Assembly: GCA_036676805.1 (NCBI GenBank)
Contig: JAKFCD010000074.1
Location: forward strand, 40,072-104,071
Reading direction: 5' to 3'
DNA from: Elusimicrobiota bacterium
GTDB lineage: Bacteria > Elusimicrobiota > Elusimicrobia > UBA1565 > UBA9628
Length of the DNA: 64,000 nucleotides
Part shown: positions 1 to 64,000 of the stretch, in pieces
How positions within the stretch are numbered: the stretch's first letter is position 1
How the letters are laid out: each line of letters starts with the position of its first letter
The notes under the pieces: generated by a model
What the model was told of the DNA's origin: nothing
The model's input: only the letters and a program-made list of their open reading frames with translations
The model's database searches: none
Program-made: the position numbers and the translations under genes

Positions 1-1160
1 TTCGTCTTGAAGAACTTCTCGAACTTCTGGTTGGAGCGCGCCGTCGCGATGGTCGAGTTGACCAGCAGCTTGAAGCCGCGGCCGACAGGCACGGCGAGGT
101 CGAAGAGGAAGTTGTCCTGTTCGAGGACCATCGCCTCGCCGAGATGGGTCCCCGCCGCATCCTGCGCGCGCCGCGAAAGATATTCGCGGCGGGTGTTGAG
201 GTAGGCGATCGCGAGCTCGACCTTGCGGCGGCCGAGCGTGAAGGCCGCGCGCGGCTGGAGGGAGCGCTCCTCGTAAGAGTAGTAATCGCTCGTGTAGCGC
301 ATCGTCTGGGCGTCGAAGTGGTTCTGATTGCTGTCGAGGCGCGTCCAGGAGCCGTTCAGATCGACGTATACGCCGCTCTCGGCGCCGAGGCGCCAGCCCC
401 GGCCGAGCGAGACGGCCGCGGATATAAGCCGGTCGGAGCGTCGCCGCGCCGTCAGGGAGCCCGACTCCTGGACGATGTTCTGCTCGGGATAGCCGCGGTC
501 GGTCAGGTTGACGACCAGGCGAGTCTTGACCCCCGGGATCGCGAACGGGAAGGCGGCGATGCCGGTCCAGGACAGGTTATTGGTGTCGAGCGTGCGTCCC
601 GAGGCCTGCTCGCGGCCGAGCCCCTGGCCCTTGACGCTGGACTCCAGCGAGCGGAAGTTCGGGAACTCGATGCGATACCAGTCCAGCGAGAAGCCGGCCG
701 TGACCGCCTCCGCGACGGCGTACTCCGCCTCGAGGCCGAGGGAAGGCTTGCGGAAGTCGAAGAGCCCCTTGCCCCATTTCTCGTCGTTGGTCTCGCGCAG
801 GAACTCCCACCGGTAGCCCGCCAGGGGCTTGAGCTTGAGCTTTCCGCGCCGCCAGACGCTCTTGAGGCGCAGGGAATGGCTCATCGAATCCTGGAACAGC
901 TGCCCGCCGCTGCCGAGGTCGGCGATGGACTGCGTGCCCTGGTAGGCGAAGGCGTAGGTCGGGATCAGGCCCCAGGTCTCGGAGAATTTCACGGCGGGCG
1001 TGAACTGCAGGCTCGCGTTGCCGTTCCAGGAGGTGGACTTGCCGTCCTGCAGGACTTGCCCGAGCAAAGCGGTGCCGCCGAAGACGGGGACGAACTCGGC
1101 GGCGCGCGCCGGTCCCGCCGCGGCGAGCGCGGCCGCCAATAGAAGAAGGGGGCGATTCAT
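1..1160 (-). CDS. outer-membrane beta-barrel protein, N-terminal part (the gene runs off the left edge of the window)
   Basis: ATG at 1160..1158 overlaps the TGA of the upstream gene (ATGA). Translation starts MNRPLLLLAAALAAAGPARAAEFVPVF, a signal peptide. Hand translation of 540-600 in the same frame gives GRTLDTNNLSWTGIAAFPFA with strong GC3 bias. The + ORF 144..1142 is its codon-aligned antisense shadow. It is absent from the ORF table because there is no stop inside the window. Confidence 0.6.
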   Translation of the reverse strand, partial: MNRPLLLLAAALAAAGPARAAEFVPVFGGTALLGQVLQDGKSTSWNGNASLQFTPAVKFSETWGLIPTYAFAYQGTQSIADLGSGGQLFQDSMSHSLRLKSVWRRGKLKLKPLAGYRWEFLRETNDEKWGKGLFDFRKPSLGLEAEYAVAEAVTAGFSLDWYRIEFPNFRSLESSVKGQGLGREQASGRTLDTNNLSWTGIAAFPFAIPGVKTRLVVNLTDRGYPEQNIVQESGSLTARRRSDRLISAAVSLGRGWRLGAESGVYVDLNGSWTRLDSNQNHFDAQTMRYTSDYYSYEERSLQPRAAFTLGRRKVELAIAYLNTRREYLSRRAQDAAGTHLGEAMVLEQDNFLFDLAVPVGRGFKLLVNSTIATARSNQKFEKFFKT

Positions 1161-2092
1161 CGCTCGCGGGGTCCTTTTGCGCCGCTCGGCGTGCCGAAGC
1201 GGTAGGTGATCGCGAAGAGATGCGAGCCCGCGATATCGCCGCCGGGGCCGAAGGCGTAATCGGCCTCGACGGGCCCGAAGCGGCCGCCCACGCCGACCTT
1301 GAGGCCGGAGAAGCGTCCCGCGTCGGGAGTCTTGGTGTTGAGGCCGGCGCGAAAGGCGACGGAATTGTCATCCCCGGAGAGGCGCGCCCGGTATTCTCCG
1401 CCGAGGGCCACGTGGAACGGGGCATAGGCGGGGGCGACGAGGTCGGCGACGACGCTCCAGCCCGGGCTCGGCCGCCAGGCGCCGCCGAAGGCCGCGCGCG
1501 CGGGCAGGGGGTTGGACTCCGACTCGAACTTGAGGCCGCCGCCGAGGTTGTGCCCCGAGGCGCCGACGGCCCAGTCGTCGCCGAGGTCGTATTGCGCGCC
1601 GAGGTCGAAGGCGGTCGCGCGCGCGGCGTCCACGATCTTGGACTCGACGCGCTTGATCGTCGCGGCCAGCCGCAGCTTCTCGCCGGCCGTCGTGCCGTAG
1701 CTCAAGGCGTAGACGGTGTCGCTGGGGCTGAAGCCGCCGGTGAGCGCGCCGCCGTCGTCGCGGCCCTCGAGGGTGCCGTAGCCGATGTGCCGGTAGGCCA
1801 GGCCGAAGCGGTGGACCCCGAACGCCCCGCCGTAGGCCAGGTGGTCGGCGCCGATGCCGTCGCCCAGGATCGAGTGGGTGAAGTACGCCTCATGCGCCGC
1901 GACGCCGTTGAGCGCGGCCGGATTGGTCGTCAAGGCTCCGGCTCCGGAGGCGCCGGCCTGGCCCGCGTCGCCCATGCCGGCGGCGCGGGCGTCGGGCTGG
2001 GTGTTGAGGAATTCGGCGGTCGCCAAGCGTCCCGCCGCCCGGGCCGAGAGGGCCGGGACGAAGAGCAGAACGGCAAAAAGATATTTCCTCAT
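1157..2092 (-). CDS. PorV/PorQ-like (UPF0164/FadL-superfamily-like) outer-membrane beta-barrel protein
   Basis: 311 aa with a signal peptide (MRKYLFAVLLFVPALSARA). The N-terminal motif ARAAGMGDAGQAGASGAGALTTNPAAL resembles the conserved PorV/PorQ-family motif and is shared with the 43845..45224 paralog. The sequence is Gly/aromatic-rich and beta-strand-like. The start overlaps the upstream stop and the stop overlaps the downstream start, both as ATGA. Confidence 0.6.
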   Translation of the reverse strand: MRKYLFAVLLFVPALSARAAGRLATAEFLNTQPDARAAGMGDAGQAGASGAGALTTNPAALNGVAAHEAYFTHSILGDGIGADHLAYGGAFGVHRFGLAYRHIGYGTLEGRDDGGALTGGFSPSDTVYALSYGTTAGEKLRLAATIKRVESKIVDAARATAFDLGAQYDLGDDWAVGASGHNLGGGLKFESESNPLPARAAFGGAWRPSPGWSVVADLVAPAYAPFHVALGGEYRARLSGDDNSVAFRAGLNTKTPDAGRFSGLKVGVGGRFGPVEADYAFGPGGDIAGSHLFAITYRFGTPSGAKGPRER

Positions 2093-5000
2093 CTTTGCAC
2101 CGCGAACTTGATCGTGCGCCGCCCGCCGGCCCCTTCGACGACGGCGAGATAGACGCCGCTGGCCAGCGCGCGCCCGTCCCGGTCGGTGCCGTTCCAGTTC
2201 AGGACCTGGCCCGCGGCGTCGGCGTCGAGCTCCTTGAGCAGGCGCCCCGTCGCGGTGAAGATCTTGATCTTCGCCCCCGCGGGCAGGCTCGAGAGCTTGA
2301 TGTTCACGTGCCCGCGGCTCGGCCGGAACGGGTTGGGGAAGACGAAGCCCTCCGCGACCGAGGCTCCGGGGGTCTGCGCGACGATCTGAAACAGCGAGAA
2401 ATGGTCCGTCGTGCCGACGACCTGGCGCGTCGCCGTGTCGGCCGCGCTGTCGAGCACGACCCAGCCGGTGGCCGCGTCGTAGCGGGCCAGGCGCAGGTGA
2501 TCGGGGTTGACGCCCGCCACGGCGGCGGGGGTGTAGCCGATCTTGATCGTCACCGGGCTCGCGGGCTGAAGGCCGCCGGCGGTGACCGAGATCGTCACGC
2601 CGAGGGCGCTCAGGCCGGGCCGCGCCGGCAGCGCCGGGACGGCCGAGGCGCCGGGCACGGTCACCGAGATCGTCGCGGGCGAGGCGAAGCCTCCCTGGGG
2701 CACGATGACCTCCGCGGAGGTGCCGCCCGCGAGCGCGGTCGTGATGGTGGCCGTGGCGCCCGCCGTCAGGCTGACGAACGCCGGCGCGCCGAGGGCGTAG
2801 ATGCCGTCGGGGTCGGAGACCTCGGCGGTGACCACGCCGGTGACGGAGTCGATCGCGGTCACGCCGTCGATCACCTGCTCGAAGACGCTCGATGCCTGGT
2901 TGAGCTTGAAGATGCGCATGACCGACAGCGGAACCAGGATCGACTGAGCCCCGTAGGCGCCGACGCTGATGCTTCCCGAGGTGACCACATAGGGCATGCT
3001 GACCGTGACGAGCCTGCTGCCCGCGCCGGCGGCCGTGGTCGGGCTCGAGTCGCGCACGGCCGAGAGCTTGAGCACCGTGGTCGAGACGAAGGTGTTGGCC
3101 GTCGCCGCGAACGCGGCGGTCGTGAGCGCGAGGTCGGCGGCCGGCAGCTCGTCGCGGCCCTGGATGCCCAGGCGGACGGCGAAGCCGTAGGTGTTGGCCG
3201 GAATGTCCGCGCGCAGTAGGGGATTGGCGAAGTTCACGACCGCTCCGCCCGCCGAGGTGACGAGCACGGTGGAATAGACCGTCGTGTCCCGCGCCAGGCT
3301 GCCGAGCGAGGCGCGCAGGAGGTTGGCCTGGGCGCTGAGGCTGTTCGTCGAGGAGAAGAAGGCCGTGGTCTGGCCGAAGGCGTCGGTGACCGCCTGGGTC
3401 GACGTCACGGCGGAGACGACCGAGCCGTTGACCAAGGACAGCGAGACGACGCCCGAGCCGGTCGCCACGGAGAAGGTCGCCGTCGAGTTGGAGACGGGGT
3501 TCGAGAAGCCGTCGAAGATCGTCGCGGTCAGCACGCTCGGCACGCCGGCGATGCTGGACTGGGGGTTGGCGAGCAGGGTGATCGAGGCGGGAGTCCCCGC
3601 GCCGACGACGGCGCTGTAGGTGGAGCGCCCGACGACGGACGCGCCGGTGTCCGAGGCGTTGATCAGGATGGCCTCGGCTTTCGTGTAGGTCTGGTTGGCG
3701 ATCGTGACGACGCCGTTGGCCGGCATGTTGACGTTCGTGACGCCGAGCACGCCCGCGCCAGCGAGGAGCGGGTTGCCCGCGTTGAGCGCCGAGAGCGATA
3801 TCGTCGCGGCGTAGCCGACGACCTGGACGCTCGACGCATCGACGGCGCGCACCGTCATCGAGAACGGGACTCCGGCCTGCGCTCCCGTGGGGACCGTGAC
3901 GATGAAGTGGTCGGGGCCCTGGATCGTCAGCGGGATCGAGCGGCCGTTTTTGCCGTCGGATGAGCGGCTGGCCTTGATGTCGATGTCCTCGACCTTGTTA
4001 TAGGTCTGAGCGGAAATCTGGAAACGGCCCGCGGTGAAGGCTCCCGTGACGTTGGTTCCAAGCGAGCCCGTGCCCTGGACGTTCGTGCCGGCGAACAGGG
4101 CGACGAGGTTCACGCCGCTCTCGGTATAAGAGGACAAGCGGTGGTTATAGGAGTTCATGGCCGTGATCGTGCTGACGAAGGCCACGCCGACCGACACGGG
4201 CACCGTCGGGACCGAGACCTCGTAATGGTCGACGCGGTTGCTCTCGATCAGGAAGAAGCTCGTCGCGGCGGGCACGCTCAGCGGCACGAAGGTGACCTGA
4301 CCCGTGAAGTCGTCGAACGTGTCGTAGGCGGTCATTATCGATCCCAGCCGCAGGGTGAAGCTCGCCCGGCCGGAGGCGTCCGTCACCGCTCCCGCGAAAT
4401 CACCGGTGCCTCCGATCGCCGGATCCATCGCCAGCTTCTCGAACGCCGCGCCGCCCGCGCGCGTGAAGCTCGAGACCGCGACGGGCACGTTCGGGACGGG
4501 GTTGCTGAAGGCGTCGAGCACGGTGACCGTCATCGTGGCGTAGCGCAGTTCCGAGTCGACCGACGACGAGGACCTGTCGACGGTGAAGCTCGCGGCGCGG
4601 ATCTCCCGCGTGCCCGCGGTCTGGTCGGGTCGCTGGGGAACGCTGACGGTGTGCGACGAGCTGAAGTTGCCGTAGGCGGCGAAGGTGTGAGCCGCGCTGA
4701 AAGCGCTGCTCAGGATGTCTTGACGGATCGTGAAGACGGCTATTCCAAGCGAGCTCGTGGGCGCGCGGCCGATCGAGGCGAAGGCGCCGTCCCACCGTGA
4801 ATAGGTCGTGATCGCGCCGAAGTTCTGCGAGTTCAGGCCGACGGGGATCTGCGGCAGCAGGGCCCCGGCCGCGTCGCGGACCGTGACCGTGGCGGTGATC
4901 ACGCGCATCGAGCCCTGCATCACGGGCGGGCCCGTGGCGACGGTCACCGTGGCGACGCGTTCCTCCCGCAGCACGATGGTCTGGTCGGGGAAGCTCAGCA

Positions 5001-7332
5001 CGCGCAAGGTCAGCGTTGAGGCCATGGCCGCATAGGCGGTCGGATCGACGCCCTGCAGGAATTCCTGGACGAAGAAGCTGGCCTGGCCCGAGGCGTTGGT
5101 CGCCGTGGTAAAGCCGACGGCGGTGGGCGTGATGGTGATGGGCGCCGGAGAGGCGGAGAAGTCGAGGGCGACCGGCACGTCGGGAACGACGGCGCCCAAG
5201 GAATCGCGAAGAGTGATCGTCACCGTCGAGATCCGGGCATAGTTGGAGCCGCTGATCTCGATGCCGGCCTGACCCGTCGAGAACTCGACGGTGGCGACGC
5301 GGTTCTCCCTCATCACGACCTGCTGCGGCGCCGAGCCGAGGCAAGCGACCGTGTGCGTCACGGCGTAGACCGCGTAGTTGTCGTTGTTGAGGCCCGCGAT
5401 GTCGTCGCCGAAGACGATCGCGGCCTGCCCCGAGCCGTTCGTCGTCCAGAAGACCTGGCTCGGCGACGCCGTCATGCTCGTCGAGCCGGGATACGGCGTG
5501 CCGGGCGCGCGCGAAATGCAGGGAATGTTGGACAGCGGCGCCGAGAGCGAATCCCGGACCGTGAAGGTCATCGTGGAGAAACGCACTTTTCCCGCCGCGC
5601 CCGCCAACGCGGACGGCGTCGTGGAGACGGAGACGGATGCGACGCGCGATTCCCTCAGATATAGGGCCTGAGAGGCGACGCCTGGGGTCGTGAAAACGAC
5701 CGTCGACACGACTCCATCGAGTTTGTCGGCCGTATAGCCGGCGGCGAACTCATGCTTGACGATGAAATCCGCCTGGCCGGCCGTATCGGTCAACAGGAAG
5801 CCGGTCGCGGAGGGGGAGATGGTCGGATTTGAAACGGTGCCGGGCGTGGTCGCGAAGTGATTGAGCTCGACGATGACCCCCGAGGATACCGCCGCTCCGC
5901 CGGCCTTCGTCACCGAAACGGTCGCGGTCGAGTACCAGAAGCCCGTCGCGCCGGAGATGGTCGCCGAGGCCGCGGCGGTGGATACGGCCAGGGCGGCGGC
6001 CTCGCTGTTCTCGAAGGCGAGTATCTGGCTCCCGTTGTGAAGGAAAACCCGGTTTCCCGGGGCGGGCACGGGCTGGCCGCTGAAGCAGGCGCTCGTGGAG
6101 ACCAGCACGTCCCATTGAAGGCTGCCGTTGGAAGCGTCGAGCGCGGCCATGCGGGTGCAGGTCCCCGCGCCGCTGCAGGCCGGCGTGGTTCCCGCGCAAT
6201 AAGTGAAATAGACGGATGTCCCGGCGGCCAAGGTGGGGGGGCCGATCGTGTTGACGGCGGCGGGCGCGCCGCCGGAGCCGGCGTCGTGCGTCCAGAGGGT
6301 GGCTCCCGTGTTGTCTATCTTGTAAATGCGCCCGTTGATGCCGGCGTTGCTCACAGCCGCGTAGGTGTTGAGCGCGGTGTCGGAGAGAAGAGACTGCGTA
6401 AATAACACGCTGCCGGAGCCTAGATCGAGGTCGCACTTGCGCCAGACCAGCGCGCCGCCCTGCGTGAAAGCGGCGAAGTGCTTGTTGCCCGTGGCATGCG
6501 CCGGGCATTCCGAGCTGAAATTAGCCTCGATGACGCTGAAGCTGTTGTCGCCGCGGAAGGAATAACCGAGCGACTTCGGCCCCACGATGGCCTGTGCCAC
6601 GGAAATGTCGGAAGCCGCGCCGGTCGCGGGGTTGTGGCATTCAAGGGAAAATACGCCGTTGCCCGACGAATTGCATATTCGGGAGAAAGTCGTGTCGAAG
6701 AAAATGGAGCCCCGTCCCAGACCGGAGATATGGCCGTCCGTATAGGACATCAGCGGCGTCAGATTCGGCGTGTATGCATACCCGTTGAACTGGGACGCGC
6801 CGAGGCTTGGGATGAGGGTCTCATCGCCGTGTGAGACGTGAATATTCCCATCGTTGGAGATCTTGACGGCCCCGCCTCCCCCGGGATTGGTGCCCGTGGT
6901 CCCCGCCGTGGCGGAGGAGACGAAGGTCACGGCGCCCGATCCGGCGGTGTTGTAGGCATACACGGCCGTCGGGCTGCTGACATAAACGCGCGAGTTGTCT
7001 CCTACCGCCGGGGAGCCCCAAGAGTCGCTGCCGCCGACGACTTCGTTGGCGGTCCATTTGACCGAGCCGTCGGGATTGAGCGCGAAGAACGCGGCGCGGC
7101 CTCCGATGTAGAGCGTCCCGTCGGAGCCGAGCACCACGCCCATCTTGGAGCGCGGATTCACGGCCGCGCCCGCGTATACCCAGCTGACCTTCGGATAGAC
7201 CACTCCGGAGAGCGTGGTGGTGCTGTTGTTCTGCGGATTTTGGCGCGTCATGGGCCACGCCGAATTATCCGGCCCGGCCGCAAACGCGGCGCCCGGGGCG
7301 AACAGGGCCAGCGCGAGGAGGAGCTTCCTCAC
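2089..7332 (-). CDS. giant secreted surface protein: N-terminal PQQ/BamB-like beta-propeller, more than 8 Ig-like (Big/invasin-type) repeats, and a T9SS-type (Por_Secre_tail/FlgD-Ig-like) C-terminal domain
   Basis: 1747 aa with a signal peptide (MRKLLLALALFAPGAAFAAG). The N-terminus carries repeated YIGG...LNPDGSVKW and VYVSS...YAYN propeller-like motifs. The middle carries repeated ~100-aa units with RVATV.V and RD..G..LP.VPV patterns. The C-terminus FVFPNPFRPSRGHVNIKLSSLPAGAKIKIFTATGRLLKELDADAAGQVLNWNGTDRDGRALASGVYLAVVEGAGGRRTIKFAVQR matches the type A T9SS CTD consensus. Confidence 0.8.
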   Translation of the reverse strand: MRKLLLALALFAPGAAFAAGPDNSAWPMTRQNPQNNSTTTLSGVVYPKVSWVYAGAAVNPRSKMGVVLGSDGTLYIGGRAAFFALNPDGSVKWTANEVVGGSDSWGSPAVGDNSRVYVSSPTAVYAYNTAGSGAVTFVSSATAGTTGTNPGGGGAVKISNDGNIHVSHGDETLIPSLGASQFNGYAYTPNLTPLMSYTDGHISGLGRGSIFFDTTFSRICNSSGNGVFSLECHNPATGAASDISVAQAIVGPKSLGYSFRGDNSFSVIEANFSSECPAHATGNKHFAAFTQGGALVWRKCDLDLGSGSVLFTQSLLSDTALNTYAAVSNAGINGRIYKIDNTGATLWTHDAGSGGAPAAVNTIGPPTLAAGTSVYFTYCAGTTPACSGAGTCTRMAALDASNGSLQWDVLVSTSACFSGQPVPAPGNRVFLHNGSQILAFENSEAAALAVSTAAASATISGATGFWYSTATVSVTKAGGAAVSSGVIVELNHFATTPGTVSNPTISPSATGFLLTDTAGQADFIVKHEFAAGYTADKLDGVVSTVVFTTPGVASQALYLRESRVASVSVSTTPSALAGAAGKVRFSTMTFTVRDSLSAPLSNIPCISRAPGTPYPGSTSMTASPSQVFWTTNGSGQAAIVFGDDIAGLNNDNYAVYAVTHTVACLGSAPQQVVMRENRVATVEFSTGQAGIEISGSNYARISTVTITLRDSLGAVVPDVPVALDFSASPAPITITPTAVGFTTATNASGQASFFVQEFLQGVDPTAYAAMASTLTLRVLSFPDQTIVLREERVATVTVATGPPVMQGSMRVITATVTVRDAAGALLPQIPVGLNSQNFGAITTYSRWDGAFASIGRAPTSSLGIAVFTIRQDILSSAFSAAHTFAAYGNFSSSHTVSVPQRPDQTAGTREIRAASFTVDRSSSSVDSELRYATMTVTVLDAFSNPVPNVPVAVSSFTRAGGAAFEKLAMDPAIGGTGDFAGAVTDASGRASFTLRLGSIMTAYDTFDDFTGQVTFVPLSVPAATSFFLIESNRVDHYEVSVPTVPVSVGVAFVSTITAMNSYNHRLSSYTESGVNLVALFAGTNVQGTGSLGTNVTGAFTAGRFQISAQTYNKVEDIDIKASRSSDGKNGRSIPLTIQGPDHFIVTVPTGAQAGVPFSMTVRAVDASSVQVVGYAATISLSALNAGNPLLAGAGVLGVTNVNMPANGVVTIANQTYTKAEAILINASDTGASVVGRSTYSAVVGAGTPASITLLANPQSSIAGVPSVLTATIFDGFSNPVSNSTATFSVATGSGVVSLSLVNGSVVSAVTSTQAVTDAFGQTTAFFSSTNSLSAQANLLRASLGSLARDTTVYSTVLVTSAGGAVVNFANPLLRADIPANTYGFAVRLGIQGRDELPAADLALTTAAFAATANTFVSTTVLKLSAVRDSSPTTAAGAGSRLVTVSMPYVVTSGSISVGAYGAQSILVPLSVMRIFKLNQASSVFEQVIDGVTAIDSVTGVVTAEVSDPDGIYALGAPAFVSLTAGATATITTALAGGTSAEVIVPQGGFASPATISVTVPGASAVPALPARPGLSALGVTISVTAGGLQPASPVTIKIGYTPAAVAGVNPDHLRLARYDAATGWVVLDSAADTATRQVVGTTDHFSLFQIVAQTPGASVAEGFVFPNPFRPSRGHVNIKLSSLPAGAKIKIFTATGRLLKELDADAAGQVLNWNGTDRDGRALASGVYLAVVEGAGGRRTIKFAVQR

Positions 7333-8972
7333 TGGAGGACCCCGGCCTTGATCAGAATCTTGGGCTCGACGACGAAGTCGATGCTGCGCCCGCCGAACTC
7401 GGAGGCGGTGATCTTCTGCTGGAAATTGTGCTCGATGAGCTTCTCTTTATACGTCGCCCCGCTCGTCACCCCGCTGAAGTCCGCCTTCGTGGCCACCCGC
7501 CCCTCGTCGGAGACGACGAAGAAGTCGTAGGTCTCGAAGGAGTTGTCCGCCGTGTACGTGATCGTGACGCGGTCGTGGAAGGTGCCGGCGCCCGACGGCT
7601 TGCTGATGACGCTGGTCCGCAGCGCGTCCTCGCACGCCTGCCCCGCGCAGACGTTGGTCCCGGCGCCGTTCCAGACGCGGGTGTTGATCCCGCCGACGGC
7701 GTAGTCATAGGAGGTGATGTTCGCCCCGGCCGCCGGCTGCCAGCCGAACTTCTCGGTCCCGTTGATCTTGTAGGAGTAATTGTCGAATAAGGTGGTCCAG
7801 AAGGCGGTCCCGGCCGTCTCCGTGGTGAAGGTGTTGGTCTGCCCGTCATAGGCGACCCGGTCGGCCGCGAGCGGCGCGTTGACGAGGTGCCCGCCGATGC
7901 CGGTCTCGATGACGGTGTCCCGGGTGTTGGAGCGGCCGGTCTCGAACTCGGTGACGAAGTACTCGGGAGCGGCGCCGGACTTGCCCGTCAGGTGGCGCGT
8001 CGCCGCCGTCAGGTCGGCCGGCAGGTCCTGGTTGAAGCGGGCCTGGTAGTAGAAGTAGTCGAAGCGATCGGCGCGCTCGGAGAGCGCTACGAGCTTGAAT
8101 TGGTCGGCGGCGGGGCGCACGACGTACTCCTCGAGGCGCACGCGCACGCCGAAGGCGTCGATGAGGGTCTTGCCCTCCTGGTATTCGGCCCGGCGGGCCT
8201 CGACGGCGGCGGCGGCCTGGACGGCCTCCTTGGACTGCCCCAGAGCGACTTCCCGCTCGACCTCCTTGCGGAACTCGTCGTCGACCGAGAGGGGGGCGCT
8301 CGTTTCCTTCTGTTCCTTCGGTTTGCGGACGGCGGCGATGATCTTGGGCGCCGGAGCGGCTTTCGGGGCGGGAGCCTTGGCGGGTGGGGCGGCGGCGGCG
8401 CGCTCGGCCGCGCGCTCGAGGGGCTGGTCGGGCAGGACCCGGATCGAGCGCATCGTGCGCCCGTCGCCGAGCTCGATCTCCTCGCCGAGCAGGGTCTTGA
8501 CCCCGACGACGCCCTCGCTGACGTCGATCAAGGTCGCGCGCGAGGCCGCGACGTCCACCGAGAACTGCGTGCCCCGCACCGCGCACACCGCGGTCGGGGT
8601 GCGGACCTGGAAGCGGCGGTTCAGGGACTTGGTGACCCAGGCCTTGAGCGTGCCCAGAGCGAGCTTGAAATGGGCCGGGCCGCCGGCCTCGGCCGAGGAC
8701 TCCGCCTCGAATTCCGAGGACGCCCCCAAGAGAATCTTCGAGCCGTCCCGGGTCTCCAGGGCGGCCGTCGACCCGCCTCCCGTGCGCACCTTGTCGCCTT
8801 TCTGCACGCGCCAGGGAACTTCGTTGACCCGGCTCCAGGACTGGGTGCGCGGCAGGAAGACCTCGACGTTGCCCTGCCGGGCGACGATGTCGACCTGGGC
8901 CCGGGAGGCCGTCGCGATGATAAGAGCGGCGATCGCGGGGAGGAGGACCCGCAATCTGAGGGGCGAATTCAC
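7329..8972 (-). CDS. FecR-domain secreted protein (N-terminal FecR fold, Ala/Pro/Lys-rich linker, C-terminal domain of unknown function)
   Basis: 547 aa with a signal peptide (MNSPLRLRVLLPAIAALIIATASRAQV). The FecR-like block reads WRVQKGDKVRTGGGSTAALETRDGSKILLGASSEF...AVRGTQFSVDV. Its stop overlaps the start of the giant protein (ATGA). Confidence 0.65.
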   Translation of the reverse strand: MNSPLRLRVLLPAIAALIIATASRAQVDIVARQGNVEVFLPRTQSWSRVNEVPWRVQKGDKVRTGGGSTAALETRDGSKILLGASSEFEAESSAEAGGPAHFKLALGTLKAWVTKSLNRRFQVRTPTAVCAVRGTQFSVDVAASRATLIDVSEGVVGVKTLLGEEIELGDGRTMRSIRVLPDQPLERAAERAAAAPPAKAPAPKAAPAPKIIAAVRKPKEQKETSAPLSVDDEFRKEVEREVALGQSKEAVQAAAAVEARRAEYQEGKTLIDAFGVRVRLEEYVVRPAADQFKLVALSERADRFDYFYYQARFNQDLPADLTAATRHLTGKSGAAPEYFVTEFETGRSNTRDTVIETGIGGHLVNAPLAADRVAYDGQTNTFTTETAGTAFWTTLFDNYSYKINGTEKFGWQPAAGANITSYDYAVGGINTRVWNGAGTNVCAGQACEDALRTSVISKPSGAGTFHDRVTITYTADNSFETYDFFVVSDEGRVATKADFSGVTSGATYKEKLIEHNFQQKITASEFGGRSIDFVVEPKILIKAGVLQ

Positions 8973-9028
8973 CCGTGAAGTATAAGGGGGGCTTCCGGGG
9001 GTGTCAATGTCGTAAAAGTTACGAGAAG

Positions 9029-9055
9029 CCCCCCGGCCGCTTAGCGGCCGGGGGG
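9029..9055. terminator. GC-rich hairpin terminator downstream of cspA
   Basis: Perfect 12-bp stem CCCCCCGGCCGC / GCGGCCGGGGGG with a 3-nt loop, 20 nt after the cspA stop. On the cspA (minus) strand it is followed by a moderately T-rich tract. Confidence 0.55.
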
Positions 9056-9075
9056 CTGTTCTACCGGGCTCCGAG

Positions 9076-9276
9076 TTAGAGCTTGACGACGCCGGCGGCC
9101 TTCGGGCCCTTGTCGGTCTGAAGGAGATCGTACTGGACGGCCTGGTTCTCGCTCAAGGAGCGGAATCCGTCGGACTGGATCGCGCTGTGATGCACGAACA
9201 CGTCCGCGCTGCCGTCATCGGGGGTGATGAACCCGAAGCCCTTCTGGTCATTGAACCACTTCACTTTGCCTTGCAT
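9076..9276 (-). CDS. cspA: cold-shock protein, CspA family
   Basis: [66 protein letters not shown] is 66 aa with the RNP1/RNP2 motifs. The true start is the internal Met of the 104-aa table ORF. Confidence 0.95.
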
Positions 9277-9354
9277 GCTTGTACACCTCGTATTGCGACG
9301 TGTGCGGGCCCCTCGGCGAGGCCTTCTCGACGACGAATCGGCGAGAACCGACAA

Positions 9355-9383
9355 AATTATACCACGAGGCCTTAGTCCGTCAA
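9355..9383 (-). promoter_or_regulatory. sigma70-type promoter for cspA (-35 TTGACG, 16-nt spacer, -10 TATAAT) followed by a ~70-nt 5' UTR
   Basis: The minus strand reads cTTGACGgactaaggcctcgtggTATAATtttgtcgg. The -10 maps to 9355-9360 and the -35 to 9378-9383 on the + strand (reverse complement). An AT-rich upstream region (9390-9518) follows, as expected for a csp leader and promoter. Confidence 0.55.
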
Positions 9384-9518
9384 GTACCATTTGTTACTGA
9401 TAGGGGCATTTATTTTGGCACCCTTCGGAGGTCCTAGAAAAGACCTATAAGCGGGATCATAATAGGCCTCATCAACGCTTAATGGACGCGAAAGGAGTGA
9501 AATACGCCGAAAAGGCTC

Positions 9519-9980
9519 TTATTTCGCGGTTTGGCGGGCTTTGCGGCGGGCTTCGGCGGCCGCCCAACGCTTCTTCTCGTCCGGCGTTTCCACGAGAAGA
9601 GGCGGGATGGGGGCGGGGCGGCCGTGCTCGTCCACGGCGACCATGGTGACGAGGCAGGTGTTGGTGTGGACCCGGCTGCCGCCGGGCATGTCCTCGGCGT
9701 AGACCTCGACGCCGATCTCCATCGAACTGCGGCCGGTGTGGTTGACCTGGGCCTTGGCGATCAGGAAGGTGCCCACGTGGATGGGGACCAGGAACTCGAC
9801 GCGCTCCATGGCCACGGTCACGCAGGGTTTGCCCGAGTGGCGCATGGCGCACACCGAGGCGGCCTTGTCCACCATCTGCAGGACCTTGCCGCCGAAGACG
9901 GTGCCGTGCATGTTGGCGTCCGGGGGGAACATCAGGTCGGCGACGTCGGAGACGGAGTCGCGTGAGGGCTTAGCGGTCAT
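9519..9980 (-). CDS. acyl-CoA thioesterase (hotdog fold, YciA-like)
   Basis: 153 aa. HGTVFGGKVLQMVDKAASVCAMRHSG...VTVAMERVEFLVPIHVGTFL is typical of YciA-type thioesterases. Confidence 0.8.
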   Translation of the reverse strand: MTAKPSRDSVSDVADLMFPPDANMHGTVFGGKVLQMVDKAASVCAMRHSGKPCVTVAMERVEFLVPIHVGTFLIAKAQVNHTGRSSMEIGVEVYAEDMPGGSRVHTNTCLVTMVAVDEHGRPAPIPPLLVETPDEKKRWAAAEARRKARQTAK

Positions 9981-10754
9981 AGAGTCTCGGCCGGCGGTCC
10001 TCGAAGAGGTCGCAGGCGGGATGGACCTTCTTGTTCTTGGCCGTCCAGGCGTCGATCGTGACGACCGCCGCGGCCGGCTGCTCGGGACCGAGGCGGACGA
10101 GCAGGGTGCCGTTGGGGGAGACCATCTGGGACTGGCCGATGTAGCGCAGGCCGCGCTCGACTCCGACCCGGTTGGCCGTCGCGGAGAAGACCCGGTTCTC
10201 CAGCGAGCGGATCTTCATCCCCTCGGGCGCCCACGGGAGGACCAGGTTCGAGGGGTGGGCGATGATCTCGGCCCCCTTGAGGGCCAGGGTCCGGGCGGCC
10301 TCGGGGAAGAACCAGTCGAAGCAGACCATCACGCCGACCGACACGCCCTTGACCTTCTCGGTCCAGAAGCCCGTGTCGCCGGGCGCGAAGAACTTCTTCT
10401 CGCCGCCGAACAGGTGGGTCTTGCGGTAGACCCGGCTCTTGCCGCCCTGCGCCAGGACCGCCGAGTTGTACAGCTTCGAGCCCGCTTTCTCGGGGAAGCC
10501 CGCGACGATGGCGCAATCGCGGCTCGCGGCGTAGGCGCGCAGCAAGCCGACCAGCGGGCCGCTCGCCGTCTCGGCGCACTTCGCCGCTTCCTTCTTGTTC
10601 TTGAAGTTGTACCCGGAGGCGAAAAACTCGGGAAGCACCCAAAGGTCGGCCTCCTGCCTGTCCATCAGCTCGAAGCACGCCTTGAGGTTCTGCGGCGCCT
10701 TGAGGAACTTCGGCGAATTTTGCACGACCCCGAGTCGAAATTCCATGGCGGCCA
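9970..10754 (-). CDS. carbon-nitrogen hydrolase family protein (nitrilase superfamily)
   Basis: MEFRLGVVQNSPKF...VLPEFFASGYNF...RKTHLFGGEKKFFAPGD...VGVMVCFDWFFPE carries the Glu, Lys and Cys catalytic-triad context. The table ORF starts at a TTG inside the palindromic element, so I prefer the MAAMEF Met near 10754 (within about 3 nt). Confidence 0.75.
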
Positions 10755-10767
10755 TCGTATCAAAAAT

Positions 10768-10839
10768 AGGGGTCAGACCTCCCGTTGTTGCAATGCCGGG
10801 GTCTGACCCCAACAACGCAACAACGGGAGGTCTGACCCC
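10768..10839. promoter_or_regulatory. array of three 13-bp palindromes GGGGTC(A/T)GACC(C/T)C at about 30-bp spacing, with flanking inverted repeats, in a divergent promoter region
   Basis: Copy 1 ggggtcagacctc (10768-10780), copy 2 ggggtctgacccc (about 10798-10810) and copy 3 gaggtctgacccc (10827-10839). Copy 3 is the exact reverse complement of copy 1. tcccgttgttgc and gcaacaacggga form a further inverted pair. The array lies between the divergent nitrilase-family and methyltransferase genes. Confidence 0.5.
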
Positions 10840-10860
10840 TTAAATTTATAGAATCCGCGG

Positions 10861-11682
10861 GTGAGCAAGAAAGAGGCGCTGTCCTGGTGGCGGATGCACC
10901 TCGAGGACGACCCTCGGCGGCCCCACTCCCAGGTCAAGACGCAGATCGACGGCGTGGAGCGCTTCATGCGCCTGGAGCCGCGCTCGCGCGTGCTCGACCT
11001 CGGCTGCGGCTCGGGGCGGCGCACCATCGAGCTCGCCCGGCGGGGCCACCGGGTCCTCGGCGTGGACCCCGACGAGCGCGCCCTCGCCGTCGCGCGGGCC
11101 TCGGCCAAGGGCGAGAAGCTCAACGTCCACTTCATGAAGGCCGACACGCGCGCGATCCCTTACCGCGGCGAGATCGACGCCGTGGTGAGCCTCGACGGCG
11201 CCTTCGGCCAGCTGGCCAACGACCGCGACGACCTGCGCTGCCTCGAGGCCGCGCGCAAGGCGCTGAAGCCCTCCGGGCTTCTCCTGCTCGATACGCTTAA
11301 TAAGGAATGGCTCATGCGCCACTTCGAGCCTAACTACTGGGAGCAGGGCGAGGAGCGCAAGAGCTCGGTCGTGCTCGACCGGATCGGCTTCGACTTCGAG
11401 CGCGGGCGCCTGGACAACCGCCGCGTCATCGTCGACGCCGACGGCACGCGCACCCCTTCGTTCATCAGCGTGCGGGTCTACGCGCTGACCGAGCTCAAGG
11501 CCCAGCTCGAGCGCGCGGGCCTGAAGTATCTCCAGAGCTGGGGCGCCTTCGACGGCTCGGCCTACGGCATGGACAGCGCCCGGACGATCGTGCTGGCCGA
11601 GCGTCCCCCGGAGCGCTCGACGAAGCCCGCCGACCCCGACGAGCCGCCGACCGCGATCCGCATCAAGGGGCGCAAGAGGTGA
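10861..11682 (+). CDS. class I SAM-dependent methyltransferase
   Basis: 273 aa with a GTG start. It carries the VLDLGCGSGRRTIELARRGHRVLGVDPDERAL motif I. Its stop overlaps the next gene (GTGA). Confidence 0.85.
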   Translation: MSKKEALSWWRMHLEDDPRRPHSQVKTQIDGVERFMRLEPRSRVLDLGCGSGRRTIELARRGHRVLGVDPDERALAVARASAKGEKLNVHFMKADTRAIPYRGEIDAVVSLDGAFGQLANDRDDLRCLEAARKALKPSGLLLLDTLNKEWLMRHFEPNYWEQGEERKSSVVLDRIGFDFERGRLDNRRVIVDADGTRTPSFISVRVYALTELKAQLERAGLKYLQSWGAFDGSAYGMDSARTIVLAERPPERSTKPADPDEPPTAIRIKGRKR

Positions 11683-13001
11683 GGCGCCGCGCCGCCCCCG
11701 CGCTCGGCGCCGGGGCGGCGCTGGCGGCCATGCTCTTCGCCTCGCGCCTGCCCGTCACGCTCGACTTCATCCTCCCGCGCCGCGCCGGCTGGCCTTTGTT
11801 CCAGGCCGCGCACGAGGCGCTTTCGCGCCCCGGCCCGCGCGCGGCCTTCACCGTTGCGGTTTCCCTCCTCATGCTCGCCTCTCTGGCGCGGTTTTTATGG
11901 CTGCTTGGCGCCGCGGTCCGCGGACGGACCTGGTCTGGGAAGGAATTCCTCGCGCGGGGACTGCTCGTCGCGCTCGTCCTGCTCTTGACGCGCTGGTCCT
12001 TCGCGATCTGGTTCGAGGTGTCCCAAAAAGTCTGGTTCCCATTCGGCTCGCTGAACGTCCTGGAGCCGCTCGCGAACCTTCTCGTCTGCGCCGCGATCGT
12101 GTTTTGCGCCATGAGCGCCGCGCTCGCGAGCCTCTCGCCCCGGCCGGCGCCGCTTCGGGGGCTGGCGGCGTGGACGGCGGCCAACGCCCTGGCCGCCCTC
12201 GCGGCGTTCTCCTTGTACGGGGCCTGGTCGATCGAGGCGGCGCCCGCGGAAAGCCGCCGTCTGTTCGTAGTCCTGACCGAGGAGGAAGGGCGGCCCGGCC
12301 AGGCCGCCTACGACCTGCCGGTGGCGGCCGAACCGGACGTCGCGAAGGCCGGGGTCCATCGGCTCGGGTCGCTGCGCGCGCTCTACGAGCGGCGGGCCAA
12401 GCTCATGGATCCCGCAGGCCTGAGGAGCGCGCTGATGCTCGGCGTGAAGCATCACGACGAACTCGCGCGCTCGCTCCTGCTCGAACATCTCTCCGTCGCT
12501 CCGCCCTCACAGGGCGCGCTCGGGGCCCTGGGAGCGCTCGCCGACGAGACCGCGCACCGCATCGGGCCGATGGGGGCCTCGCGCATCGCCTTGGCCTACG
12601 CCCGCCTCGGCGACGCGGCCCAGGCCGCGGTGTGGGCGCGGCGCGCGGCCGAGGGGCCGCGGGGCATACCGGCCGGCCTGCTCGACCTGACGGGCGGCGG
12701 GGCGCTGGCGCGCGGGCGCGTCTCCGGGAAAATCGAGGGCCTCAAGCCCTTGAGTATCGGGCTGTACCGGAAAGCCGATCCCGCCGCGCCCTACCTCCTC
12801 GACGCCGCCGCCCTCGTCGCGTCCACGGAGCCCGACGCCCGGGGGCGCTTCTCGTTCACCGGGCTTCAGGCGGGCCGCTACTACCTCGCCTTCGCCTTCG
12901 AGGTCCCGGGCCGGGAGCTCCGCGTGCGCGGCCATCGCGGGGACCTGACGCTCGACGCGCGAAAGCCCGCCCTCGAGCTTGCCCCGTTGTCCGTCAAGTA
13001 G
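11679..13001 (+). CDS. polytopic membrane protein with a C-terminal carboxypeptidase-regulatory-like beta-sandwich domain
   Basis: 440 aa with several hydrophobic helices in the first 200 aa. The C-terminus reads ARGRFSFTGLQAGRYYLAFAFEVPG, CarboxypepD_reg-like. It is translationally coupled to the methyltransferase. Confidence 0.65.
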   Translation: MRRRAAPALGAGAALAAMLFASRLPVTLDFILPRRAGWPLFQAAHEALSRPGPRAAFTVAVSLLMLASLARFLWLLGAAVRGRTWSGKEFLARGLLVALVLLLTRWSFAIWFEVSQKVWFPFGSLNVLEPLANLLVCAAIVFCAMSAALASLSPRPAPLRGLAAWTAANALAALAAFSLYGAWSIEAAPAESRRLFVVLTEEEGRPGQAAYDLPVAAEPDVAKAGVHRLGSLRALYERRAKLMDPAGLRSALMLGVKHHDELARSLLLEHLSVAPPSQGALGALGALADETAHRIGPMGASRIALAYARLGDAAQAAVWARRAAEGPRGIPAGLLDLTGGGALARGRVSGKIEGLKPLSIGLYRKADPAAPYLLDAAALVASTEPDARGRFSFTGLQAGRYYLAFAFEVPGRELRVRGHRGDLTLDARKPALELAPLSVK

Positions 13002-13053
13002 GGGGCCGAAGTGCCCATGGCGGATCGGGCGTCCTTGCCTTATAATGGTGCCC

Positions 13054-14721
13054 ATGGCGACCCCTCTCGCTCGTACCCTCGCGCTGGCCGTCCTGCTCGC
13101 CCTCCCGTCCTCCGCGGCCGTCGTGGGCCGCGCTCCGTTGTCCTCCGCGCTCGGCATGGCCCAGGCCGCGCCCGCCTTCCAGGCCTCCGTTCTCGCTCAG
13201 GTCCAGCAGGTCGCCTCCCTGAGCGGCCAGCCCGCCGCGACCATCTCCCTCTCTGCGCTCACCGCCGCGATCGCCGCTCCCGCTCCCGCCTCCGACCCGT
13301 GGCGCCCGGAGGCCGCGCGTCTGGTGACCGCCCTCATCGCCCAGCCTCAGGCCCTCTCCCGGCATAAGGAGGAGATCCGCGCCGCGCTCGGCGAGCGGAA
13401 CTACGAGCGCTTGGCGAGGTCCGCCAGCCGCTTCGCCTCGAAAGCCGCGGCGAGCCCCGCGCTTCAGGAGCAGCTGGCCGGCGTCCGCCGGGATCTCGAC
13501 CTCGAAGACCCCGCGTCCGTCGAAGGGCTCTCCTCCCGGCTCAATGCCCTCTTTGAGAACTCCCGCGCTCAGCCCGGGTCCCCCGAGGCCGTCGCCGCCG
13601 GGGAGGGCGGGACGCGCAAGCCGCTCGTCTCGTTGGTCCGCCCCGGGGAGACGCCGATCATGTCTCCGGAGGAGCTCGAGGCGTACGTCGCCGCGCGTTC
13701 GGTGACCACCCCTCGCGGCATGAGGCGCGTGAACTTCGCCTCGGGCGACTACAAGCCCGCCTACGACGCCGCCCTCCGGCGCCTGGGGATCGACGTCGTC
13801 GTCATCAAGGCCCCCTCCCGCGCCGAGCTGGCCGCCCTCAAGGAGGAGGACGGCTACCACTTCAAATCCGAGTACCAGCGCTGGGTCATGACCACGCGCA
13901 CCCTCGAGGAGCACAAGGCCGCTTTGGGCAAGGCCCAGCGCGTGCGCCAGTTCGAGAACCAGCTCGCCGCCAGCGGGAAGATCCGCACCGAGATCGTCCC
14001 GCTGACCGTCGAGGATTTCGAGCGCTGGCATCCAATCTACGAGGACGAGGTCGTCGGCAAGCCCGGCGGCAAGCGCAACGTCGCGCTCGACTTCGCGCGC
14101 AAGCAGGCCGAGAAAGGCGCGCTCGAGGGCTGGTACGGGCTGTTCTATTACGACTCCGTCGACAAGACGAAGATCATCGGAGGGGTGATCATGAAGGCCT
14201 GGCCGGAGCGCGGCATGTTCGTGCTCGGCTACGCGGCGTACCGCCCCGAGCTCAAGGACGTCAATCCCTCCGTGCGCACCTTCGCGGAGTCGATGGGGCT
14301 GGCCCGGAGCCTTGGCTACCCGGTCCTCAGCTTCGGCCAGGACACCAACTTCTTCGGCTACGACTACAGCCTCGGCCTGATGTCGAACAAGGCCGGCTTC
14401 CTGCTCACGCCGTATCCCGAGGACGAGCTCGTCCTGATGAAGGTGCTCGACGCGTCCAAGCCGGCCTCGGTCAAGAACGGGCAAGGCAAGACCGGCGGCT
14501 ACTTCTTCTTCGGCGTCAAGCGGGACAGCCCGGTCGTCGAGCGCTACCTTCAGTCGAAGGAGGCGGGAGCGCCCAAGGAAGCCCAGGACCTGCTCGGCTC
14601 GCAGCGCTACTTCGACGGCGCGGTCGTGCCCGCGGGCGAGACGGTCGTCGGCTGGCACTACAAGGGCGACGACCCGAACCCCCTGCGCGTGCCCGTCGGC
14701 ATCGACGTCAACGAGCGCTGA
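13054..14721 (+). CDS. secreted protein with a C-terminal FemAB/GNAT-fold acyltransferase-like domain (tentative)
   Basis: Signal peptide MATPLARTLALAVLLALPSSAAVVGRA. The C-terminal region GMFVLGYAAYRPELKD...YPVLSFGQDTNFFGYDYSLGLMSNKAGFLLTPYPEDE resembles Acetyltransf_6/FemAB-like folds. A TATAAT sits 8 nt upstream. The alternative start 12979 or 13045 is possible. Confidence 0.55.
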   Translation: MATPLARTLALAVLLALPSSAAVVGRAPLSSALGMAQAAPAFQASVLAQVQQVASLSGQPAATISLSALTAAIAAPAPASDPWRPEAARLVTALIAQPQALSRHKEEIRAALGERNYERLARSASRFASKAAASPALQEQLAGVRRDLDLEDPASVEGLSSRLNALFENSRAQPGSPEAVAAGEGGTRKPLVSLVRPGETPIMSPEELEAYVAARSVTTPRGMRRVNFASGDYKPAYDAALRRLGIDVVVIKAPSRAELAALKEEDGYHFKSEYQRWVMTTRTLEEHKAALGKAQRVRQFENQLAASGKIRTEIVPLTVEDFERWHPIYEDEVVGKPGGKRNVALDFARKQAEKGALEGWYGLFYYDSVDKTKIIGGVIMKAWPERGMFVLGYAAYRPELKDVNPSVRTFAESMGLARSLGYPVLSFGQDTNFFGYDYSLGLMSNKAGFLLTPYPEDELVLMKVLDASKPASVKNGQGKTGGYFFFGVKRDSPVVERYLQSKEAGAPKEAQDLLGSQRYFDGAVVPAGETVVGWHYKGDDPNPLRVPVGIDVNER

Positions 14722-14724
14722 GCG

Positions 14725-16626
14725 TCAGTACAGCGCCGTGTAGGAGTAGCTTTCCTTAGGGTACTTTCGCAGGCGAGCCTGCACCGCGTCCAGGCGCGTC
14801 AGCGGCGCGTCGGGACCGTCGACGAACCCGCCGACCAGGGCCTTGGCGCCCGCGACGTCCCCGGTCGCCTTGACGCGGACGATCTTCTTCATCAGGGCCT
14901 CCACCGCCGCGGGCAGCTTCGCGTAATCGACGGCGAAGCGCTCGACCCCGTCGAGCCCCGCCTTCCACTCGAGCGCGCCGGCCTTGACGAAGGTTCCGAT
15001 CTGCACGGCGGCGAGCTGGCTGTAGGGCTTGGGCGCGCCGCCCTCGGTGGTCATGCCGTTGGAGATGTGGCCGAAGCACCACGCGAGCTCGTGGGCGTAG
15101 ATCTCGCGCGCGAGGCGGTCGGAGACGACCCCCTTGCGCCGGAGCAGCTCGACGTACCACAGCGCCCCGGTCTGGGCCTTGAGCTCCTCGAGCACGCCCT
15201 CAAGGCGCCCGCCGAAGATCTCGGCGGCGGTCCGCCCCTTGACCTTGGAGTCGCTGTGCGGCCCGAGGTTGTGGGTCGCCTCGTGCAGGATGGTCCCGAT
15301 CAGGCCGGCGTCCTTGGCGGAGGAGTAGCTCTCCATGGCCCGCGCGTCGAGCATCTCGCCCGCCTTCAGCCGCGCCGTCTTCCTGGAGTCGGCGTCCTCG
15401 AACAAGTTGGTCATGACCACGGTGCGCCGGCGGTTTTCCTCGGCGACCTTCCCCCAGTTGGGCAGGGACTGTCCGACGGTCGCGCCCAGCGGAGGCTTGG
15501 AATCGCCGCTGTTGAGCACGATCTCGATGAAATCGGGCAGGGCGAAGGCGACCGGCCGGGCCTCATAGGCGCCGCCGGAGAGCTTGGCCAAGGCGTCCTC
15601 CATCTCCTGGCGCAGGGGCGTGAGCTTGTCCTGCCAGGCCAGCGACGCGGCGTCGATGCGCGCGAAGGAGACGTGAAAGCCCGCCTTCTCCTGGCACGGG
15701 TCGAACTCGACCTCGTCGGGAGCGACGCGCAGGTACCACTTGCTGTTGCGGGCGTTCATGCGCGACCAGGCCTCGTCGGCCTCCTCCCAGTCACCGGTCT
15801 CGAAGCCGGCGGCGGCCGCGAGGAGGTAGGATCTGAGAGCGGCCTCGCCGCTTCCCTGCGAGTCGGCCGCGGCGCGCAGCTCGTCGGCGACTAGCGCCAT
15901 CCGCGGGCCGTACGCCTCGACTAAGGACACGGCGGCGAGCTTCCCGTTTTTCTCGCGCACGACCGTGAACGGATCCAGAAGGGCCTTGCCGTCGGGACGG
16001 GCCCTGAGCGCGTCGCACATGGCGCCGTCCTGCGCCAGCGTCTCGGGATAGGCGTCGGACTTGCGGGCCGGAAAGGAAGGCACGGCGCTGCAGAAGGGAT
16101 CGCCCTGCGTCGCGGGAGCCTCGCACCAGGGCCCGTGGTTGCGCTCGTACAGGGCCAGCGAGGCCGCGTCCTCGGGAACCAAGGACGCGAGCCAGCGCCG
16201 ACCGCCCTTTTGCACGGCGTACAGTTCATCGATGATCCGGCCGGCCGCGACGATCCGGCGCACGAGCTCGCGCTCGGACTCGGGCGCCGAGCGGAAGTCG
16301 CTGAGAATGAGGTTGGGGCGCCCCTGATCGAGCTCCTTGCGCACGGCCTCGCGCCGGCGCTCCTCCACCAGGAACTTATAGGCGTGCTCGAACTCGGCGG
16401 TGAACTTCCCCTCCGCGACGAAGCGGGAGAGCGCCTCGTCGTCGCCGACCCCGGCCAGGTCGCCCGGGCGCAAGGTCGCCGTGTCGTGCTCCACCGGCAG
16501 CCAGAACAGCGGCAAGCCCGTCTGCGCGGCCAGGCGGTTGAAGTCCGAGCGGGGAAGGGCGGGCGCTGCGAGCGCGGCGGCGGGAAACGCGGCGGCCAGG
16601 AGAAGGAGCGAGAGGGGCTTGATCAT
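14725..16626 (-). CDS. secreted HExxH zinc metallopeptidase, possibly DPP III (M49)-like
   Basis: 633 aa with a signal peptide (MIKPLSLLLLAAAFPAAALAAPA). It has the HEATH (HExxH) motif followed about 30 aa later by EELKAQ, which resembles the bacterial DPP III second motif EExRAE. Confidence 0.6.
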   Translation of the reverse strand: MIKPLSLLLLAAAFPAAALAAPALPRSDFNRLAAQTGLPLFWLPVEHDTATLRPGDLAGVGDDEALSRFVAEGKFTAEFEHAYKFLVEERRREAVRKELDQGRPNLILSDFRSAPESERELVRRIVAAGRIIDELYAVQKGGRRWLASLVPEDAASLALYERNHGPWCEAPATQGDPFCSAVPSFPARKSDAYPETLAQDGAMCDALRARPDGKALLDPFTVVREKNGKLAAVSLVEAYGPRMALVADELRAAADSQGSGEAALRSYLLAAAAGFETGDWEEADEAWSRMNARNSKWYLRVAPDEVEFDPCQEKAGFHVSFARIDAASLAWQDKLTPLRQEMEDALAKLSGGAYEARPVAFALPDFIEIVLNSGDSKPPLGATVGQSLPNWGKVAEENRRRTVVMTNLFEDADSRKTARLKAGEMLDARAMESYSSAKDAGLIGTILHEATHNLGPHSDSKVKGRTAAEIFGGRLEGVLEELKAQTGALWYVELLRRKGVVSDRLAREIYAHELAWCFGHISNGMTTEGGAPKPYSQLAAVQIGTFVKAGALEWKAGLDGVERFAVDYAKLPAAVEALMKKIVRVKATGDVAGAKALVGGFVDGPDAPLTRLDAVQARLRKYPKESYSYTALY

Positions 16627-16677
16627 GACCGAAGGTTAGCACTGTTGGGCGGAATCCGGCAAAGAAAATCCGCCCCG

Positions 16678-16710
16678 GCCGGCGCCGGAGGACCGTCCTC
16701 CGGCGCCGGC
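16678..16710. terminator. perfect 15-bp-stem GC hairpin (terminator of the 16735..17424 gene)
   Basis: gccggcgccggagga-ccg-tcctccggcgccggc is a perfect palindrome. It lies between the stop of the 229-aa gene and the start of the peptidase gene. Confidence 0.5.
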
Positions 16711-16734
16711 GGGACTCAAGTATTATCGCACCGG

Positions 16735-17424
16735 TTAGGGCGCGGTCTCCTCGGTGCTCTCCTGCTCCATATCCTGACGGGTCTCCGGGGTCATCTCGGA
16801 CCCTTCCGGGGCGCCGCCCTGCTGGGTGAAGATCAGGCCGTCGAGATAAGGCGAGGACTTTCCGGCCTTCTCGAGCGACTGCACCTGCTTGGCGAAGGAG
16901 CGGGCGTCCGAGACGGTCCGCTGGCCCTTGATGATGTCGTCGGCCAGGTTCAAGGTCAGGAAATTCATGCGCTCGCTGTCGGATCGGGAGGACAGCTCGC
17001 CCGCGGCCCGGTCGACCTTGAGTCGCTTGTCGAATTTCTCGAGATCCGCGACCTTTTCCTCGGGGACTTCCCGGTTGATGACCTGCTCCAGATGATCCCG
17101 GCTTTTCCCGATCATCGGGCGCGTGAGTCCCTCCTTGTGCATGACGGTCCTCTTCCAGGGGCCGTTATCCGTCCAGACCAGCTGATTGTCCTCGACCGTG
17201 CTCGGCTCCCCGTAGCGGTCGATCAGCATCCTCGCGTCGGCCTGGACCTTCTTCGGCCAATTCTGAATCACCGATTCCGCCGACCGGCTCTCGCCGGACA
17301 TCTCGGTCTCGGGCATGGTCCCGGCTTCGGTCTGCGCGTGAACGATTCCGGCCGCGGACGCCAGGACCGCGGCCAAGCCCAGGCCCGCGATACGGCGCCG
17401 GCTCAAGCTCTTGAATTTGATCAT
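16735..17424 (-). CDS. secreted hypothetical protein
   Basis: 229 aa with a signal peptide (MIKFKSLSRRRIAGLGLAAVLASAAGIVHA). GC is lower (about 62%) but GC3 is coding-like. I recognise no family. Confidence 0.6.
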   Translation of the reverse strand: MIKFKSLSRRRIAGLGLAAVLASAAGIVHAQTEAGTMPETEMSGESRSAESVIQNWPKKVQADARMLIDRYGEPSTVEDNQLVWTDNGPWKRTVMHKEGLTRPMIGKSRDHLEQVINREVPEEKVADLEKFDKRLKVDRAAGELSSRSDSERMNFLTLNLADDIIKGQRTVSDARSFAKQVQSLEKAGKSSPYLDGLIFTQQGGAPEGSEMTPETRQDMEQESTEETAP

Positions 17425-17528
17425 CGTGTTACCTCCTCAGGAAATTATCAGCCGAGGCGCATTATATCCAGGGGCCGCGACGCCGGCCATGGAGGCCGGG
17501 CAACCGTTTGATGCCGGAGGTGTGGCGG

Positions 17529-19307
17529 CTAAGCGGGGTACTGGGCCATGACGGCTTCCGCGGCCCGGCGCGTCAGGGCGTGATAGGTCGGCGCGGCCTC
17601 GGCGAAGACCTTCCTCGCCAAGGCGCGTCCCGCGGGGGTCTTGCCCAGCGCCTGGTAGAGAGGGCGCACGTACTTCATGCGCCCGACGCGCCGCAGGAGC
17701 AGCCCGGCGCGGTCGAAGGCGGGCTCGTAGCCGTTGGCGGCGGCCAGGCAAAGCCACGCGCTGATGATCTCATGGTTGCCCCGGCCGGTCAGGCTCAGGG
17801 CGGAGTCGAGCCGGGCGCAGCCCTCGCGGCCGAGGTCCCGCGGCAGCTTCTGCAGGAAAACCAAGGTCTCATCGGGGCGCCACCCCGTCATCGCGGCGTC
17901 GCCGGCCGCCGGCGCCGTCTTCCACACTCGCGCCAGCGCGCTCAGCTCCTCGAGGCGGGCGGAGACGAAGCGCGGGGCGCCGTCGGGCAGCCCGGGACGG
18001 TCGAGCCAGGCGGGGGCGTCGACCCGGGCCAGCAGGCCGGGAAATACGGACTCGACGAAGGCGCAGAACTGCTCGGTGGTCACGCTCTGGAAGCGGAAGC
18101 GCTTCATGTAGGCCTTCACGAAGCGGTCGAACTCCTCCTCGCCGGCGGCCCGCTCCAGGGCGACGACGAAGCGCGCTCCCTTCTCGTAAGGCACGACGCT
18201 GAAGGCGTCGTCGGGGTCGATCCCGTCCAGATTCGTGCGCAGGCGGGTCAGCTCCGGCTTGCCGCGGAAGCGCTCGAGAGCCTCCTCGAGCTCCCGCTGA
18301 CCGATGCCCCAGGCCAGCGCGGCCGCCTCCTCGCCGTGCAGCGCCTTCAGTATCCGGCGTTCGGCCCAGACCGTGAAGCCCTCGTTGAGCCAGAAGTGCT
18401 CGGCCGTCGCGTTGGAGACCAGGTTGCCGGTCCAGCTGTGGGCCAGCTCGTGGGCCACGACGTCGACGAGGCTGCGGTCGCCGGCGAGCAAGGTGGGCGT
18501 GAGGAAGGTCATGCGCGGATTCTCCATTCCTCCATAAGGGAAGGACGGGGGGAGGACGAGCATGTCGTAGCGGTCCCAGTCGTAGGGCCCGAACAGCGCC
18601 TCGGCGCGCGCGATCATCGCCTCGGTGCCGGCGAACTCCCAGGCGGCGGCGGCGATGGTCGCGGGCTCGGCCCAGACCCGGCAGCGGGGGGAGAGATCTC
18701 GCCCCTCGAGCTCGCCGACGGCGAGCGCGAACAGGTAGCTCGGGATCGGCTGGGGCATGGCGAACTTGAAGGCATGCCCGCCGTCCTCGGCGGGGGCGTC
18801 GCCCGCGGGCCCGGCTCCCATCACGGCGGTCAGTCCCCGCGGCACCGTCACCTCCGCCTCATAGGTGACGCGCGCGACGGCGCTGTCCTGGCAGGGCAGC
18901 ACGCTTCGCGCGTGGATGGCCTGGCACTGGCTGAAAAGAAAGGGGCTGCGCTTGCCCTCGGTCTGCTCAGGCGATAGCCACTGCAGGCCGGCGGCCGCGG
19001 GGCTCGTTTCGTAGGTCAAGGTCACCGACTTGGTGTTCGCGGGAAGCTCGAGGCGTAGGCGGCGGCCGAGTATGGGCTCCTCGGGTCCGAGCTCGAGGGG
19101 GACCGGCGCGCCCGCGTCCGTGACGGCGCGCGCGACGCTCAGGCCTTTGGTGTCGAGATCGAGCGGCCCCTCGGCGGGCGCGTCGAAGACCACAGTCGCC
19201 TCGCCGCCGAGGACCTTCCGGTCGAAGTCCGCCCGCAGGCGCAGGCGCCAGCTCCGGGTGCGGGGCTGGGCGTCGTCGAAATAGGAGTGGGGGTCGATCC
19301 GGGCCAT
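17529..19307 (-). CDS. M1-family aminopeptidase (leukotriene A4 hydrolase/cold-active aminopeptidase-like)
   Basis: 592 aa. It has GGMENPRMTF, VVAHELAHSWTGNLV (HExxH) and WLNEGFTVW (the distal Glu), the hallmark M1 motifs. Confidence 0.9.
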   Translation of the reverse strand: MARIDPHSYFDDAQPRTRSWRLRLRADFDRKVLGGEATVVFDAPAEGPLDLDTKGLSVARAVTDAGAPVPLELGPEEPILGRRLRLELPANTKSVTLTYETSPAAAGLQWLSPEQTEGKRSPFLFSQCQAIHARSVLPCQDSAVARVTYEAEVTVPRGLTAVMGAGPAGDAPAEDGGHAFKFAMPQPIPSYLFALAVGELEGRDLSPRCRVWAEPATIAAAAWEFAGTEAMIARAEALFGPYDWDRYDMLVLPPSFPYGGMENPRMTFLTPTLLAGDRSLVDVVAHELAHSWTGNLVSNATAEHFWLNEGFTVWAERRILKALHGEEAAALAWGIGQRELEEALERFRGKPELTRLRTNLDGIDPDDAFSVVPYEKGARFVVALERAAGEEEFDRFVKAYMKRFRFQSVTTEQFCAFVESVFPGLLARVDAPAWLDRPGLPDGAPRFVSARLEELSALARVWKTAPAAGDAAMTGWRPDETLVFLQKLPRDLGREGCARLDSALSLTGRGNHEIISAWLCLAAANGYEPAFDRAGLLLRRVGRMKYVRPLYQALGKTPAGRALARKVFAEAAPTYHALTRRAAEAVMAQYPA

Positions 19308-19313
19308 GTCGGC

Positions 19314-19544
19314 TCAGGACGGGCAGCCGCCGCCGCCGCAAGGGCCGCGGCGTCCGCAGGGAGGGCTCGAGGGGGCGCTTTTTCCTTTAGAGGACACCTT
19401 GGGCACGCGGTCGCTGACGCGGACGATCTCGCCGCTCTGTTTATCGTAGCGGTAGGTGCCGGTCGCGGCTTCGTCGGCCGGGGCTTTGCGGGAACGCTTC
19501 GCGGGCTTGGTCGGCATGTTTTTGATTATACCTCGTATTCTCAT
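19314..19544 (-). CDS. small basic protein with a Cys/Gly-rich tail (hypothetical)
   Basis: 76 aa: MRIRGIIKNMPTKPAKRSRK...CGRRGPCGGGGCPS. GC3 is high. Its ATG overlaps the TGA of the GT39 gene (ATGA) and its stop is 6 nt before the aminopeptidase start. Confidence 0.4.
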   Translation of the reverse strand: MRIRGIIKNMPTKPAKRSRKAPADEAATGTYRYDKQSGEIVRVSDRVPKVSSKGKSAPSSPPCGRRGPCGGGGCPS

Positions 19545-21052
19545 CTTCGTTTCGCCCCTTCGGTTGGGCTCTTCGCGCCCAATGAGGTCCCGGCGAGCAG
19601 CGCGGCGACCTGCTCCCCCGTAGCGATCGACACCGCCGGGCCGCCGAGCCAGCGCTTTTCATCGAGCACGACGCAGGGGCCCAGCCGCCGCAGGCGAGCG
19701 CGCTCCAGCACCCCGTTATAGAGGGGCAGGCCGGGATAGTCGACGCCTTCGGCCGCCTCCGCGACGAGAAAGTGCGGGCGCTCGGGCAGATAGTAGCCCC
19801 GCATCGGCAGGTAGTAATAGGTGTCGAGATAGACGAGGGGAAGGCGCCGGTCGGTGCGGCGGATCGAATCGGCCAGGCCGCCCAGCCGGGGATCGACGAC
19901 GAGCCCCGAGATGAAATAGCCGACGGCTCCGGCAAGAACGAGCGCCCCGAGCGTCCGGCGCGCGGCCGAAGCGGCCCGGCCGCGCCGCGAGATCTCGAGC
20001 GCCGCGAGCAGGTAGAGGATCGGGGCGATCGGCGCGAAGTAGCGGGCCTGCGTCACGGGGCGCCCTAAGAAGAGCTCCGCCGCGGCGGTCAGGGCGACGA
20101 AGACGGCCGCGTGCCAGAGCAGAAAGTCGAGCGCGCGAAGCTCCGGCTCGTCGTCCTCGCGCCGGACGAGGCGAGCCGCGGCCAGGGCGGCCAGGGCCAA
20201 AACGAACGCTCCGATCGCGGGCACGAGCCAGGAGGGCAGGAGCAGGCCGAGGTAGGTGACGTCGAAGAACAGGGTTCCCAGCAAGCCGCATAAATGGCGA
20301 AAGGTGAGCGGGTCGCCGACGGCCAGGTCGCCTCGGTGCATGCCGAACTGCGCCATGAAGGATCCGAGCCAGGGCAGGAAGGCCGCCGCGACGCAGGCGT
20401 GCGCCGCGAGCCAGGCGCCCAGCTCCGGCGGCGAGCGCCGCCAGCGGCGCAGCAGCCAGGCCGCGTGGGCGGCGAGGATCAGCGCGAAATAATAATGAGC
20501 GTAGAGCCCGAGGACGGCGAGCGCGGCGTACCCCGCCCACAGCCGTCCCGTCGGGCGCCGCGCGAGCTCCCACGTCAGGAGCGCCTCGCACACGACGATC
20601 AGCGAGAGCAGGGCGTAGACGCGTCCGTCCTGCGAGAAGTGCAGCCAGTAGGACGACGCGGCCGCGAGGGCCAGGGCGATAAGGCGCGCGCGCTCGGGCA
20701 GCAGGCGCCCGGCCAGGCTCCAGAACGCGGCGAGAGCCCCGATCCCGCAGGCCGCGGAGAAGACGCGCAGGCCGATGCGCGGATCGGCGAAGAACGGAAG
20801 CCAGGCGTGCATCAGGAGGGAATACAGGGGCGGGCTGACCTCGAAGCGCAGGAGAAACGAGTGCAGGAGCGGCAGCGGCCGGCTCGCGACGAGCAGGCTG
20901 AGGGCCTCGTCGAACCACAAGGACCGGCTTCCGAGGAACGAGAGGCGCAGGGCGGCGCCGATGACGAGCGCGGCCATCGCCGGGGTGGCGCGAACGCGAA
21001 GGGCGCGGTCGAGGAGGGAGGGGGCGCCGGCGTTCGGCGGGACAGAACTCAC
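19541..21052 (-). CDS. glycosyltransferase family 39 (PMT/ArnT-like, GT-C fold) membrane protein
   Basis: 503 aa with a GTG start and about 11 TM helices. SLWFDEALSLLVA...YSLLMHAW is the typical GT39/ArnT N-terminal loop, including the DE motif. Confidence 0.8.
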   Translation of the reverse strand: MSSVPPNAGAPSLLDRALRVRATPAMAALVIGAALRLSFLGSRSLWFDEALSLLVASRPLPLLHSFLLRFEVSPPLYSLLMHAWLPFFADPRIGLRVFSAACGIGALAAFWSLAGRLLPERARLIALALAAASSYWLHFSQDGRVYALLSLIVVCEALLTWELARRPTGRLWAGYAALAVLGLYAHYYFALILAAHAAWLLRRWRRSPPELGAWLAAHACVAAAFLPWLGSFMAQFGMHRGDLAVGDPLTFRHLCGLLGTLFFDVTYLGLLLPSWLVPAIGAFVLALAALAAARLVRREDDEPELRALDFLLWHAAVFVALTAAAELFLGRPVTQARYFAPIAPILYLLAALEISRRGRAASAARRTLGALVLAGAVGYFISGLVVDPRLGGLADSIRRTDRRLPLVYLDTYYYLPMRGYYLPERPHFLVAEAAEGVDYPGLPLYNGVLERARLRRLGPCVVLDEKRWLGGPAVSIATGEQVAALLAGTSLGAKSPTEGAKRR

Positions 21053-21053
21053 G

Positions 21054-22421
21054 GTGGGATTATGTCAAAATACCGTCGTGAGGCTCTCCGTCGTCATTCC
21101 CGCCTATAACGAGGAGGACCGCCTCCCCGCGACCTTGGAGAGGGTTCGGCGCCGCGTCGGCGCCTCGGGCTGCGAGATCATCGTCGTCGACGACGGCAGC
21201 CTCGACCGGACCGCCGCCGTGGCCGAGAGCATGGGCGCTTCGGTGCTGCGGCTTGGGAAGAACGGCGGACGCGGCGCGGCCGTCCGGGCGGGGGTCGGGG
21301 CCGCGCGCGGCGAGCTCGTCCTGGAGATGGACGCCGACGGCAGCGTGGACGCGGAAGCCATCACCCGCTTCGCCGAGTATTTCGAGCGGCATCCGGGCGT
21401 GGACGTGCTCATCGGCAGCCGCAACGCCCGCGGCTCCGTCGTCGTCGTGCCGCAGCCTTTTTTGCGCGTTTTCCTGGGCGGCTGCTTCCTTCTCGCCGCC
21501 AAGGCACTCTTCGGCTGGGACGTCACGGACTACACGCTCGGCTTCAAGATGTTCCGCAAGGAGGCGGCCGGCGACGTCATGCGCCATCAGTTCGACGCGG
21601 GATTCCTCGCCGAGGCCGAGCTCGTGGTGGCGGCTCGGGGCCGCGGGTGGCGCACCCAGGAGCTGCCCGTGCGCTGGGCCGAGCACGGCAACTCGAAGGT
21701 CCGGCCTTGGCGGGAGTCGTGGCGCTCGCTGCGGGGCCTGGCCGCCCTCGTCGCCCGCTCGCTGCGCGGCGCCTACGATCCGGACCCGGGCGGGCAGTCC
21801 TTCTCGGCCGCCAAGCGGCGGACGACGGGGCTATATCGCGGCCTCGGGTGGCCGTCGCTGTTCGCCCGGATCCGCTTCTTCACGGCGCCGTACGGCGGGC
21901 TCGAGCCGCACGTGCCGCGCGAGGGCCTCATCGTCGATCTCGGCTGCGGGTATGGGACGTTCTCGAATCTATTGGGGCTCATGGGGCCGGGCCGGCGCGT
22001 CGTGGGCCTCGACCTCGACGAGGCGAAGCTCAGGCACGCGCCGCGCGGCCTCGGCAACGTGACCTTCCTCGGCGGCGACATCCGGACGGCCGTGACCGAG
22101 CCGGCCGACGCCATTCTGCTGATCCACGTGCTCCATCACCTGGGCTCCTACGAGGAGCAGGAGCCGCTCCTCGCCTCCTGCCGTCAAAAGCTGAAGCCGG
22201 GAGGGCGCCTCGTCGTCTGCGAGGTCGACCGGCGGCCCTACGCCAAGTACCTGCTCGGCCTGCTCGCCGACACCTTGCTCTATCCCGGCGACGACATCTT
22301 CTACCGCTTCCCCGGCGAGCTCGCGCCGATCATCGAGAGCTGCGGCTTCCGGGTCGACACGATGCGCAGCGACGCGGGAACGCCTTTCGCCCACGTCACC
22401 TACGTCGCCGTCAAGCGCTAG
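21054..22421 (+). CDS. fusion protein: GT2 polyprenol-phosphate glycosyltransferase (Ppm1/DPM1-like) domain plus C-terminal class I SAM methyltransferase domain
   Basis: LSVVIPAYNEEDRLPATL...VVDDGSLDRT...EMDADGS is GT2. IVDLGCGYGTFS...LKPGGRLVV is the MT domain. The start is GTG 21054 (or GTG 21078), 1 bp from the divergent GT39 start. The table ORF start 20775 is rejected because it overlaps the GT39 gene. Confidence 0.75.
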   Translation: MGLCQNTVVRLSVVIPAYNEEDRLPATLERVRRRVGASGCEIIVVDDGSLDRTAAVAESMGASVLRLGKNGGRGAAVRAGVGAARGELVLEMDADGSVDAEAITRFAEYFERHPGVDVLIGSRNARGSVVVVPQPFLRVFLGGCFLLAAKALFGWDVTDYTLGFKMFRKEAAGDVMRHQFDAGFLAEAELVVAARGRGWRTQELPVRWAEHGNSKVRPWRESWRSLRGLAALVARSLRGAYDPDPGGQSFSAAKRRTTGLYRGLGWPSLFARIRFFTAPYGGLEPHVPREGLIVDLGCGYGTFSNLLGLMGPGRRVVGLDLDEAKLRHAPRGLGNVTFLGGDIRTAVTEPADAILLIHVLHHLGSYEEQEPLLASCRQKLKPGGRLVVCEVDRRPYAKYLLGLLADTLLYPGDDIFYRFPGELAPIIESCGFRVDTMRSDAGTPFAHVTYVAVKR

Positions 22422-22425
22422 CTTC

Positions 22426-24780
22426 CTACTGCGCGCTGACCTTGTAGACGATCCCGCGGCGCAGGACCGTCACCTCGGAGCCGAGCGCGAAGTAGCGCGC
22501 GAGTCCGGGGTCCTTGGACAGCAGGTCGAAATACGCGGCGCCGCTCGCCGCCACCGCGACCGTGCGCCGCGACGAGGCCTCCGGGGCCTCGGCGTCCGCG
22601 TCCACCCAGGTTTCGCCGCGCTTGTAGAAGGTCTTGCCCCCGACCGTGCGGGTCTCCACCGAGGAAAACCCCTTGCTCCTGTTCTCGTCGCGGGCCTTCT
22701 TTTCGAGCTTGGCCAGCATGATCCCCGGGGCCGCCGGGGCGGCCCCGCGCAGGGCGGCGACCGAGGAGGGGGCGCCTTTCATCGCGCCGAAGGCCATCGA
22801 GTCGGACTGGGCCTCGGCCGCCGCGCCGGAGCCGCCGAAGAAGCCGCTTCGCGCCGCGTTGGACGACAGCATGTCGAACCGGCGCCGGCCCTCCCGCTCG
22901 GCCAAGCGCATGTCCGTGCCTTCCTCGGTGACGAGAAACGAAGTGTAGGGCGTCACGATCCCGTGCTTCTTGGCCAGGCGCACGATGGAGGAGACGACCT
23001 CCGGGTCGGCCGGGCGCCCGGAGAGGCGGATCATGTCGAGCTCGTGGCCGATCTTCTGCGAGGCCCACAGACGGGGCAGGAAGGCGTGGCGCGAGGCCTC
23101 GGCGGGCAGCTCCACCGGGAACTCGAAGCGCATGGGCTTGCCGTTGGCCTTGCCCGTCACCGCGACGGTCCCTTTGCCGCCGGCGCGGAAGCGCCCGTAC
23201 AGCGCCAGCTCGCCGCCGTGGAACAGGTCGGGCACGGGCTTGGGGAAGACCTGGTCGACCTCGACGCCGTTCCACGCGACCTTCACGTCGGTCAGCGCCG
23301 GGCGGGAGACCTTCTGATAGAGGGAGGAGACCTTGGCCTCGATGTCCTCGTTGGGCGCCACGTAGTCGCGGGCCCCGCGGCCGGCCTCGGCCAGTTTGTC
23401 GAGGAGCAAGGTGTTCACGTCCGAGCCCACGCCGAAGGAGAAGACGCGGGCGCGCAGGGAGGCGTTGTCCGCGGCGGCCTTGCGCAGGATCGCGCCGGGG
23501 TCGGTCTGGCCGATCGTGGGGACGCCGTCGGTCAGGAAGAACAGCATCGGCGCGGCTCCGCCCGCCGTGTTGAGGAGCTTGAGTCCCCGGTCGAGGCCGG
23601 CCTCGATGTTGGTGCCGCCCGCGGCCTCGATGCGCTCGATGTAGCGCCTGGCCCGGGCCTTGTTCTCGGGCGTCGCGACGAGCAGGGCGCCTTCCTCGAG
23701 CGCGTTCCAGTCGGTCGCGAAGTCCACCACGCCGAAGCGGTCCTGCGGATTTAGGCGGTCGACGCACCACGCCAGCGCCTTCTTGGCCTGGTCCATCTTG
23801 CCGCCCTCGGTCATCGAGCCGGAGCGGTCCACGACGAACACGACGGCCTTCGGCGCGGCCTTGGCCTCGGCCTCGATCTTGGGCGACAGGGTCAGCAGGA
23901 AGGTGCCGTCCTCGCCGCTCTCGCGGTAGGCGAGCACGCCGGCCGCGAGCGGGTCCTCGCGCATCGAGAAGGTCAGCGCCAGGTCCTGGGGACCCGAGGA
24001 CCCCTCCTCGAAGGAGACCGACGCCTTGCGTTCGCCCTCCCGGACGATCCTTGTTTCGGCGTTTGATGAAATTATCGTGCGAAGGGGGCGCGTCGTGTTC
24101 AGCACGATGCGCGCCGAGGCCTTGCCGCCCTCGCCCTGGGTGAAGCGCGCCGAACGCATCGGCACGGACAGGGAGACGAGCCCGCCGTTCTTGGCCAAGG
24201 TCTGCGTCATCTTGAGCGTCGCGACGATCTCGCCGCGAGGCTCGATGGGGAACACCTTCGCGCGGAACATGCGCTCGCCGATGAGCTCGAGCAGCCCGGG
24301 GTCGATGGCGCGGCTGACGATGCTCTGGTAGATGGAGGCCGCCTGCGCCGCCTCGAGCAGCTCGCCCTTGGTCTCCTTGCCGCCGATCACCATCGAGAAC
24401 CCCGAGAGCGAGGCGTCGGCGGGCAGCGGCACCATCAGCACGCCCTCGAGGCGGCGGTCGGTGGGGTTGCGGAAGACGATGCGGTAGGACAGCTCGGCCA
24501 CCTGGTCCGTGATCGTGCCCTCGACATGATAGGCGGCCATCGTGACCGGCGAGGCCTCGGGGGGGAGCACCGGCGAGGGGCGCGGCCCGGGGATGGGCAG
24601 CGGCCGCGGAAGCGGATGGGGACGGGGCCCCGGCAAGAGCGGATGGGGCATGGGCATTCCGGGCAGGAAGGAGCGCAGGGCGGAGCTTGCGGCGCCGATG
24701 GGCCAGGCGAGCAGCTGCTGCGACGAGGCGGGCGCGGCGAGGCCGAGAACGAGCAGGACGGACAGGGCGTGGCGTTTCAT
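22426..24780 (-). CDS. secreted VIT (vault protein inter-alpha-trypsin) plus von Willebrand factor A domain protein
   Basis: The start is at MKRHALSVLLVLGLAAPASSQQ, a signal peptide. It carries a proline-rich linker and a VIT region. The VWA MIDAS motif reads VVFVVDRSGSMTEGGKMDQAKKAL. The 56-aa upstream extension in the table is rejected. Confidence 0.8.
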   Translation of the reverse strand: MKRHALSVLLVLGLAAPASSQQLLAWPIGAASSALRSFLPGMPMPHPLLPGPRPHPLPRPLPIPGPRPSPVLPPEASPVTMAAYHVEGTITDQVAELSYRIVFRNPTDRRLEGVLMVPLPADASLSGFSMVIGGKETKGELLEAAQAASIYQSIVSRAIDPGLLELIGERMFRAKVFPIEPRGEIVATLKMTQTLAKNGGLVSLSVPMRSARFTQGEGGKASARIVLNTTRPLRTIISSNAETRIVREGERKASVSFEEGSSGPQDLALTFSMREDPLAAGVLAYRESGEDGTFLLTLSPKIEAEAKAAPKAVVFVVDRSGSMTEGGKMDQAKKALAWCVDRLNPQDRFGVVDFATDWNALEEGALLVATPENKARARRYIERIEAAGGTNIEAGLDRGLKLLNTAGGAAPMLFFLTDGVPTIGQTDPGAILRKAAADNASLRARVFSFGVGSDVNTLLLDKLAEAGRGARDYVAPNEDIEAKVSSLYQKVSRPALTDVKVAWNGVEVDQVFPKPVPDLFHGGELALYGRFRAGGKGTVAVTGKANGKPMRFEFPVELPAEASRHAFLPRLWASQKIGHELDMIRLSGRPADPEVVSSIVRLAKKHGIVTPYTSFLVTEEGTDMRLAEREGRRRFDMLSSNAARSGFFGGSGAAAEAQSDSMAFGAMKGAPSSVAALRGAAPAAPGIMLAKLEKKARDENRSKGFSSVETRTVGGKTFYKRGETWVDADAEAPEASSRRTVAVAASGAAYFDLLSKDPGLARYFALGSEVTVLRRGIVYKVSAQ

Positions 24781-24831
24781 GTGAGCTCCTCCGTAACGAG
24801 GAGTACGACACGCCCGGCGGGATAAGGTTCC

Positions 24832-24850
24832 AACTGTTTCCAGAAACAGT
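24832..24850. promoter_or_regulatory. palindromic motif aaCTGTttccagaaACAGt (CTGT-N8-ACAG), copy 1
   Basis: It is located 52 nt upstream of the VIT-VWA start and 27 nt after the anti-sigma stop. It is identical over 18 bp to the reverse complement of 61332..61350. Confidence 0.5.
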
Positions 24851-24877
24851 CGGCGCCGTCCCCGACTCGGAAGGGCG

Positions 24878-26011
24878 TTATTCGGCGAGCTTGACGACGA
24901 CCGGCTTGGAGGAAAGCGCCGCGGGGCGCACGCGGGCGGAGGGATCATCGAAGCCTGAGGCCTTATAAAGGACCACCAGGAGCTTCTTTCGGTTCTGGAT
25001 GCCCGTGATGCCGCAGCCCTCGGGTCCGGCGAGGAAGACCGCCATCTGCTCGGGGAATTTCACCGCCGGCGGCTCGCCCGGCAGCCCGGCGGCGGCCCAG
25101 GCGGCCGCGAGCGCTTCGGCGCTCTTGAGCGTGAGGGCCTTCACGGCCGGAGCCCCGGCCTTGGACCGGGCGGCGCCCCTCACGGCGGCGATGGAGGGGC
25201 GGCCCTCGACGCGGGCCGCCTCGGGGGAGGCTTGCAGCGCCATGAACTCGCGCCCGCCGGAGGGCAGCCTGTCCGAGCCCTCGTCGCGGTCCATGATCTT
25301 GGCGATGCCCATGCGCTTCTTCTCCTCCTCGAAGCCCTTGTAGAGCCGCTCGTTGATGGCGGAGCGCTCCTCCTCGCTGCGGGCGAGCAGGGCGCCTCCG
25401 CCCGCGCCGGGCGCGGGAGCCGCGGCTTCGTCGATCTCGAGCGGCTTGCCCGGAGCGCTGAGGTTCTTGCCGACGGTCGAAGGCGCCGCGGGCTTGTCGT
25501 CGGCCGCGTCCTCCTTCTTCGCCTGGAGCTCTTGGGGCTCCGCCGCGCTTTCGGGGACGCCCTTGCCGCCGGCGCCCATGGCCGACAGCGCGCCGCTGAC
25601 GTCGATCGAGGGGGGCGCGTCCGCGGCGCTCTTGACCGAGACGACCTCGCTGTCCCAGCCCGCGCGCGGCTCCAGGACGTCGGGCTTGCTTAAAGTCCGG
25701 TCCCAGACGACGAGTGCCACCACCGCGGTCGACAGCGCGAAGGCGAGGGGGCGGTAGGAGGGCGGCAGGATGAAGTATTCTCGTTCGGGGGCGACGTCGC
25801 GGGCGCGGCGGGCGTCCAGGCGCGCGGCGAAGCCGGCGGGCAGCGGCTCCTTGGGCAGCCCCTTGACCGCCGAGGAGACGGCGCGCAGGCCCTCGAGCTC
25901 GAGGCGCAGCTCCTCCGAGCGCGAGATCTCCACCTCGACGGCCCGGCGCTCGGCGTCGGGAAGCGCGCCGTCGAGATAGGCGGACAGCTTTTCGCGGATG
26001 TCGTCGTTCAT
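24878..26011 (-). CDS. anti-sigma factor (zf-HC2/RskA-like N-domain, one TM helix, periplasmic C-domain)
   Basis: The start MNDDIREKLSAYLDGALPDAERRAVE overlaps the sigma-gene stop (ATGA). The TM helix is LAFALSTAVVALVVW. Total length is 377 aa. Confidence 0.8.
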   Translation of the reverse strand: MNDDIREKLSAYLDGALPDAERRAVEVEISRSEELRLELEGLRAVSSAVKGLPKEPLPAGFAARLDARRARDVAPEREYFILPPSYRPLAFALSTAVVALVVWDRTLSKPDVLEPRAGWDSEVVSVKSAADAPPSIDVSGALSAMGAGGKGVPESAAEPQELQAKKEDAADDKPAAPSTVGKNLSAPGKPLEIDEAAAPAPGAGGGALLARSEEERSAINERLYKGFEEEKKRMGIAKIMDRDEGSDRLPSGGREFMALQASPEAARVEGRPSIAAVRGAARSKAGAPAVKALTLKSAEALAAAWAAAGLPGEPPAVKFPEQMAVFLAGPEGCGITGIQNRKKLLVVLYKASGFDDPSARVRPAALSSKPVVVKLAE

Positions 26012-26538
26012 GCGGATACCTTGTCGAGCAGGACCTTGAGCTTGGCGCGGGCGCGGAACAGGCGCGACTTGACGGTGCCCTCGGCGAGGCCTAAAACCTC
26101 GCCGATCTCGGCGTAGGAGCGTTCCTCGAGCTCGCGCAGGACGACGATGGCCCGGTCGTCCTGATCGAGCTGAAGCAAGGCTTTCTGCACCACGGCGTTC
26201 GTTCCCTCCTTTTCGAGCTCCGTATCGAGCGGGGCGTCGTTTCCTTTCGGCTCGTACACCGGCTCGTCGTCTTCCTCGTTCCCGAACGCCCCGAACGAGA
26301 TCGTCTTCCAGAATCCCCGGCTCTTCTCGGCCCGCACCCGGTTCTTCCAGGTGTTGACCGTGATGGTGTACACCCACGTCGAAAGCTTGCTGTCGCCCCG
26401 GAACTTGGGCAGGGCGCGCAGGGCCCGGATCAGGGCGTCCTGCGCCAGGTCCTCGGCGTCGGAGCGGTTCCCCGTGAGCCGCAGCGCCACGTTGAACACG
26501 AGCTGACTATGTTCCTCGAGGAACTGAGACTCCGGCAT
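26008..26538 (-). CDS. RNA polymerase ECF-type sigma-70 family sigma factor
   Basis: 176 aa. Region 2 reads LVFNVALRLTGNRSDAEDLAQDALIRA. Region 4 reads LRELEERSYAEIGEVLGLAEGTVKSRLFRARAKL. Confidence 0.9.
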   Translation of the reverse strand: MPESQFLEEHSQLVFNVALRLTGNRSDAEDLAQDALIRALRALPKFRGDSKLSTWVYTITVNTWKNRVRAEKSRGFWKTISFGAFGNEEDDEPVYEPKGNDAPLDTELEKEGTNAVVQKALLQLDQDDRAIVVLRELEERSYAEIGEVLGLAEGTVKSRLFRARAKLKVLLDKVSA

Positions 26539-26545
26539 CGGCTGA

Positions 26546-26573
26546 TAGGACCCGGGAGCGGTCAGAATGTTCC
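26546..26573 (-). promoter_or_regulatory. tentative ECF-type autoregulatory promoter (GGAACA, 16-nt spacer, GTCcta) just upstream of the sigma gene
   Basis: The minus strand reads aaaGGAACAttctgaccgctcccggGTCCTAtcagccgATG. It would give a nearly leaderless transcript. Confidence 0.25.
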
Positions 26574-26574
26574 T

Positions 26575-27240
26575 TTAGAGGGCGTAGGTTTTGACGTCGG
26601 CCGCGACCGTGAACGGCGCTCCCGTCAGGGCCTTCACCGCGTCGACGGTCGTGTCGGGGGAAATCGCGGTCAGGACCAGGCCGCTCTTCGAGAGGTCGAA
26701 CGTCGCCAGCTCGGTCACGATCGTGTTGACCACGGCCTTGCCGGTCAGGGGCAAGGTGCATTTGGGCAGGATTTTCGGCTTGCCGTCCTTCGTCGCGTGC
26801 TCCATCGCGACGATGACGCGCTTGGCTCCCGCGACCATGTCCATGGCCCCGCCCATGCCCTTGACCTTCTTTCCCGGGATCATCCAGTTGGCGAGGTCTC
26901 CCTCGGCGGAGACCTCCATGGCGCCCAGCACGGTCGCGTCGAGATGTCCGCCGCGGACCATCGCGAAGGAGTCGTGCGAGCCGAAGTAGGAGCAGCCGGG
27001 CAGCTCGGTGACGGTCTCCTTGCCGGCGTTGATCAGGTCGGGGTCCTGCTCGCCCTCGTGCGGGTAGGGGCCGTAGCCGAGCATGCCGTTCTCGGTGTGC
27101 AAAGTGACCTCCACTCCGGGCTTGAGGAAGCCGGGGATGAGCGTGGGAATCCCGATTCCCAGGTTGACGTAGGAGCCGTCCTCGAGCAAAGAGGCGGCCT
27201 GGCGGGCGATGACGACGCGGGAGTCCTTGGGCTCAGACAT
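26575..27240 (-). CDS. scoB: 3-oxoacid CoA-transferase subunit B
   Basis: 221 aa. GIGIPTL...ENGMLG...[19 protein letters not shown] is the conserved ScoB/AtoA signature. Confidence 0.9.
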
Positions 27241-27940
27241 GGGCGGCGGCCTTCCTTACGGTGAGTTTCTCGATCGGCTTCTTGTACGCCGGGCCCCGGA
27301 GAACCGCGTCGACGTAGATGCCCGGGGTGTGAATGTGCTCGGGGTGAAGGCCGCCGACGTCGGTGAGGTGCTCGACCTCGGCGACGACGTAGTCCGCGGC
27401 GGTGGCCATGACCTGGTTGAAGTTGCGCGCGGTCTTGCGGTACTCGAGGTTGCCCAGAACGTCGCCCTTGTAGGCCTTGATGAAGGCGAAATCGCCCTTG
27501 AGCGGCTTCTCGAAGACCATCCAGCGCCCGCCGATCTCGCGGGTCTCCTTGCCCTCGGCGACGGGCGTGCCGTAGCCGGTCGGCGTGAAGAAGCCGCCGA
27601 TGCCGGCGCCGCCGGCGCGCAGGCGCTCGGCCAAGGTCCCCTGGGGGTTCCACTCGACCTCGATCTGCTTGGTGAGCGTCATCTCCTCGAAGGCCTTGCA
27701 CTCGCCGCCATAGGACATGATCATCTTGCGCACGCGCCCGGCGCGCAGCAAGGTCCCGATGCCGAAATCGTCGAGGCCGGCGTTGTTGGAGACGAGCGTC
27801 AGGTTCTTGGCGCCGCCGTCGAGCAAGGCGGGGATCAGGTTCTCCGGGAGGCCGCAGACGCCGAAGCCTCCGAGCAGGATCGTCGCGCCGTCCTTGACGC
27901 GCGAAACCGCCTCAGCGGCGGCGGCGATGGTCTTGTTCAT
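27233..27940 (-). CDS. scoA: 3-oxoacid CoA-transferase subunit A
   Basis: 235 aa. [16 protein letters not shown]...SNNAG...MSYGGE is the conserved ScoA/AtoD signature. Confidence 0.9.
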
Positions 27941-28199
27941 CGGAAGGTCCTCCGTGAAGGCGGATGTCGTAGACGGAAAAAAGCCGGCGGCAGGCCTCGT
28001 AGCCGGAGTATACCAAGATGGCGAAGGTGAGGTAGGGCATGGCGTCGACGCCGTAGGAGGCGGGCATGCCCAGCCAGTGCAGCGCCCCGAGGACGAGCCC
28101 GAGCGCGATCGTCGCGAGAACCATCACCGCCGCCTGGCGCCAGGTGAAAGACCACCAGAGGCGCCAGGCGGACGGCCGGGCGAGCGGCGTGCCGCTCAC
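27912..28199 (-). CDS. small two-TM membrane protein (hypothetical)
   Basis: 95 aa with strong GC3 bias and two hydrophobic segments. It fills the otherwise empty metK-scoA gap. Its 3' end overlaps the scoA start by 29 nt in a different frame. Confidence 0.4.
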   Translation of the reverse strand: MSGTPLARPSAWRLWWSFTWRQAAVMVLATIALGLVLGALHWLGMPASYGVDAMPYLTFAILVYSGYEACRRLFSVYDIRLHGGPSDEQDHRRRR

Positions 28200-28208
28200 G
28201 AATGATCC

Positions 28209-29420
<1,212 letters not shown>

Positions 29421-29505
29421 AAGCTTCGAGCCTCCGGGCCGTGCTTTGGGCGGCTTCGCCGCCGACGGCCGTCCCGCGGATTATACAAATTTTACGACGA
29501 GAGAA

Positions 29506-30573
29506 TCAGCGCGCCTCGTCGATGGCGGCGCCGGCGGCGGTCAGCGCTTCGCGGGTCGGGGCGATCGCCCAGACGGCGGGCTTGTCCCGGTCGGTGACGG
29601 CGAACAGCAGGCGTCCGTTCGCGGGGTCCTCTCCGAGAAGCTTCCCTTCGTGGGACGTCCAAGGGGCGCTCCAGCGCCGCCCCCCTTTCTCCAGGACGAG
29701 CAAAACCCGCGGGGCGAGGAAGTCCTTGCCGGTGTCGTTGCGCCGGGAGGGGTCCTTGGCTACGGCGTAGAGGCTGCGGCTCGTCTCGACGGCGGTCTCG
29801 ATCTCGCCGTCGGCCTCGAGCAAGGGGACGCGGCGTCCGATCTGGGGATCCCCCGCCTCGAGGACGAAGGTCCCGGTCTCCGACATCCAGCGCGCCGACA
29901 GCGCGGTCCCGTCCGGGCGAAGCGCCAGCGGCGCGCCGGTCAGCGCCACGCGCCACTCGGCGGTCCGGCGGCCGTCGCGCAGGTCGTAGACCGCCATGCG
30001 CGGCCGCTCGGTCTGCTTCTCCGCGACGAGGAGATAGGGCTCCTCGAGCAGAAGCCCCCGCCACGCCGCCGGACCGTCGAGCAGGCCGCCGGCGCCGGTC
30101 CTCCCGAAGGCCTTCCAGAGGAGGCCCTTTTCGCCGTTCCAGACGGCGATCGGGTCGGGCGACCAGGCGGGGTGCCCGAGCGTCACGACGCCGCGGACCG
30201 GATGCTCCGACAGGATTTTTCCGGCGTCCGCGTCCACGACGAGGAGGACGCGTTCCGAGGGCTCGCTGCGAGAGGCGGCGCCGACCTTGCCCGCCTCGAG
30301 CAGGACGCGCCGGCCGTCGCGCGACAGGGCGAGATGCTCCCCGAGGACGAAGCCTTTGAGGCGCCTGCGCAGCCGCGCGCCCGAGGCGAGGCCGGAGACG
30401 ACGAGGTAGGTCCGGTCGGGAAAGCGCCCGTCGACGAAGGCCAGGCGCCGCGACGAGGGGCTCCAGGAGAACCCCTGCGCGCCGGTGGCGCTCTCGAGCC
30501 GCTCGACGCCGGGCGGCAGGCCGTCCGAGCAGGCGGCCAAGGCCAGCAGCGCGAGCAAAGTCGCGCGCCTCAT
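29506..30573 (-). CDS. lipoprotein with a predicted beta-propeller (TolB/WD40-like) fold
   Basis: 355 aa. It has a lipobox LLALAAC and repeated blade-like segments. I recognise no catalytic motif. Confidence 0.6.
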   Translation of the reverse strand: MRRATLLALLALAACSDGLPPGVERLESATGAQGFSWSPSSRRLAFVDGRFPDRTYLVVSGLASGARLRRRLKGFVLGEHLALSRDGRRVLLEAGKVGAASRSEPSERVLLVVDADAGKILSEHPVRGVVTLGHPAWSPDPIAVWNGEKGLLWKAFGRTGAGGLLDGPAAWRGLLLEEPYLLVAEKQTERPRMAVYDLRDGRRTAEWRVALTGAPLALRPDGTALSARWMSETGTFVLEAGDPQIGRRVPLLEADGEIETAVETSRSLYAVAKDPSRRNDTGKDFLAPRVLLVLEKGGRRWSAPWTSHEGKLLGEDPANGRLLFAVTDRDKPAVWAIAPTREALTAAGAAIDEAR

Positions 30574-30577
30574 GGTT

Positions 30578-31621
30578 CTAGGACCGGATATTGAGGACTG
30601 CCGCCTCGAAGACGGAGATGTTCTCCCGGACGTGGCCGTCGGGGCCGATGATGCAGTTGGTCAGGCGCACGCCCTCTCCGACGGTGACGTTCTCGAAGAG
30701 GATGCATTTTTCCAGGCGCGCGTCCTTGCCGATCCGCGCGCGGTCGCCGATGACGGTATGGGGGCCGACCACGGCGCCCGCGGCCACGCGCGAGCCCTTG
30801 CCGATGAGCACGGGCGCCTCGAGCCGGGCCTTGGGGTCGATCATCGCGCCGGCCTCCACCCAGACGCCCTTGCGGATCTCGGCGCCGGGAATGTTGATCT
30901 GGGACTTGCGGTCGAGGCAGTCGATCTGCGCGCGGCGGTACTCGGCGAGGTTGCCGACGTCGCACCAGTAGGCGTCGGTCTCGTAGGCGTAGATCGGCTT
31001 CTTCAGCTTGAGCAGCTTGGGCCAAAGCTCGTGGCCGAAATCGTAGGGCTTGCCCTTGGGCAGCAACTTGAGAATCTCGGGCTCGAAGAGATAGATGCCG
31101 GTGTTGACCTTGTTGGAGAATACGTCGCCCCAGGAGGGCTTCTCGAGGAAGCCCTTGATCTTCTGGCCGCCGTCGGTCAAGGTGACGCCGTACTCGAAGC
31201 GGCCGTCGACGCGCTTGGTCGCCATCGTCGCGACCGAGCCGCGCTTGCGGTGGAACTGCCACATCGCGGTGAGGTCGATGTCGGAGAGCCCGTCGCCCGA
31301 CATGACGAAGAACGGGCCGTCCTTGAAGAAGCTCTCGACCTTCTTGATCGAGCCCGCCGTGCCCATCAGCTTGGGCTCATGCGAGTAATGGATCTTCAGG
31401 CTCCAGCGCGAGCCGTCGCCGCAGTAGCCGCGCACCTGCTCGGGATGCATGTGCAGGTTGACCATGACCTCCTCGACGCCGTGCTTGAGCAGGTTGTCGA
31501 GGACGTGATGGATCACGGGCCGGTTGACGACGGGCACCATGGGCTTGGGCGTCTCGTAGGTCAGGGGGCGCAGGCGCGTTCCCGCGCCGGCCGCCAACAG
31601 CATCGCTTTTTTCGGGAACAT
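30578..31621 (-). CDS. NDP-sugar pyrophosphorylase (mannose-1-phosphate guanylyltransferase-like) with a C-terminal left-handed beta-helix
   Basis: 347 aa. MLLAAGAGTRLRPLTYETPKPMVPV is the nucleotidyltransferase G-loop. C-terminal hexapeptide repeats follow. Confidence 0.85.
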   Translation of the reverse strand: MFPKKAMLLAAGAGTRLRPLTYETPKPMVPVVNRPVIHHVLDNLLKHGVEEVMVNLHMHPEQVRGYCGDGSRWSLKIHYSHEPKLMGTAGSIKKVESFFKDGPFFVMSGDGLSDIDLTAMWQFHRKRGSVATMATKRVDGRFEYGVTLTDGGQKIKGFLEKPSWGDVFSNKVNTGIYLFEPEILKLLPKGKPYDFGHELWPKLLKLKKPIYAYETDAYWCDVGNLAEYRRAQIDCLDRKSQINIPGAEIRKGVWVEAGAMIDPKARLEAPVLIGKGSRVAAGAVVGPHTVIGDRARIGKDARLEKCILFENVTVGEGVRLTNCIIGPDGHVRENISVFEAAVLNIRS

Positions 31622-31631
31622 GATTCGACCT

Positions 31632-33053
31632 CTAGGCGTTCAGGTTGGGCGCGACCCACTTCTTGGCCATGTCGAGCAGGCCCTGGGTCCTCTCGGCCTT
31701 GTCGCTCTCGGCGTAGACGCGCATGAGGGGCTCGGTGCCCGAGGGGCGCATCAGCAGCCAATGCCCGTCCTCGAGGACGATCTTGAGGCCGTCGATGGAG
31801 ATGAGCTCCTTGATCGCGGTGCCGAGCAGCTTCTTGGGCAGTTTTTTTATCAACTTCTGCGTCCACAGCGCCTTGTCCGCGACGGCCTTGTGGATGCGGT
31901 AGTCGATGCGCTTGTAGTGGCTCGCGCCGAAGCGGGTCTCGACCTCCTTCCAGAGCTGAGAAGGCGTCTTGCCGGTGACGGCCATCATCTCGAGCATCAG
32001 CAGCGCGGTGAGCATGCCGTCGCGCTCGGCGATGCCGCCCTTGGTCGCCCAGGCGTAGCCGCCGGACTCCTCGCCGGCGATGTCGGCCTCCCCCGTGGCG
32101 ATGCGCTCGGCGACGTGCTTGAACCCGACGGGAAGCTGCTCGAAGGGGATGTTTTTCTCCTTCGCGATGCGCTCGGCGAGATAGCCGAGCGAAACGGACT
32201 GCACGATCTTCTTGGCGTACTTCTTCTTCTCGACGAGATAGAGGACGATCATCGGAAAGACCTGGCAGGGCGTCAGGTATCTGCCGTTCTCGTCGATGAG
32301 GCCGAACCGGTCGGCGTCCCCGTCGAGCGCCAGGCCCACGGCCGCCTTGTTCTTCTTCACCGCGTCCGTCAGGGCCGCGAGGTACTGCTCGATGGGCTCC
32401 GGGTGGACGCCGCCGAAGAGAGGGTCATGCTTGCCGCGGATCTCGACGAGGTTCTTGACGCCGAGGACGTCGGCCATGAGGCCGGAGCCGGCGCCGTGCA
32501 TGTAGTCGATGACGAGCGGCTTCTTGAGCTTCGCCTTGATCTTGGGAAGGTCGGCGCGCGACTTGAGATATTGAAGATAGACGTCGCGGAAGGACTTCGT
32601 CTTGATCTCGGCGGCGCGCGTCGGCGCGGTGCGGTCCACCCAGGCTTCGACGCCCTTCGTGACGGGATCGAGCGCGGCGCGGCCGTCGATCTTGATCTTG
32701 ACGCCGTTGTATGAAGGAGGATTATGGCTGGCCGTTACCATGACGCCGACCCCGCCGAGCTTCTTCGTCATGTAGCTCACGGCGGGGGTCGGCAGGGCCT
32801 CGGCCATGAGGACCGGGTGCATCTGATTGGCCTCGAGCACCTTGGCGATCTCGCGCGCGAAAGCGTCGGACTGGAAGCGCTTGTCGTAGCCGATCACCAT
32901 CGGGCCGGAGAGGGGGCCCTTCTTGTCCTTGATCTGCTCCTCCTTGACGTAGTCGGCGATCGCCTGGGCGACCCGCCGGCAGTTCTGGAAGGTGAAGTCC
33001 CTGGCGATCACGCCGCGCCAGCCGTCGGTGCCGAACTTTATGGGATCCGCCAT
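31632..33053 (-). CDS. phosphomannomutase/phosphoglucomutase
   Basis: 473 aa. It has GTDGWRG and the active-site TASHNPPSYNGVKI, plus the GDADR metal-binding loop. Confidence 0.9.
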   Translation of the reverse strand: MADPIKFGTDGWRGVIARDFTFQNCRRVAQAIADYVKEEQIKDKKGPLSGPMVIGYDKRFQSDAFAREIAKVLEANQMHPVLMAEALPTPAVSYMTKKLGGVGVMVTASHNPPSYNGVKIKIDGRAALDPVTKGVEAWVDRTAPTRAAEIKTKSFRDVYLQYLKSRADLPKIKAKLKKPLVIDYMHGAGSGLMADVLGVKNLVEIRGKHDPLFGGVHPEPIEQYLAALTDAVKKNKAAVGLALDGDADRFGLIDENGRYLTPCQVFPMIVLYLVEKKKYAKKIVQSVSLGYLAERIAKEKNIPFEQLPVGFKHVAERIATGEADIAGEESGGYAWATKGGIAERDGMLTALLMLEMMAVTGKTPSQLWKEVETRFGASHYKRIDYRIHKAVADKALWTQKLIKKLPKKLLGTAIKELISIDGLKIVLEDGHWLLMRPSGTEPLMRVYAESDKAERTQGLLDMAKKWVAPNLNA

Positions 33054-33054
33054 G

Positions 33055-33405
33055 TTATTTTCCTCTCCGTCCGTAATCGTCCTGCAGGCGCACGACGTCC
33101 GACAGTTCCGGCGTGGACACCTCGATGAGGGTCACGCGCCCTCGCGTCGCTTCAAAGCGGTGGATCGTCCTGGGCGGAACCTCGAAGGCGGTTCCGGGGC
33201 CGACGGTCCTGGTCTTTTTCCCGAGCGTGAGCTTCAGGCGGCCGCGCTGCACCAACAGGGTCTCGTGCTTGCGGCGGTGCAGCTGGAGGCTCAGGCGGTG
33301 GCCTTTCTCGATGACGAGGATCTTCCCCACGTATTTCCGGGTGCGGGCGAAGATCATCTCGTGGCCCCAGGGCTTGTGCACGCGCTCGATGAGCCCCAGT
33401 CTCAT
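33055..33405 (-). CDS. cupin domain protein (mannose-6-phosphate isomerase type II C-terminal-domain-like)
   Basis: The start MRLGLIERVHKPWGHEMIFART overlaps the upstream stop (ATGA). Cupin motifs SLQLHRRKHETLLV and GPGTAFEVPPRTIHRF are present. The 50-aa Arg-rich extension in the table is rejected. Confidence 0.75.
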   Translation of the reverse strand: MRLGLIERVHKPWGHEMIFARTRKYVGKILVIEKGHRLSLQLHRRKHETLLVQRGRLKLTLGKKTRTVGPGTAFEVPPRTIHRFEATRGRVTLIEVSTPELSDVVRLQDDYGRRGK

Positions 33406-34422
33406 AGCTGGCTGTAGTCCCCGACCGAGGAGCCGCCGGCGAGCGCGGCGCCGGGGCCGAGCACCGCGTGGGTGCCCACGCGCGCCTTCGGCCCGATGAC
33501 GCAGCGCTCGAGGCGCGCGCCGTCTCCGATCACGGCTCCGTCGAGGACGACGCAATCCGTGAGCTGGGCGCCCCGGCCGATGACGACCTTCGAGCCGAGG
33601 CTCACCGAGCCGGCGAAGCGCGCGAAGGGGGCTATCTTCGTTCCGGCTCCGGCGGTCACGCGCGCGCCGTCGGCGCTCTTAATAGCCCGCGCGCGGGGCC
33701 CGGACTTAAACGGAGTCCGGCCCTGCAGCAGGTCCAGGTGCACCTGCAGGTACGCCTTGACCGAGCCGATGTCGATCCAGTAGCCGGGCGCCACGTAGCC
33801 GGCGATGCGCGCTCCGGCCGCCAGGCGTTCGGGGAAAAGGCCGCGCTCGAGGGAATAAGGCTTGCCCTGCGGGAGGTGCTCGAGCACGGACGGCTCGAAA
33901 AGATAGGCGCCGGCGTTCACCGAATTGGTCACGACCTCGTCCCAGGAGGGCTTCTCGAGGAAGCGCCGGACCATCCCCTTATCGTCGGTGAGCACGAGGC
34001 CGTACCGCGTCGGATCCTTCACCCGGGTGAGCGCGATCGAGATCTCCGCGCGCCGGGCGCGGTGGAAGCGAAGGAACGCCCCCAGGTCGAAGGCGTTGAG
34101 CACGTCGCCGTTGAGAACCAAGGTCGTTCCTTTGAGCAGGGGCTCCGCGTTCTTGATCGCGCCGCCCGTGCCGAGAGGGAGGCGCTCGCGCACGTAGGAG
34201 ATCTTGAGGCCCAGGCGCCGTCCGTCGCCGAAGGCCCGGCGGAAGGTCTCGGCGCGGTAGGAGGTGCAGAGCACCACCTCCCGGACCCCGTGGCGGCTCA
34301 GGATCTGGAACTGGTATTCAAGGAAGGGGCGATTCATGACGGGCAGCAGCGGCTTGGGCGTCTCCAAAGTGAAGGGACGCAGCCGGGTGCCCATGCCTCC
34401 GATGAGGATGACCGCTATCACG
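33402..34422 (-). CDS. second NDP-sugar pyrophosphorylase (nucleotidyltransferase plus LbH domains)
   Basis: The GTG start gives MIAVILIGGMGTRLRPFTLETPKPLLPV. It has a C-terminal hexapeptide-repeat domain. The 904-aa table ORF (33402..36116) is an artifact that extends into the antisense of the 34542..36692 gene. Confidence 0.8.
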
Positions 34423-34541
34423 CTCCGCTTCGCTTCGCGTGATATTCTTTCATAGATTCTTTCATAAGGCGGGATTCTACAAAAATAGATCAACCCGGTG
34501 TCAGGCTTACGCAAAATTGCGTATGATGACCACGCTCTCAT

Positions 34542-36692
34542 ATGGCTTCGAACCTCTACATCCCGCCGTCTCAGACGGCCAACCGCAAGATTCTCGTTTT
34601 CAGCGTCCTGGGCCTGGTTTTCTTCCTGGCGGCCGAAGCGCTTCTCCTGCGGTCCTTCATCCGCGCCGACACCCGCCCCCCGGCCTGGGACCAGGCGATC
34701 CACCTGGAGATCGCCCTCGATTACCGCGAGGCCCTCAAGGAAGGGCGTCTCGCCGACGCCTGGTTCCTGGCGCCGAAGCCGGGGATGCCGCCCTTTCCGC
34801 CCGCCTACCATCTTCTCCTCATGCGCGCCTACGACTCGGCGAACCCGGCCAACGCCGCCCTCTGGGTCAACTGGTTCTACCTGGCGCTGCTTTCGGTTTC
34901 GATTTTCGGGATCGCCTGGCGCTTCCGCCCGGACGAGACCGCGCTGGCCGCCGTCGTCCTCTTCGTCGCTTCGCCCGCGATCCAGGACCTGCTGACGACC
35001 CAGCTCGTGGACCTGCCGATGGTGGCGCTGGCCGCCGCCGCCTATTGGGCCCTGCTCGCCTCGGACGAATTCACGCGCTGGATCCCGGCCCTGCTCTTCG
35101 GCGTCCTGCACGCCGCGGGCATGCTCCACAAGTGGTCGTTCTTCAGCTACATGCTCCCCGCCTATTTCATCGCGCTGCGGTCCCTGCGCGACAGGCGCAC
35201 CGCGCTCGTCATGCTCTCGGCCGCCGCGCTGTCGGCGGCCCTCATCGTGCCGTGGTATTCCGCCCATCTGGCACTTCTGCCGTCCCGCCTCGTGCAGGCC
35301 TCCGCCGACTTCGCGGTCCCGGTGTGGACCCCGGGCGCCTGGCTCGTCTACGCGAGCCAGGCTTCGAATCAGATCGGGCCGCTCGTCTGGCTGCTCGGCA
35401 CGATCGGCCTGCTCGCCCCGCAGTACCGCCGCAGCCGCGAGCAAGGCTGGATCCTGCTCGCCTGGTTCGCGGCCAGCTACGTCTTCTGGACGATCGTGCC
35501 CAACCGCCAGCTGCGCTTCCTCCTGCCCGGCCTCGTTCCCATCGGCATCGCCTTCTGCGCGACCTGGCCCAAGGCGGTGACGTGGGGCGCGGTGGCCCTG
35601 CAGCTGTTCGGGCTGTTCAACTTCTACGGCGGCTGGATCGGACCGGTCAGGCTGAGCCTGCCCTTTTATAACCCCGAATTTTTCGCCAACCGGCCGGCGG
35701 CGAGGGAGGACTGGAAGACCGAGGAGATCCTCCGCCGGATCGACGCCGAGCGCGATCCGTCCTTGCCCATCAGCAACGTGACCCTCGTCGCCAACGACGC
35801 CCATTTCAACGCGCCGACCTTCCACTGGATGCAGCGCCGCCTGGGCCTCGAGCGGGTGCGCATGCGCGGCGTCAACCGGCGGCTGTCCGAGCTCTCCGAG
35901 TTCGTGCTCCTCAAGGATCCGAAGGTCGGGCCCGCGGGAGTGATCTCCGGCCTGCCGGAGGCGTCGGCGGAGATCCGGGACCCGAGGACCTGGTTCGGCA
36001 AGGCCTACGAGGAGATCGCGCGCTGGCCGCTGCCCGACTCGAACAACGCGATCCTCTACCGCCAGCGCCGCGCTCCGAAGAAGCCCTACGAAGGGAAGTT
36101 CCTCGTCTATCAGCACTACACCGCGGGCAAGGTCGTGATCAACGACCTCAAGGCGGTCTTCGGCCCCTGGGACGACGGGAAGTCGGTGTACAAGACCATG
36201 AGCCTCACCGTCGGCCGGCTCAACGTCCGCGGGCTGATCCTCGACGGAACGGACATCGATCTGGTCAACGTCCGGTTCATCCCGATCATGAAGAAGGATC
36301 GCGAGGACGACTGGGTGGACATCCGGCTCCTGCGCCTGGAGCGCCTGCGGGTCAAATCGCTCGACGTGGGCGCCGACGAGCTTAAGGCGTTCCTTTCCGA
36401 GCGCGTGAAGGGCCTCAAGGTCGACGAGCTGACGCTCGACAAGACCGTCCGGATCGCCGGTTCCTTCAACGGGAAGCCGGTCTCGGCCGAGGCCGGCCTG
36501 CGCCTTCTCGACGCCCCGCGCCGGCTGAAGATCGACATCATGTCCGTGCGCCTCGCGGGCATCAACGTGCCGCTCTCGGTGTTCCGGGAGATCAAGGAGC
36601 TCACCATCCCGCTCTACCCGAATCCCGAGACGCCCTTCGCCATCGAGCTGCCCGGCCTCACGATCGCCGGCGGCCGCCTGACGATCCCTTAG
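34542..36692 (+). CDS. GT39/ArnT-like (GT-C fold) integral membrane glycosyltransferase with a large C-terminal extracytoplasmic domain
   Basis: 716 aa with about 11 TM helices in the first 360 aa. The first periplasmic loop reads PPAWDQAIHLEIAL. An AT-rich upstream intergenic region separates it from the divergent pyrophosphorylase gene. Confidence 0.75.
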   Translation: MASNLYIPPSQTANRKILVFSVLGLVFFLAAEALLLRSFIRADTRPPAWDQAIHLEIALDYREALKEGRLADAWFLAPKPGMPPFPPAYHLLLMRAYDSANPANAALWVNWFYLALLSVSIFGIAWRFRPDETALAAVVLFVASPAIQDLLTTQLVDLPMVALAAAAYWALLASDEFTRWIPALLFGVLHAAGMLHKWSFFSYMLPAYFIALRSLRDRRTALVMLSAAALSAALIVPWYSAHLALLPSRLVQASADFAVPVWTPGAWLVYASQASNQIGPLVWLLGTIGLLAPQYRRSREQGWILLAWFAASYVFWTIVPNRQLRFLLPGLVPIGIAFCATWPKAVTWGAVALQLFGLFNFYGGWIGPVRLSLPFYNPEFFANRPAAREDWKTEEILRRIDAERDPSLPISNVTLVANDAHFNAPTFHWMQRRLGLERVRMRGVNRRLSELSEFVLLKDPKVGPAGVISGLPEASAEIRDPRTWFGKAYEEIARWPLPDSNNAILYRQRRAPKKPYEGKFLVYQHYTAGKVVINDLKAVFGPWDDGKSVYKTMSLTVGRLNVRGLILDGTDIDLVNVRFIPIMKKDREDDWVDIRLLRLERLRVKSLDVGADELKAFLSERVKGLKVDELTLDKTVRIAGSFNGKPVSAEAGLRLLDAPRRLKIDIMSVRLAGINVPLSVFREIKELTIPLYPNPETPFAIELPGLTIAGGRLTIP

Positions 36693-36696
36693 CGCG

Positions 36697-38166
36697 TCAG
36701 CGGCCGAGCGGGAAGATCACGAGCTTGCCGTCGTCCCAGACCGGGGCGCCTTGGGCGCGAAGCCGCTTCCACATCTTGCCGTCGGGCTCGGCGAACATCC
36801 CGCGCTTCTCCGAGGCGATGAAGCGCGCGCCCTTGGCGGCATGCTCGTCAAGGAAATCCTGGACGGCGCCCACCGGCTGCGGGTCGAGCTCGCCCGACCA
36901 GCCGCGCCGGCCGAGATAGTACAGCAGGACCGACGGGGCGGGGCAGTTGGTCAGGAACAGGTCGCCCGGGGCGCTGACCGCCGCGGCGGCCCTGCCGGCG
37001 CCCTCGACGTAATCGTAGCCTTGACGGTACCAATGGCTGATGCGCAGGGCCGAGTGGGCGGGAACCGCGACGATCAGCAAGGCCAGGCCCGCGAACGCGA
37101 GGGCGCGGTATTTTTGAGGGGCGGCGGCTGCCTTCTCGCGCAGGGCCGCGACGCCGACGCCGATCAGGCCCGCCGCGACGGGCGCCAGCGGAAGCGCCGT
37201 GTACTCATGGGAGTGGGAATAGCCCGCCATCGCGAAAAGATGCGCGATCACGCCGAAGAACCAGGAAAGCCAGAACGCGTCTCGCTTATCCCATAAGACT
37301 CGGCGCGCCCCTACGGCCAGGAACGCGAGGCCCGCATAGGTCAGGACGACCTCGGGTATGCGGCTGAAGAGCTGGAACTGGATGAAGTACGGAAGGCGGG
37401 CATAGTCGAGCAGCGAGGAGTATTCCCCGGCGCGCGTCGGCACGACGTAGACGCCTTGGCGGGCGTGAAGGTACCAGGCGATGACGCCGCCCATCGCCGC
37501 GAGGCCGGCGGCGTGCATGCGCCAGTCCATCAGGGCCCCGCGTCCGAGCTTGCGCCAGGTCAAGCCCGCCAGCGGGATGAGGAGGTGGGCGTAGGGAAGC
37601 TTGAGCCCGACCGCGATGAACGCGCAGAACGCCGCGCCCGCCCACGCGCTCCAGGGGCGATCCGGCTCGAGGTGCCGGCTCCAGAAGCCGAGAGAGGCGA
37701 CCAGCGCGAGGAGCGCGGTCGCCTCGGGCTGAACGGTGCGGCCGAAGTAGACCTCGACGGGAAGGAGCGAGAAGATCGAGGCGCCCCAAAGCGCGGCCTC
37801 GCGCCCGAATTCCCTCTCGAAGAGGCCGAAGAGGAGCAGCGCCGTGAGCAAGGAGGCGGCCACGGAGAGCAGGCGCCCCCATTTCTCGCCGAGCCCCGCA
37901 AGGGGCCACAGCTTTCCGTACAGCCACATGTAGACCGGCAGTTCCGTCGCGGCGAGCCGGTCGGAGGGTCCGTCCCAGTCGATGCGGGGCTGATGGATCG
38001 GGCGGCCCCCTTGGTGATAGCCGCGCGCGATCGAGGCGGTGTTGACCTGGCGGTGGAAGTGGTAGTCGAGCAGCGGCGCGGTGAGGCCTTTCGCGTGGAC
38101 GAGGAGGGAGAAGAAGGCGACGACGGCCAGGCATAGGCCGCGGCGCTCGAGGACCGGTCCGATCAT
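36697..38166 (-). CDS. GT39/GT83 ArnT-like (GT-C) membrane glycosyltransferase
   Basis: The start MIGPVLERRGLCLAVVAFFSLLVHA overlaps the upstream stop (ATGA). ARGYHQGGRPIHQPRIDWDGP...ELPVYMW and multiple TM helices are present. The 858-aa table ORF is rejected as an alternate-frame extension over the methyltransferase gene. Confidence 0.75.
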   Translation of the reverse strand: MIGPVLERRGLCLAVVAFFSLLVHAKGLTAPLLDYHFHRQVNTASIARGYHQGGRPIHQPRIDWDGPSDRLAATELPVYMWLYGKLWPLAGLGEKWGRLLSVAASLLTALLLFGLFEREFGREAALWGASIFSLLPVEVYFGRTVQPEATALLALVASLGFWSRHLEPDRPWSAWAGAAFCAFIAVGLKLPYAHLLIPLAGLTWRKLGRGALMDWRMHAAGLAAMGGVIAWYLHARQGVYVVPTRAGEYSSLLDYARLPYFIQFQLFSRIPEVVLTYAGLAFLAVGARRVLWDKRDAFWLSWFFGVIAHLFAMAGYSHSHEYTALPLAPVAAGLIGVGVAALREKAAAAPQKYRALAFAGLALLIVAVPAHSALRISHWYRQGYDYVEGAGRAAAAVSAPGDLFLTNCPAPSVLLYYLGRRGWSGELDPQPVGAVQDFLDEHAAKGARFIASEKRGMFAEPDGKMWKRLRAQGAPVWDDGKLVIFPLGR

Positions 38167-39158
38167 TCCTTGAACGCGTACATCTCGAAAGTCCCGCCCG
38201 ACCGCAAAAGGGTCTCGAGAGCGGTCGCGACGACGACGAAGGGAACGAGGACGGGAAGCAGCAGGACGTGGGCCGCGGTCTGGAAAGGGTAGCGAAGGGC
38301 CGTGTCGGTGCGCGCCGTCGAGTTCTTGAGCAGGGAGTAGAGAAGGTTGAAGCGGAAGCCGGCGGCGTTGAAGAGGGACTGGAGCAGGCCGTAGGGGTTC
38401 TGCTCGAAGCTGAAATGGTCGAGCTGGACGACGCGGAAGCGGTGGCGCTGAAGGATCGCGTCGAGGGATTTGACGGTGAAGTGAAAATAGTGGCGGGGGG
38501 CGTCCACGTGGAACCAGCTGCCGCCGAACACGCGGGCCTGCCAGCTCCCGTAGTTCGGGACCGCGATGAAGAGGACGCCGCCGGGCTTGAGGAGCTCGTG
38601 GGCGCGCGCGACCGCGGCGACGGGATTGGCGAAGTGCTCGAGCGTGTGGCAGAAGATCACGGCGTTGTAGCGGTTCTTCTCGTGGGGGGAGGTGAGGAAA
38701 TCCCCGGTGGCCACCTCGAGCTTGAGGACGCGGCGGGCATGGTGGGCCGCGGTCTCGCTGAGCTCGAGGCCGTGGGCCTCGTAGCCGAGGTCGCGCATGT
38801 AGGAGAGCATCATGCCGCGGCCGCAGCCGACGTCGAGGACGGGCCCGCGGGGGACCCGGTTGAAGAGCACGGCGGCGCGCCGCTTTCGGAACCAGCGCAC
38901 CATGGCCTCGAAGAGCGGATTGAAGCGGACGTTTTCCTTCCCGTAGTATTGCTCGGGATACCACTTCCCGATCTCGTCGCCCGGAACCGGGGGCCAGGTT
39001 CGCCCGAAGCCGCAATCCGGGCAGGCGAGAAGCTCGAATCCCTCCTCGTTCGAAGGGGAGGCCGTCTCGGGGCCGTCGAACCCGCAGGCCGGGCAGCGCG
39101 CGGGGCGCCGGTCCTGGGAGGCGAGCTCGGGCTGAAAGCGGCTGGAGGAGGTCGTCAC
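38163..39158 (-). CDS. class I SAM-dependent methyltransferase with an N-terminal CxxC...CxxC zinc ribbon
   Basis: 331 aa with a GTG start. It has CPACGF...CPDCGF and VLDVGCGRGMM (motif I), then LKPGGVLFIAVPN. Confidence 0.85.
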   Translation of the reverse strand: MTTSSSRFQPELASQDRRPARCPACGFDGPETASPSNEEGFELLACPDCGFGRTWPPVPGDEIGKWYPEQYYGKENVRFNPLFEAMVRWFRKRRAAVLFNRVPRGPVLDVGCGRGMMLSYMRDLGYEAHGLELSETAAHHARRVLKLEVATGDFLTSPHEKNRYNAVIFCHTLEHFANPVAAVARAHELLKPGGVLFIAVPNYGSWQARVFGGSWFHVDAPRHYFHFTVKSLDAILQRHRFRVVQLDHFSFEQNPYGLLQSLFNAAGFRFNLLYSLLKNSTARTDTALRYPFQTAAHVLLLPVLVPFVVVATALETLLRSGGTFEMYAFKE

Positions 39159-39184
39159 GAGCGAAAATTATATAAAATTCGGCC

Positions 39185-40216
39185 ATGCAGAGACTCCTGG
39201 CCGTGGTCCTCGCGCTGTCCGCCGGCTCGATGACCGCCCACGGCCTTTTGCCCGACGAAGAGAACACGATCAAGGTGTTTAAATCCGCTTCGTCCTCGGT
39301 CGTCTACGTAACCAACGTCGCTATCACCCATAACCTCAACATGGACGAGCATGCCATCCCCCAGGGGACCGGCTCGGGCTATGTTTGGGACCGCCAGGGC
39401 CACATCGTCACCAATTTTCACGTCGTGCAGGGCGGCCACGCGTTTCTCGTGACGCTCGGCGATCAGACCCAGCTCGAGGCGCGGCTGATCGGCTCCGACC
39501 CGACGAAGGACATCGCCGTGCTCAAGGTCGAGAAAAGCCACGAGAAGCTCGTCCCCGTGCGCATGGCCAAGTTCGAGACCCTGCAGGTCGGCCAGAAGAC
39601 GATCGCGATCGGCAATCCGTTCGGCCTGGACCATACCCTGACGACGGGCGTGATCTCCGCGCTCGGCCGCGAGGTCCAGGGCGTCAGCGGCATCACGATC
39701 CGCGACATGATCCAGACCGACGCGGCGATCAACCCGGGGAACTCCGGCGGCCCCCTGCTCGATTCGGACGGGAACCTCATCGGGATGAACACGATGATCT
39801 TCAGCCGCTCGGGCGGCAGCTCGGGCATCGGCTTCGCCGTGCCGGTGTCGTTCATCGCCCGCATCGTCCCCGAGCTGATCAAGTTCGGCAAGGTCGTGCG
39901 GCCGGGGATGGGCATCACCATCCTGAGCACGGGGCAGAAGTACTACCTCATCGGCGACCGGCCCGGCGTCGTCGTCAACGAGGTCGCTCCCGGCGGGCCC
40001 GCCGCGAAGGCCGGGCTGCGCGGGCTGCGGCGCTTCCGGGGCGGGCGCGTGGCGCCCGGCGACATCATCGTCGGCGTCGAGTCCTTCGTCGTGCGCGACT
40101 TCGACGACCTCTACAACGCCCTCGACCGCTTCAAGCCGGGCGACACGGTGACCGTGAAGATCGAGCGGAGCGGCAAGCCGATGTCCTTGTCCGTGAAGCT
40201 CGTCAACATCCACTAG
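39185..40216 (+). CDS. HtrA/DegP-family serine protease (trypsin-like S1C plus PDZ domain)
   Basis: 343 aa with a signal peptide. The catalytic triad context is HIVTNFHVV, DIAVLKV and GNSGGPLL. A C-terminal PDZ domain is present. Confidence 0.9.
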   Translation: MQRLLAVVLALSAGSMTAHGLLPDEENTIKVFKSASSSVVYVTNVAITHNLNMDEHAIPQGTGSGYVWDRQGHIVTNFHVVQGGHAFLVTLGDQTQLEARLIGSDPTKDIAVLKVEKSHEKLVPVRMAKFETLQVGQKTIAIGNPFGLDHTLTTGVISALGREVQGVSGITIRDMIQTDAAINPGNSGGPLLDSDGNLIGMNTMIFSRSGGSSGIGFAVPVSFIARIVPELIKFGKVVRPGMGITILSTGQKYYLIGDRPGVVVNEVAPGGPAAKAGLRGLRRFRGGRVAPGDIIVGVESFVVRDFDDLYNALDRFKPGDTVTVKIERSGKPMSLSVKLVNIH

Positions 40217-40228
40217 CCGCGGGCGCGG

Positions 40229-41638
40229 CTACTTGACGGAAGGCAGGGCCGCGATCTCCGCGTACAGGTGCACGGCCGAGGCGATGGCCTTCTGGAACAT
40301 GCCCAGGTGCAGGCTTTCGTTCTCGGAGTGCGGGTTGGAGAGCGGGTCCTCGACGCCTATCAGCAGCGCGGGGGCTCCTTGCAGGGCTTTGGCGAAGGGT
40401 CCCACGAACGGGATCGAGCCGCCGCAGCCCATATCCACGGCCGCCCGGCCGTAGCCCTTTTTGAGCGCCGCGCGCGCGGCGGTGAAGGCGGGCGCGTCGG
40501 TGTCCGTCGTCCAGGACGGGCTCGCCGTCTCGCCGGAGAACTCCACCTTGACGCCCCAGGGGGCGTGCTTGAGCAGGTGCTTCTTGAGGTCGGCGAGGGT
40601 CTTCTTGGGGTTCATGCCGGGGACCACGCGGATGCCCATGTGCGCCCAGACGGAGTCGTTGATGATGTTCGCGCAGTCCTTCTTCGAGGAGGCCTGGATC
40701 GCGTTGACCGAGAAGGAGGGCAGGTACCAGTTGGAGCGCAGGATGTCCTTCGGCTTCACCATCAATTTCGTGCTCTTGAACAGGCCGCTCTGCTCGCGGA
40801 AGGTCTTCTCGGTGAGCTTGAGCGCCTTGAGGCTGGCCTCGGAGGCTTTCGCGGGCTTGGCGACGTCCTTATAGATGCCGGGGATCGTCATGCGCCCCTG
40901 GGCGTCGACGACGGAGGCGATCATCTTCGACAGCGCCAGGACGGGGTCGGCGACGGGGCCGCCCCACATGCCGGAGTGGAGCGGATGGTCCATCGAGCGC
41001 ACGGTCACGTCGAGGGCGACGATGCCGCGCAGGGCGACGGTGATCGACGGGGTCTCGTGGTCGAAGTTGCCGGTGTCGGTGAGCACGATCACGTCGGCCA
41101 TGACCTTCTCCGCGTACTTCTGAAGGAAGGGCTCCAGGTTGTCCGAGCCGCACTCCTCCTCGCCCTCGATGATCAATTTAACGTTGACCGGCAATGAGCC
41201 GTGAGTCTTGAGCCAGGAGGCGATCGCGCTCGTGTGGGCGACGGCGCCGGCCTTGTCGTCGGCGCAGCCGCGGCCGAACAGGCGTCCGTCGCGCTCGGTG
41301 GGCTCGAAGGGCGGAGACTTCCACAGCTCCTCGCGTCCCGCGGGCTGGACGTCGTGGTGCGCGTAAAGCAGAAGGGTGGGCTTGCCCGGGGCGTGCAGCC
41401 AGTCCGCGTACACGTAGGGGTGCGCGCCGGGCAAGGTCAGAATCTCGACGTTCTCGAGCCCGCGCGCCTTGCACAGGGCTGCGACGGCCTCGGCGGAACG
41501 GACGACCTCCTTCGGGTCGAACCCGGGGAACGAGACGCTCGGTATGCGGGCCAGCGCCTTCAAGTCCTCGAGGAACTCGGAGTTGTGGTCGTCGGCGTAC
41601 AGCGCGGCAACGGCGGATTGGGAGGAAAGATCGCTCAT
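40229..41638 (-). CDS. M20-family dipeptidase/peptidase (PepV/ArgE/DapE-like)
   Basis: It has HHDVQP, GRGCADDKAG and IIEGEEECGS, the M20 metal-binding motifs. The start is probably MSDLSS (41638). The table start is 41674. Confidence 0.85.
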   Translation of the reverse strand: MSDLSSQSAVAALYADDHNSEFLEDLKALARIPSVSFPGFDPKEVVRSAEAVAALCKARGLENVEILTLPGAHPYVYADWLHAPGKPTLLLYAHHDVQPAGREELWKSPPFEPTERDGRLFGRGCADDKAGAVAHTSAIASWLKTHGSLPVNVKLIIEGEEECGSDNLEPFLQKYAEKVMADVIVLTDTGNFDHETPSITVALRGIVALDVTVRSMDHPLHSGMWGGPVADPVLALSKMIASVVDAQGRMTIPGIYKDVAKPAKASEASLKALKLTEKTFREQSGLFKSTKLMVKPKDILRSNWYLPSFSVNAIQASSKKDCANIINDSVWAHMGIRVVPGMNPKKTLADLKKHLLKHAPWGVKVEFSGETASPSWTTDTDAPAFTAARAALKKGYGRAAVDMGCGGSIPFVGPFAKALQGAPALLIGVEDPLSNPHSENESLHLGMFQKAIASAVHLYAEIAALPSVK

Positions 41639-41693
41639 GAATCCGATCATACAAATACGGAGGCGTCGGGCCAAAGTTGATAGAATCGGCTGA

Positions 41694-42773
41694 ATGCCGA
41701 TCCTGCCGCGCTACGTCCTGCGCCAGTTCCTGCCGGTTTTCGCGGCCAGCCTCGCCCTGTTCCTGGGCGTGCTGCTGATGAACCAGTTCCTGCGGCTGTT
41801 CTCGCTGGCGATGATGAAGGGCATCCCGGTCTGGTGGATCCTCAGCTGCTTCGCCCGGCTGCTCCCCTCGCTGGCCGCCCTGGCCGTGCCGATGTCCTTC
41901 CTCGTGGCGGCGATGATCGTCCTGGGTCAGCTCGCCGACAGCGGCGAGGTGATGGCCCTGCGCGCCAGCGGCTTCTCGTATCGCGAGATCACCCGGCCCC
42001 TGCTCTGGGCGGCCATCGTCCTGTCGGCGTCCCTGCTCGTCATCAATCACAAGCTGGGGCCCGAGGGGTTCCATTCCTTCAAGAAACGCACGAGCGAGGC
42101 GGCGCAGAAGGTGGCGCGCGTGGATCTGCGTTCCCGCTCCTTCACCACGCTCGGGCCGTGGCGCCTCTACGCGCGCGGCGCGGACGCCAAGACGGGCGCG
42201 CTCGAGGGGGTCTACCTCGTCAAGCCGGGCCAGTCGTCCGGCATGCGCATCAACGCCGAGAAGGGACGGCTCTCCTCGGACCCCGGCAAGGGCATCATGC
42301 TCGAGCTGCTCGACGGCCAGCTCCAGCTGCCGAGCCGCCAGCCGGAGCGGTTCACCTCCGGCCGCTTCGAGCGCTACAGCGTGTTCGTGCCGCTGACCGC
42401 CGCCGCGGAGCCGCGCGAGCTCACCATGCAGGAGATGAACACCTCTCTTCTGCGCGCGAAGGCCGCCGACCCGGCGACGCCGGCCGACCGGCGCCTGGAG
42501 TACCGCGTCGAGGCGGCCGTGCGGACGGTCGGCGCGCTTTCGCCGTTCGTCTTCTTCTGGGTCGGCGTCCCGCTCGGCATGGCCAAGCGCCGCACGCGCG
42601 GCGCGGACCTCGCCGCCAGCCTCGGCGTCATGTTCGTCTTCTACGGCCTGCTCGTCGTGGGGATCAGCCTGGGCCGCCGCCACGAGGCTCTGGCCTCGTT
42701 CGCCCCGTGGCTGTGCAACGCCGCGGGCCTGCTCGCCGGCGCCGTCCTGACCCGCAGGGCGGCGGCCCAGTGA
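41694..42773 (+). CDS. lptF: LPS export ABC transporter permease LptF (YjgP/YjgQ family)
   Basis: 359 aa. PILPRYVLRQFLPVFAASLALFLGVLLMNQ is followed by 6 TM helices and a periplasmic beta-jellyroll insert. Confidence 0.85.
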   Translation: MPILPRYVLRQFLPVFAASLALFLGVLLMNQFLRLFSLAMMKGIPVWWILSCFARLLPSLAALAVPMSFLVAAMIVLGQLADSGEVMALRASGFSYREITRPLLWAAIVLSASLLVINHKLGPEGFHSFKKRTSEAAQKVARVDLRSRSFTTLGPWRLYARGADAKTGALEGVYLVKPGQSSGMRINAEKGRLSSDPGKGIMLELLDGQLQLPSRQPERFTSGRFERYSVFVPLTAAAEPRELTMQEMNTSLLRAKAADPATPADRRLEYRVEAAVRTVGALSPFVFFWVGVPLGMAKRRTRGADLAASLGVMFVFYGLLVVGISLGRRHEALASFAPWLCNAAGLLAGAVLTRRAAAQ

Positions 42774-43843
42774 CGATTTACACGCGCTACATGGTCGGCC
42801 GCTTCGTGAGGCCCTTCGCCTTCGGCCTAGGCCTGTTCGCCGTGCTCATATTCCTCGGCGACACCTTCGACAAGATGAACCCGATCATGCGCTCCCGCGC
42901 CCCGCTGCTGACCATACTCGAGTGCCTTTGGCTCGAGGTCCCCTACTGGGCCGGGCGCGTGATCCCGATGGCGACCTTGCTCGCGACGCTCGTGGCGATC
43001 GGCGGCTTCGTGCAGAGCGGCGAGTGGCTCGCGTCCCAGTCCTGCGGCATCGAGACGAAGCGCTTCTGGCTGCCGGTGCTGGGCTGCGCCCTGGGCGTGT
43101 CGGTGCTGGCCTTCGTCGCGCAGGAGACCGTCATGCCGGCGGCCTGGGCCCGCTCCCGGCGGCTGTGGCGCGAGAAGGTGCACCCCGAATGGGAGTGGAC
43201 CAAGTACCAGAACGTCGCTTTGCTCGGCGGCGAGGACCAGTTCGTGCAGGCCTGGCTGTTCCTGCCCAAGGAGGGCAAGCTAGAGCGGCCGATCCTCGAG
43301 ACGATGGGCGCCCGCGGCGTGACGCGCCAGCTGGACGCGAGAAACGCGTTCTGGGACCCGGCCCGTTCCCGCTGGGTCTTTCACGACGGCGTCGAGCGCG
43401 TGTTCGGCGAGAAAGGCGTCGTGGAGAAGCCCTTCGAGAGCAAGGTGTCGGACCTGGACGCCCCGCCGTTGAGCCTCGTGCCGCGCGCGATGAGCCCCGA
43501 CGAGATGACGATCCGCGAGGCGCTCGTCTACGCCCGGCGCGTCGGCCGCTTCGGCGGCTCCCCGCGCGAGTACGAGGTCGCGGCGATGGCGAAGATCGCC
43601 TACCCGTTCACGAACCTGATCATCTGCGCGCTAGGCATCCCGATCGCGCTGCGCCTGCGAAAGTTTTCCCGCGTCCTGAGCTTTTGCGCGGCGCTGGGGC
43701 TTTCCTTCATCTTCCTCTGGATGATGGAGATCGGGCGCACCCTCGGCGTGAGCGGCGTGCTGCCGCCGTTCGCCTCGGCGTGGATGGCCAACGCCCTCTT
43801 CGGCTCGCTCGCCCTGTTCCTGATCCGGCGCTGGGATCTTTAA
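42770..43843 (+). CDS. lptG: LPS export ABC transporter permease LptG (YjgP/YjgQ family)
   Basis: The GTG start overlaps the lptF stop (GTGA). It begins TIYTRYMVGRFVRPFAFGLGLFAVLIFLGD. The ATG at 42788 is an alternative start. Confidence 0.8.
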   Translation: MTIYTRYMVGRFVRPFAFGLGLFAVLIFLGDTFDKMNPIMRSRAPLLTILECLWLEVPYWAGRVIPMATLLATLVAIGGFVQSGEWLASQSCGIETKRFWLPVLGCALGVSVLAFVAQETVMPAAWARSRRLWREKVHPEWEWTKYQNVALLGGEDQFVQAWLFLPKEGKLERPILETMGARGVTRQLDARNAFWDPARSRWVFHDGVERVFGEKGVVEKPFESKVSDLDAPPLSLVPRAMSPDEMTIREALVYARRVGRFGGSPREYEVAAMAKIAYPFTNLIICALGIPIALRLRKFSRVLSFCAALGLSFIFLWMMEIGRTLGVSGVLPPFASAWMANALFGSLALFLIRRWDL

Positions 43844-43844
43844 A

Positions 43845-45224
43845 TCACGGCTTCGCGGCGGGCGTCCGCTGGAGCTCCTCGACCTTGAGGTCCTCCTGGG
43901 CCTTGTCGGCCGCCTTGCGGATCGTCTCCGTGGAGGCGGGCTGATCGTCCGCCGGAGGGGCGGCTTTCCATTCGCGCTTGGGCGCCGCGGGCTCCTCGTC
44001 GGCGCCGCCGAAGAGAAAGCTCAACTGGAAGCCCAGGGCCAGCTCGCGGGGCATCTTCTTCTGCTCGCCCTGGCTCTCGGTGGTCACCCGCTTGCCGCTG
44101 ACCGCGGCCGAGGCCTCGAGGGTCACGTGCAGGAAGTTTAGGCCGGCGCCGAGCGTGAGCACGTTGCCGGCCGAGGGCTCCGCGGTGTTGCGCATCAGCC
44201 CGACGCGCAGGGGGATGTTGAGCCAGGAGCGGTTGAACACGTTGAACTCGCTGCCCACGCCGAACTGGCGGCTGGCGGCGTTGTCGACGGGCGTGAGGTT
44301 GCGCGTCAGGTCGAGGTCCGCGGCGAGGTTCCACCAGCTGAGGGGAGTGATCGACGCGCCCAGGCGCACCTGCGGGTTCACGGCGAAGCGGCCGGGCAGG
44401 CCCGCCGCGGCGGCCGCCGCGGGCCGATTGAACTTGGGGTTGTTGAGGTTGCGGCCGACCACGCCGACGCGGGGCTTGAGCGCCATGCCGCCGAAGCTGC
44501 GGTCGAGGTCCCAAAGCGCGCCGGCGTCCACGCCGAAGCTCGAGCTCCTGGCCGCGCCGTCCTTGAGCTTGTCGATGATGTCGTCCTGGCTGTTGTCGTT
44601 GCGCAGGACGAAGTAGTCGGCGTGGCCGACCTGGGCGTTCATGAGCTTCAGGGCCCCCCCGAGGTACAGCCCGGGCGCGAAGGGCAGCTCGCGGCCGTAC
44701 GCGGCGCCGAGCTCGGCGATGTTGGCGCCTTTGACGATGAGCTTGGAATTGTTGGTGCCGTTCTGTATCTCGGGCGCGGTCGCGTTGTTGCGGTCCACCT
44801 GCGGCACCGCGCCGATATGGCTGAAGCCGTTGAGGAAGGCGGCGAATCGGCCCATCTTCAAGTCGGCCCCGAAGCCGCCGTCCACGCGCAGGCCGCTGCC
44901 GGGCTGGTCGAATTTATTGAGGGCGTCGTTGATCTCGCCGTCGGTCGGGGCCGTGCCGCGGTCCCTGAGATTCTCGAGGTTATTGGCGCCCTCGATCACC
45001 GAGCCGGTCACCGCGGCGTGCACGCCGAGAGGGATGGCCAGGCCGTTCTGGGACGGCCGCCCGAGCGCGCCCGGGTTCCAATACGCGGCCAGCGGCCCCT
45101 TCGTCGAGGCGACGCCGGCGCCTCCCATTCCGACGGAGCGCGCGCCCAGGGCGTGCCATTCGAGGGCGGAGGCGGGCGCGGCGGCCAGCAGCAGGGCGGC
45201 GAGGGGGAAAAGGGATGCTTTCAT
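43845..45224 (-). CDS. PorV/PorQ-like (UPF0164/FadL-superfamily-like) outer-membrane beta-barrel protein, paralog of 1157..2092
   Basis: 459 aa with a signal peptide. The N-terminal motif GARSVGMGGAGVASTKGPLAAYWNPGAL is shared with the 1157..2092 protein. It has beta-barrel character and a C-terminal Glu/Lys-rich tail. Confidence 0.6.
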   Translation of the reverse strand: MKASLFPLAALLLAAAPASALEWHALGARSVGMGGAGVASTKGPLAAYWNPGALGRPSQNGLAIPLGVHAAVTGSVIEGANNLENLRDRGTAPTDGEINDALNKFDQPGSGLRVDGGFGADLKMGRFAAFLNGFSHIGAVPQVDRNNATAPEIQNGTNNSKLIVKGANIAELGAAYGRELPFAPGLYLGGALKLMNAQVGHADYFVLRNDNSQDDIIDKLKDGAARSSSFGVDAGALWDLDRSFGGMALKPRVGVVGRNLNNPKFNRPAAAAAAGLPGRFAVNPQVRLGASITPLSWWNLAADLDLTRNLTPVDNAASRQFGVGSEFNVFNRSWLNIPLRVGLMRNTAEPSAGNVLTLGAGLNFLHVTLEASAAVSGKRVTTESQGEQKKMPRELALGFQLSFLFGGADEEPAAPKREWKAAPPADDQPASTETIRKAADKAQEDLKVEELQRTPAAKP

Positions 45225-45268
45225 GCCGGAAGTATGGCAAATCCACGACGACGGGGATATACTTCGGC

Positions 45269-46159
45269 GTGGTCATCTCCCGGGGTCTTGTCGCCTTGGC
45301 CATCCTCCTTTGCTCCGCCTCGTCCGGCCGGGCTGCCGCCGCTTTCGGCGACGGCGTCAACCTTCAGCCGTCGTACTACGCCGACGGCCGCCCCGACTTC
45401 GGCTGGGAGCTGATGAAGCGCTATAAGAAGATCAAGACCGTCCGCATCGAGATCGAGCCCGACAAGGCGGTCCAGGCCAAGGAGTGGATCGCCCAGGCCC
45501 ACGCCCACGGCTACGCGGTGATCGCGACCTATCACAAGGTCTCGGCCCTGGGTTCCGACGAGGCCGCGGAGCTGCTCGCCGCGGCGGAGTGGTGGCGCCG
45601 GCATTACGCCGGCCTCTCGGCCTCCGGGCCCGTCACCGTCAACCTGATGAACGAATGGGGCAGCCACGCGCTTTCGCCCGCGGCCTACGCGAACGCGTAC
45701 AACGACGCGATCAGCGTCGTGCGCAAGGTCTACTCCGGTCCGATCATCATCGACGTGCCGGGCTGGGGCCAGGAGACGGCCGTCGCCGCCGACGCGGTCA
45801 AGGGCCGCAAGGGCGCGGCCATCGCGGACCCCGGCGTCATCCTCTCGGTGCACGTCTATCCGGCGGGCTGGAACCAGGCGCTGAGGCACCCGCTGCGCGC
45901 GTCGGACCTAGACGACCTCGAAAGCGCGGGGCGGCCCTGCATCATCGGCGAGTTCGGAAGCGGCGGGACCGGCAAGGCCGACTGGGCCGGGCTCGTCGCG
46001 CACGCCAAGAAAAAGGGCTGGCCCGTCCTCGGCTGGGCGTGGAACGGCGACGGCGGCGGCATGAACATGGCCGCTCCGTCATGGTCGAGCGAACCCCATG
46101 CGGCCTCGTTTACGCCCTCTTCCTACTTCGATTCGATCTACTCCCGCCTGGGCCCTTAA
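45269..46159 (+). CDS. glycoside hydrolase, clan GH-A (GH5-like)
   Basis: The GTG start gives the signal peptide VVISRGLVALAILLCSASSGRAAAAF. VNLMNEWG supplies the acid/base Glu and IIGEFG the nucleophile Glu. The table start 45215 would overlap the divergent gene. Confidence 0.75.
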   Translation: MVISRGLVALAILLCSASSGRAAAAFGDGVNLQPSYYADGRPDFGWELMKRYKKIKTVRIEIEPDKAVQAKEWIAQAHAHGYAVIATYHKVSALGSDEAAELLAAAEWWRRHYAGLSASGPVTVNLMNEWGSHALSPAAYANAYNDAISVVRKVYSGPIIIDVPGWGQETAVAADAVKGRKGAAIADPGVILSVHVYPAGWNQALRHPLRASDLDDLESAGRPCIIGEFGSGGTGKADWAGLVAHAKKKGWPVLGWAWNGDGGGMNMAAPSWSSEPHAASFTPSSYFDSIYSRLGP

Positions 46160-46165
46160 AAAAGG

Positions 46166-46193
46166 GACCGGCGGCCCCGAGGGGCCGCCGGTC
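46166..46193. terminator. bidirectional rho-independent terminator between the convergent GH5 and metalloprotease genes
   Basis: The 13-bp stem is GACCGGCGGCCCC / GGGGCCGCCGGTC. It is flanked by an A7 run on the + strand, which is a T7 run for the minus-strand transcript. Confidence 0.6.
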
Positions 46194-46217
46194 GGTTTCT
46201 CCTGGTGAGGAGAGCGT

Positions 46218-48827
46218 TCAGCGCGACTCGAGGCTGCGGAACCAGCTCTGGATCGCGTCCGCGTGCCGGCGCACCTCGTCCTGCGGGCCTTCGATGATCA
46301 GCAGGTAGTCGGTGCTGAGCCAGCCGCCGTAGGACTTGAGCTCGTACTTGACGCCGGCCTCGTCGAGGTAGCGGCGCAGCTGGTTGACGACCCGGCCCCG
46401 GTACAGCGCTCCGACCGAGAACGTGATCTTCGCCTTCACCGCCGGCGAGCCGTCCGCCGCGGCGAGCAGCCCCGTGTTCATCGAGCCCTCGCCGAGGCTC
46501 TCGACGCCCGTCAGGCTCACCGCGGACAGCGGTCCCGCCAGGCGCGACAGGAGGCTCGCGACGCCGCCGGAGCGGCTCTGCGGAAGGTCGATGCCGTGGG
46601 CCTTCGCCGCCGCGCGGATCTCCGCCTCATGCAGGATCGTGCCGTCCTTGGCGGTCGCGTTGACGAGCACCTGCGCCATCGCGTCCGGGATGCGCGAGGT
46701 CTTGGCGAACATCGTCGGCAGGACCAGCGACTCGGCCACGGCCGCGCCCTCGGCGTCGCCGAGCTTGGCCATCAGCGCCTTGCGCAGCTTCCACGCGAAG
46801 CCGCCCCACGCCTGGCCCTGGTCGTGGACCTCGTCGTACTCGTTGTACTGATACTTGTTCTCGCCGTGGCGGATGTAGTCCACGCCGCCGCGGGGCTGCT
46901 TGAGGAAGCCCTCGCCGATGATCGGGTTGTTCAGGCGGAACATCGAGAGGATGTCGCCCCAGCCCTCGGACATGCCGCCGTTGACGATGCCGCCGGTGAA
47001 GTCGTCCCAGTAGTGGCCGTTCTCGTGCTCGGCGACGGTGTCGTAGGCGGAGTTGACGCAGTTCTTGCTCGACCGGAAGAAGTTGAGGGTCGGGCGGCCC
47101 GGCGTGTAGTAGGCGTTGCACTCGTCGTTGATGTTCGTGCGGACCGGGAGCTGCATCTTGTCCATGCGCTCGTTGCTGAGGCCGCGCTCGCGCAGGAAGT
47201 TGAGGGACAGGTTGACCTTGTGGAAGGCGTTGACCTGCGCCAGGGTGTTCTCGTCGGCGATGCCGGCGTTGGGGTTGAACACGACCTTGTTCTCGCCGGC
47301 CGTGACGGTCACCTTGATCGAGAGCGTCTTGCCCTGCTGGTTCTCGACGCGGACGTAGGGGCCGGCGAGGGTGGCGGTGAGCTCGAGCCCATCGGGCCCG
47401 ACCTCGAGGCCGAGGTCCTTGGGCAGGTCGCCGTTCTTGTCGGTGACGTAGGTCTTCCCGCCGATCTTCACTTCCATGAAGGGCATCGCGACCTCGCTGA
47501 CGACGGCGCCCTCGCGGATCGGGCCGCGGTCGACGACGTGGCCGCTGACCTTGCCGTTCACGCCGCGCGCGGCCGGCGCCGCGGGCGCCTGGAAGTTCTC
47601 GAGGCCGGCGCGGTTGTCCCACGCGAACACCAGGCCGCTGACGACGTCCACGGCCACCATGACCGGCAGGCCCTCCGCGACGTAGAGCTTCACGTTGCGC
47701 CACGCGCCGCGGGAGTAGACGATCTTCTGCTCGTAGAACTCGAAGGAGGAGGCGACGTCGGAGGTCGGGACGCCGGTGCGCTCGGCGATCTTCTCCATGA
47801 TCTGGTCGTCGGTCAGGACGGTCTCGGTGTTGACGTCGAGCTGCGGGAAGATCTGGCCGGTCTGCGCGACGATCGTCGGCCGGCCGTCCAGGGTCTTGAT
47901 CGTGAAGGAGAGCGCCGAGCCGTTGACGACGAGGCCGCTCTTGGTCTGGCGGAAGTACACGAAGAGCGTGTCGGCCTGCTCGCCCTTGCCGGTGAATTTC
48001 TGCGCGTGGATAAGACGCAGGTCGGCGCTCGACACGCCGTAGCGCGCCGGATCGGCGTCGATCATCGCCTTGACGGCGTTCACGACGGCCGTGCCGTCGT
48101 TCGGGTCGGCCGCGAGCGCCTTGCGGCTCGTCTCGAAGATGCCGCCGACGTCGCGGGCGCCCGGGAGGCCGTACGCCTCGACGCGCGTGGTCGGCTCGCG
48201 GTCGGGGGAGGGGATGGTCGGCTGCTCGTCGGTCGCGGTGCCGTTGGGTAGCGACAGGGGCTTCTGCTCCTGGAGGCCCATGCGCGAGAAGACCGGCGCG
48301 GGGCGCTCGGAGGCGCCGTCGAAGGAGACGGAGGCGGCGGGACGGCGCAGCAGGGTATCGAGGATGCGGCTGCCCAGGCTCTTCGTCGCGGCGGCGGCCT
48401 TGGCGGCGGGCGCCTGCGCCGCGGGGACCGCGGCGTATTCGGCGGCCTCGGCGGCGAGGCTCGTCGCGGCGGCGCCGGGGGTGGGGATCGTGATCGACTT
48501 CGCGCCGTCGGGCGCCGCGGCGGCCGGGATGACGACGGTCAGGGCCGAAGGCGCCTGGAGGGCGGCGGACGGGATCGCGGACGCCAGCGGAGAGGGGGTC
48601 ATGGCGGGCGCGGAGAGGGAGCCGTTGAGGCCGAGGGCCGCGGGGGAGTTCGAAAGGGAGCCTGCGCCCGAGCGGATGCCGCCGCCCAGCGCGGGCACGA
48701 CGGGGACTCCGGCGCTCGAGCCGGCGCCCACCTGCACGCGCATTTGCGCGGCGGCGGGAAGCGGGCCGGAGGCGAGGAAAAGGGAGAGTGCGAGGAACAC
48801 GGGAGACAGGCGGGTTTCTTTCTTCAT
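46218..48827 (-). CDS. secreted HExxH zinc metalloprotease with FTP and PepSY-type propeptide region (M4/M36-like)
   Basis: 869 aa with a signal peptide. The propeptide-like region reads FTGKGEQADTLFVYFRQTKSGLVVNGSALSFTI. The active-site motif is VAEHENGHYWDDFTGG. Confidence 0.7.
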   Translation of the reverse strand: MKKETRLSPVFLALSLFLASGPLPAAAQMRVQVGAGSSAGVPVVPALGGGIRSGAGSLSNSPAALGLNGSLSAPAMTPSPLASAIPSAALQAPSALTVVIPAAAAPDGAKSITIPTPGAAATSLAAEAAEYAAVPAAQAPAAKAAAATKSLGSRILDTLLRRPAASVSFDGASERPAPVFSRMGLQEQKPLSLPNGTATDEQPTIPSPDREPTTRVEAYGLPGARDVGGIFETSRKALAADPNDGTAVVNAVKAMIDADPARYGVSSADLRLIHAQKFTGKGEQADTLFVYFRQTKSGLVVNGSALSFTIKTLDGRPTIVAQTGQIFPQLDVNTETVLTDDQIMEKIAERTGVPTSDVASSFEFYEQKIVYSRGAWRNVKLYVAEGLPVMVAVDVVSGLVFAWDNRAGLENFQAPAAPAARGVNGKVSGHVVDRGPIREGAVVSEVAMPFMEVKIGGKTYVTDKNGDLPKDLGLEVGPDGLELTATLAGPYVRVENQQGKTLSIKVTVTAGENKVVFNPNAGIADENTLAQVNAFHKVNLSLNFLRERGLSNERMDKMQLPVRTNINDECNAYYTPGRPTLNFFRSSKNCVNSAYDTVAEHENGHYWDDFTGGIVNGGMSEGWGDILSMFRLNNPIIGEGFLKQPRGGVDYIRHGENKYQYNEYDEVHDQGQAWGGFAWKLRKALMAKLGDAEGAAVAESLVLPTMFAKTSRIPDAMAQVLVNATAKDGTILHEAEIRAAAKAHGIDLPQSRSGGVASLLSRLAGPLSAVSLTGVESLGEGSMNTGLLAAADGSPAVKAKITFSVGALYRGRVVNQLRRYLDEAGVKYELKSYGGWLSTDYLLIIEGPQDEVRRHADAIQSWFRSLESR

Positions 48828-48964
48828 GGGCGCATCCTATCAACTCCCGCGATTCGGGCATGAGGGCCGATGGTCCTTGGGCCTCTGGGGGATAGGGCCC
48901 AGAAGATTCCGGGACCTTCGGCCCGCCGACCCGCCCTCGCGCGATTTGATATCATGGGGTCCCC

Positions 48965-50035
48965 ATGGAAATCGGCATCGTCGGTCTGCCCAACGTCGGA
49001 AAGTCCACCATCTTCAACGCATTGACCTCCGGTAATGCGGCGGCTTCCAATTACCCGTTCACGACCATCGAGCCGAACGTGGGCGTCGTCGGCGTTCCCG
49101 ATCCGAGGCTGCAGCGCCTGACCGAACTGGCCAAGCCCAAAAAAACGATCCCCGCCTCCTGCCGTTTCGTCGATATCGCCGGTTTGGTGAAAGGCGCCGC
49201 CTCCGGCGAAGGTCTCGGCAACAAATTCCTGGCCAACATCCGCGAAGTCGACGCCATTCTCCATATGGTCCGCCTGTTCCAGGACCCGGACGTCATTCAT
49301 ACCATGGGCGGCGTGGACTTCAAGCGGGATATAGACGTCATCGAGACCGAGCTGATGCTCGCCGATCTCGAGAGCATCTCCAAGCAGTACGACAAGGTCT
49401 CCGGCAAGGCCAAGTCGGGCGACAAGGCCGCCAAGGAGGCGATGGTCGTGCTCGACGCCCTCAAGGGCGGCCTCGAGGCGGGCAAGCCCGCTCGCGCCCT
49501 CGGCCTCGACGCGAAGTCGCTTGGCGACTTCGCCCTCTTGACCGCCAAGCCCGTCCTCTACGTCGGCAACACCGACGAGAATCCCGATCCCGCGACGCTC
49601 GCGGAGTTCAAGTCCTTCACCGCGGCCCGCGGCTCCGAGTCCGTCGTGATCTGCGGCAAGCTCGAGAGCGAGATCGCCCAGCTCTCCGGCGAGGACCGCG
49701 AGATGTTCATGAGGGAGCTCGGCATGAAGCAGAGCGGCCTCGAGACCGTCATCGTCGGCGCCTACAAGACCCTCGGCCTCTGCTCCTACTTCACCGTCGG
49801 CGTCGAGGAGGTCCGCGCCTGGACCATCCGCGTCGGAGACAAGGCCCCGCGCGCCGCGGGCGTCATCCACACCGACTTCGAGAAAGGCTTCATCAAGGCC
49901 GACATTTACGGCTACTCCGACATCGACAAGCTCGGCTCCGAGGCCGCGCTGCGCGAGAAGGGCCTCATCCGTTCCGAAGGCAAGGAGTACACGGTCAAAG
50001 ATGGCGACATCTGCCACTTCAAGTTCGCCAACTGA
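48965..50035 (+). CDS. ychF: ribosome-binding ATPase YchF
   Basis: 356 aa. It has [18 protein letters not shown] (G1), the NxxE motif and the C-terminal TGS domain. Confidence 0.95.
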
Positions 50036-51203
50036 AGCCTCGTTGCTTTGCCGGCATTTCGGCACGTGTGGCGGCTGCTCCCTCCAAGACAAGCCTTACG
50101 ACGTTCAGCTCGTCCTGAAGAAAGAAAAAGTCCTCGCAGCCTTGGCGGGCTTCGAGGGCCTTCCCGCTCCATCCCTCATCGGCGCCCCCGACATCTGGAA
50201 CTACCGCAACAAGATGGAGTTCAGCTTCGGCGACGTATACCCTCCCGTTGAGGGCAAATGGCTCAAGCTGGGCATGAAGCCCAAGGGCCGCTGGTACGAG
50301 ATCCTCGACCTCCAGGAATGCCGCCTCCCCAGCCCCGAGGCGGCCAAGCTCCTCGCCTCCGTGCGCGCCTGGGCCGAACGCGAGAAGGTCCCTCCGTACA
50401 ACTCCCATAAGAAGGTGGGCGTGCTGCGCCATCTGGTCATCCGCGAGGCCAAGAACCGCCCCGAGCGGATGGTCCTGCTGGTCACGACGGACGGGAATAT
50501 CCCCAAGGCTTCCTTTATAGAAGCCGTGCAGGCGGTCTATCCCGCGACGACCGTCCTCCTCGGCTCCAACGCCAAGGAGTCCGACACCGCGATCTCGGAC
50601 TCGATGGAAACCTTGATGGGGCAGGGCTTCATCACGGAAACGCTGTACTTCCCCGACGGCGCCGTCGACTACCGCATCTCTCCGCACTCCTTCTTCCAGA
50701 CCAACACCAAGGGCACCGAGGCGCTGTACGGCCTGCTGCGTTCCTGGACGCGCGAGCTTGCGGACACGAGCGCGGTTCTCGACCTGTACTGCGGCGGCGG
50801 CGGCATCGCGCTGTCGCTGGCGGGGGCGGCGCGCAAGGTCGTCGGCGTCGAGCTCAACGCCTCGGCCGTGGCCGACGCGAAGGCCAACGCCGAGCGCAAC
50901 GGATTCAAGAACTGCGAGTTCTACTGCGCCCCCGTCGAACTGCTCCTGCCGTCCTTGCTCGACATGCGGCCGCAGGCCGTCATCGTCGACCCGCCCCGCG
51001 CGGGCCTGCACGCGAAGGCCTCCGCGACCTTGCTTGAGATGGCGCCGCCGCTGATCTTCTACGTCTCCTGCAATCCCGAGTCGCTGGCCCGCGACCTCAA
51101 AGTCCTCGAGCCGAAGTACGCCGTCGACCGCCTCGTCGTGGTCGACCTCTTCCCCCACACGGACCACGTCGAGACCGTCGTCCGCCTCGTGCCCCGCGGG
51201 TAA
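50001..51203 (+). CDS. RumA/RlmD-family 23S rRNA (uracil-C5)-methyltransferase with an N-terminal 4Fe-4S cluster
   Basis: It has CRHFGTCGGC (Cys cluster), FFQTN, LDLYCGGGGIAL (motif I) and DPPRAG. ATG 50001 overlaps ychF by 35 nt. TTG at 50043 is an alternative start. Confidence 0.85.
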   Translation: MATSATSSSPTEASLLCRHFGTCGGCSLQDKPYDVQLVLKKEKVLAALAGFEGLPAPSLIGAPDIWNYRNKMEFSFGDVYPPVEGKWLKLGMKPKGRWYEILDLQECRLPSPEAAKLLASVRAWAEREKVPPYNSHKKVGVLRHLVIREAKNRPERMVLLVTTDGNIPKASFIEAVQAVYPATTVLLGSNAKESDTAISDSMETLMGQGFITETLYFPDGAVDYRISPHSFFQTNTKGTEALYGLLRSWTRELADTSAVLDLYCGGGGIALSLAGAARKVVGVELNASAVADAKANAERNGFKNCEFYCAPVELLLPSLLDMRPQAVIVDPPRAGLHAKASATLLEMAPPLIFYVSCNPESLARDLKVLEPKYAVDRLVVVDLFPHTDHVETVVRLVPRG

Positions 51204-51252
51204 TCTTTCTTATCCCCTTGCCGACGGCGCCCGTTCCCGCTATCCTTGGGCC

Positions 51253-51846
51253 ATGCCTCTTCGATTTATTCTCGGCTTTCTGCTCAGCGCCTTTCTCGCC
51301 AACGCGGCTCCTGCCAAAGAATCCGCGAACGATAAATCTGCGACATCGAAATCGACGGTGAAGAGCAAGGAAAAAAACAAACCTGCCAAACAAAAGGTTT
51401 CTCGGACCTGGATGACGGTCGTCGATTACGTTCTTGCCAATGGGATGGGAAGAACTCTGAAGGCACCCCTCACCAAAAATCTGAAATTCGAATCAGATGC
51501 GGTTAGCACAAAGGCGCTTCGCTACAAGCTCGGCGATTCGCCTGACAAGAAGAACCATGCGTTCTATGTGGTCTTCACGGGAAATGAGGATGGAAAACTT
51601 GTTCCCAAAGAATTTGTTGTTGGCAGCGCCTTCGTCGTCAAAAATGACGATGCCAAGTCGGTTGAAGATTTTTTCCTGCGTGTCGATTTGAATGGAAACA
51701 TTGTTGCAGCGGTCAGCAGCAAAGGCCCGTCGGGGAAAGTGATCGAGACCATTCATCCGCCGGATTCGCAAGAAGCCCTCACGGCTCTTAAAGCCGAGAA
51801 ACTGCTACATCTGAAAACCATGGATCTCGAGAAGCTGAGCAAATGA
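51253..51846 (+). CDS. Lys-rich secreted protein encoded in a low-GC island (hypothetical)
   Basis: 197 aa with a signal peptide (MPLRFILGFLLSAFLANAAPA). The gene is about 48% GC against a ~70% background. The codon pattern is still coding-like. Its stop overlaps the next start (ATGA). Confidence 0.6.
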   Translation: MPLRFILGFLLSAFLANAAPAKESANDKSATSKSTVKSKEKNKPAKQKVSRTWMTVVDYVLANGMGRTLKAPLTKNLKFESDAVSTKALRYKLGDSPDKKNHAFYVVFTGNEDGKLVPKEFVVGSAFVVKNDDAKSVEDFFLRVDLNGNIVAAVSSKGPSGKVIETIHPPDSQEALTALKAEKLLHLKTMDLEKLSK

Positions 51847-53033
51847 AACCGCTCATTATTGCCGCGCTTTTATTCGTGAGTGCAGGTCGCGCGCAGGATG
51901 ACGGATGGGCCGAGGATTTGCGGAATGATCAGCAAGAAGTCGAACAGCTTGCCCGTGACGCAAAGGTCCCCGGCATCACTCCCGAAACCGCGTCGGAGCT
52001 CGAGCGACAGCGGTTGGAATCTGTAAAGAGAATCGAAACGATCGCCGATAATCGCCCCGACAATCCCGCCGCCCAGCTCGCCGTCGGCAAAAGCCTCGCC
52101 TCCGTCGAGGAAGCCCCGCGCGCCATCCCCTACGCCGAGCGCGGCCTGGCGCTCGCGGAGAGCTCCGGCGATCCGAAGCTGGTCCGGGAGGCCTTGCTGA
52201 CCGGCTCCGAGGTCTACGCCAAAGCGGGGCGCTACGATCTGGCGCGCGAGCGGGCGGAGCGCGTGCTGAAGACGAACCCTCGCGACAAGGACGCGCTCGC
52301 TCTGTACATGCAGGTCAAAGGCCGTGGGGCTGCCTCGGCGGCTTCGCCTACCGGCGGCAAGACGGCAGGCGCTTACGGTGCGGCCGGCTCGGCCTCTGCC
52401 GGCGCCCCCGCGGCGGCCGCCCCCGGCGCGGCGATGACGAGCCCCGCCTCGCTCGAGGCGCGCAAGCAGATCGCGCTCGGCTGGAGCCGCATCAAGCTCG
52501 ACCCGGCGGCGGCGCTCAAGAGCTTCGAGGCCGCGATCACCGCGGATCCGATGAACGCCGCGGTGCGCGTGCAGCGCTCGAAGGCGCGCCTGGCGGCGGG
52601 CGATTTCCCCGGGGCGCTCGGAGACTCCGACGACGCGATCAGGATGGACCCGAGGCTAGGCGAGGCCTACGCCGCCCGCGCCGAGGCCAAGCGCGCCCTG
52701 GGCCGCGCGGAGGCCGAGCTCGTCACCGACTACGAGGCGGCGGCGAACCTGGACGGACGCTTCGCCGAGGCGTACAAGGCGGTCGTGACGCGTCTTTCGG
52801 CTTCAGCCGAAGGGGGCGCTAGCGCAAGCGGCCCCGGCGACGGCTCGACGGCGGCCGGGCTGCCCCCGCCCGGCGGGCCGCTCGGGCTCTTGGCGCGGTC
52901 GCCCAAGAAGTGGGGCCTGATCGCCCTGTTGTGCGTGCTCGCCGCGCTCGCGGGCGGCCTGTTCGCCCCGCTTCTGCTCAAGAGGCGGCGCTCCCCGGAC
53001 GCGGGCGCCCCTACGCCGACGCCGCGACCCTAG
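51843..53033 (+). CDS. TPR-repeat protein with a signal peptide and a C-terminal membrane anchor
   Basis: 396 aa. TPR-like helices include AYAARAEAKRALGRAEAEL. The C-terminus reads WGLIALLCVLAALAGGLFAPLLL. The first ~230 nt are low GC; the rest is ~75% GC. Confidence 0.7.
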   Translation: MKPLIIAALLFVSAGRAQDDGWAEDLRNDQQEVEQLARDAKVPGITPETASELERQRLESVKRIETIADNRPDNPAAQLAVGKSLASVEEAPRAIPYAERGLALAESSGDPKLVREALLTGSEVYAKAGRYDLARERAERVLKTNPRDKDALALYMQVKGRGAASAASPTGGKTAGAYGAAGSASAGAPAAAAPGAAMTSPASLEARKQIALGWSRIKLDPAAALKSFEAAITADPMNAAVRVQRSKARLAAGDFPGALGDSDDAIRMDPRLGEAYAARAEAKRALGRAEAELVTDYEAAANLDGRFAEAYKAVVTRLSASAEGGASASGPGDGSTAAGLPPPGGPLGLLARSPKKWGLIALLCVLAALAGGLFAPLLLKRRRSPDAGAPTPTPRP

Positions 53034-53071
53034 GGTTATCTCCGACCTAGCTACCGCCCCCGGCGATACGG

Positions 53072-53077
53072 TATAAT
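53072..53077 (+). promoter_or_regulatory. -10 box TATAAT upstream of tRNA-Arg
   Basis: ggTATAATcc lies 20 nt upstream of the mature tRNA 5' end. The -35 is weak. Confidence 0.4.
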
Positions 53078-53097
53078 CCCGCGTCGGGCCGTCGATT

Positions 53098-53170
53098 GCG
53101 CTCGTAACACAAAGGATAGTGTCCCGCCCTGCGAAGGCGGGTATCCAGGTTCGATTCCTGGCGAGCGCAA
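53098..53170 (+). tRNA. tRNA-Arg, anticodon read as GCG (CCA not encoded)
   Basis: Hand-folded cloverleaf. Acceptor GCGCTCG/CGAGCGC, 7 of 7 pairs. D-stem ACAC/GTGT with G18G19 and A20. Anticodon stem CCGCC/GGCGG with loop CTGCGAA (U33, GCG, A37). T-arm CCAGG-TTCGATT-CCTGG. Discriminator A73. Confidence 0.85.
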
Positions 53171-53191
53171 TGGACGGCCCGCCTTTTTTTA
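53160..53191 (+). terminator. rho-independent terminator after the tRNA (hairpin plus T7 run)
   Basis: ggcgagc-gcaatggacg-gcccgcc is followed by ttttttt. It uses part of the acceptor 3' strand. A second hairpin cgcgag...ctcgcg follows at 53194-53218 for the convergent minus-strand gene. Confidence 0.5.
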
Positions 53192-55218
53192 AAGCGCGAG
53201 GGCGGGCAGAAGGCTCGCGTGCTGGTCGGTCCAGGCCGCCGCGCGAGAGGGTCCCACGCCCAGGGCGCGCCACCCCCGCTTCTCGACGAGCGTATCGATC
53301 GCCGCCGCGTCGCGGCTGACGGCCACCCACACCGACGGCACGCTGCCTCCGCCGGGAACGCCCGCGGACAGCTGGCGCTTGGCGGCGGCGGAGAGGCCGA
53401 GGTCGCGCGCCGCCGCGCCGAGCACCGGGCGCAGGTCGAGGTAGCGGTTGGAGACGTGCACGAGGATCACGCCGTCCGGCTTGAGGCGGCCGAGGTAGGA
53501 GGCGAAGGCTTCCTTGGTGAGCAGGTGAATGGGGATGGAGCCGCTGCTGAAGGCGTCGAGTATGAGGCCGTCGTAGGAGGCGCCCTCGGCGCGCTCGAGG
53601 GAGAGCCGGCCGTCGCCGGTCACGACGCGGACCGTGGACGCGCTGCGGCTCAGGTAGGTGAAGGAGCGCTCGGCGATGACGGCCACGTCGGGGTCGAGCT
53701 CGTAGAAGTCCATCGCCATGCCGGGGCGGCCGTAGGCGGCGAGGCTGCCCGCGCCGAGGCCGACGACGCTGACGGTGGTCCACCGGGCGCCGAGCGCCTG
53801 CCACGCCTCCCCGAGGGGGGAGTCGTAGCCGTAATAGGACAGCGGCTCGTCCTGCCGGGCGGGGTCGAGAAATTGCATGCCGTGCTCGGTGTTCCCGTGG
53901 AACATGCTGCGTACGCCCTCCTCGTCGCGGACCGAGTAGACGCCGTAGAAATTGCGCAGGCTGTAGACGGCGCCGGAGCGGGTGCCCGCCGCGCCGATCG
54001 CGCCGGCGACGGTCAGCGCCAGGACGCCCAGCGCCGCCGTCGCCTTGCGGTTCGCGACGACCTGCTCCCAGTCCCGCGCGAGGATCGCGGCGACGGCCGC
54101 GGCCGCGACGGCCGCCCAGTCCAGGGCCACCGCGCCGACGCCGCGGCCCAGAAACGGCACCGCGAGCGCGATGAGCACGCTGCCGAACAGGCCGCCCGCG
54201 GCGATCCAGCTGTAGTACTCGGCCATCGCACGCTCCGACGAGGGACGCGCGACGGCGAGCGAGCGGTGGAAGATCATGCAAAGCGCGAAGAGAGCGAAGA
54301 GCATGTAGCCGAACTTGCCGACGTCGAGCGCGCGGCTCAGGATCTGGGCCGGGGTCGCATCCTGGGCGAACCAGAAGGCGAGGCCGAAAGGGACCAGGCA
54401 CAGCGCGAGCCAGAAGGCGAAGGCCGGGAGCATCGCCCGGTTCAGGCGCTCGGGATACCAGGGCTCGCGCTTGAAGTTGAGGACGAAGGTGAGCAGATAG
54501 GTCGCGAGCGGGGCCGTCCAGAGCAGGGGCACGGCGGCGAAATCCAGGCTAAGGAGATTCGTCGCGGCGAGCAGCGCCGCGCAGGGCGCGGCGCTGAGCA
54601 GCAGCCACAGCGCGCGCTGCCGCGGCGACGGGGCGGGACCCGAGGAGGACGGGGCGGGCGCGGGACCTCGGGGGGCGCAGAAGAAGCACAGCGCCGCGTA
54701 CGCGGCGTAAAGGCCGCGCCAAAGCCAGCCTTGGGCGCTCAGGGCGAGCAGAGGCTCGATGGCGAGCGGATAGGCGACCAGCGCGCAGGCCGCGCCCGCG
54801 TTGGAGGCGGCGAACAGGAAGTAGCCGTCGGCGCGCTCCGCGCACGATGTCCTCATAAGCCAGCTCTGGGCGACCACGACCGTCGTCGAGAGGACGAAGA
54901 ACGGCGGGCCGACCGAGAGGAGCAGAGCCAGGAAAAGCTCGGCGAAAGGAGCCGAGGCCGCGGGCGCGGCCGGCAGAGCCAGGGGGAGGAAGAAGAATGG
55001 AATGGCGAGCGCGACGGCGTGCGCGCGCGGGTGAAGGCGCGCCCGGCGGCCGTAGAGGTAGGCCGCGAGCAGCAGGGCTTGAAAAAACATCATCGCGCCG
55101 GTCCATACGTAGGCGCTGCCGCCGAAGCGGGGCAGGAGCAGCTTGGCGGCGGCCAGCTCCAGGCAGAAGGCGAGGAAGGAGCCGAGGAACGCGAGGGCCT
55201 GGAAACGCAGTCTCTGGG
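53189..55218 (-). CDS. fused polytopic membrane domain plus C-terminal spermidine-synthase-like (PABS fold) protein
   Basis: About 10 TM helices, then VVGLGAGSLAAYGRPGMAMDFYELDPDVAVIAERSF...RVVTGDGR...YDGLILDAFSSGSIPIHLLTKEAF. The start is uncertain: TTG near 55218, or a downstream ATG (MMFFQ) at about 55059. The table start 55387 runs into the AT-rich promoter region and the divergent gene. Confidence 0.7.
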
Positions 55219-55358
55219 GCAACCCGGACAGTGTATATATTTCTAAAACTTGCCCGGACGGGCGCTCTTGCGCTCGCGGCGCAACGGGGCTACAGTCTGC
55301 AGGGAACTTAGCGGCCGCGACGTTGTCCAAATCGCATCCTATGCCCGGTGAGAGCGCC

Positions 55359-58300
55359 ATGAAACGATTACTGCTCGTTCTGTCCATTCTCGCGGCCGCG
55401 GCGCCGCCCGCGCGCGCCGACCTCTCGAAGGCGGACGCCCTCTTCGAGAAGCGCCTCTACCAGGAGGCCCTCAAGGAGTACGAGGCGGCTCTCGGGTCCG
55501 CGTCGGGCGAGGAGCGCCTCAAGGCCTTGTACCGGGCGGCCGAATCGGAAGCCCTGTTGTTCCGCTACGCGGAGGCCGCCCGTCGGGTGTTCCCGGAGAA
55601 GCTGCCGCGCGATCCGGCCTGGCGGGGCCGTTTCTTGATCCTGCGCACCGAGCTCGCCCGCGAGTTCCTGAAGCAGTACGGCCGGGCCGCGCCCCAAGAC
55701 TCCGAGGAAGGCGCCGAGGACCTCACGAAGCGCACGCGCCCGGAATGGGAAGCCGATTTGCGGGACGACTATCAGAAGCTGTGGGCCGTGCGCCGGGACC
55801 TCGCCGGTCTTCCGATCGCCGGGGAAAGCTATTTCGTGGACTTGAAGGACGCCGACGCGTCGCTCACGCCGACGCTCTGGGACCTGGCGGTCCTGCGCTG
55901 GACCGGCTATCTTCTCGGCGAGGCCACGTCGGAGCCGGGGAAGAACCCGCCCGGGCTCTCTTTTCTCGTCGAGAGCTACGCGGGGCGCTACGCCCCGGAC
56001 GCGCCGCTCGCCGTCCAGGCCGGGGCCGTTCTCGAGGAGGCCGCCGGCATGGGCGGCGATGGACGCGAAGCGGTCCGCGAGAGCTGGCGGCTCCAGCGCC
56101 TGCTGATCCCGTTCCGCCATTCGGACAACGTCGCCGGCTTCCCGGATCACCCGGCCGCGCGCAAGGCGGCCGTCGCCCTGCTGCGCGGCTGGATGGGCTC
56201 CCTTCGGACCCCCGACGCGAAGGCCGAGGCCGGCCACGAGGCGGCCCTGCTGCTCCACGCCGGCGGCAGCCCCTCCGAGGCCGTCGCTCTTTGCAAGACC
56301 GTGGAGGGAAGCTGGCCCCAGACCCGCTCGGCCAAGGCCGCCGCGAAATTGCGCGCCCAGATCGAGCTGCCGATGCTGTCGGTCACGGGGCGCTTCTCGC
56401 CGCCTCCCGGCAAGGATATCCTGCGCCTGTCCACGCGCAACCTCGAGCGCGTTCACGTCTTCCTGCACCTCGTCGAGCCCGAGGAGCTCGCCGAGCTCTC
56501 CCGCCGCCGCGGCGACGATTGGTCGGCCCTGCGCAACCCCGATAACGAGCTGGTCAAATCCTTCCTCGCGGAGCGCTCTCCCGTCGCGCGCTTCTCCGTC
56601 GACACCAAGGCGCCGTCCCCTCATCAGCAGGTCGAGACGCCGGCGGTCCCGCCGGCGCTGACGGCCGGCATCTATCTCGCGATCGCGAGCAACGACGTCC
56701 GGCCCAAGCCCGGCTCGTCCTTGATCTCCGCGGTGTTCGTCAACGTGACCGAGCTGTTCCTGCTCGGCTCGGCCGGGCCCAAGGGTCCCGAGCGCGATTT
56801 CATCTTCGACCCCGCCGGGCCCCGGGAGCGAACCGTCGCCGGCTTCCATCTGTACGCGCTCGACGCCCGCACCGGCGCCCCCGCGCGCGGCGCCCGCATC
56901 GACGCGTTCAAGCGCACGAACTGGGGGCAGATCGAGCGGCACTCGCTGACGACCGACGACGCCGGCGTCGCCGAGGTCCCCGCGACCGTGAGCCTGATCT
57001 ACGGCGACAGCCGGAGCTTCTCGCTCGACCCGCTCGCCCGCTCGGGCGCCAGCCGCGCGTACTGGCAGAATCCGTCCCATTTCAACGCCGGCGTCCCGGC
57101 CCCCGTCGAGCTGCACCTGGAGACCGACCGCCCCATCTACCGCCCCGGCCAGACCGTGCGGGTCAAGACCACGGTCCTGCGACGCCTGCCGCGCGGCTAT
57201 AAGGTCTACGACGGGACCTCCAAGCTGACGGTGCGGCTCAACGACGCCAACGGCCAGGAGCTGTGCAAGGCCGAGCCGAAGCTCAACGCCATGGGCTCCG
57301 CCTCGGTCTCGTGCTCGATACCGACCGGGCGTCTTCTCGGCCGGTACTCGGCGCAGGCGACGCTCGGCGACTTCGAGCGGAACTTCTCCGGCCGCCTGGC
57401 CTTCGCCGTCGAGGAGTACAAGCGTCCCGAGTTCGAGGTGAAGGTCGACGAGAGCACCGGCATCTGGCGCTACGGCCGGGCGGTGTCGGTGGGGGGCGAG
57501 GCGAAGTACTATTTCGGCGGGGTCGTCCCGGACGCGCCGGTGACCTACAAAGTGACGCGCTCCGTGCACATCCCGTGGTTCTGCTGGTGGTGGCGGTGGC
57601 AGTGGGGAAATCGGGGCGCCTCCGAGGTCGCCTCGGGCCGGGTCAAGACGGGGGACGACGGCAAGTTCTCCTTCCCGTTCACGCCTCAGCCGTATGACCC
57701 CTCCGCGAAGAACGCCCCGCCCTCGCGCTTCACCGTCTCGGTCGAATCGCGCGACCCTGGGGGCAGGACCATCACGGCCGAGCGCTCCTTCACCGCCGGG
57801 GACAAGTCCGTCCTCCTCGCCATCGAGCCGCCGGCCGGGTTCGCCCGCGCCGGCAAGCCTCACGCGGTGGCGCTCAAGCTCTTGAACCTCAACGAGAAGA
57901 CGCGGGACGGAACCGGCTCCTACACGCTGTACCGCCTGACCCAGGACCCTCCCATGGACGGCGGCGAGGCGCAGTGGGGAGGCCGCTTCGCGGAGAACAC
58001 GCCGCTCGAGCAGCTCTACAAGGATGTGCCCAACGGCCCCGAGGCCGCCGCGGGCAAGCTGCGCTTCTCCAAGGACAGGCCGGTCTTCGCGGGGCTGCCG
58101 GGCCTCGCCGAGGGCGCCTACCGCCTCGTCGTGCGCGCCGACGACCCCGCCGGCGGGACCGTCGAGCAGTCGGTGATCGTGCTGTCGGCGGGGAACGGGA
58201 AGTCCCTGCGCCTGCCCGCGGTCTCGCTCGCCGAGCAGGGGACCGCGCTGCGCGGCGAGACGGCGCGCCTGCTCCTGGGCTCCGCCGGGCTCTCGAAGCA

Positions 58301-61300
58301 GATGATCGTCGAGATCTGGGGCGGTTCGTCCATGCTCGAGCGCCGCGTGCTCGGCGGCGGCGGCGTGCGGGTCCTCGAGGTCCCGGTGACCGACGACCAC
58401 AAGGGCGGCTTCACCGTACGCTGGTTCGGCGCCCGGGACTTCAAGATTCGTTCAGGTCAGGCCCGCGTGGAGGTGCCGTGGAAGGACCGCGAGCTGTTCG
58501 TGAAGCTGCGCCACGACGCGGTGATGAAGCCGGGCCAGAACGTGCGCTGGTCGCTGTCCGTGTCCGACCGCGACGGCAAGCCCGCGTCGGGCGAGGCGGC
58601 GGTGCGGGTGTATGACCGCTCGCTCGAGTACTACGCCGGCGCCGCCGGGGCTTGGACCGCGGGCCTCTACCCCGCGCGTCGGAACTATTCGCCCGCGCAG
58701 GGCTCCTTGTTCATCCCCTACGGCCGGCAGCTCCCCGTCGACGAGGGCTGGGTCAGGAGGATGATGGACCTGTATCATCAGGCGATCCGCGAGCCCGTGG
58801 CGCCGGGCCTCAGAATCAACCGCAGCCGCGTCTACGGCGGGCGGTTCTCCGGCATGAAGATGTACGCCCCCGGCTCCGTCGCCGCCGTCAGGGGCGCGAT
58901 GTCGGAAGAATCCTACGATATGGCCGGCGGCGGTCTGGCGGCGGCCTCTCCCGCGGCCGAGGCTTCTATGATGCGGGGGAAGAGCAGTCGCAATGAGATG
59001 GAGCAGGATAAGAAGGAGTCCGCCCCGAAGCCGTCGGAGCCGCCCGTCGCGGCGCGCAAGGACTTCTCCGAGACGGCCTACTTCGAGCCGCACCTGAGCG
59101 TGAAGAACGGCAAGGCCTTCTTCGCCTTCAAGGCGCCGGAGCGCCTGACGAGCTGGAAGACGAGCGCCGTCGTGCTCACGCGCGACGTCAAGCGCGGCGG
59201 CGTCTCGGCCGAATCGGTGACGCGCAAGGACCTGATGGTGCGCGTCGAGATGCCCCGCTTCTACCGCGAGGGCGACGAGGGCCTGCTGCAGGCCGTCGTG
59301 CACAACGAGACGGGCGCGCCCATGACGGGCGAAGTGACCTTGCTCGTCACCGAGGACGGCAAGGACGCGGCGTCCAAGCTCGGTCTCTCGGGGACCGTCG
59401 TCGGGTTCACGGCGAAGCCTCACGGCATCGCGCCGCTGTCGTGGACCGTGAAGGCCCCGCGCGGCATGACCACGTTCTCGGTCCGCGCCGTGGCCCGCGC
59501 CGGGGCGTTGGCCGACGCCGAGGAGCGCGAGCTCCCGATTCTTCCTTCACGCGAGAGGCTCATCGAGACGGCCTTCGCCGTGCTCGACGGCGAGACGCGC
59601 AAGGTCCTGGCCCTGCCGGCCTGGACCGAGCCCGATTCCACGCGCGAGCACGAGTCGGTCCACGTGCAGGTGGATCCTCAGCTGGCTTTGATCGTCCTAA
59701 ACAGCCTGCCGTCGCTGGTCCATTATCCCTACGAGTGCACCGAGCAGCTGCTCAACCGCTACGTCCCGCTCGCCATCGTCAACGCCTTCTACCGGAAGTA
59801 TCCGGCGCTGGCCGCGGCGGCCAAGAAGATCCCCAAGCGCAGGACGGTCACGCCCGCCTGGGACCGCTCCGATCCGCGGCGCCTGACGCGGCTGATGGAG
59901 TCGCCGTGGGAGGAAAAGTCGAAGGGCCGGGCCGCCCATTGGCCGATCATCGACATGTTCGACCCCAGGACGGTGCAGGCCGAGCTCGCCGACTCGCTGG
60001 GCAAGCTCAAGAGCTATCAGCTCGGCGACGGGAGCTTCCCCTGGTTCCCCGGCGGACGCCCGAGTCCGTACATGACCTTGCTCGTCCTCGCGGGCTTCGC
60101 CGAGGCCCAACGCTACGGCGTGACGCCTCCGGCGGAGGTGGTCTCGAAGGCGCTGGCTTACACGAACAACGAGATTCCCCGGCACCTCAAGCCCGAGGAA
60201 GGCGAGCTCGCGCTGATCCTGTACGCGGCCTACACCGTCACCTCGTTCCCTCGGACGATGCCCGGCGCCGAGCAGGGCTGGCGCTTCGCCAAGGTCTGGG
60301 CGGACTACGCCGACAAGCACACCGACGCGCTGACGCCCTTCGGCCGCGGCTACGCGGCCTACGTGTACTGGCGCTTGGGCGAGAAGGCGAAGGCGGACCT
60401 TTACCTCGCGCGCGCCCTGGACGGCATACGCACCGATCCGATCGCCGGCACCTACTGGGCGCCGGAGAAGATCTCCTGGCTGTGGTACAACGACACGGTC
60501 GAGAAGCACGCCTTCTTCCTGCGTACCTTGCTGACGCTCAGGCCCAAGGATCCGCGCATCCCCGGGATGGTGCAGTGGCTGCTCTTCAACCGCAAGGGCA
60601 ACGAGTGGAAGTCCACCAAGGCCTCGGCCGCGGCGATCTACTCCTTGCTCGACGTGCTCAAGTCGCGCGGCGCGCTCGACAAGGGCGACGGCTACAAGAT
60701 CAAGTGGGGCGGCGAGACCGAAACCGCCCAGGTCGAGCCGCTCGACTGGCTCTCACAGCCCCTGCGCTGGAGCCGCTCGGGGGCCGAGGTCAAGGAGACC
60801 CACGGCAAGGCAGTCATCGACAAGACCGGGCCCGGCTTCGGCTTCGCCTCCCTGACCTGGATCTACAGCACCGACAAGCCGCCCAAGGCCTCGGGGCCGG
60901 GGATGATGGAGTTGGAGCGGACCTACTTCCGCCGCGACAAGGCGGGCGACGGTTATAAGCTCTTTCCGCTGAAGTCCGGAGACGCCGTCGCCGTCGGCGA
61001 CCAGATCGAGGTGCGCCTGACGGTCAAGACGCGCTCGCAGTTCGAGTACGTGCACTTGAAGGACCCGCGCGGCGCCGGGTTCGAGGGCGAGGAGCTGCGC
61101 TCGGGCTGGAAGTGGGACCGGCTCTCGCGCTACGAGGAGCCGCGCGACTCTCTGACGAACTTCTTCATGGACTGGACGCCCCACGGGGAGTACAAGCTCT
61201 CCTACCGCGTCCGCCCCACGACGCCGGGGACCTACCGCATCGGCGCGGCCGTGCTCCAGTCTATGTACGCGCCGGAGATGACGGCGCACTCGGACGGCAT

Positions 61301-61322
61301 GATCCTGAAGGTCCGCCCTTAG
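55359..61322 (+). CDS. alpha-2-macroglobulin family protein with an intact thioester motif
   Basis: The start MKRLLLVLSILAAAAPPARADLSK is a signal peptide. The protein is 1987 aa, with multiple MG-like domains and the thioester HYPYECTEQLLNRY. The 72-aa upstream extension in the table is rejected. Confidence 0.9.
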   Translation: MKRLLLVLSILAAAAPPARADLSKADALFEKRLYQEALKEYEAALGSASGEERLKALYRAAESEALLFRYAEAARRVFPEKLPRDPAWRGRFLILRTELAREFLKQYGRAAPQDSEEGAEDLTKRTRPEWEADLRDDYQKLWAVRRDLAGLPIAGESYFVDLKDADASLTPTLWDLAVLRWTGYLLGEATSEPGKNPPGLSFLVESYAGRYAPDAPLAVQAGAVLEEAAGMGGDGREAVRESWRLQRLLIPFRHSDNVAGFPDHPAARKAAVALLRGWMGSLRTPDAKAEAGHEAALLLHAGGSPSEAVALCKTVEGSWPQTRSAKAAAKLRAQIELPMLSVTGRFSPPPGKDILRLSTRNLERVHVFLHLVEPEELAELSRRRGDDWSALRNPDNELVKSFLAERSPVARFSVDTKAPSPHQQVETPAVPPALTAGIYLAIASNDVRPKPGSSLISAVFVNVTELFLLGSAGPKGPERDFIFDPAGPRERTVAGFHLYALDARTGAPARGARIDAFKRTNWGQIERHSLTTDDAGVAEVPATVSLIYGDSRSFSLDPLARSGASRAYWQNPSHFNAGVPAPVELHLETDRPIYRPGQTVRVKTTVLRRLPRGYKVYDGTSKLTVRLNDANGQELCKAEPKLNAMGSASVSCSIPTGRLLGRYSAQATLGDFERNFSGRLAFAVEEYKRPEFEVKVDESTGIWRYGRAVSVGGEAKYYFGGVVPDAPVTYKVTRSVHIPWFCWWWRWQWGNRGASEVASGRVKTGDDGKFSFPFTPQPYDPSAKNAPPSRFTVSVESRDPGGRTITAERSFTAGDKSVLLAIEPPAGFARAGKPHAVALKLLNLNEKTRDGTGSYTLYRLTQDPPMDGGEAQWGGRFAENTPLEQLYKDVPNGPEAAAGKLRFSKDRPVFAGLPGLAEGAYRLVVRADDPAGGTVEQSVIVLSAGNGKSLRLPAVSLAEQGTALRGETARLLLGSAGLSKQMIVEIWGGSSMLERRVLGGGGVRVLEVPVTDDHKGGFTVRWFGARDFKIRSGQARVEVPWKDRELFVKLRHDAVMKPGQNVRWSLSVSDRDGKPASGEAAVRVYDRSLEYYAGAAGAWTAGLYPARRNYSPAQGSLFIPYGRQLPVDEGWVRRMMDLYHQAIREPVAPGLRINRSRVYGGRFSGMKMYAPGSVAAVRGAMSEESYDMAGGGLAAASPAAEASMMRGKSSRNEMEQDKKESAPKPSEPPVAARKDFSETAYFEPHLSVKNGKAFFAFKAPERLTSWKTSAVVLTRDVKRGGVSAESVTRKDLMVRVEMPRFYREGDEGLLQAVVHNETGAPMTGEVTLLVTEDGKDAASKLGLSGTVVGFTAKPHGIAPLSWTVKAPRGMTTFSVRAVARAGALADAEERELPILPSRERLIETAFAVLDGETRKVLALPAWTEPDSTREHESVHVQVDPQLALIVLNSLPSLVHYPYECTEQLLNRYVPLAIVNAFYRKYPALAAAAKKIPKRRTVTPAWDRSDPRRLTRLMESPWEEKSKGRAAHWPIIDMFDPRTVQAELADSLGKLKSYQLGDGSFPWFPGGRPSPYMTLLVLAGFAEAQRYGVTPPAEVVSKALAYTNNEIPRHLKPEEGELALILYAAYTVTSFPRTMPGAEQGWRFAKVWADYADKHTDALTPFGRGYAAYVYWRLGEKAKADLYLARALDGIRTDPIAGTYWAPEKISWLWYNDTVEKHAFFLRTLLTLRPKDPRIPGMVQWLLFNRKGNEWKSTKASAAAIYSLLDVLKSRGALDKGDGYKIKWGGETETAQVEPLDWLSQPLRWSRSGAEVKETHGKAVIDKTGPGFGFASLTWIYSTDKPPKASGPGMMELERTYFRRDKAGDGYKLFPLKSGDAVAVGDQIEVRLTVKTRSQFEYVHLKDPRGAGFEGEELRSGWKWDRLSRYEEPRDSLTNFFMDWTPHGEYKLSYRVRPTTPGTYRIGAAVLQSMYAPEMTAHSDGMILKVRP

Positions 61323-61331
61323 ACCCAGACG

Positions 61332-61350
61332 GCTGTTTCTGGAAACAGTT
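61332..61350. promoter_or_regulatory. palindromic motif gCTGTttctggaaACAGtt (CTGT-N8-ACAG), copy 2
   Basis: It starts 10 nt after the A2M stop. It is the reverse complement of copy 1 over 18 bp (AACTGTTTCCAGAAACAG). Confidence 0.5.
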
Positions 61351-61352
61351 CA

Positions 61353-61382
61353 GGACGGACTCGCGCCGGTGCGAGTTCGTCC
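61353..61382. terminator. GC-rich hairpin between the convergent A2M and MFS genes
   Basis: GGACGGACTCGC-gccggt-GCGAGTTCGTCC has a 12-bp stem with one G.T pair. The last stem base is the first base of the MFS stop codon. Confidence 0.5.
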
Positions 61383-62569
61383 TAGACCTTCAGATGCTCT
61401 TCCTCGACCGAGGAGGCCCAGGCGCAGGCGAGGATGGCCGCGCCGAGGGCGGCGAAGGTCCAGCCGAGCGAGAGCTTGGTGAGCAGGCCCACCGTGGGCA
61501 GGAGGACGACCCCGATCAGCTGGCGGCCCATGCTCACGGCGGACAGCACCGTGGCGCGCCGCGGGCTGTCGACGTGCTTGTTCAAGTAGTTGGCGATGAG
61601 CACCGCGCGCGAAAGCCCGAAGGCCGGGATCGCGACGAACAGCGCGACCGCGGCCCACGGGTTCGTCGCGAACGGAAGGGCCAGGAACGCCAGGCCCGGG
61701 ATCACCGCGCTCCAGAGCAGGTAGCGGCGCGTTCCGCCGAAGAAGCGCTCGACCCGCTCGATGCCGCCCATGATCGCGATCTGCGCCAAGGTCATCGCCG
61801 CGGTGACGAAGCCGTACGCGCCGATGCCGACCCCGAGCTCCTTGAGGCGCGGCTGGAACAGCCAGATCGCCATGAAGGACAGCATCCAGATCGTGACCGA
61901 GTCGAAGGCCAGCGCGCGCAGGGGCTTGTGCGAGGCGAAGTAGCGCACGCCGCGCGTCAGTACCTCGCGGTAGCCGGGCCGGGCGTTTTCCTCGCCCGTC
62001 GGAGGCTCGGTCATGGTCAGGCTCAGCGCCAGGCCGAGGCAAAAAGGGACCAGCATCGCGATCAGCGGGGCGTTGAGGCCCCAGCGCGCGGCCAGCAGGC
62101 TGCCCATCGGGGCGGCGAACGCGATCGCGCCGATCTCGAAGGAGGACAGGCGCGAGAGCGTCCTTTGGGAGAGGTGCTCGTCGCCCGAGGCCTTGAGGCT
62201 GTCGTAGGCGAGGGCCTCGGAGGCGCCGGAGGAGAACGCGGCCGCGGCCGCCCAGATGAACTCCGCCATAAGGTAGCGCGGCATCCCTTTTCCGGAGGCG
62301 TACAGCGCGGTCGCCGTGATGAGGCAGACGCTCGCCGCGACGACCGAGGCCTTTCGTCCGTACCTGTCGGCCACGGCCCCGGTCGGCACCTCGAGCAGGA
62401 ATATCCAGAGGAAGAACCAGGCTTGGAGCAGGAACATCTGGTTCAAGCTCAGCCCGCCCCAGTCGGTGAAGTAGGGGACGAGCACGCCCGCGAAGAAGTG
62501 CATATGCATCAGCGCGCGCCAAAGATACATGCGTCGCACGTTTTGGCGCCAGGCTTCTTTTAAGGTCAA
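61382..62569 (-). CDS. MFS transporter
   Basis: 395 aa with 12 predicted TM helices. The MFS loop motif reads GAVADRYGRK. Confidence 0.85.
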   Translation of the reverse strand: MTLKEAWRQNVRRMYLWRALMHMHFFAGVLVPYFTDWGGLSLNQMFLLQAWFFLWIFLLEVPTGAVADRYGRKASVVAASVCLITATALYASGKGMPRYLMAEFIWAAAAAFSSGASEALAYDSLKASGDEHLSQRTLSRLSSFEIGAIAFAAPMGSLLAARWGLNAPLIAMLVPFCLGLALSLTMTEPPTGEENARPGYREVLTRGVRYFASHKPLRALAFDSVTIWMLSFMAIWLFQPRLKELGVGIGAYGFVTAAMTLAQIAIMGGIERVERFFGGTRRYLLWSAVIPGLAFLALPFATNPWAAVALFVAIPAFGLSRAVLIANYLNKHVDSPRRATVLSAVSMGRQLIGVVLLPTVGLLTKLSLGWTFAALGAAILACAWASSVEEEHLKV

Positions 62570-63321
62570 GCCAGCTTGACCTTGAAAGGCGAAACACGCC
62601 GTTCTTTTTTATGCATGACCGTGCCGGTCAAAAGCCGCACCACCGTGGCCGTTCCGTGCCGTACCGCGAAGCGGCATTCGAAGTCGTAAAGAAAAAACCC
62701 AAGCTCCAAGCCCTCCTTATTCTGAGCTTTGTCTCGAGGGTTTCTCAAATCTTGGCCGAGAATGTCCGTCATAAGGCCGCTCAATCCGTTGACGTTCAAT
62801 CTTTTCTCGGCCCGCTCGATGTCCCGAGCCGCCGAAGGCGAAATGTCGACGTTTAATGAGGGAAAAGGGGCGTCATTCACCCACCCCGCGCTCGCGCCCT
62901 GCGCGACGTCCCACTCCGGAATGTACGGCTTGACGTCGAGAATCGGCGTCCCGTCCACGAGATCGATCCCCGCGAGCTGCACCGTCGCGCCCTCGACCGC
63001 CACGAGCCGCGCCAGCGACAGCCCTATCGGGCTCGGCCGGTGCGGCGACCTCGACGCGAAGAGCCCCACGCTCTCTCCCTTGAGCCGCGGCGGATGGATC
63101 TTGGGCCTTATCGTCTTGTTCGTGTTGAGATGAAAGTAGGAGATCAGCCACACGTGGGTGAAGCGCGCGAGGCCCGCGAGGGAGTGCTCCGGCAGGAACT
63201 CGCGCGCGATCGTCAGGGTCGCGGTCGCCCCCGGCGCGAGCTGCGGCTGGCGCGGCGTGCCGAACTTCTCGCGGAAGCAGGAGCGCAGCTTGCCGATGAC
63301 GCGCAGAGGCTGGGAGGCCAA
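62566..63321 (-). CDS. trmO: tRNA (adenine37-N6)-methyltransferase TrmO (TsaA/YaeB family)
   Basis: 251 aa. It has LRVIGKLRSCFREKFGTPRQP, GLFASRSPHRPSPIGLS and GTPILDVKPYIP. Its stop overlaps the MFS start (ATGA). Confidence 0.85.
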   Translation of the reverse strand: MASQPLRVIGKLRSCFREKFGTPRQPQLAPGATATLTIAREFLPEHSLAGLARFTHVWLISYFHLNTNKTIRPKIHPPRLKGESVGLFASRSPHRPSPIGLSLARLVAVEGATVQLAGIDLVDGTPILDVKPYIPEWDVAQGASAGWVNDAPFPSLNVDISPSAARDIERAEKRLNVNGLSGLMTDILGQDLRNPRDKAQNKEGLELGFFLYDFECRFAVRHGTATVVRLLTGTVMHKKERRVSPFKVKLA

Positions 63322-63322
63322 C

Positions 63323-63646
63323 TTACGAATCGACCTGCTCGAGGAGTTCGGCCTTGTCGTTGAAGACGAGGAAGGACGCCTTCTCCCCGGCGGCGACGGC
63401 GGCCTCCTTGCCGGCGTAGGCGGCCTCCACCGCCTCCGGCTGCTTCTCGAAGTCGCCGAGCCAGCGCAGCAGGCCCCCCCGGTCGCGCCGGGCGGCGCGG
63501 AACCATTTCGGCTCGATCGGGCGCTCGGCGAAGAGGGCCGCGGCCTCCGGCGCGGGGACGTGGGGGCTGCTCTTCTTCAGCCACAGCACGACGAGCCAGG
63601 CGAAGAACAAGGGCAGGACGATCCAATAGATCAGAGGGAAAAACAT
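63323..63646 (-). CDS. small N-terminally membrane-anchored protein (hypothetical)
   Basis: 107 aa. The N-terminus MFFPLIYWIVLPLFFAWLVVLWL is hydrophobic. GC3 is strongly coding-like. Confidence 0.5.
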   Translation of the reverse strand: MFFPLIYWIVLPLFFAWLVVLWLKKSSPHVPAPEAAALFAERPIEPKWFRAARRDRGGLLRWLGDFEKQPEAVEAAYAGKEAAVAAGEKASFLVFNDKAELLEQVDS

Positions 63647-63659
63647 GGCGGTTCCTGGA

Positions 63660-63986
63660 TCAGCGAGAGGCGGCGAGCGGGGCGGGCGCTTGCAAGCCCG
63701 CTTCCTCGGCCGCGGCCTTCGCCTTGTCCATGAACATTTTAGCCGATGCGGGGGTGCTCGCGCGAGCGGCGAGCACGCGGTAGGCGTGGACGCGGAAGGC
63801 GGGCCAGCGCTCGCGCTGCTCGGCGAGGAAGGCCTTGAAGTAGGGATCGCCCACGATCGCGTTTTTCTCGTACATGCCGGCGACGGATTCGAGGAAGCCG
63901 TCGAGGTCGGCGGCCGCGTCGGTGATCATCCACCGGCCGTGGTCGCCGCGAGGCTCGCCCGTCTCGAGCTCCGCGATGAGGAACAA
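63660..63986 (-). CDS. hypothetical protein (possibly 5'-truncated; the ORF may extend beyond the first Met toward the window edge)
   Basis: Coding-like GC3. The sequence runs MFLIAELETGEPRGDHGRWM...KAKAAAEEAG. I recognise no family. Confidence 0.4.
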   Translation of the reverse strand: MFLIAELETGEPRGDHGRWMITDAAADLDGFLESVAGMYEKNAIVGDPYFKAFLAEQRERWPAFRVHAYRVLAARASTPASAKMFMDKAKAAAEEAGLQAPAPLAASR

Positions 63987-64000
63987 AGTCTGGCGGAGAA

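Follow-up and report, generated by a model that had tools for sequence, protein, structure and literature searches.

Why does one and the same 18-bp palindrome stand at two distant intergenic sites of the 64-kb stretch of DNA analysed here (hereafter, the window), and what kind of element is it? The original prediction had described two identical copies in opposite orientation, a coincidence far beyond chance. Our analysis confirms both points. The exact 18-mer AACTGTTTCCAGAAACAG occurs at 24832-24849 on the plus strand and at 61333-61350 on the minus strand, no further independent site is found in the window with a tolerance of up to 3 mismatches, and 100 shuffles returned no match (chance expectation 0). 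The looser pattern CTGT-N8-ACAG is present at two places in the window, against 0.27 expected, and these are the same two sites. A small correction concerns the length of the repeat unit, which is a 20-bp palindrome, P1 (consensus AACTGTTTCCGGAAACAGTT), with the 18-mer as its core (Table 1). The centres of the window copies, CCAG/CTGG, differ from CCGG by a single transition at the CpG. In total, the window holds three members of the superfamily to which P1 belongs.

Table 1. Coordinates of the two palindromes and of the features around them
Feature	Position	Strand	Remarks
P1 copy 1, AACTGTTTCCAGAAACAGTC	24832-24851	.	20-bp palindromic repeat unit; 18-nt core ACTGTTTCCAGAAACAGT at 24833-24850
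Unique spacer, anti-sigma stop codon to P1	24852-24877	-	26 nt; from alignment with orthologues
Presumed ECF-sigma-type promoter of VIT/VWA gene	24807-24831	-	-35 GGAACC 24826-24831, 16-nt spacer, -10 GTC 24807-24809
Secreted VIT/VWA protein gene, downstream of copy 1	22426-24780	-	PF08487 and PF00092 in homologues; ATG 24778-24780; RBS GGAGGAG 24786-24792
zf-HC2 anti-sigma factor gene	24878-26011	-	stop codon 28 nt from P1
ECF sigma gene	26008-26538		
Alpha-2-macroglobulin (A2M) gene	55341-61322	+	stop 61320-61322, 8-9 nt before P1 copy 2
P1 copy 2, GGCTGTTTCTGGAAACAGTT	61331-61350	.	one arm tip mutated AA to GG; centre CTGG
Terminator-like GC hairpin, GGACGGACTCGCGCCGGTGCGAGTTCGTCC	61353-61382	.	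contains P2; last base overlaps MFS stop codon
P2 member, ACTCGCGCCGGTGCGAGT	61359-61376	.	apical 18 nt of GC hairpin; one G.T mismatch
MFS transporter gene	61382-62569	-	stop 61382-61384; convergent with A2M

P1 recurs outside the window. Elusimicrobiota MAGs account for 10 of its 33 genome matches, with four contigs in each of two MAGs. Metagenomes contain at least 120 loci, and about 95 of the 120 listed are high-GC. Among the matches listed, single samples contributed 28 (Ga0163144) and 23 (Ga0255338) contigs with P1. Copies number in the tens per genome, although such copy-number estimates come from metagenomes in which related strains may be mixed. The flanks are unrelated between loci, and the copies themselves are nearly invariant at all 20 positions, without a tail of decayed copies. 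A lineage-specific superfamily, found in a clade of Elusimicrobiota of roughly 65-72% GC, has P1 as its most abundant member. Its pattern, ACT-N4-CCGG-N4'-AGT, combines a fixed foot and a fixed centre with four variable, complementary base pairs. In 810 kb, N4 was complementary in all 136 matches to ACT-N4-C[CT][AG]G-N4-AGT (129 perfectly, 7 with one mismatch), and each of the other 63 possible outer triplets gave at most one match. The superfamily comprises at least eight N4 types. Furthermore, of all hairpins with a 7-bp stem, more have ACT at the foot than any other triplet, though ACT is AT-rich in a GC-rich genome. P1 mostly occurs singly; in about 15% of copies a sister element lies 0 to 20 nt away, at variable spacing.

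The first candidate function, already raised in the original prediction, was a LexA SOS box of the CTGT-N8-ACAG type. The fit is real, as both window copies match this pattern, and P1 shares its outer tetranucleotides and their spacing with the LexA box of Gamma- and Betaproteobacteria. P1 also lies upstream of uvrA in two related loci, L030 and L155. However, the LexA box has a degenerate spacer between strongly conserved arms, whereas the spacer of P1 is as invariant as its arms, and among related loci CTGT-N8-ACAG with another spacer was seen in one further repeat family only. The genomic context of P1 does not resemble an SOS regulon either. The gene clusters beside about 100 copies (54 downstream, 71 upstream) are unrelated to each other, and the 107 neighbouring proteins, with 137 Pfam families, show neither Pfam enrichment nor an enrichment of SOS functions. 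Downstream neighbours are as diverse as rsgA, mreB, gmd, dcd, purF, hemC and transporters; uvrA appears once among the 54 downstream clusters. Before a recA homologue, of which 55 nt of upstream sequence were available, there is no site. The Elusimicrobial DNA examined also yielded no LexA homologue, which is a weak point, as this DNA covers parts of genomes only.

The positions of the copies point in the same direction. Outside genes lie 98 of 102 copies, and the remaining 4 are in frame inside PKS-like genes. The 79 classifiable copies occupy 45 tandem, 22 convergent (28%) and 12 divergent gaps, with fewer copies in divergent gaps than the intergenic length available there would predict (binomial p=0.002; chi-square p=0.007). 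Copies favour the 3' ends of genes and are often in contact with the stop codon; the stop-side distance is 10 nt or less in 32 of 89. Since housekeeping neighbours of such diversity go together with tandem, convergent, divergent and in-frame copies, the LexA reading is unsupported, and we regard it as very improbable. Synteny is kept on both sides of many copies. Most of this orthologous 'conservation', however, comes from loci that were found by the motif and thus carries an ascertainment bias.

Copy 1 was considered through its orthologues, which were found through proteins. It lies in the 97 nt that separate the anti-sigma stop codon from the ATG of the VIT/VWA gene, 51-52 nt from that ATG, in line with the 52 nt given before. 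It directly abuts the -35 element of the VIT/VWA promoter, which we take to be of the ECF type from general knowledge of such promoters. The promoter, GGAACCTT-N16-GTC, is kept upstream of the orthologous gene in L160, L161, L162, L163, L165 and L166. P1 is absent from the orthologous position in L160, L161, L162, L163 and L166, and only its last 5-6 nt are left in L165. Specifically, relatives at 88-89% identity are without copy 1, and in the closest relative it is mostly deleted. The 46 nt missing in L160 correspond to P1 plus the 26-nt spacer, and nothing similar to this spacer was found at any other locus. Judged from these alignments, copy 1 is a lineage-specific gain. It probably inserted recently, with the anti-sigma stop codon on one side and the -35 element of an ECF-dependent promoter on the other, and it could at most affect read-through or promoter access. 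On the transcribed strand, P1 and two flanking base pairs give a 10-bp stem (-11 kcal/mol).

Other loci add to this picture. Comparison of relatives shows P2 present or absent beside a fixed P1. Upstream of uvrA, P1 is duplicated, with two copies in L155 and one, about 90 nt upstream, in L030. P1 has no stop codon in any frame, and in a PKS inter-domain linker it is read in frame as QLFPETV; the orthologous linker lacks it. At L009, GCGCCGGTGC and GCGCCGCTGC border an IS4-family element that has 18-nt inverted repeats of its own. Removing the element and one flank repeat in silico restores a P2 palindrome, the centre of which the insertion had duplicated. Close relatives thus differ by gains, duplications and deletions of superfamily copies, while other copies persist at orthologous sites.

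This persistence, together with the palindromic symmetry of P1, could also be expected if P1 were the operator or loading site of an abundant dimeric DNA-binding protein (a global regulator, a nucleoid-associated protein or a ParB/Noc/KorB-like protein) acting on about 50-100 near-perfect palindromes. P1 is perfectly palindromic over its 20 bp, hardly any of its copies are degenerate, and orthologous sites retain it, as would suit such a protein. P1 often overlaps the spacer between -35 and -10 of leaderless promoters, as at rsgA. At about 20 loci, with rsgA in 7-8 related genomes as an example, the end of P1 is the exact start of the -10 box of a leaderless gene; at rsgA, P1 and TAGAAT share one T, the last of P1 and the first of TAGAAT. 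The half-site hexamers of P1, TGTTTC/GAAACA, are those of parS (TGTTTCACGTGAAACA), the ParB centromere site. parS is a 16-bp palindrome, TGTTNCACGTGAAACA, clustered near the origin. Like parS/Noc sites, P1 occurs in near-perfect copies without a degenerate tail; unlike them, it is dispersed over dozens of contigs and has sister families with other mid-stems. Identity with parS was rejected on spacing, as the hexamers of P1 are 2 bp apart instead of 4, giving 14 bp against 16 bp.

Several observations speak against any such protein. The sister families share foot and centre only, with an N4 that is always complementary, which a protein reading double-stranded DNA would not require. The prominence of convergent gaps, the depletion of divergent ones and the in-frame copies in PKS genes are equally at odds with an operator, and among near relatives copy 1 was first acquired and later lost while the ECF promoter stayed unchanged. 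We therefore consider a dimeric-protein site unlikely. For related reasons, the earlier idea of an operator reused at terminators finds no support: copies lie in convergent gaps and in coding sequence, and copy 1 is missing at the same promoter in relatives.

Copy 2 raises the question of a role in the RNA. Its position between the convergent A2M and MFS genes, in a gap of 59 nt, is as originally described. The earlier claim of a GC stem beside each palindrome holds for copy 2 with its strong hairpin; copy 1 is without a separate strong hairpin, and the 'weak stem' noted beside it contains no recognisable member of the superfamily. The GC hairpin at copy 2 carries at its apex P2, a sister element of P1 in the same superfamily. 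As an isolated stem the hairpin folds with -21.7 kcal/mol, and the whole gap is unusually stable on either strand (z = -3.5 to -3.7). The orthologous P1, AACTGTTTCCGGAAACAGTC, is present in L157 and L158, and the P1-P2 pair is retained at this site in L157, a relative with 79% MFS identity whose locus was found via the protein and not via the motif. L157 has also kept the hairpin, and the changes in its outer stem are compensatory. Copy 2 and P2 would together form the bidirectional 3'-end hairpin region between A2M and MFS. The effects of the repeats at both window sites are probably secondary.

From this locus, one could argue that P1 and P2 are host-selected modules of RNA 3' ends (terminators, mRNA-stabilising hairpins or processing sites) and not mobile repeats. 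The bias to 3' ends close to stop codons, the P2 cores on top of long GC stems such as that of the window, with its compensatory changes, and the identical hairpin that a palindrome produces in two convergent transcripts are in keeping with this idea. On the other hand, the P1 hairpin alone folds with only -5.4 kcal/mol and is not followed by a T-tract. If the role were structural, unrelated loci would not keep 18-20 nt invariant. In addition, 12 copies lie in divergent gaps and 4 in coding linkers. Furthermore, 8 of 10 tandem composites have P1 on the downstream side of the strong P2 hairpin, and so behind the likely terminator. Such a module is thus quite unlikely to explain the family. A Rho-independent terminator in particular was rejected, as P1 is weak and without T-rich flanks, and the stable P2 stem at copy 2 is followed by UAG with no U-run.

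DNA uptake signals such as the Neisseria DUS or the Haemophilus USS also sit behind genes as inverted repeats. P1 shares with them its lineage specificity, high conservation, short length and frequent position behind genes. DUS and USS occur about once per kb, whereas P1 occurs about once per 30-100 kb and has several sister families with different mid-stems; an uptake signal is therefore hardly credible. Rickettsia palindromic elements (RPE) are selfish palindromes of about 100-150 bp that insert in frame into genes. P1 shares the in-frame insertion; however, it is 20 bp long, and only 4 of about 100 copies are intragenic. MITEs, like P1, are non-coding, dispersed inverted-repeat DNA with presence/absence polymorphism between relatives, yet an entire P1 element measures 18-22 bp, much less than known MITEs. 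The P1 flanks show no target-site duplication (TA/TA in 3 of 97 copies) and extend the palindrome as C-A...T-G. No parent IS with P1-type ends was found, and the sole IS adjoining P1 is the IS4-family element inserted into a P2 copy. With neither direct repeats at the flanks nor an IS with matching ends, a MITE was rejected.

In our view, the P1 family is quite probably a dispersed, REP-like repeat family, similar to the REPs of E. coli, and not a LexA box or the operator of a regulon. The REP-like dispersed composite suggested by the original prediction is thereby supported and extended, since the superfamily includes both P1 and the GC hairpin at copy 2, a pair that is conserved in L157. Like the REP/REPIN-RAYT systems of Proteobacteria, the P1 family consists of palindromes of about 20 nt outside genes, with several sequence families per genome, a conserved foot motif, a bias to 3' ends and targeting by insertion sequences (PMC3337134, PMC3479197, PMC1525189). 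REPs are known targets of insertion sequences (PMC1525189), REP mosaics resemble P1 adjoining P2, and vertical persistence with occasional gain and loss is common to both. The hairpin of a REP, however, is imperfect and carries a conserved 5' GTAG tetranucleotide at the foot (PMC3479197), and the replicating unit, the REPIN, is a doublet of inverted REPs (PMC3337134). Such repeats are mobilised by a RAYT, a Y1 HUH transposase whose single-copy gene has repeats on its flanks. The P1 family has perfect stems, an ACT/AGT foot without GTAG and a conserved CCGG centre; its members are mostly single, without doublets of fixed spacing and without a RAYT detected in the DNA searched; the host phylum is Elusimicrobiota, and some copies are in frame inside genes.

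Besides these missing hallmarks, other points stand against the REP-like reading. No mobilising enzyme emerged from crude tests: a Y1/HUH (RAYT-like) protein was missing from the top families of the 107 proteins beside the repeats, IS200 TnpA matched nothing by tblastn on partial genomes, and a regular-expression search for the HUH motif gave no match in 1.3 Mb. The near-invariance of P1 fits a sequence-specific protein or per-copy selection better than neutral selfish DNA, its hairpin is weak, and the P1/-10 junction at about 20 loci looks operator-like.

How might such repeats spread? REP-like or nano-MITE-like elements could reach new sites by copying, in the form of either single-stranded hairpins or a minimal inverted repeat; a putative trans-acting enzyme would do the copying, reading the invariant foot and centre and leaving the mid-stem free to covary. 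We propose this mode of spread tentatively and with low confidence. More speculative still, and improbable as it stands, is the wider proposal that the ACT-N4-CCGG-N4'-AGT elements (18-20 bp) may be the smallest self-propagating bacterial DNA units yet seen, copied by a putative hairpin-recognising Elusimicrobiota enzyme other than a RAYT. Single copies could then be co-opted as gene punctuation (stop codon, spacer and -10 junction from one gene to a leaderless gene behind it), and in-frame insertion into proteins would be possible.

The present analysis removes a false lead, since a perfect CTGT-N8-ACAG in an uncultured phylum is easily misannotated as an SOS box. It documents a REP-like system outside Proteobacteria with an unusually small and regular architecture, in which gains, losses, duplications, insertion in frame and the use of a repeat as IS target can each be seen in a clean example. 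For the binning and strain-typing of these MAGs, the repeats are markers of practical use. The enzyme that spreads them, if found, would extend knowledge of how very short hairpin repeats multiply and persist.

The window holds two copies of the exact 18-mer AACTGTTTCCAGAAACAG, at 24832-24849 on the forward strand and 61333-61350 on the reverse strand. The original prediction held that two such distant matches on opposite strands exceed chance, and this was confirmed by shuffled sequence, which gave no match to the 18-mer. The pattern CTGT-N8-ACAG occurs in the window at these two sites only, against 0.27 expected. Since the window has a GC content of about 69%, so AT-rich a palindrome is conspicuous there. 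The gene map first proposed at both copies agrees with that from a codon-usage gene caller trained on the data together with Pfam, and the strong GC hairpin next to copy 2 is present as described. Homologues of the window proteins carry the source names Elusimicrobia or Elusimicrobiota.

Features at the two palindrome copies in the window (P2, a sister palindrome of the repeat unit; L160, an orthologous locus)
Feature	Position	Strand	Length	Remarks
ECF sigma gene	26008-26538	-		upstream of copy 1
zf-HC2 anti-sigma gene	24878-26011	-		upstream of copy 1
Intergenic gap with copy 1			97 nt	anti-sigma gene to VIT/VWA gene
Putative ECF-type promoter GGAACCTT-N16-GTC	24807-24831	-		in L160 at 8190-8230
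Secreted VIT/VWA protein gene	22426-24780	-		downstream of copy 1; ATG 24778-24780; RBS GGAGGAG
Alpha-2-macroglobulin gene (A2M)	to 61322	+		convergent with MFS, copy 2 gap
Intergenic gap with copy 2			59 nt	convergent genes on either side
Strong hairpin	61353-61382			adjoins copy 2
P2 with one G.T mismatch	61359-61376			ACTCGCGCCGGTGCGAGT; apical 18 nt of copy 2 hairpin
MFS gene	61382-62569	-		convergent with A2M, copy 2 gap

Scanned against one genome per species, the 18-mer gave 33 loci. Ten of these lay in high-GC Elusimicrobiota metagenome-assembled genomes (MAGs), two of which carried it on four contigs each; the other 23 were scattered over unrelated taxa at chance level. At the elusimicrobial loci a 20-bp palindrome, hereafter P1, has the 18-mer as its core. 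A metagenome scan with AACTGTTTCYRGAAACAGT returned at least 120 loci, about 95 of the 120 matches listed being on high-GC contigs, with at least 28 P1-bearing contigs in sample Ga0163144 and at least 23 in Ga0255338. Among the matches listed, the perfect palindrome AACTGTTTCCGGAAACAGTT was the dominant form, and the centre was CCGG in 89, CCAG in 7 and CTGG in 6; thus, the window centres are single transitions at CpG. Viral contigs yielded one match to the motif, which is chance-level. Secondary sites in flanks and loci fetched independently of the motif suggest a density of roughly one element per 30-100 kb. P1 flanks share no similarity between loci, orthologous loci excepted, which rules out that the 18-mer is part of a long mobile element or a MITE. 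Likewise, a longer element at copy 1 was ruled out by the adjoining 26 nt, which are unique.

The 18-mer had been read as a LexA SOS box, and this reading is rejected by the neighbouring genes. Among the matches listed, genes beside about 100 P1 copies formed 54 start-side and 71 stop-side clusters, including rsgA, mreB, gmd, dcd, purF, hemC, alr, transporters and peptidases. When 107 neighbour representatives were scanned with Pfam, 137 families came up, none with more than three members. As to copies before SOS genes, uvrA accounted for one cluster (related loci L030 and L155), and a recA homologue in L135 had no P1 site in the 55 nt available upstream. With improved gene calls, the matches listed comprised 45 P1 copies in tandem gaps, 22 in convergent gaps, 12 in divergent gaps and 4 within genes (overall chi-square p 0.007 for gap type). 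Measured against the intergenic length available, divergent gaps were depleted (binomial p=0.002) and convergent gaps tended towards enrichment, the opposite of what is expected for a promoter operator. On gene content and context together a LexA regulon is rejected, and the neighbours do not amount to a regulon of any kind. A sigma-54 promoter was also discarded on inspection, TGG..TTGC being off by 2 nt in spacing. Of 89 stop-side distances among the matches listed, 32 were at most 10 nt, and 16 of those 32 involve a stop codon that touches the element or runs into it, as in T-G-ACT... A TA target-site preference, considered for this nearness to stop codons and for that to -10 boxes, was dismissed, as TA/TA flanks only 3/97 copies.

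The alternative offered at the outset, a dispersed REP-like element, gains support and can be put more precisely. The GC hairpin at copy 2 carries the sister element P2. The pattern ACT-N4-C[CT][AG]G-N4-AGT had 136 matches in 810 kb of high-GC loci, and the two N4 blocks were complementary in every one (129 perfectly, 7 with one mismatch, none with more). The N4 types were GTTT (P1), CGCA (P2, 13 copies), CTTC, GATC, GTTC, GCGT, AGTT and ATTC. With the CCGG centre, each of the other 63 outer triplets was found in at most one hairpin. When all hairpins combining a 7-bp stem and a 4-nt loop were compared, ACT was the commonest foot, though AT-rich, and the top foot and loop combinations were ACT+CCGG (23) and ACT+TTGA (5). 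P2 lies 0-20 nt from P1 in many loci. Covariation confined to the mid-stem, between an invariant foot and centre, is the pattern that would be expected of a protein-recognised hairpin and not of a double-stranded operator, in which uncontacted bases need not stay palindromic. Stems containing P2 are stable. The P1 hairpin is weak as RNA or DNA (-5.4 kcal/mol) and is followed by no T-run; therefore, P1 alone is not an intrinsic terminator. In the window, the sole Rfam match was a tRNA, with none at the P1 and P2 sites.

Other palindromes share this intergenic space. A second loop type on the ACT foot, ACTGTCG-TTGA-CGACAGT and relatives, occurs in L019 (624, 1135), L028 (2893), L083 (10953) and L058 (370), followed in L019 and L028 by the DnaA-box-like TGTGGATAA or AGTGGATAA. 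The imperfect recurrent palindrome GGTGCCCCCATATGGGCGCC lies beside P1, often across an A-rich spacer of 10-15 nt, and GTGCCGTATACGGCAC is a further one adjoining P1 (L098/L126, L121/L137, L142, L038 and L009 in P1 flanks; also L039 and L083). Between their genes, these genomes carry several hairpin families arranged as a mosaic. In the window, a tRNA gene (53098-53169) follows a local drop in GC (0.60 at 50001-52000 versus about 0.69 elsewhere), and this region could be an integration hotspot or island.

Orthologous loci for both copies were chosen independently of the motif. Six orthologous VIT/VWA loci (L160, L161, L162, L163, L165 and L166; 92-66% identity) all have GGAACCTT-N16-GTC about 35 nt before the RBS, which resembles ECF consensus sequences and is a putative ECF-type promoter. 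In most of them the gene adjoins an ECF sigma/zf-HC2 anti-sigma pair. Given the conserved promoter and the adjacent pair, the VIT/VWA gene is probably the target of that sigma factor. P1 is absent from all six orthologous loci. In L160, GGAACC directly follows the anti-sigma stop codon, and the window has 46 extra nt, of which 26 are unique and the rest are P1, lying directly against the -35. L165, the closest relative, has lost 40 nt and retains only a remnant, ...TAAACAGCC-GGAAC, in which P1 is reduced to its last 5-6 nt. By this absence and this remnant, copy 1 is a lineage-specific gain, most of which the nearest sampled relative has already lost. It is not an ancestral operator of the VIT/VWA promoter.

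At copy 2, an MFS homologue (P0007, 79% identity) in GCA_016182905.1 is convergent with A2M as in the window. The 59-nt gap there reads TAG-gccgggCTCGCACCGGCGCGAGtccggcc-tg-AACTGTTTCCGGAAACAGTC-...TTA, so that both P2 and P1 are kept. It has a compensatory change in the outer stem, and its CCGG is the ancestral centre. Two further relatives have other genes after MFS and no element. In L156 (11187-11640, CP096137.1), the position right after MFS, which P2 and P1 occupy in the window, holds a small HNH-endonuclease gene between inverted repeats of about 37 nt (caatcgttaaagggtgtcaggcctcacg...); it looks like a separate mini mobile element. In L159 (11200-11300, JAHFCE010000024), the place of A2M after MFS is taken by a tRNA-like sequence (-) and a tRNA-U5-methyltransferase gene, the synteny break being exactly the gap that holds P2 and P1 in the window.

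Turnover is seen elsewhere too. In three orthologous loci P1 is fused to the downstream -10 box throughout, and the interval from the stop codon to P1 is 0 nt, 15 nt, or 36 nt with a P2. Upstream of uvrA, L030 has one P1 and L155 has P1-37 nt-P1, with outer flanks matching those of L030. Read in frame as QLFPETV, P1 lies in inter-ACP linkers of PKS-like multi-ACP genes (L152 at 3039 and 11475, L083 at 8440, L039 at 94), and an orthologous ACP1-ACP2 linker in L083 lacks it. P1 as a synteny breakpoint or cassette boundary was rejected, both flanks being orthologous in related loci. Anecdotally, L086 (9582-10700) has two extra genes, with the rsgA-associated P1 on one side and a CTTC-type sister element on the other, that are absent from the orthologous L110, L129 and L132; they encode a 155-aa membrane protein and a 204-aa protein that, in our own reading of the sequence, presumably resembles the dihydrofolate-reductase family. 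A short segment with P1, recurring in several metagenomes, stands between direct repeats of about 70 nt that themselves contain inverted repeats (ctgccgaccgcggcc...gccgcggcggcag; L026 831-900 and 1078-1150; also L019, L094, L096, L122 and L124); close by are an IS110-like transposase in L026 and, in L019, a toxin-antitoxin pair.

Beside a P1 in L009 lies a decayed 1028-bp element (444-1471) with a truncated DDE ORF (472-1158), IS4-family by source name and DDE_Tnp_1 by Pfam. Its 18-nt inverted repeats, CAATGCCGATCAGTTAAG/CTTAATCGATCGGCATTG, are presumably similar to those of E. coli IS4. Just outside them stand GACTC-GCGCCGGTGC and GCGCCGCTGC-GAGTC, a duplication of about 10 bp (GCGCCGGTGC / GCGCCGCTGC); duplications made by IS4-family elements measure about 10-13 bp. 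Removal of the element and one 10-bp repeat copy restores a P2 palindrome, and the insertion point is the centre of this P2, which directly abuts a P1. The IS4-type repeats and the duplication of the P2 centre rule out P2 as fused IS termini. REPs are known IS targets (PMC1525189).

We also keep alive the rival explanation that P1 is bound by a specific protein. P1 is almost invariant. Sites up to 4 mismatches from the consensus number 115: 46 match it perfectly and 48 differ once, chiefly in the outermost base or at the CpG, and no site differs at four positions. At about 20 loci P1 runs into a TAnnnT box, its last T doubling as the first base of that box, which stands 6-7 nt before the start codon of an apparently leaderless gene; leaderless genes are seemingly many in this clade. 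The clearest such fusion is at rsgA in 7-8 related genomes (AACAGTTAGAATCTCGACGTG). In L041, L086, L110, L113, L129, L132 and L134, the rsgA -10 box TAGAAT starts with that T; these and about 12 further loci look leaderless, lacking a Shine-Dalgarno sequence and having TAnnnT at 6-8 nt from the start codon, on its upstream side. Much of the apparent conservation of P1, however, is ascertained via the motif itself.

For the dispersed-element reading, the closest known kind is the REP/REPIN palindromes of Proteobacteria. Both are short palindromes outside genes with several families per genome and a conserved hairpin-foot motif; both form mosaics, favour 3' ends, persist while turning over, and serve as targets of IS elements (PMC3337134, PMC3479197, PMC1525189). 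Unlike REPs, the P1 family lacks an imperfect stem with 5' GTAG, and unlike REPINs it lacks doublets as the replicating unit. As to a third defining trait, a flanking gene for the RAYT/Y1 transposase tied to REPs, no such protein was found among the neighbours or in the fetched DNA, which represents partial genomes only. Our literature search found no paper with the P1 motif or on REPs in Elusimicrobia. The P1 hexamers match those of parS, though at a spacing that is 2 bp different. Copies read in frame within genes bring to mind the Rickettsia palindromic elements, which insert in that way.

These results support the window palindromes as a dispersed REP-like element and not a LexA box. The mechanism by which the P1 family spreads, and any host function it may serve, are matters of inference. 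The P1/P2 elements form a dispersed family whose members are gained, lost and duplicated, and both window copies belong to it.

Follow-up and report, generated by a model that had tools for sequence, protein, structure and literature searches.

A GT-C glycosyltransferase carrying an LmeA-like domain, paired with sugar-activation genes in Elusimicrobiota, is a candidate for modifying a lipid-anchored acceptor

Introduction

When genes for making nucleotide sugars lie beside membrane glycosyltransferases in an uncultured bacterium, do they form one system, and what does that system modify? This question is raised by a stretch of 64,000 nucleotides (hereafter the window) from a high-GC uncultured Elusimicrobiota genome, in which nucleotide-sugar synthesis genes are indeed combined with GT-C enzymes at one locus. 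The original prediction saw there a candidate polyprenyl-P-mannose-dependent periplasmic system with three GT39/ArnT-like enzymes, glycosylating secreted proteins or a lipid. GT-C fold enzymes work at the periplasmic face of the membrane, with polyprenyl-phosphate sugars as donor.

Results

Gene content and the sugar-activation operon

Most of the predicted gene content was confirmed, namely PMM/PGM, the cupin, the GT-C enzymes, the zinc-ribbon methyltransferase and, upstream, a further GT-C with a GT2-methyltransferase (GT2-MT) fusion (Table 1). The exception was the second pyrophosphorylase, which had been placed on a plus-strand open reading frame (33468-34442) that has no Pfam match and the wrong codon-position GC pattern; the gene is instead NTP_A on the minus strand.

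Table 1. Features of the locus in window coordinates.
Feature	Position	Strand	Remarks
GTC3, third GT-C, PMT_2, WFDEALS motif	19541..20980	-	PMT_2 34 bits
GT2-methyltransferase fusion	about 21078..22421	+	divergent from GTC3
MetK, S-adenosylmethionine synthetase	28209..29420	-	all three S-AdoMet synthetase domains
Lipoprotein, lipobox LAAC	29506..30573	-	
NTP_B, second nucleotidyltransferase, NTP_transferase + LbH	30578..31621	-	
PMM/PGM phosphohexomutase	31632..33053	-	all four PGM_PMM domains
Cupin, PMI type II C-terminal family, 116 aa	33055..33405	-	PF01050
NTP_A, sugar-1-phosphate nucleotidyltransferase + LbH domain	33402..34421	-	PF00483 6e-49
Divergent intergenic region with promoter-like block	34422..34541		
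GTC716, core gene, GT-C + alpha/beta + LmeA-like domains	34542..36692	+	716 aa
GTC489, second GT-C (ArnT/PMT_2-like), 489 aa	36697..38166	-	PMT_2 42.6 bits
MT331, class I SAM methyltransferase	38163..39158	-	Methyltransf_23 1.5e-24

Two NDP-hexose pyrophosphorylases are present as predicted, sharing 38% identity. NTP_A had human GMPPB as its best PDB match (1.5e-53) and scored 320 bits against NCBIfam man1P_GTase_Rv, under the cutoff of 440; it is probably a GDP-mannose pyrophosphorylase. NTP_B scored 213 bits against the same model, and its best PDB match was 8x7s, a UTP-glucose-1-P uridylyltransferase (6.3e-70; GMPP enzymes at ~1e-45), which suggests that it is probably an NDP-glucose (UDP-glucose-type) pyrophosphorylase. 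Because NTP_B is UDP-glucose-like, mannose is a plausible rather than an established sugar for this locus. The cupin matched PF01050 at 42 bits (cutoff 23.6), its ATG overlaps the stop codon of NTP_A (ATGA overlap), and in relatives it is called as a gene of 115-117 aa; it is probably a mannose-6-phosphate isomerase whose translation is coupled to that of NTP_A. The best PDB match of PMM/PGM was the putative phosphomannomutase 1tuo of Thermus (1.4e-74). All three enzyme families of the route to GDP-mannose (PMI, PMM and GMPP) are thereby encoded at the locus, and the mannose activation originally proposed would be complete.

The lipoprotein gene had no Pfam or NCBIfam match and was rejected as a sugar enzyme. 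Its distribution is limited to the closest relatives (L010, L016, L036, L046 and L061, and weakly L019) and is a variable insertion outside the core. MetK lies downstream of the operon on the same strand; a functional tie between MetK and MT331 would be speculative.

GTC716 combines a GT-C domain with an LmeA-like domain

As predicted, the 716-residue enzyme carries some 350 extra periplasmic residues. GTC716 consists of three parts: a multi-helix transmembrane domain with the GT-C fold (aa 1-365), which places it in the GT-C superfamily, a small alpha/beta domain (about aa 390-510) and an LmeA-like beta domain, probably of the lipid-binding TULIP/beta-taco type (aa 512-716, encoded at nt 36075-36689). 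The extra region had been described as of unknown function; its beta part can now be tentatively assigned as LmeA-like, and the alpha/beta part has no family assignment of its own. In the window protein the LmeA-like domain scored 22.2 bits against PF11209 (LmeA), below the Pfam cutoff of 27.3. Among 18 aligned homologs, 12 matched this family (best E 1.5e-8), several homologs have precomputed PF11209 matches, and one (P0407) is named by NCBI as LmeA family. LmeA itself binds phospholipids in the periplasm and is a partner of MptA, a GT-C mannosyltransferase (PMC7643837). Proteins with this three-part architecture make up a large family, which is confined to Elusimicrobiota-like metagenomes.

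The GT-C part matched PMT_2 weakly (28 bits, cutoff 26.1), and its best structural matches were ALG12, ArnT and Pmt4. Membership of GT39/Pmt was considered and rejected, as GTC716 matched PMT_2 only, with no match to PF02366 (PMT) or to a MIR domain, and has WDQ in loop 1 as well as the LmeA-like extra domain. An assignment to the ArnT family by sequence likewise failed: a profile of 22 family members retrieved no ArnT or Pmt sequence from the PDB at E<=1, and GTC716 has no ArnT NCBIfam match.

Across 20 divergent members, spanning Man-type, paralog and LPS-type proteins, the first periplasmic loop (loop 1) has the invariant pattern [D/E/Q]43-x-R45-P46-x-x-W-D50-x-x-x-H54, and D157, K197, N321 and R325 are also invariant. 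The original prediction had suggested a check for a conserved DE or DD loop motif. In GTC716 the fixed acidic residue is D50 of WDQ, with D, E or Q at position 43; the GTC489 family, which is restricted to Elusimicrobiota, has invariant D33, H37, R38 and Q39 in loop 1; and the single GTC3 sequence reads WFDEALS. From its fold, GTC716 would use a polyprenyl-phosphate-linked donor at the outer face of the membrane. The predicted dependence on a polyprenyl-P-linked sugar fits this fold, but the conserved cluster contains neither a polyprenyl-P-sugar synthase (polyprenyl-P-mannose included) nor a flippase.

Synteny of the GTC716 locus

The core arrangement was found again in ~50 independent Elusimicrobiota contigs, a clustering well beyond chance. 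The sugar operon, NTP_A foremost, adjoins GTC716 divergently in 49 of 53 loci, and this pairing is kept down to 41% identity while the right-hand neighbours of GTC716 are reshuffled. PMM/PGM was present in 43 of 45 loci and NTP_B in 31 of 38, MetK was linked in 25 of 33, and CoA-transferase genes are also syntenic. Almost every related locus, down to 45% protein identity, retains the intergenic block between GTC716 and NTP_A (GGATTCTACAAAAATAGA ... TATGATG), which appears to be a compact bidirectional promoter-like region. Two loci are without the sugar operon (L013 and L063, the latter within the Man clade of the tree), so the pairing can break, yet rarely does.

The other two GT-C genes are not part of this arrangement. 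GTC489 lies directly downstream of GTC716 in just 23 of 49 loci and is split in CP096137. MT331, with an N-terminal zinc ribbon (CPACG...CPDCG) and a C-terminal hydrophobic helix, is found <=2.5 kb downstream in 32 of 48 loci, some of them without GTC489. Both genes are variable and GTC489 is accessory. GTC3 (which has a weak MT1671 mannosyltransferase match besides PMT_2) and GT2-MT form a separate module: GT2-MT, 13 kb upstream in the window, is always beside some GT-C or GtrA and, in other genomes, never beside the GTC716 cluster. In the PDB, GT2-MT matched the Dol-P-Man synthase of P. furiosus best (1.7e-15), with ArnC and GtrB next, and its homologs are named Dol-P beta-glucosyltransferase, some being fused to GtrA or PMT_2; by these matches its GT2 part would be a polyprenyl-phosphate glycosyltransferase of the DPMS/ArnC/GtrB-like type. 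GTC716, GTC489 and GTC3 show no mutual relationship at the BLAST level. The idea of three GT-C enzymes acting as one system must therefore be abandoned, since GTC3 and GT2-MT are elsewhere in relatives, about half of the loci lack GTC489 and only GTC716 is stably linked.

Distant homologs and paralogs

Six distant full-length homologs (23-29% identity, from genomes of 35-65% GC) were examined, and five of them sit within lipid A/core/Lpt operons. The typical run is LpxK - lipid A acyltransferase - GT9 or GT4 - WaaL-like - GmhB-like - family member - DUF3108; the GmhB-like gene is missing from L071, and in L072 and L074 the run continues with KdsB - KdsA - LptC/A/B. These LPS-embedded relatives, which a simple NJ tree places as the outgroup, have no mannose genes alongside. 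The family thus comes close to a situation that the original prediction had named as contrary to it, in which the relatives of the GT-C enzymes modify lipid A only. In the clade of the window, GTC716 is not within an LPS operon, and the link to LPS is made through the distant homologs. LptF/G genes, the sole LPS-type genes near GTC716 in the window, lie 5 kb downstream.

Paralogs of GTC716 in the same genomes adjoin DPMS/ArnC-like GT2 enzymes, GT4 enzymes and an initiating phosphoglycosyl transferase, neighbours that fit lipid-linked glycan chemistry. Like the LPS-type relatives, the paralog clusters are without the sugar operon genes.

Discussion

It is quite possible, and we tentatively favor this reading, that GTC716 glycosylates a periplasmic lipid-anchored acceptor, most probably LPS, with mannose as a plausible sugar. 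The fusion to a predicted lipid-binding domain, together with the position of the distant homologs, points to a lipid acceptor and, within the outer membrane, to a glycolipid rather than to proteins, and the secreted proteins originally proposed as acceptors are disfavored on the same grounds. Protein O-mannosylation of Ser/Thr residues in secreted proteases or adhesins, by a Pmt-like GTC716 and/or GTC489, is very improbable, as GTC716 lacks PF02366 and MIR matches, its extra domain is of a predicted lipid-binding and not a protein-binding type, and the gene context conserved in the family elsewhere is that of LPS biosynthesis; moreover, GTC716 resembles ArnT and ALG12 as much as Pmt, so the fold alone is no pointer to protein acceptors.

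In the favored reading, GTC716 would reside in the inner membrane with its active site toward the periplasm and would resemble its structural relatives (ArnT, Pmt and ALG12) in using a sugar carried on polyprenyl phosphate. The LmeA-like domain may grip the acyl or polyprenyl part of the lipid-anchored acceptor, most probably LPS (lipid A-core) en route to the Lpt machinery, while the GT-C domain attaches a hexose, most plausibly mannose in this clade, to the acceptor's glycan. The divergent operon (cupin, PMM/PGM, NTP_A and NTP_B), transcribed from the shared compact promoter region, would provide cytoplasmic nucleotide sugars, and a DPMS-like GT2 encoded elsewhere would charge polyprenyl phosphate with the sugar. 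GTC489 and MT331 would be optional additions that might supply one more sugar or a methyl group. There is a precedent for lipid A mannosylation by Und-P-Man and an ArnT-like enzyme in Francisella FlmF1/FlmK (PMC2233673).

The alternative that survives best concerns the sugar and is compatible with either acceptor. The operon may simply serve the cell's housekeeping need for GDP-mannose and UDP-glucose, as the UGPase-like NTP_B and the adjoining MetK allow, with GTC716 using another sugar; its adjacency to GTC716 may then reflect regulation and not substrate channelling. The synteny of MetK and the CoA-transferase genes, the absence of sugar genes beside LPS-type relatives and paralogs, and the lack of a DPMS-type GT2 in the cluster are all consistent with this. 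We nevertheless consider it unlikely, because the divergent pairing persists to 41-45% identity amid reshuffled right-hand neighbours, the shared promoter block is conserved and the pairing rarely breaks, L013 and L063 being the two loci of the set that lack the operon.

Less probable again is the elaboration of a lipoglycan or lipid-linked polysaccharide, as by MptA with LmeA or by Emb/Aft, in which GTC716 would extend or branch a chain of the mannan type, carried by a glycolipid or by a polyprenyl-PP-linked glycan instead of by LPS, and its fused LmeA-like domain would play the part that free LmeA plays for mycobacterial MptA. The likeness is considerable: both models bring together a GT-C enzyme, an LmeA-family domain, mannose activation genes nearby and a lipid-anchored acceptor. 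However, LmeA and MptA are separate proteins in mycobacteria, whereas GTC716 is a single polypeptide in a diderm, LPS-bearing phylum, and its GT-C part, a borderline PMT_2 match, has no established relationship to MptA, an alpha-1,6-mannosyltransferase of GT87. The annotated window genes include no PIM-type or polymer export genes, and the distant homologs sit in lipid A/core/Lpt operons, not polysaccharide clusters. Lipomannans are not known from outside the Actinobacteria.

A bolder extension of the favored reading, which we rate as a long shot, is that the GT-C/LmeA-like fusion is an unrecognised, phylum-wide part of LPS assembly, whose tubular domain hands lipid A-core between the ligase/Lpt machinery and the active site, coupling glycosylation to lipid transfer, and that in the high-GC clade a duplicate was rewired to the mannose operon to yield mannosylated lipid A/core. 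Glycosylation coupled to lipid transfer is a principle proposed, and never shown, for mycobacterial LmeA-MptA.

Among known systems, ArnT (PmrK, GT83), Francisella FlmK, Bordetella LgmB and Rhizobium RgtA-D glycosylate lipid A or core from polyprenyl-P-sugars. GTC716 differs from ArnT in lacking detectable sequence similarity by the family profile, in the ~200 additional residues of its LmeA-like domain and in having nucleotide-hexose synthesis genes alongside instead of an ArnC-type GT2 or a flippase. From Pmt (GT39) it is set apart by its predicted lipid-binding C-terminal domain and the LPS gene context of its distant homologs as well as by the missing PF02366 and MIR matches. Three-component periplasmic systems (GtrA/GtrB/Gtr*, ArnC/ArnEF/ArnT; PMC11127046) share a logic in which a cytoplasmic nucleotide sugar becomes a polyprenyl-P-sugar and is transferred by a GT-C enzyme outside the membrane. 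The pair of GT2-MT and GTC3 and the GTC716 paralog clusters, with a DPMS-like GT2 beside a GT-C, fit this pattern; the conserved GTC716 cluster, by contrast, has upstream nucleotide-sugar enzymes and neither GT2 nor flippase.

Practical impact is limited because there are no cultured hosts. If the favored reading is correct, the natural fusion of an LmeA-type domain with a GT-C enzyme would lend independent support to the proposed LmeA-MptA partnership in mycobacterial lipomannan synthesis and offer a model of how GT-C enzymes catch lipid-anchored acceptors, and GTC716 would represent a candidate new family of LPS-modifying enzymes in a phylum that is uncultured and little studied. The sugar would likely be neutral (mannose); in other bacteria such modification alters lipid A charge and immune recognition. 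It would also correct automatic annotation, as databases currently label GTC716-type proteins 'glycosyltransferase family 39' or 'hypothetical'.

GTC716 belongs to a family with a three-part architecture

The 716-residue GT-C glycosyltransferase of the cluster, GTC716, is very probably a periplasm-facing enzyme dependent on a polyprenyl-phosphate sugar, as judged by its predicted fold, conserved residues and topology. In the AlphaFold2 model (pLDDT 84), residues 1-365 form a helical membrane domain, ~390-510 a small alpha/beta domain and 520-716 a domain rich in beta structure. The family profile detected no solved structure at the sequence level, and the likeness to solved GT-C structures is one of fold comparison only; sequence tests placed GTC716 in neither GT83 nor GT39. 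All subfamilies share, in their first periplasmic loop, the invariant motif [D/E/Q]43-x-R45-P46-x-x-W-D50-[QE]-x-x-H54, and D157, K197, W198, N321 and R325 are likewise invariant; on these residues the enzyme looks catalytically competent. Where the original prediction had suggested looking for a DE or DD loop motif, the loop has an acidic D50 in every subfamily, followed by Q or E, and D, E or Q at position 43.

The extra domain to which the original prediction assigned no function is indeed there, but its C-terminal part can now be described as LmeA-like. These 205 residues score 22 bits in the window sequence against a PF11209 cutoff of 27.3, while among 18 homologs 12 do match this model, the best at E 1.5e-8, and one family member (P0407) is labeled LmeA family by NCBI. 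LmeA is a phospholipid-binding protein of the mycobacterial periplasm, required both to elongate mannan and to keep the GT-C mannosyltransferase MptA stable (PMC7643837). In the literature searched we found no description of a GT-C enzyme fused to an LmeA-like domain, and the value of the family lies partly in this gene-fusion link between the two.

Close homologs are all full length (713-723 residues) and from uncultured Elusimicrobiota, the nearest, at locus L010, being 95% identical. For two genes of the window, identical proteins are encoded on a 105-kb NCBI contig. When 1.8 billion cluster representatives were searched with the family profile, 195 clusters matched at E<=1e-30 and 799 at E<=1e-10; most are 680-790 residues long and match the profile end to end, so that the three-part architecture defines a sizeable family. 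Its few named members are listed only as "Elusimicrobia", "bacterium" or "bacterium F11".

Gene organization and conservation of the locus

Since the GC content of the window is ~69%, genes were told apart from the many spurious open reading frames by third-codon-position GC, and products were assigned by Pfam and NCBIfam scans.

Features of the GTC716 locus and its surroundings (positions in the window)
Feature	Position	Strand	Basis or remark
FecR-domain protein	7329-9152		
GTC3, third PMT_2 protein	19541-20980	-	Upstream; divergent from GT2-MT
GT2-MT, GT2-methyltransferase fusion	~21078-22421	+	Divergent from GTC3
VIT-VWA protein	22426-25059		
ECF sigma factor	26008-26574		
MetK	28209-29420	-	Pfam/NCBIfam map
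Lipoprotein, 355 aa, lipobox LAAC	29506-30573	-	No Pfam/NCBIfam match
NTP_B, NTP_transferase+LbH	30578-31621	-	Pfam/NCBIfam map
PGM/PMM	31632-33053	-	Pfam/NCBIfam map
PMI-type cupin	33055-33405	-	Pfam/NCBIfam map
NTP_A, NTP_transferase+LbH	33402-34421	-	Pfam/NCBIfam map
Intergenic region with conserved block	34422-34541		Between NTP_A and GTC716 starts
GTC716, 716-aa GT-C	34542-36692	+	Pfam/NCBIfam map
GTC489, 489-aa GT-C	36697-38166	-	Pfam/NCBIfam map
MT331, zinc-ribbon class I methyltransferase	38163-39158	-	Pfam/NCBIfam map
HtrA-like protease	39185-40216	+	Pfam/NCBIfam map
LptF/LptG-family LPS export permease	41694-42773		5 kb downstream of cluster

The pyrophosphorylase originally placed at 33468-34442 on the forward strand is an artefact, as its codon-position GC pattern is wrong and it matches no family; the true gene is NTP_A on the opposite strand, whose stop codon overlaps the cupin ATG in an ATGA. 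The lipoprotein gene is an insertion between NTP_B and MetK that occurs in the closest relatives only (L010, L016, L036, L046 and L061).

The window was compared by tblastn with 61 genome loci and several metagenome contigs, neighbors being counted only in loci with enough flanking sequence. NTP_A was divergent from and adjacent to GTC716 in 49 of 53 loci; PMM (43/45), NTP_B (31/38) and MetK (25/33) were found near it, MT331 lay within 2.5 kb in 32 of 48, and GTC489 was directly downstream in 23 of 49. Of the four loci that lack NTP_A, two keep the remaining operon genes. Even where GTC716 identity falls to 41-45%, the left-hand pairing is kept, with the right-hand neighbors replaced. That the sugar operon is merely a co-regulated housekeeping neighbor of GTC716 is an alternative we consider somewhat unlikely. 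One locus, L013 (CAZGVK010000185.1), has a 73% identical GTC716 and an overall GC of 0.57, with all the usual neighbors missing; chimeric assembly or a transfer may account for this, and we set the contig aside as possibly chimeric.

Further afield, the LptF/LptG-family gene is followed by a long open reading frame (both within 41694-43843), and in locus L002 two LptF/LptG genes stand side by side in the equivalent position, confirming that the host is a diderm, LPS-bearing bacterium. The VIT-VWA and ECF sigma factor genes keep their synteny with the cluster throughout the clade, the latter with an anti-sigma gene in relatives; these and the FecR-domain gene may be unrelated conserved neighbors.

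Predicted sugar supply

NTP_A is closest to GDP-mannose pyrophosphorylases (top PDB match human GMPPB, 1.5e-53). Its score with the mycobacterial ManB model is 320 bits, short of the 440-bit cutoff. NTP_A, the PMI-family cupin and PMM/PGM between them cover the whole path from fructose-6-P to GDP-mannose, and to this extent the mannose-activation cluster originally proposed stands. The other pyrophosphorylase, NTP_B, is 38% identical to NTP_A and clearly nearer a UTP-glucose-1-P uridylyltransferase (6.3e-70) than the GMPPs (~1e-45), so that a GMPPA/GMPPB-like regulatory and catalytic pair finds no support. From these similarities, the operon is likely to supply GDP-mannose as well as an NDP-glucose, and mannose is a plausible transferred sugar.

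The wider family and the acceptor

We placed six distant homologs, all full length, on their contigs (23-29% identity, genome GC 35-73%). Lipid A/core operons enclose five of them (L069, L071, L072, L073 and L074), the context of the sixth, L070, being uninformative. The common run is LpxK, lipid A acyltransferase, GT9 or GT4, WaaL-like ligase, GmhB-like phosphatase (missing from L071), the family member and DUF3108; L072 and L074 continue with PfkB kinase, KdsB, PyrG, KdsA, KdsC, LptC, LptA and LptB. A GT2 and a polysaccharide deacetylase precede LpxK in four of the five. An LgmA/LgmC/LgmB-like (ArnC/ArnD/ArnT-like) trio, considered on account of this GT2 and Polysacc_deac_1 gene, was rejected: the 258-residue GT2 best matches GmaR rather than ArnC or DPMS, and the deacetylase matches PgaB-type enzymes. 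The DUF3108 gene follows the family gene in all five LPS-embedded loci, usually directly, with one short gene between in L069 and L073, which suggests that its product is a conserved partner.

In the high-GC clade a second, paralogous GTC716 copy has for neighbors a DPMS/ArnC-like GT2, a Bac_transf initiating transferase, GT4 enzymes and proteins in which a GT-C is fused to a GT4. The fusions (L056 2286-4751, L058 6834-9242) are unusual proteins of ~800 residues that join an N-terminal PMT_2-type GT-C, a transferase of periplasmic type, to a C-terminal GT4 (GT-B) of cytoplasmic type. In an approximate, midpoint-rooted neighbor-joining tree the mannose-linked copies and the paralogs are sisters, with the LPS-embedded forms outside.

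Beyond fold and context, every functional step for GTC716 is one that we infer. Because of the fused lipid-binding domain and the gene contexts of the family, its acceptor is likely to be lipid-anchored. LPS is the leading candidate, which we put forward tentatively. Francisella FlmF1/FlmK offer a precedent for lipid A being mannosylated by way of Und-P-mannose and an ArnT-like enzyme, and lipid A that carries mannose has been described from Bdellovibrio and phototrophs as well (PMC2233673). The main alternative to LPS, a lipoglycan or Und-PP-linked polymer, is rather unlikely, and protein O-mannosylation, which is without specific support, is improbable. GTC716 would work like ArnT-type or three-component periplasmic glycosylation systems but without the adjacent GT2 and flippase. 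Its family is of value also as a candidate for LPS modification in a phylum that is uncultured; the literature searched held nothing relevant on LPS modification in Elusimicrobiota.

GTC489, GTC3 and GT2-MT

The original prediction joined all three GT-C proteins in one system, a view we abandon, as they have no BLAST-detectable similarity to one another and differ in synteny. GTC489 is Elusimicrobiota-specific, and one Asp of its loop 1 is invariant. It is dispensable, since it is missing from about half of the loci and is split in the only complete genome, CP096137.1 (L001/L025), where the ortholog beside GTC716 (12172-13388) consists of two open reading frames of 284 and 122 residues. An intact, 60% identical copy (P0517) is encoded on the same 3.8-Mb chromosome, apparently elsewhere.

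For the GT2 part of GT2-MT the closest match is Dol-P-Man synthase, followed by ArnC and GtrB, and homologs of this part are annotated as Dol-P glucosyltransferases, some fused to GtrA or PMT_2. GTC3 and GT2-MT do lie 13 kb from the cluster in the window, but this proximity is not conserved: in other genomes GT2-MT always adjoins some GT-C or GtrA gene and never the GTC716 cluster. GT2-MT with GTC3 (19541-22421) therefore makes up a periplasmic glycosylation module of its own. The fusion itself behaves as a portable unit for donor synthesis, its membrane partner differing from genome to genome (L066, L067 and L068): a PMT-like GT-C gene in L066, GT87 in L067, and, in a Methylomonas contig, GtrA with an unannotated 602-residue protein.

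The divergent intergenic region

Between the NTP_A and GTC716 starts is a conserved block, GGATTCTACAAAAATA(G/T)A...TATTATGATG/TATACT, with the consensus GGATTCTACAAAAATA...TAT(T/A)(A/C)T, which holds the same position in the short intergenic region of L002-L055 and is kept even at ~45% protein identity. The block reads as two putative back-to-back -10-like boxes. The NTP_A start codon of the relatives is only ~8-10 nt from the -10-like box, suggesting that their NTP_A mRNA may be near-leaderless. Compared with the 95% identical L010, the window has a ~35-nt insertion in the NTP_A leader (34422-34470) that holds a tandem TTCTTTCATA(G/A) duplication. NTP_A starts here at a GTG (34421), which is overlapped by the TGA of an out-of-frame 15-codon uORF, MKESMKEYHAKRSGA.

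Follow-up and report, generated by a model that had tools for sequence, protein, structure and literature searches.

Several bacterial loci are known in which divergent versions of one segment occupy a fixed position. Replacement islands, such as those of Pseudomonas aeruginosa (pilA plus accessory gene, the pyoverdine receptor region, O-antigen) and the flexible islands of marine bacteria, lie at the same site in all genomes, are divergent and usually low in GC, encode envelope-exposed products, and usually comprise several kb and whole genes. In the polymorphic toxin systems CdiA-CT/CdiI and Rhs-CT/RhsI, the variable module crosses a gene boundary, adjoins a motif of sharp conservation, often has less GC than the conserved core and undergoes cassette exchange, its variable part being a toxin domain at the C-terminus, with the immunity gene next in line. 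A hypervariable region in agrB, agrD and agrC of Staphylococcus aureus defines discrete specificity groups (PMC10482373), and in comQXP of Bacillus subtilis comQ and comX co-vary with the 5' end of comP, giving separate recognition groups (PMC6334282).

In this study, we analyzed a locus in a 64-kb window, i.e., the whole stretch of 64,000 nucleotides, from a member of the Elusimicrobiota, a phylum with almost no cultured members, and what had appeared to be a foreign island could be redefined as a 0.8-kb allelic cassette with mapped anchors. The island probably forms the hypervariable core of a module of two genes, conserved within a clade of Elusimicrobia, and the products of these genes, a small secreted protein (SSP) and a TPR protein, would recognize each other as cognate partners. 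As in agr, a contiguous hypervariable segment lies in a conserved operon, comprises the whole gene of a small, predicted exported product and the adjoining part of the gene of its membrane partner, and occurs in discrete allelic groups; as in comQXP, the polymorphic segment ends within the larger gene, there the receptor gene. By layout, therefore, the locus may be likened to agr or comQXP, as a putative cognate binding pair under diversifying selection. The components differ, however. The agr system has a short cyclic peptide, a processing enzyme and a histidine kinase, whereas the Elusimicrobia locus encodes a predicted folded domain of 145 residues and a TPR scaffold whose only predicted membrane helix is C-terminal; the two systems have no sequence or fold relation, and signalling is known for agr only. 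Similarly, comQXP has an isoprenyl transferase, a peptide pheromone and a sensor kinase, with a Gram-positive cytoplasmic signalling output, whereas nothing at the Elusimicrobia locus indicates quorum sensing. Unlike in a pherotype locus, the product is not a small processed or modified peptide and the partner is not a sensor histidine kinase with a response regulator: the TPR protein contains only TPR repeats, one transmembrane helix and a tail, with no kinase or signalling domain, and no kinase or regulator gene adjoins the locus. The receptor analogy is therefore architectural only.

With polymorphic toxins the locus shares a variable module that extends over a gene boundary and has a sharp conserved motif at its edge; here, however, the small gene precedes the large one, the variability is in a helical hairpin at the N-terminus and no toxin domain was found. 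With replacement islands it shares the same site in all genomes, very divergent versions (the divergence being far above that of the flanks), an atypical composition and predicted envelope-exposed products, but it measures only 0.8 kb, ends within an open reading frame, and keeps a low third-position GC (GC3) across deep divergence.

Composition and products of the island

The compositional features given in the preliminary description, namely a low-GC island with an abrupt break inside the TPR gene after about 75 codons, and an ATGA overlap of the two genes, were all confirmed. The 200-nt windows at 51200-51999 have a GC content of 0.475-0.55 versus 0.686 for the whole window, and the lowest 800-nt window, starting at 51241 with a GC of 0.511, lies 6.0 SD under the mean of all other 800-nt windows, the second lowest of which has a GC of 0.600. 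Both base composition (0.51 versus a background of 0.69, z = -6) and codon usage are atypical, as codons that make up <10% of their synonymous family in neighbouring genes account for 30% of the island versus 7.1% of those genes. Synonymous sites carry the shift, with a GC3 of 0.88 in the rumA-like gene upstream, 0.556 across the 197-aa open reading frame (51253-51846) and 0.56-0.64 in codons 1-75 of the TPR gene, followed by a step to 0.92 from codon 76 (nt 52068) on. The overlap at 51843-51846 is directly readable in the sequence. Since the compositional step lies within one open reading frame, both sides share a transcript and an expression level, and expression-linked codon selection can thus not explain the TPR gene; nor does the idea of a native gene with low expression, raised earlier, account for this step. 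The features of the locus are as follows:

51214..51249, + strand: promoter-like block, left anchor of the cassette, CCCCTTGCC-N8-CC-GTTCCCGCTATCCT-TGG, conserved across loci
51248..52041, no strand: hypervariable segment, from blastn of the window's locus against L011 and L013; coincides with the low-GC island
51253..51846, + strand: SSP gene, 197 aa, homologues at 41-82% identity
about 51253-51306, + strand: signal-like hydrophobic N-terminus of SSP (predicted)
about 51307-51408, + strand: Lys-rich disordered tail of SSP (predicted)
51409-51843, + strand: globular alpha+beta domain of SSP, 145 residues (AlphaFold)
51843..52067, + strand: variable N-terminal part of the TPR protein, codons 1-75, with a signal-like peptide and a two-helix hairpin (residues 22-40 and 47-70); overlaps the SSP stop (ATGA)
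52068..52148, + strand: right anchor, AAQLAVGKSLASVEEAPRAIPYAERGL, codons 76-102; conservation in the TPR protein is highest here (nucleotide alignment A4)
52068..53033, + strand: conserved high-GC TPR body (AlphaFold model)
TPR protein up to residue 158, + strand: TPR domain 1 (AlphaFold model)
TPR protein residues 165-197, + strand: disordered Ala/Gly linker (AlphaFold model)
TPR protein residues 201-324, + strand: TPR domain 2, then a second linker (AlphaFold model)
TPR protein residues 357-382, nt 52911-52988, + strand: transmembrane helix, then a short basic tail of 14 residues

Based on its signal-like N-terminus, SSP is a candidate Sec-type secreted protein. Its AlphaFold model has pLDDT values >90 at residues 50-197 and <50 at residues 8-45. 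The protein had been described as having no recognisable family, and indeed nothing was matched in Pfam, NCBIfam, PADLOC, PHROGs or PDB sequences (the last searched with two profiles), although the SSP family comprises at least 150 clusters at 50% identity among the 1.84 billion representatives searched. Foldseek against the PDB returned no match to SSP at E<0.08. The cassette thus encodes a protein family with no annotation, for which a confidently predicted alpha+beta fold has no known relative. The only near-invariant residues across 115 members are glycines and, because the fold is confident and only glycines are so conserved, SSP looks like a binder rather than an enzyme. The effector or immunity-like role that the preliminary description had suggested for the protein received no support.

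The model of the TPR protein has 15 repeat-length helices in two domains, stacked as a helix-turn-helix superhelix, and Foldseek gave 150 matches at E<=1e-3, those to consensus TPR proteins reaching E 7e-8. Its best Pfam match, TPR_19, scored 23.8 bits versus a cut-off of 25, and several other TPR models also matched below their cut-offs. There were 59 homologues, and all those with a taxon name are Elusimicrobia. The protein is predicted to be periplasmic and held by its C-terminal membrane helix. The helices of its N-terminal part are predicted at pLDDT 94-97; in the model they form a hairpin capping domain 1, at the end furthest along the chain from the membrane helix. Mean pairwise identity among 42 homologues is 0.33 in this part versus 0.72 in the next domain.

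Allelic divergence and exchange among related loci

The locus in the window (W) was compared with related loci that carry L numbers, of which L015-L017 were the only three further usable loci from a metagenome scan with the TPR alignment; all data are metagenome assemblies of different populations or samples, with flanks 87-93% identical. The SSP gene and a TPR gene of ~390-418 aa are adjacent in 15/15 loci, mostly ATGA-coupled, remote family members included, and in 15/15 related Elusimicrobia loci a homologous low-GC3 segment lies at the same site with the same end point in the TPR gene. Mean GC3 is 0.566 +/- 0.06 in SSP versus 0.862 +/- 0.07 in the TPR body, with a smallest gap of 0.16 (n=15), the cassette staying at ~0.57 while the body ranges across lineages from 0.75 to 0.93. 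Island GC3 is higher, at 0.71-0.80, in L015 and L017; in L002 and L010 the conserved flank extends over the first ~110 nt of SSP, yet the GC3 there is fairly low (0.60-0.72). Tracking of host GC by the island was rejected, as its GC3 has a weak, non-significant correlation with host GC3 (r=0.43, p=0.11, n=15). Polarised synonymous changes in the TPR body (4 AT->GC, 18 GC->AT) indicate AT-biased input, and those in the island (10 AT->GC, 9 GC->AT) look like a composition at equilibrium. Two readings of the island raised earlier are therefore not upheld: it is not a recent horizontal acquisition, given the homologous segment in all 15 relatives, nor an ancient, ameliorated relic, given a GC3 that stays at ~0.57 in all lineages with balanced changes. 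Syntenic comparison with relatives was one of the tests that the preliminary description had named beforehand, and its outcome counts against recent acquisition.

Comparison of close relatives revealed that the cassette exists as numerous allelic lineages, old enough for the synonymous divergence between them to be saturated. By blastn, W and L011 have flanks that are 91% and 89% identical and no nucleotide similarity across 51248-52041, and the same pattern of similar flanks (89-93% identical) around a dissimilar island was obtained for W versus L013 and L002 versus L010. For W and L011, dS is 0.24 in the TPR body, and in the island it is at least 1.9 or could not be computed; L002-L010, L002-L015 and L010-L015 behave likewise. 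W and L003 belong to one allele class, with an island dS of 0.37-0.39 close to the body dS of 0.31 and a dN/dS of 0.26 (0.21-0.26 for SSP). The closeness of these dS values means that there is no local hypermutation, and within an allele class both parts of the cassette are under purifying selection at a normal synonymous rate.

The distribution of alleles contradicts the flank phylogeny in two clades, as demonstrated by the four-taxon conflict among W, L011, L002 and L010. SSP is 61% identical between W and L002 and 51% between L011 and L010, versus 36% for both W-L011 and L002-L010, whereas TPR-body identity is 90% for W-L011 and 87% for L002-L010 versus 68% for W-L002. Therefore, whole cassettes have been exchanged by recombination in the flanks or have been retained across speciation. 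The earlier suspicions that the TPR gene is chimeric and that its N-terminal part had been swapped by recombination were both well founded: the gene is a mosaic, with an N-terminal part whose history is other than that of the body. SSP and this N-terminal part co-vary (Mantel r=0.68, p=0.0003, versus r=0.29 and 0.27 with the body), as linkage alone would make two adjacent segments do, and in L011 a B-like SSP is paired with a different TPR N-terminal part.

Other ways of generating such a segment were considered and rejected. The island does not look like the target of a diversity-generating retroelement, since alleles differ throughout (20-35% amino-acid identity) and not at adenine-templated positions, and no repeat pair was detected in or near it. 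An invertible or site-specific element was rejected as the only flanking inverted repeat, a perfect 12 nt (51218-51229 / 52079-52090), occurs in W alone; it is missing in 12/12 other loci and is therefore attributed to chance. Nor is an RNA element or antisense gene indicated, as there is no Rfam match in the island, minus-strand open reading frames are short and synonymous sites are unconserved; only a tRNA-Arg was matched by Rfam, both at E<=1 over 50500-53500 and at the gathering score over the whole window.

Anchors of the cassette

The left anchor reads as a -35 element TTGCCG, a 17-nt spacer and a -10 element TATCCT that ends 6 nt before the ATG of SSP, with no Shine-Dalgarno sequence. 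Its core is invariant in 8/8 aligned loci (alignment A2), and the exact pattern was found in 14 fetched loci, with two copies in L011 and L012. A promoter scan made no call on the block because it scores only 8/12 versus the sigma-70 consensus, which is that of E. coli. The block would be a promoter and the SSP start leaderless. In the 64-kb window the pattern has a single occurrence, with 0 expected by chance; silent donor cassettes were rejected, since the window has no further copy of the anchor block.

At the right-hand side, the cassette is bounded by an invariant KSLASVEEAPRAIPYAERGL motif. The right anchor has a between-clade amino-acid identity of 0.81-0.96. Nucleotide-level constraint was rejected there, its identical-codon frequency of 0.65-0.74 not exceeding that of conserved stretches elsewhere in the gene (0.74-0.76 for codons 211-230), and protein constraint therefore explains this anchor.

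Explanations for a stable low-GC cassette

In the reading that we favour, the module would comprise SSP and a translationally coupled, membrane-anchored periplasmic TPR protein, and its variable unit would be mature SSP plus the first ~75 TPR codons, i.e., the signal peptide and N-terminal hairpin, between the promoter-like block and KSLASVEEAPRAIPYAERGL. The predicted structures are compatible with a binding pair, in which SSP may dock onto the variable hairpin of its cognate TPR protein, at the tip away from the membrane. Diversifying or frequency-dependent selection on cognate recognition (e.g., by phage, competitors or kin discrimination) may keep many specificities, strict balancing selection being a narrower case that requires coexistence of alleles in one population, and the loci compared here come from different populations. 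For the persistence of low GC we propose, more tentatively, that deeply diverged alleles would seldom form heteroduplex with each other, that GC-biased gene conversion or an equivalent force, which raises GC in the flanks, would then be weak inside the cassette, and that AT-biased mutation would then set its composition. Against this proposal stand the fairly low GC3 of the flank-borne SSP start in L002 and L010 and the higher island GC3 of L015 and L017. A link between recombination and GC content in bacteria has been described (PMC4450053). The most far-reaching version, in which SSP and the TPR hairpin make up an undescribed Elusimicrobia protein-ligand/receptor system for self/non-self or "pherotype" recognition, with frequency-dependent specificities, and the low GC3 is a read-out of GC-biased gene conversion, we regard as a speculative and rather unlikely possibility. 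If the cognate pair is real, a layout known to date from the peptide pheromone loci of Firmicutes would here serve a recognition system.

Other explanations were weighed as well. That the segment is an assembly or binning chimera of two organisms' DNA could be imagined as all the data are from metagenome assemblies, but is hardly credible: the same junctions occur in independent assemblies of different samples and sources (L001, which is identical to W, L003, L011-L013, L002 and L010), the complete genome CP096137 agrees on them, and reading frames continue through both. If a low-GC donor had recently contributed a 0.8-kb fragment by horizontal transfer, with amelioration still to come, this would fit the atypical composition and codon usage and the tRNA-Arg gene found 64 nt downstream of the TPR gene. 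However, that tRNA adjoins the pair in W only and not in other clades, the low-GC3 segment is homologous in all 15 loci down to ~20-30% SSP identity with no amelioration trend, no mobility genes (integrase, transposase) adjoin the island in W, there are no conserved flanking repeats, and searches of phages, plasmids and IMG/VR viral contigs gave no copy, leaving acquisition highly improbable. Rapid divergence in place without recombination, through positive selection or relaxed constraint and with AT-biased mutation lowering GC as a by-product, is quite improbable as well. At the protein level the locus varies most in the island, and recent synonymous changes in the flank are AT-biased, but selection on protein cannot saturate island dS against a flank value of ~0.24, the W-L003 comparison excludes local hypermutation, the same allele classes recur across different flank clades, and a dN/dS of 0.2-0.26 within a class shows that constraint is not relaxed. 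In addition, the Ala/Gly linkers of the TPR protein are as variable as its N-terminal part and keep a GC3 of 0.88-0.96, so fast protein evolution alone does not lower GC3.

Direct selection for low GC, through silencing by a nucleoid protein, slow translation that aids export or folding, or a leaderless mRNA free of structure, with hypervariability as a separate matter, is doubtful but has several points in its favour: a GC3 held at ~0.57 over very deep divergence, 30% rare codons, including TTA in the TPR signal peptide, and the conserved promoter-like block ending so close to the ATG. Against it, island dS is at or above that of the flank and synonymous sites are unconserved, so that any constraint would act on composition only; the stretch extends ~270 codons over two genes, much longer than any signal peptide or initiation region; the island yielded neither an RNA family nor an antisense gene; and we know of no silencer in the phylum Elusimicrobiota. 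A polymorphic toxin-immunity or effector-immunity module, comparable to CdiA-CT/CdiI or Rhs tips, would explain a variable low-GC module that extends across a gene boundary up to a motif of sharp conservation, as well as the many allelic forms and the co-variation of the two parts. It is nonetheless improbable, as Pfam, NCBIfam and PADLOC gave no match to a toxin, immunity or defence family, the variable part is a ~50-residue N-terminal hairpin and not a C-terminal enzymatic domain, SSP has no catalytic-type conservation, the Sec-type N-termini of both proteins would place both in the periplasm, and no secretion-system genes adjoin the locus.

Whichever force keeps the cassette low in GC, the locus offers a clean natural test of whether high GC3 in GC-rich bacteria is kept up by recombination-linked conversion or by selection. 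The charges of the two variable parts show only a weak trend towards complementarity, the SSP tail being always +3 to +7 and the TPR N-terminal part mostly -2 to -7, but 0 in two cases and +2 in one. Finally, in the low-GC stretch gene callers place the starts of both genes wrongly: the NCBI annotation of SSP (P0001) is a shorter 144-aa form starting at Met54, and the public annotation of the TPR gene is a 313-aa form. The homologues of SSP keep the hydrophobic N-terminus and Lys-rich tail of the 197-aa form.

Composition and products of the low-GC island

The preliminary description had reported an abrupt low-GC island of ~0.8 kb and ATGA coupling of its two genes, and both features were borne out. 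The island is sharply bounded, with a GC content of 0.475–0.55 in the 200-nt windows of 51200–51999 versus a whole-window average of 0.686, and an 800-nt minimum (0.511 at 51241) that lies 6.0 SD under the remaining windows of this size, the lowest of which has 0.600. That second-lowest value belongs to 8791–9590, which has no ORF of at least 120 aa within ~8985–9470. The drop in the island sits at synonymous positions, as seen from the GC3 of each segment:

50001–51203, upstream rumA-like methyltransferase gene, GC3 0.88
51253–51846, small gene (197-aa ORF), GC3 0.556
51843–53033 (+), TPR gene, overlapping the small gene by ATGA: codons 1–75 (N-part), GC3 0.56–0.64; from codon 76 at nt 52068 (body), GC3 0.92

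Codons that are rare in the neighbouring genes make up 30% of island codons versus 7.1% in those genes themselves.

Both genes are real. Homologues of the small ORF (41–82% identity) resemble it in their hydrophobic N-terminus, Lys-rich tail and conserved body of 140 residues (alignment A1). When 1.84 billion cluster representatives were searched with a profile, 150 clusters had E ≤ 1e-3; nearly all are of 165–205 aa, and both members with a taxon name are Elusimicrobia. Relative to L003, the closest related locus, dN/dS is 0.21–0.26 for the island, 0.25 for the TPR body and 0.10 for rumA, with dS of 0.26–0.44 throughout. The alignment backs the 197-aa start, as does a conserved block whose end lies 6 nt before it; the public annotation has a 144-aa form from Met54 (P0001; 51412–51846). 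Several TPR homologues (P0030, P0044, P0057) are likewise cut to 293–316 aa, and start positions within the low-GC stretch seem to be misassigned by gene callers.

The small protein is modelled with pLDDT >90 for residues 50–197 and a disordered Lys-rich tail, its predicted fold comprising seven antiparallel strands and two helices, one of them C-terminal. Only glycines are near-invariant among 115 family members, which favours a function in binding or structure over catalysis. The TPR protein model has two TPR domains (75–158 and 201–324; fold confirmed by Foldseek), disordered Ala/Gly linkers between them and a single membrane helix (357–382). Its variable residues 22–70 make up a helical hairpin that stacks onto domain 1, at the chain end most remote from the membrane helix.

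A conserved module with old, reshuffled alleles

Fifteen loci in which the small gene precedes a TPR gene of ~390–418 aa were recovered, the set including L002, L003, L007, L008–L010 (Elusimicrobia MAGs), L011, L013, L014 (complete Elusimicrobiota genome CP096137), L015–L017 and the remote members L025 and L026. The relatives that have a taxon name suggest the same taxon for the window. At every one, the small gene and first ~50–75 TPR codons are below the rest in GC3 (n = 15; small gene, mean 0.566, SD 0.06; TPR body, mean 0.862, SD 0.07; smallest gap 0.16). The recent horizontal acquisition proposed from the sequence alone is therefore contradicted, as a homologous low-GC3 segment stands at this place in all 15 loci, an outcome that the preliminary description had itself named as grounds for rejecting it. 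The pair is flanked by rumA and alpha-2-macroglobulin genes in the group of our locus (W), and by genes for a 445–476-aa secreted protein and FAA hydrolase/MgtE in other clades; since neighbours differ by clade, the pair is the conserved unit.

Within that unit the island is hypervariable. By blastn, W and L011 are 91% identical up to 51247 and 89% identical from 52042, with no similarity between; the same pattern exists with L013 (gap 51365–52038). L002 and L010, from a second clade, are 92–94% identical on either side, and their mature small protein and TPR codons 1–78 are unalignable. Amino-acid identities for W–L011 and L002–L010, respectively, are 90 and 87% in the TPR body, 36 and 36% in the small protein, and 31 and 24% in the N-part. 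Across 42 TPR homologues, mean pairwise identity is 0.33 in residues 21–75 versus 0.72 in the next domain, and the N-parts sort into recognisable classes.

The dS of W–L011 is 0.24 in the body and at least 1.9 or not computable in the island, the remaining discordant pairs being similar, whereas W and L003, members of one allele class, show the same dS within the island as beyond it. This settles that the alleles predate their flanks and neither mutate faster nor diverge through adaptation alone. The allele classes do not follow the flank clades: small proteins group W with L002 (61%) and L011 with L010 (51%), against the body tree. Together, these results show a conserved two-gene module whose 0.8-kb core consists of old allelic lineages that have been reassorted with respect to the flanks, keep a stably low GC3 and, inside each class, evolve under purifying selection.

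The left anchor of the island is a block upstream of the small gene, TTGCC-N8-CY-GTTCCCGCTATCCT, which is invariant in alignment A2, was found in 14 fetched loci and occurs once in the window. It can be read as a -35, a 17-nt spacer and a -10, after which the ATG follows at 6 nt without a Shine-Dalgarno, and we infer a putative promoter giving a leaderless or nearly leaderless mRNA; an E. coli-type promoter scan did not call it. The right anchor, codons 76–102 (AAQLAVGKSLASVEEAPRAIPYAERGL), is the most conserved stretch of the TPR protein, with unexceptional synonymous conservation. The right breakpoint is constant among compared pairs; on the left, the break between W and L011 coincides with the block, and those of the pairs W/L013 and L002/L010 lie past the signal peptide.

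Close relatives have two or three extra genes in the interval that separates rumA from the small gene (W 51204–51252; L011 1332–3144, L003 1340–2582, L013 670–1927, L016 2065–3377). They comprise genes for a 209–317-aa TPR domain 1 paralogue with a Cys-rich C-terminus and a 111–118-aa membrane protein, with a 170-aa ORF in some cases. L011/L012 have two copies of the promoter-like block (1346–1374 and 3110–3138). W aligns with the first copy and then runs straight into the small gene, as if recombination of one block with the other had deleted the DNA in between.

Several loci have particularities. Remote L026 has three genes within the low-GC stretch, including a 348-aa ankyrin-repeat gene (487–1533, GC3 0.52) ATGA-coupled upstream of the small gene. 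L008 (JANOTL010000078.1), a 3.5-kb contig labelled as a Pseudomonadota MAG, is probably mis-binned, since its small-gene/TPR/FAA-hydrolase/MgtE order is that of Elusimicrobia loci and its nucleotide sequence is 92% identical to L005. The TPR gene of L014 is followed, 1.1 kb downstream, by a Y1 (IS200-type) transposase gene (10287–11189); none adjoins the pair at the other loci. In W, a tRNA-Arg (anticodon GCG; 53097–53170, +) starts 64 nt downstream of the TPR gene and is the sole Rfam or ARAGORN match across all 64 kb; other clades have no tRNA-Arg there, and their TPR gene is overlapped at its 3' end by one for FAA hydrolase.

Possible explanations for the low GC

An assembly artefact is rejected by the agreement of independent assemblies. 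Searches of the island found no RNA family, no repeats laid out as in an invertible or retroelement-targeted segment, no match to a toxin, phage or defence family, and no copies in phage, plasmid or viral collections. The 12-nt perfect inverted repeat bracketing the island in W (51218–51229, TTGCCGACGGCG; 52079–52090, CGCCGTCGGCAA) is most likely due to chance, as it is absent from 12 other loci checked.

Fast evolution alone is not the cause of low GC, since the equally variable Ala/Gly linkers hold GC3 at 0.88–0.96, nor is expression level for the TPR gene, since the GC3 step falls inside one ORF. Within the island, polarised synonymous changes are even (10 AT->GC, 9 GC->AT); recent ones in the TPR body (52068–53030; W versus L003, L011 and L013) number 18 GC->AT versus 4 AT->GC, a strong bias that is the non-equilibrium pattern described for GC-rich bacteria. 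This agrees with mutation biased towards AT and counteracted by a force that raises GC but acts weakly within the island. In bacteria, GC content is tied to recombination (PMC4450053), and such GC pressure would be reduced where alleles are too diverged for heteroduplex formation; we tentatively prefer this reduction as the explanation of the low island GC. Possibly, there is instead direct selection for AT-rich or rare-codon sequence, or the cassettes circulate through lower-GC hosts; island GC3 correlates weakly with host GC3.

A potential cognate pair

The small secreted protein and the variable TPR hairpin may be a cognate pair. They co-vary more with each other (Mantel r 0.68 for small protein versus N-part) than with the body (0.29 and 0.27, respectively), which linkage alone could produce, and they are partially uncoupled in L011. 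The layout matches those of the agr hypervariable region (PMC10482373) and comQ-comX-5'comP (PMC6334282), whose proteins are unrelated to those of the island. The TPR partner has no signalling domain, and the resemblance proposed here is one of architecture, not membership. Among the TPR N-termini of allele classes B and C (e.g., P0038, P0035, P0013, P0040), several N-part classes have a Cys ending a signal-like peptide (..IAVC|RK.., ..LSPC|RADD..), which is lacking in the W class; some alleles might be lipoproteins, although the Cys motifs are not canonical lipoboxes.
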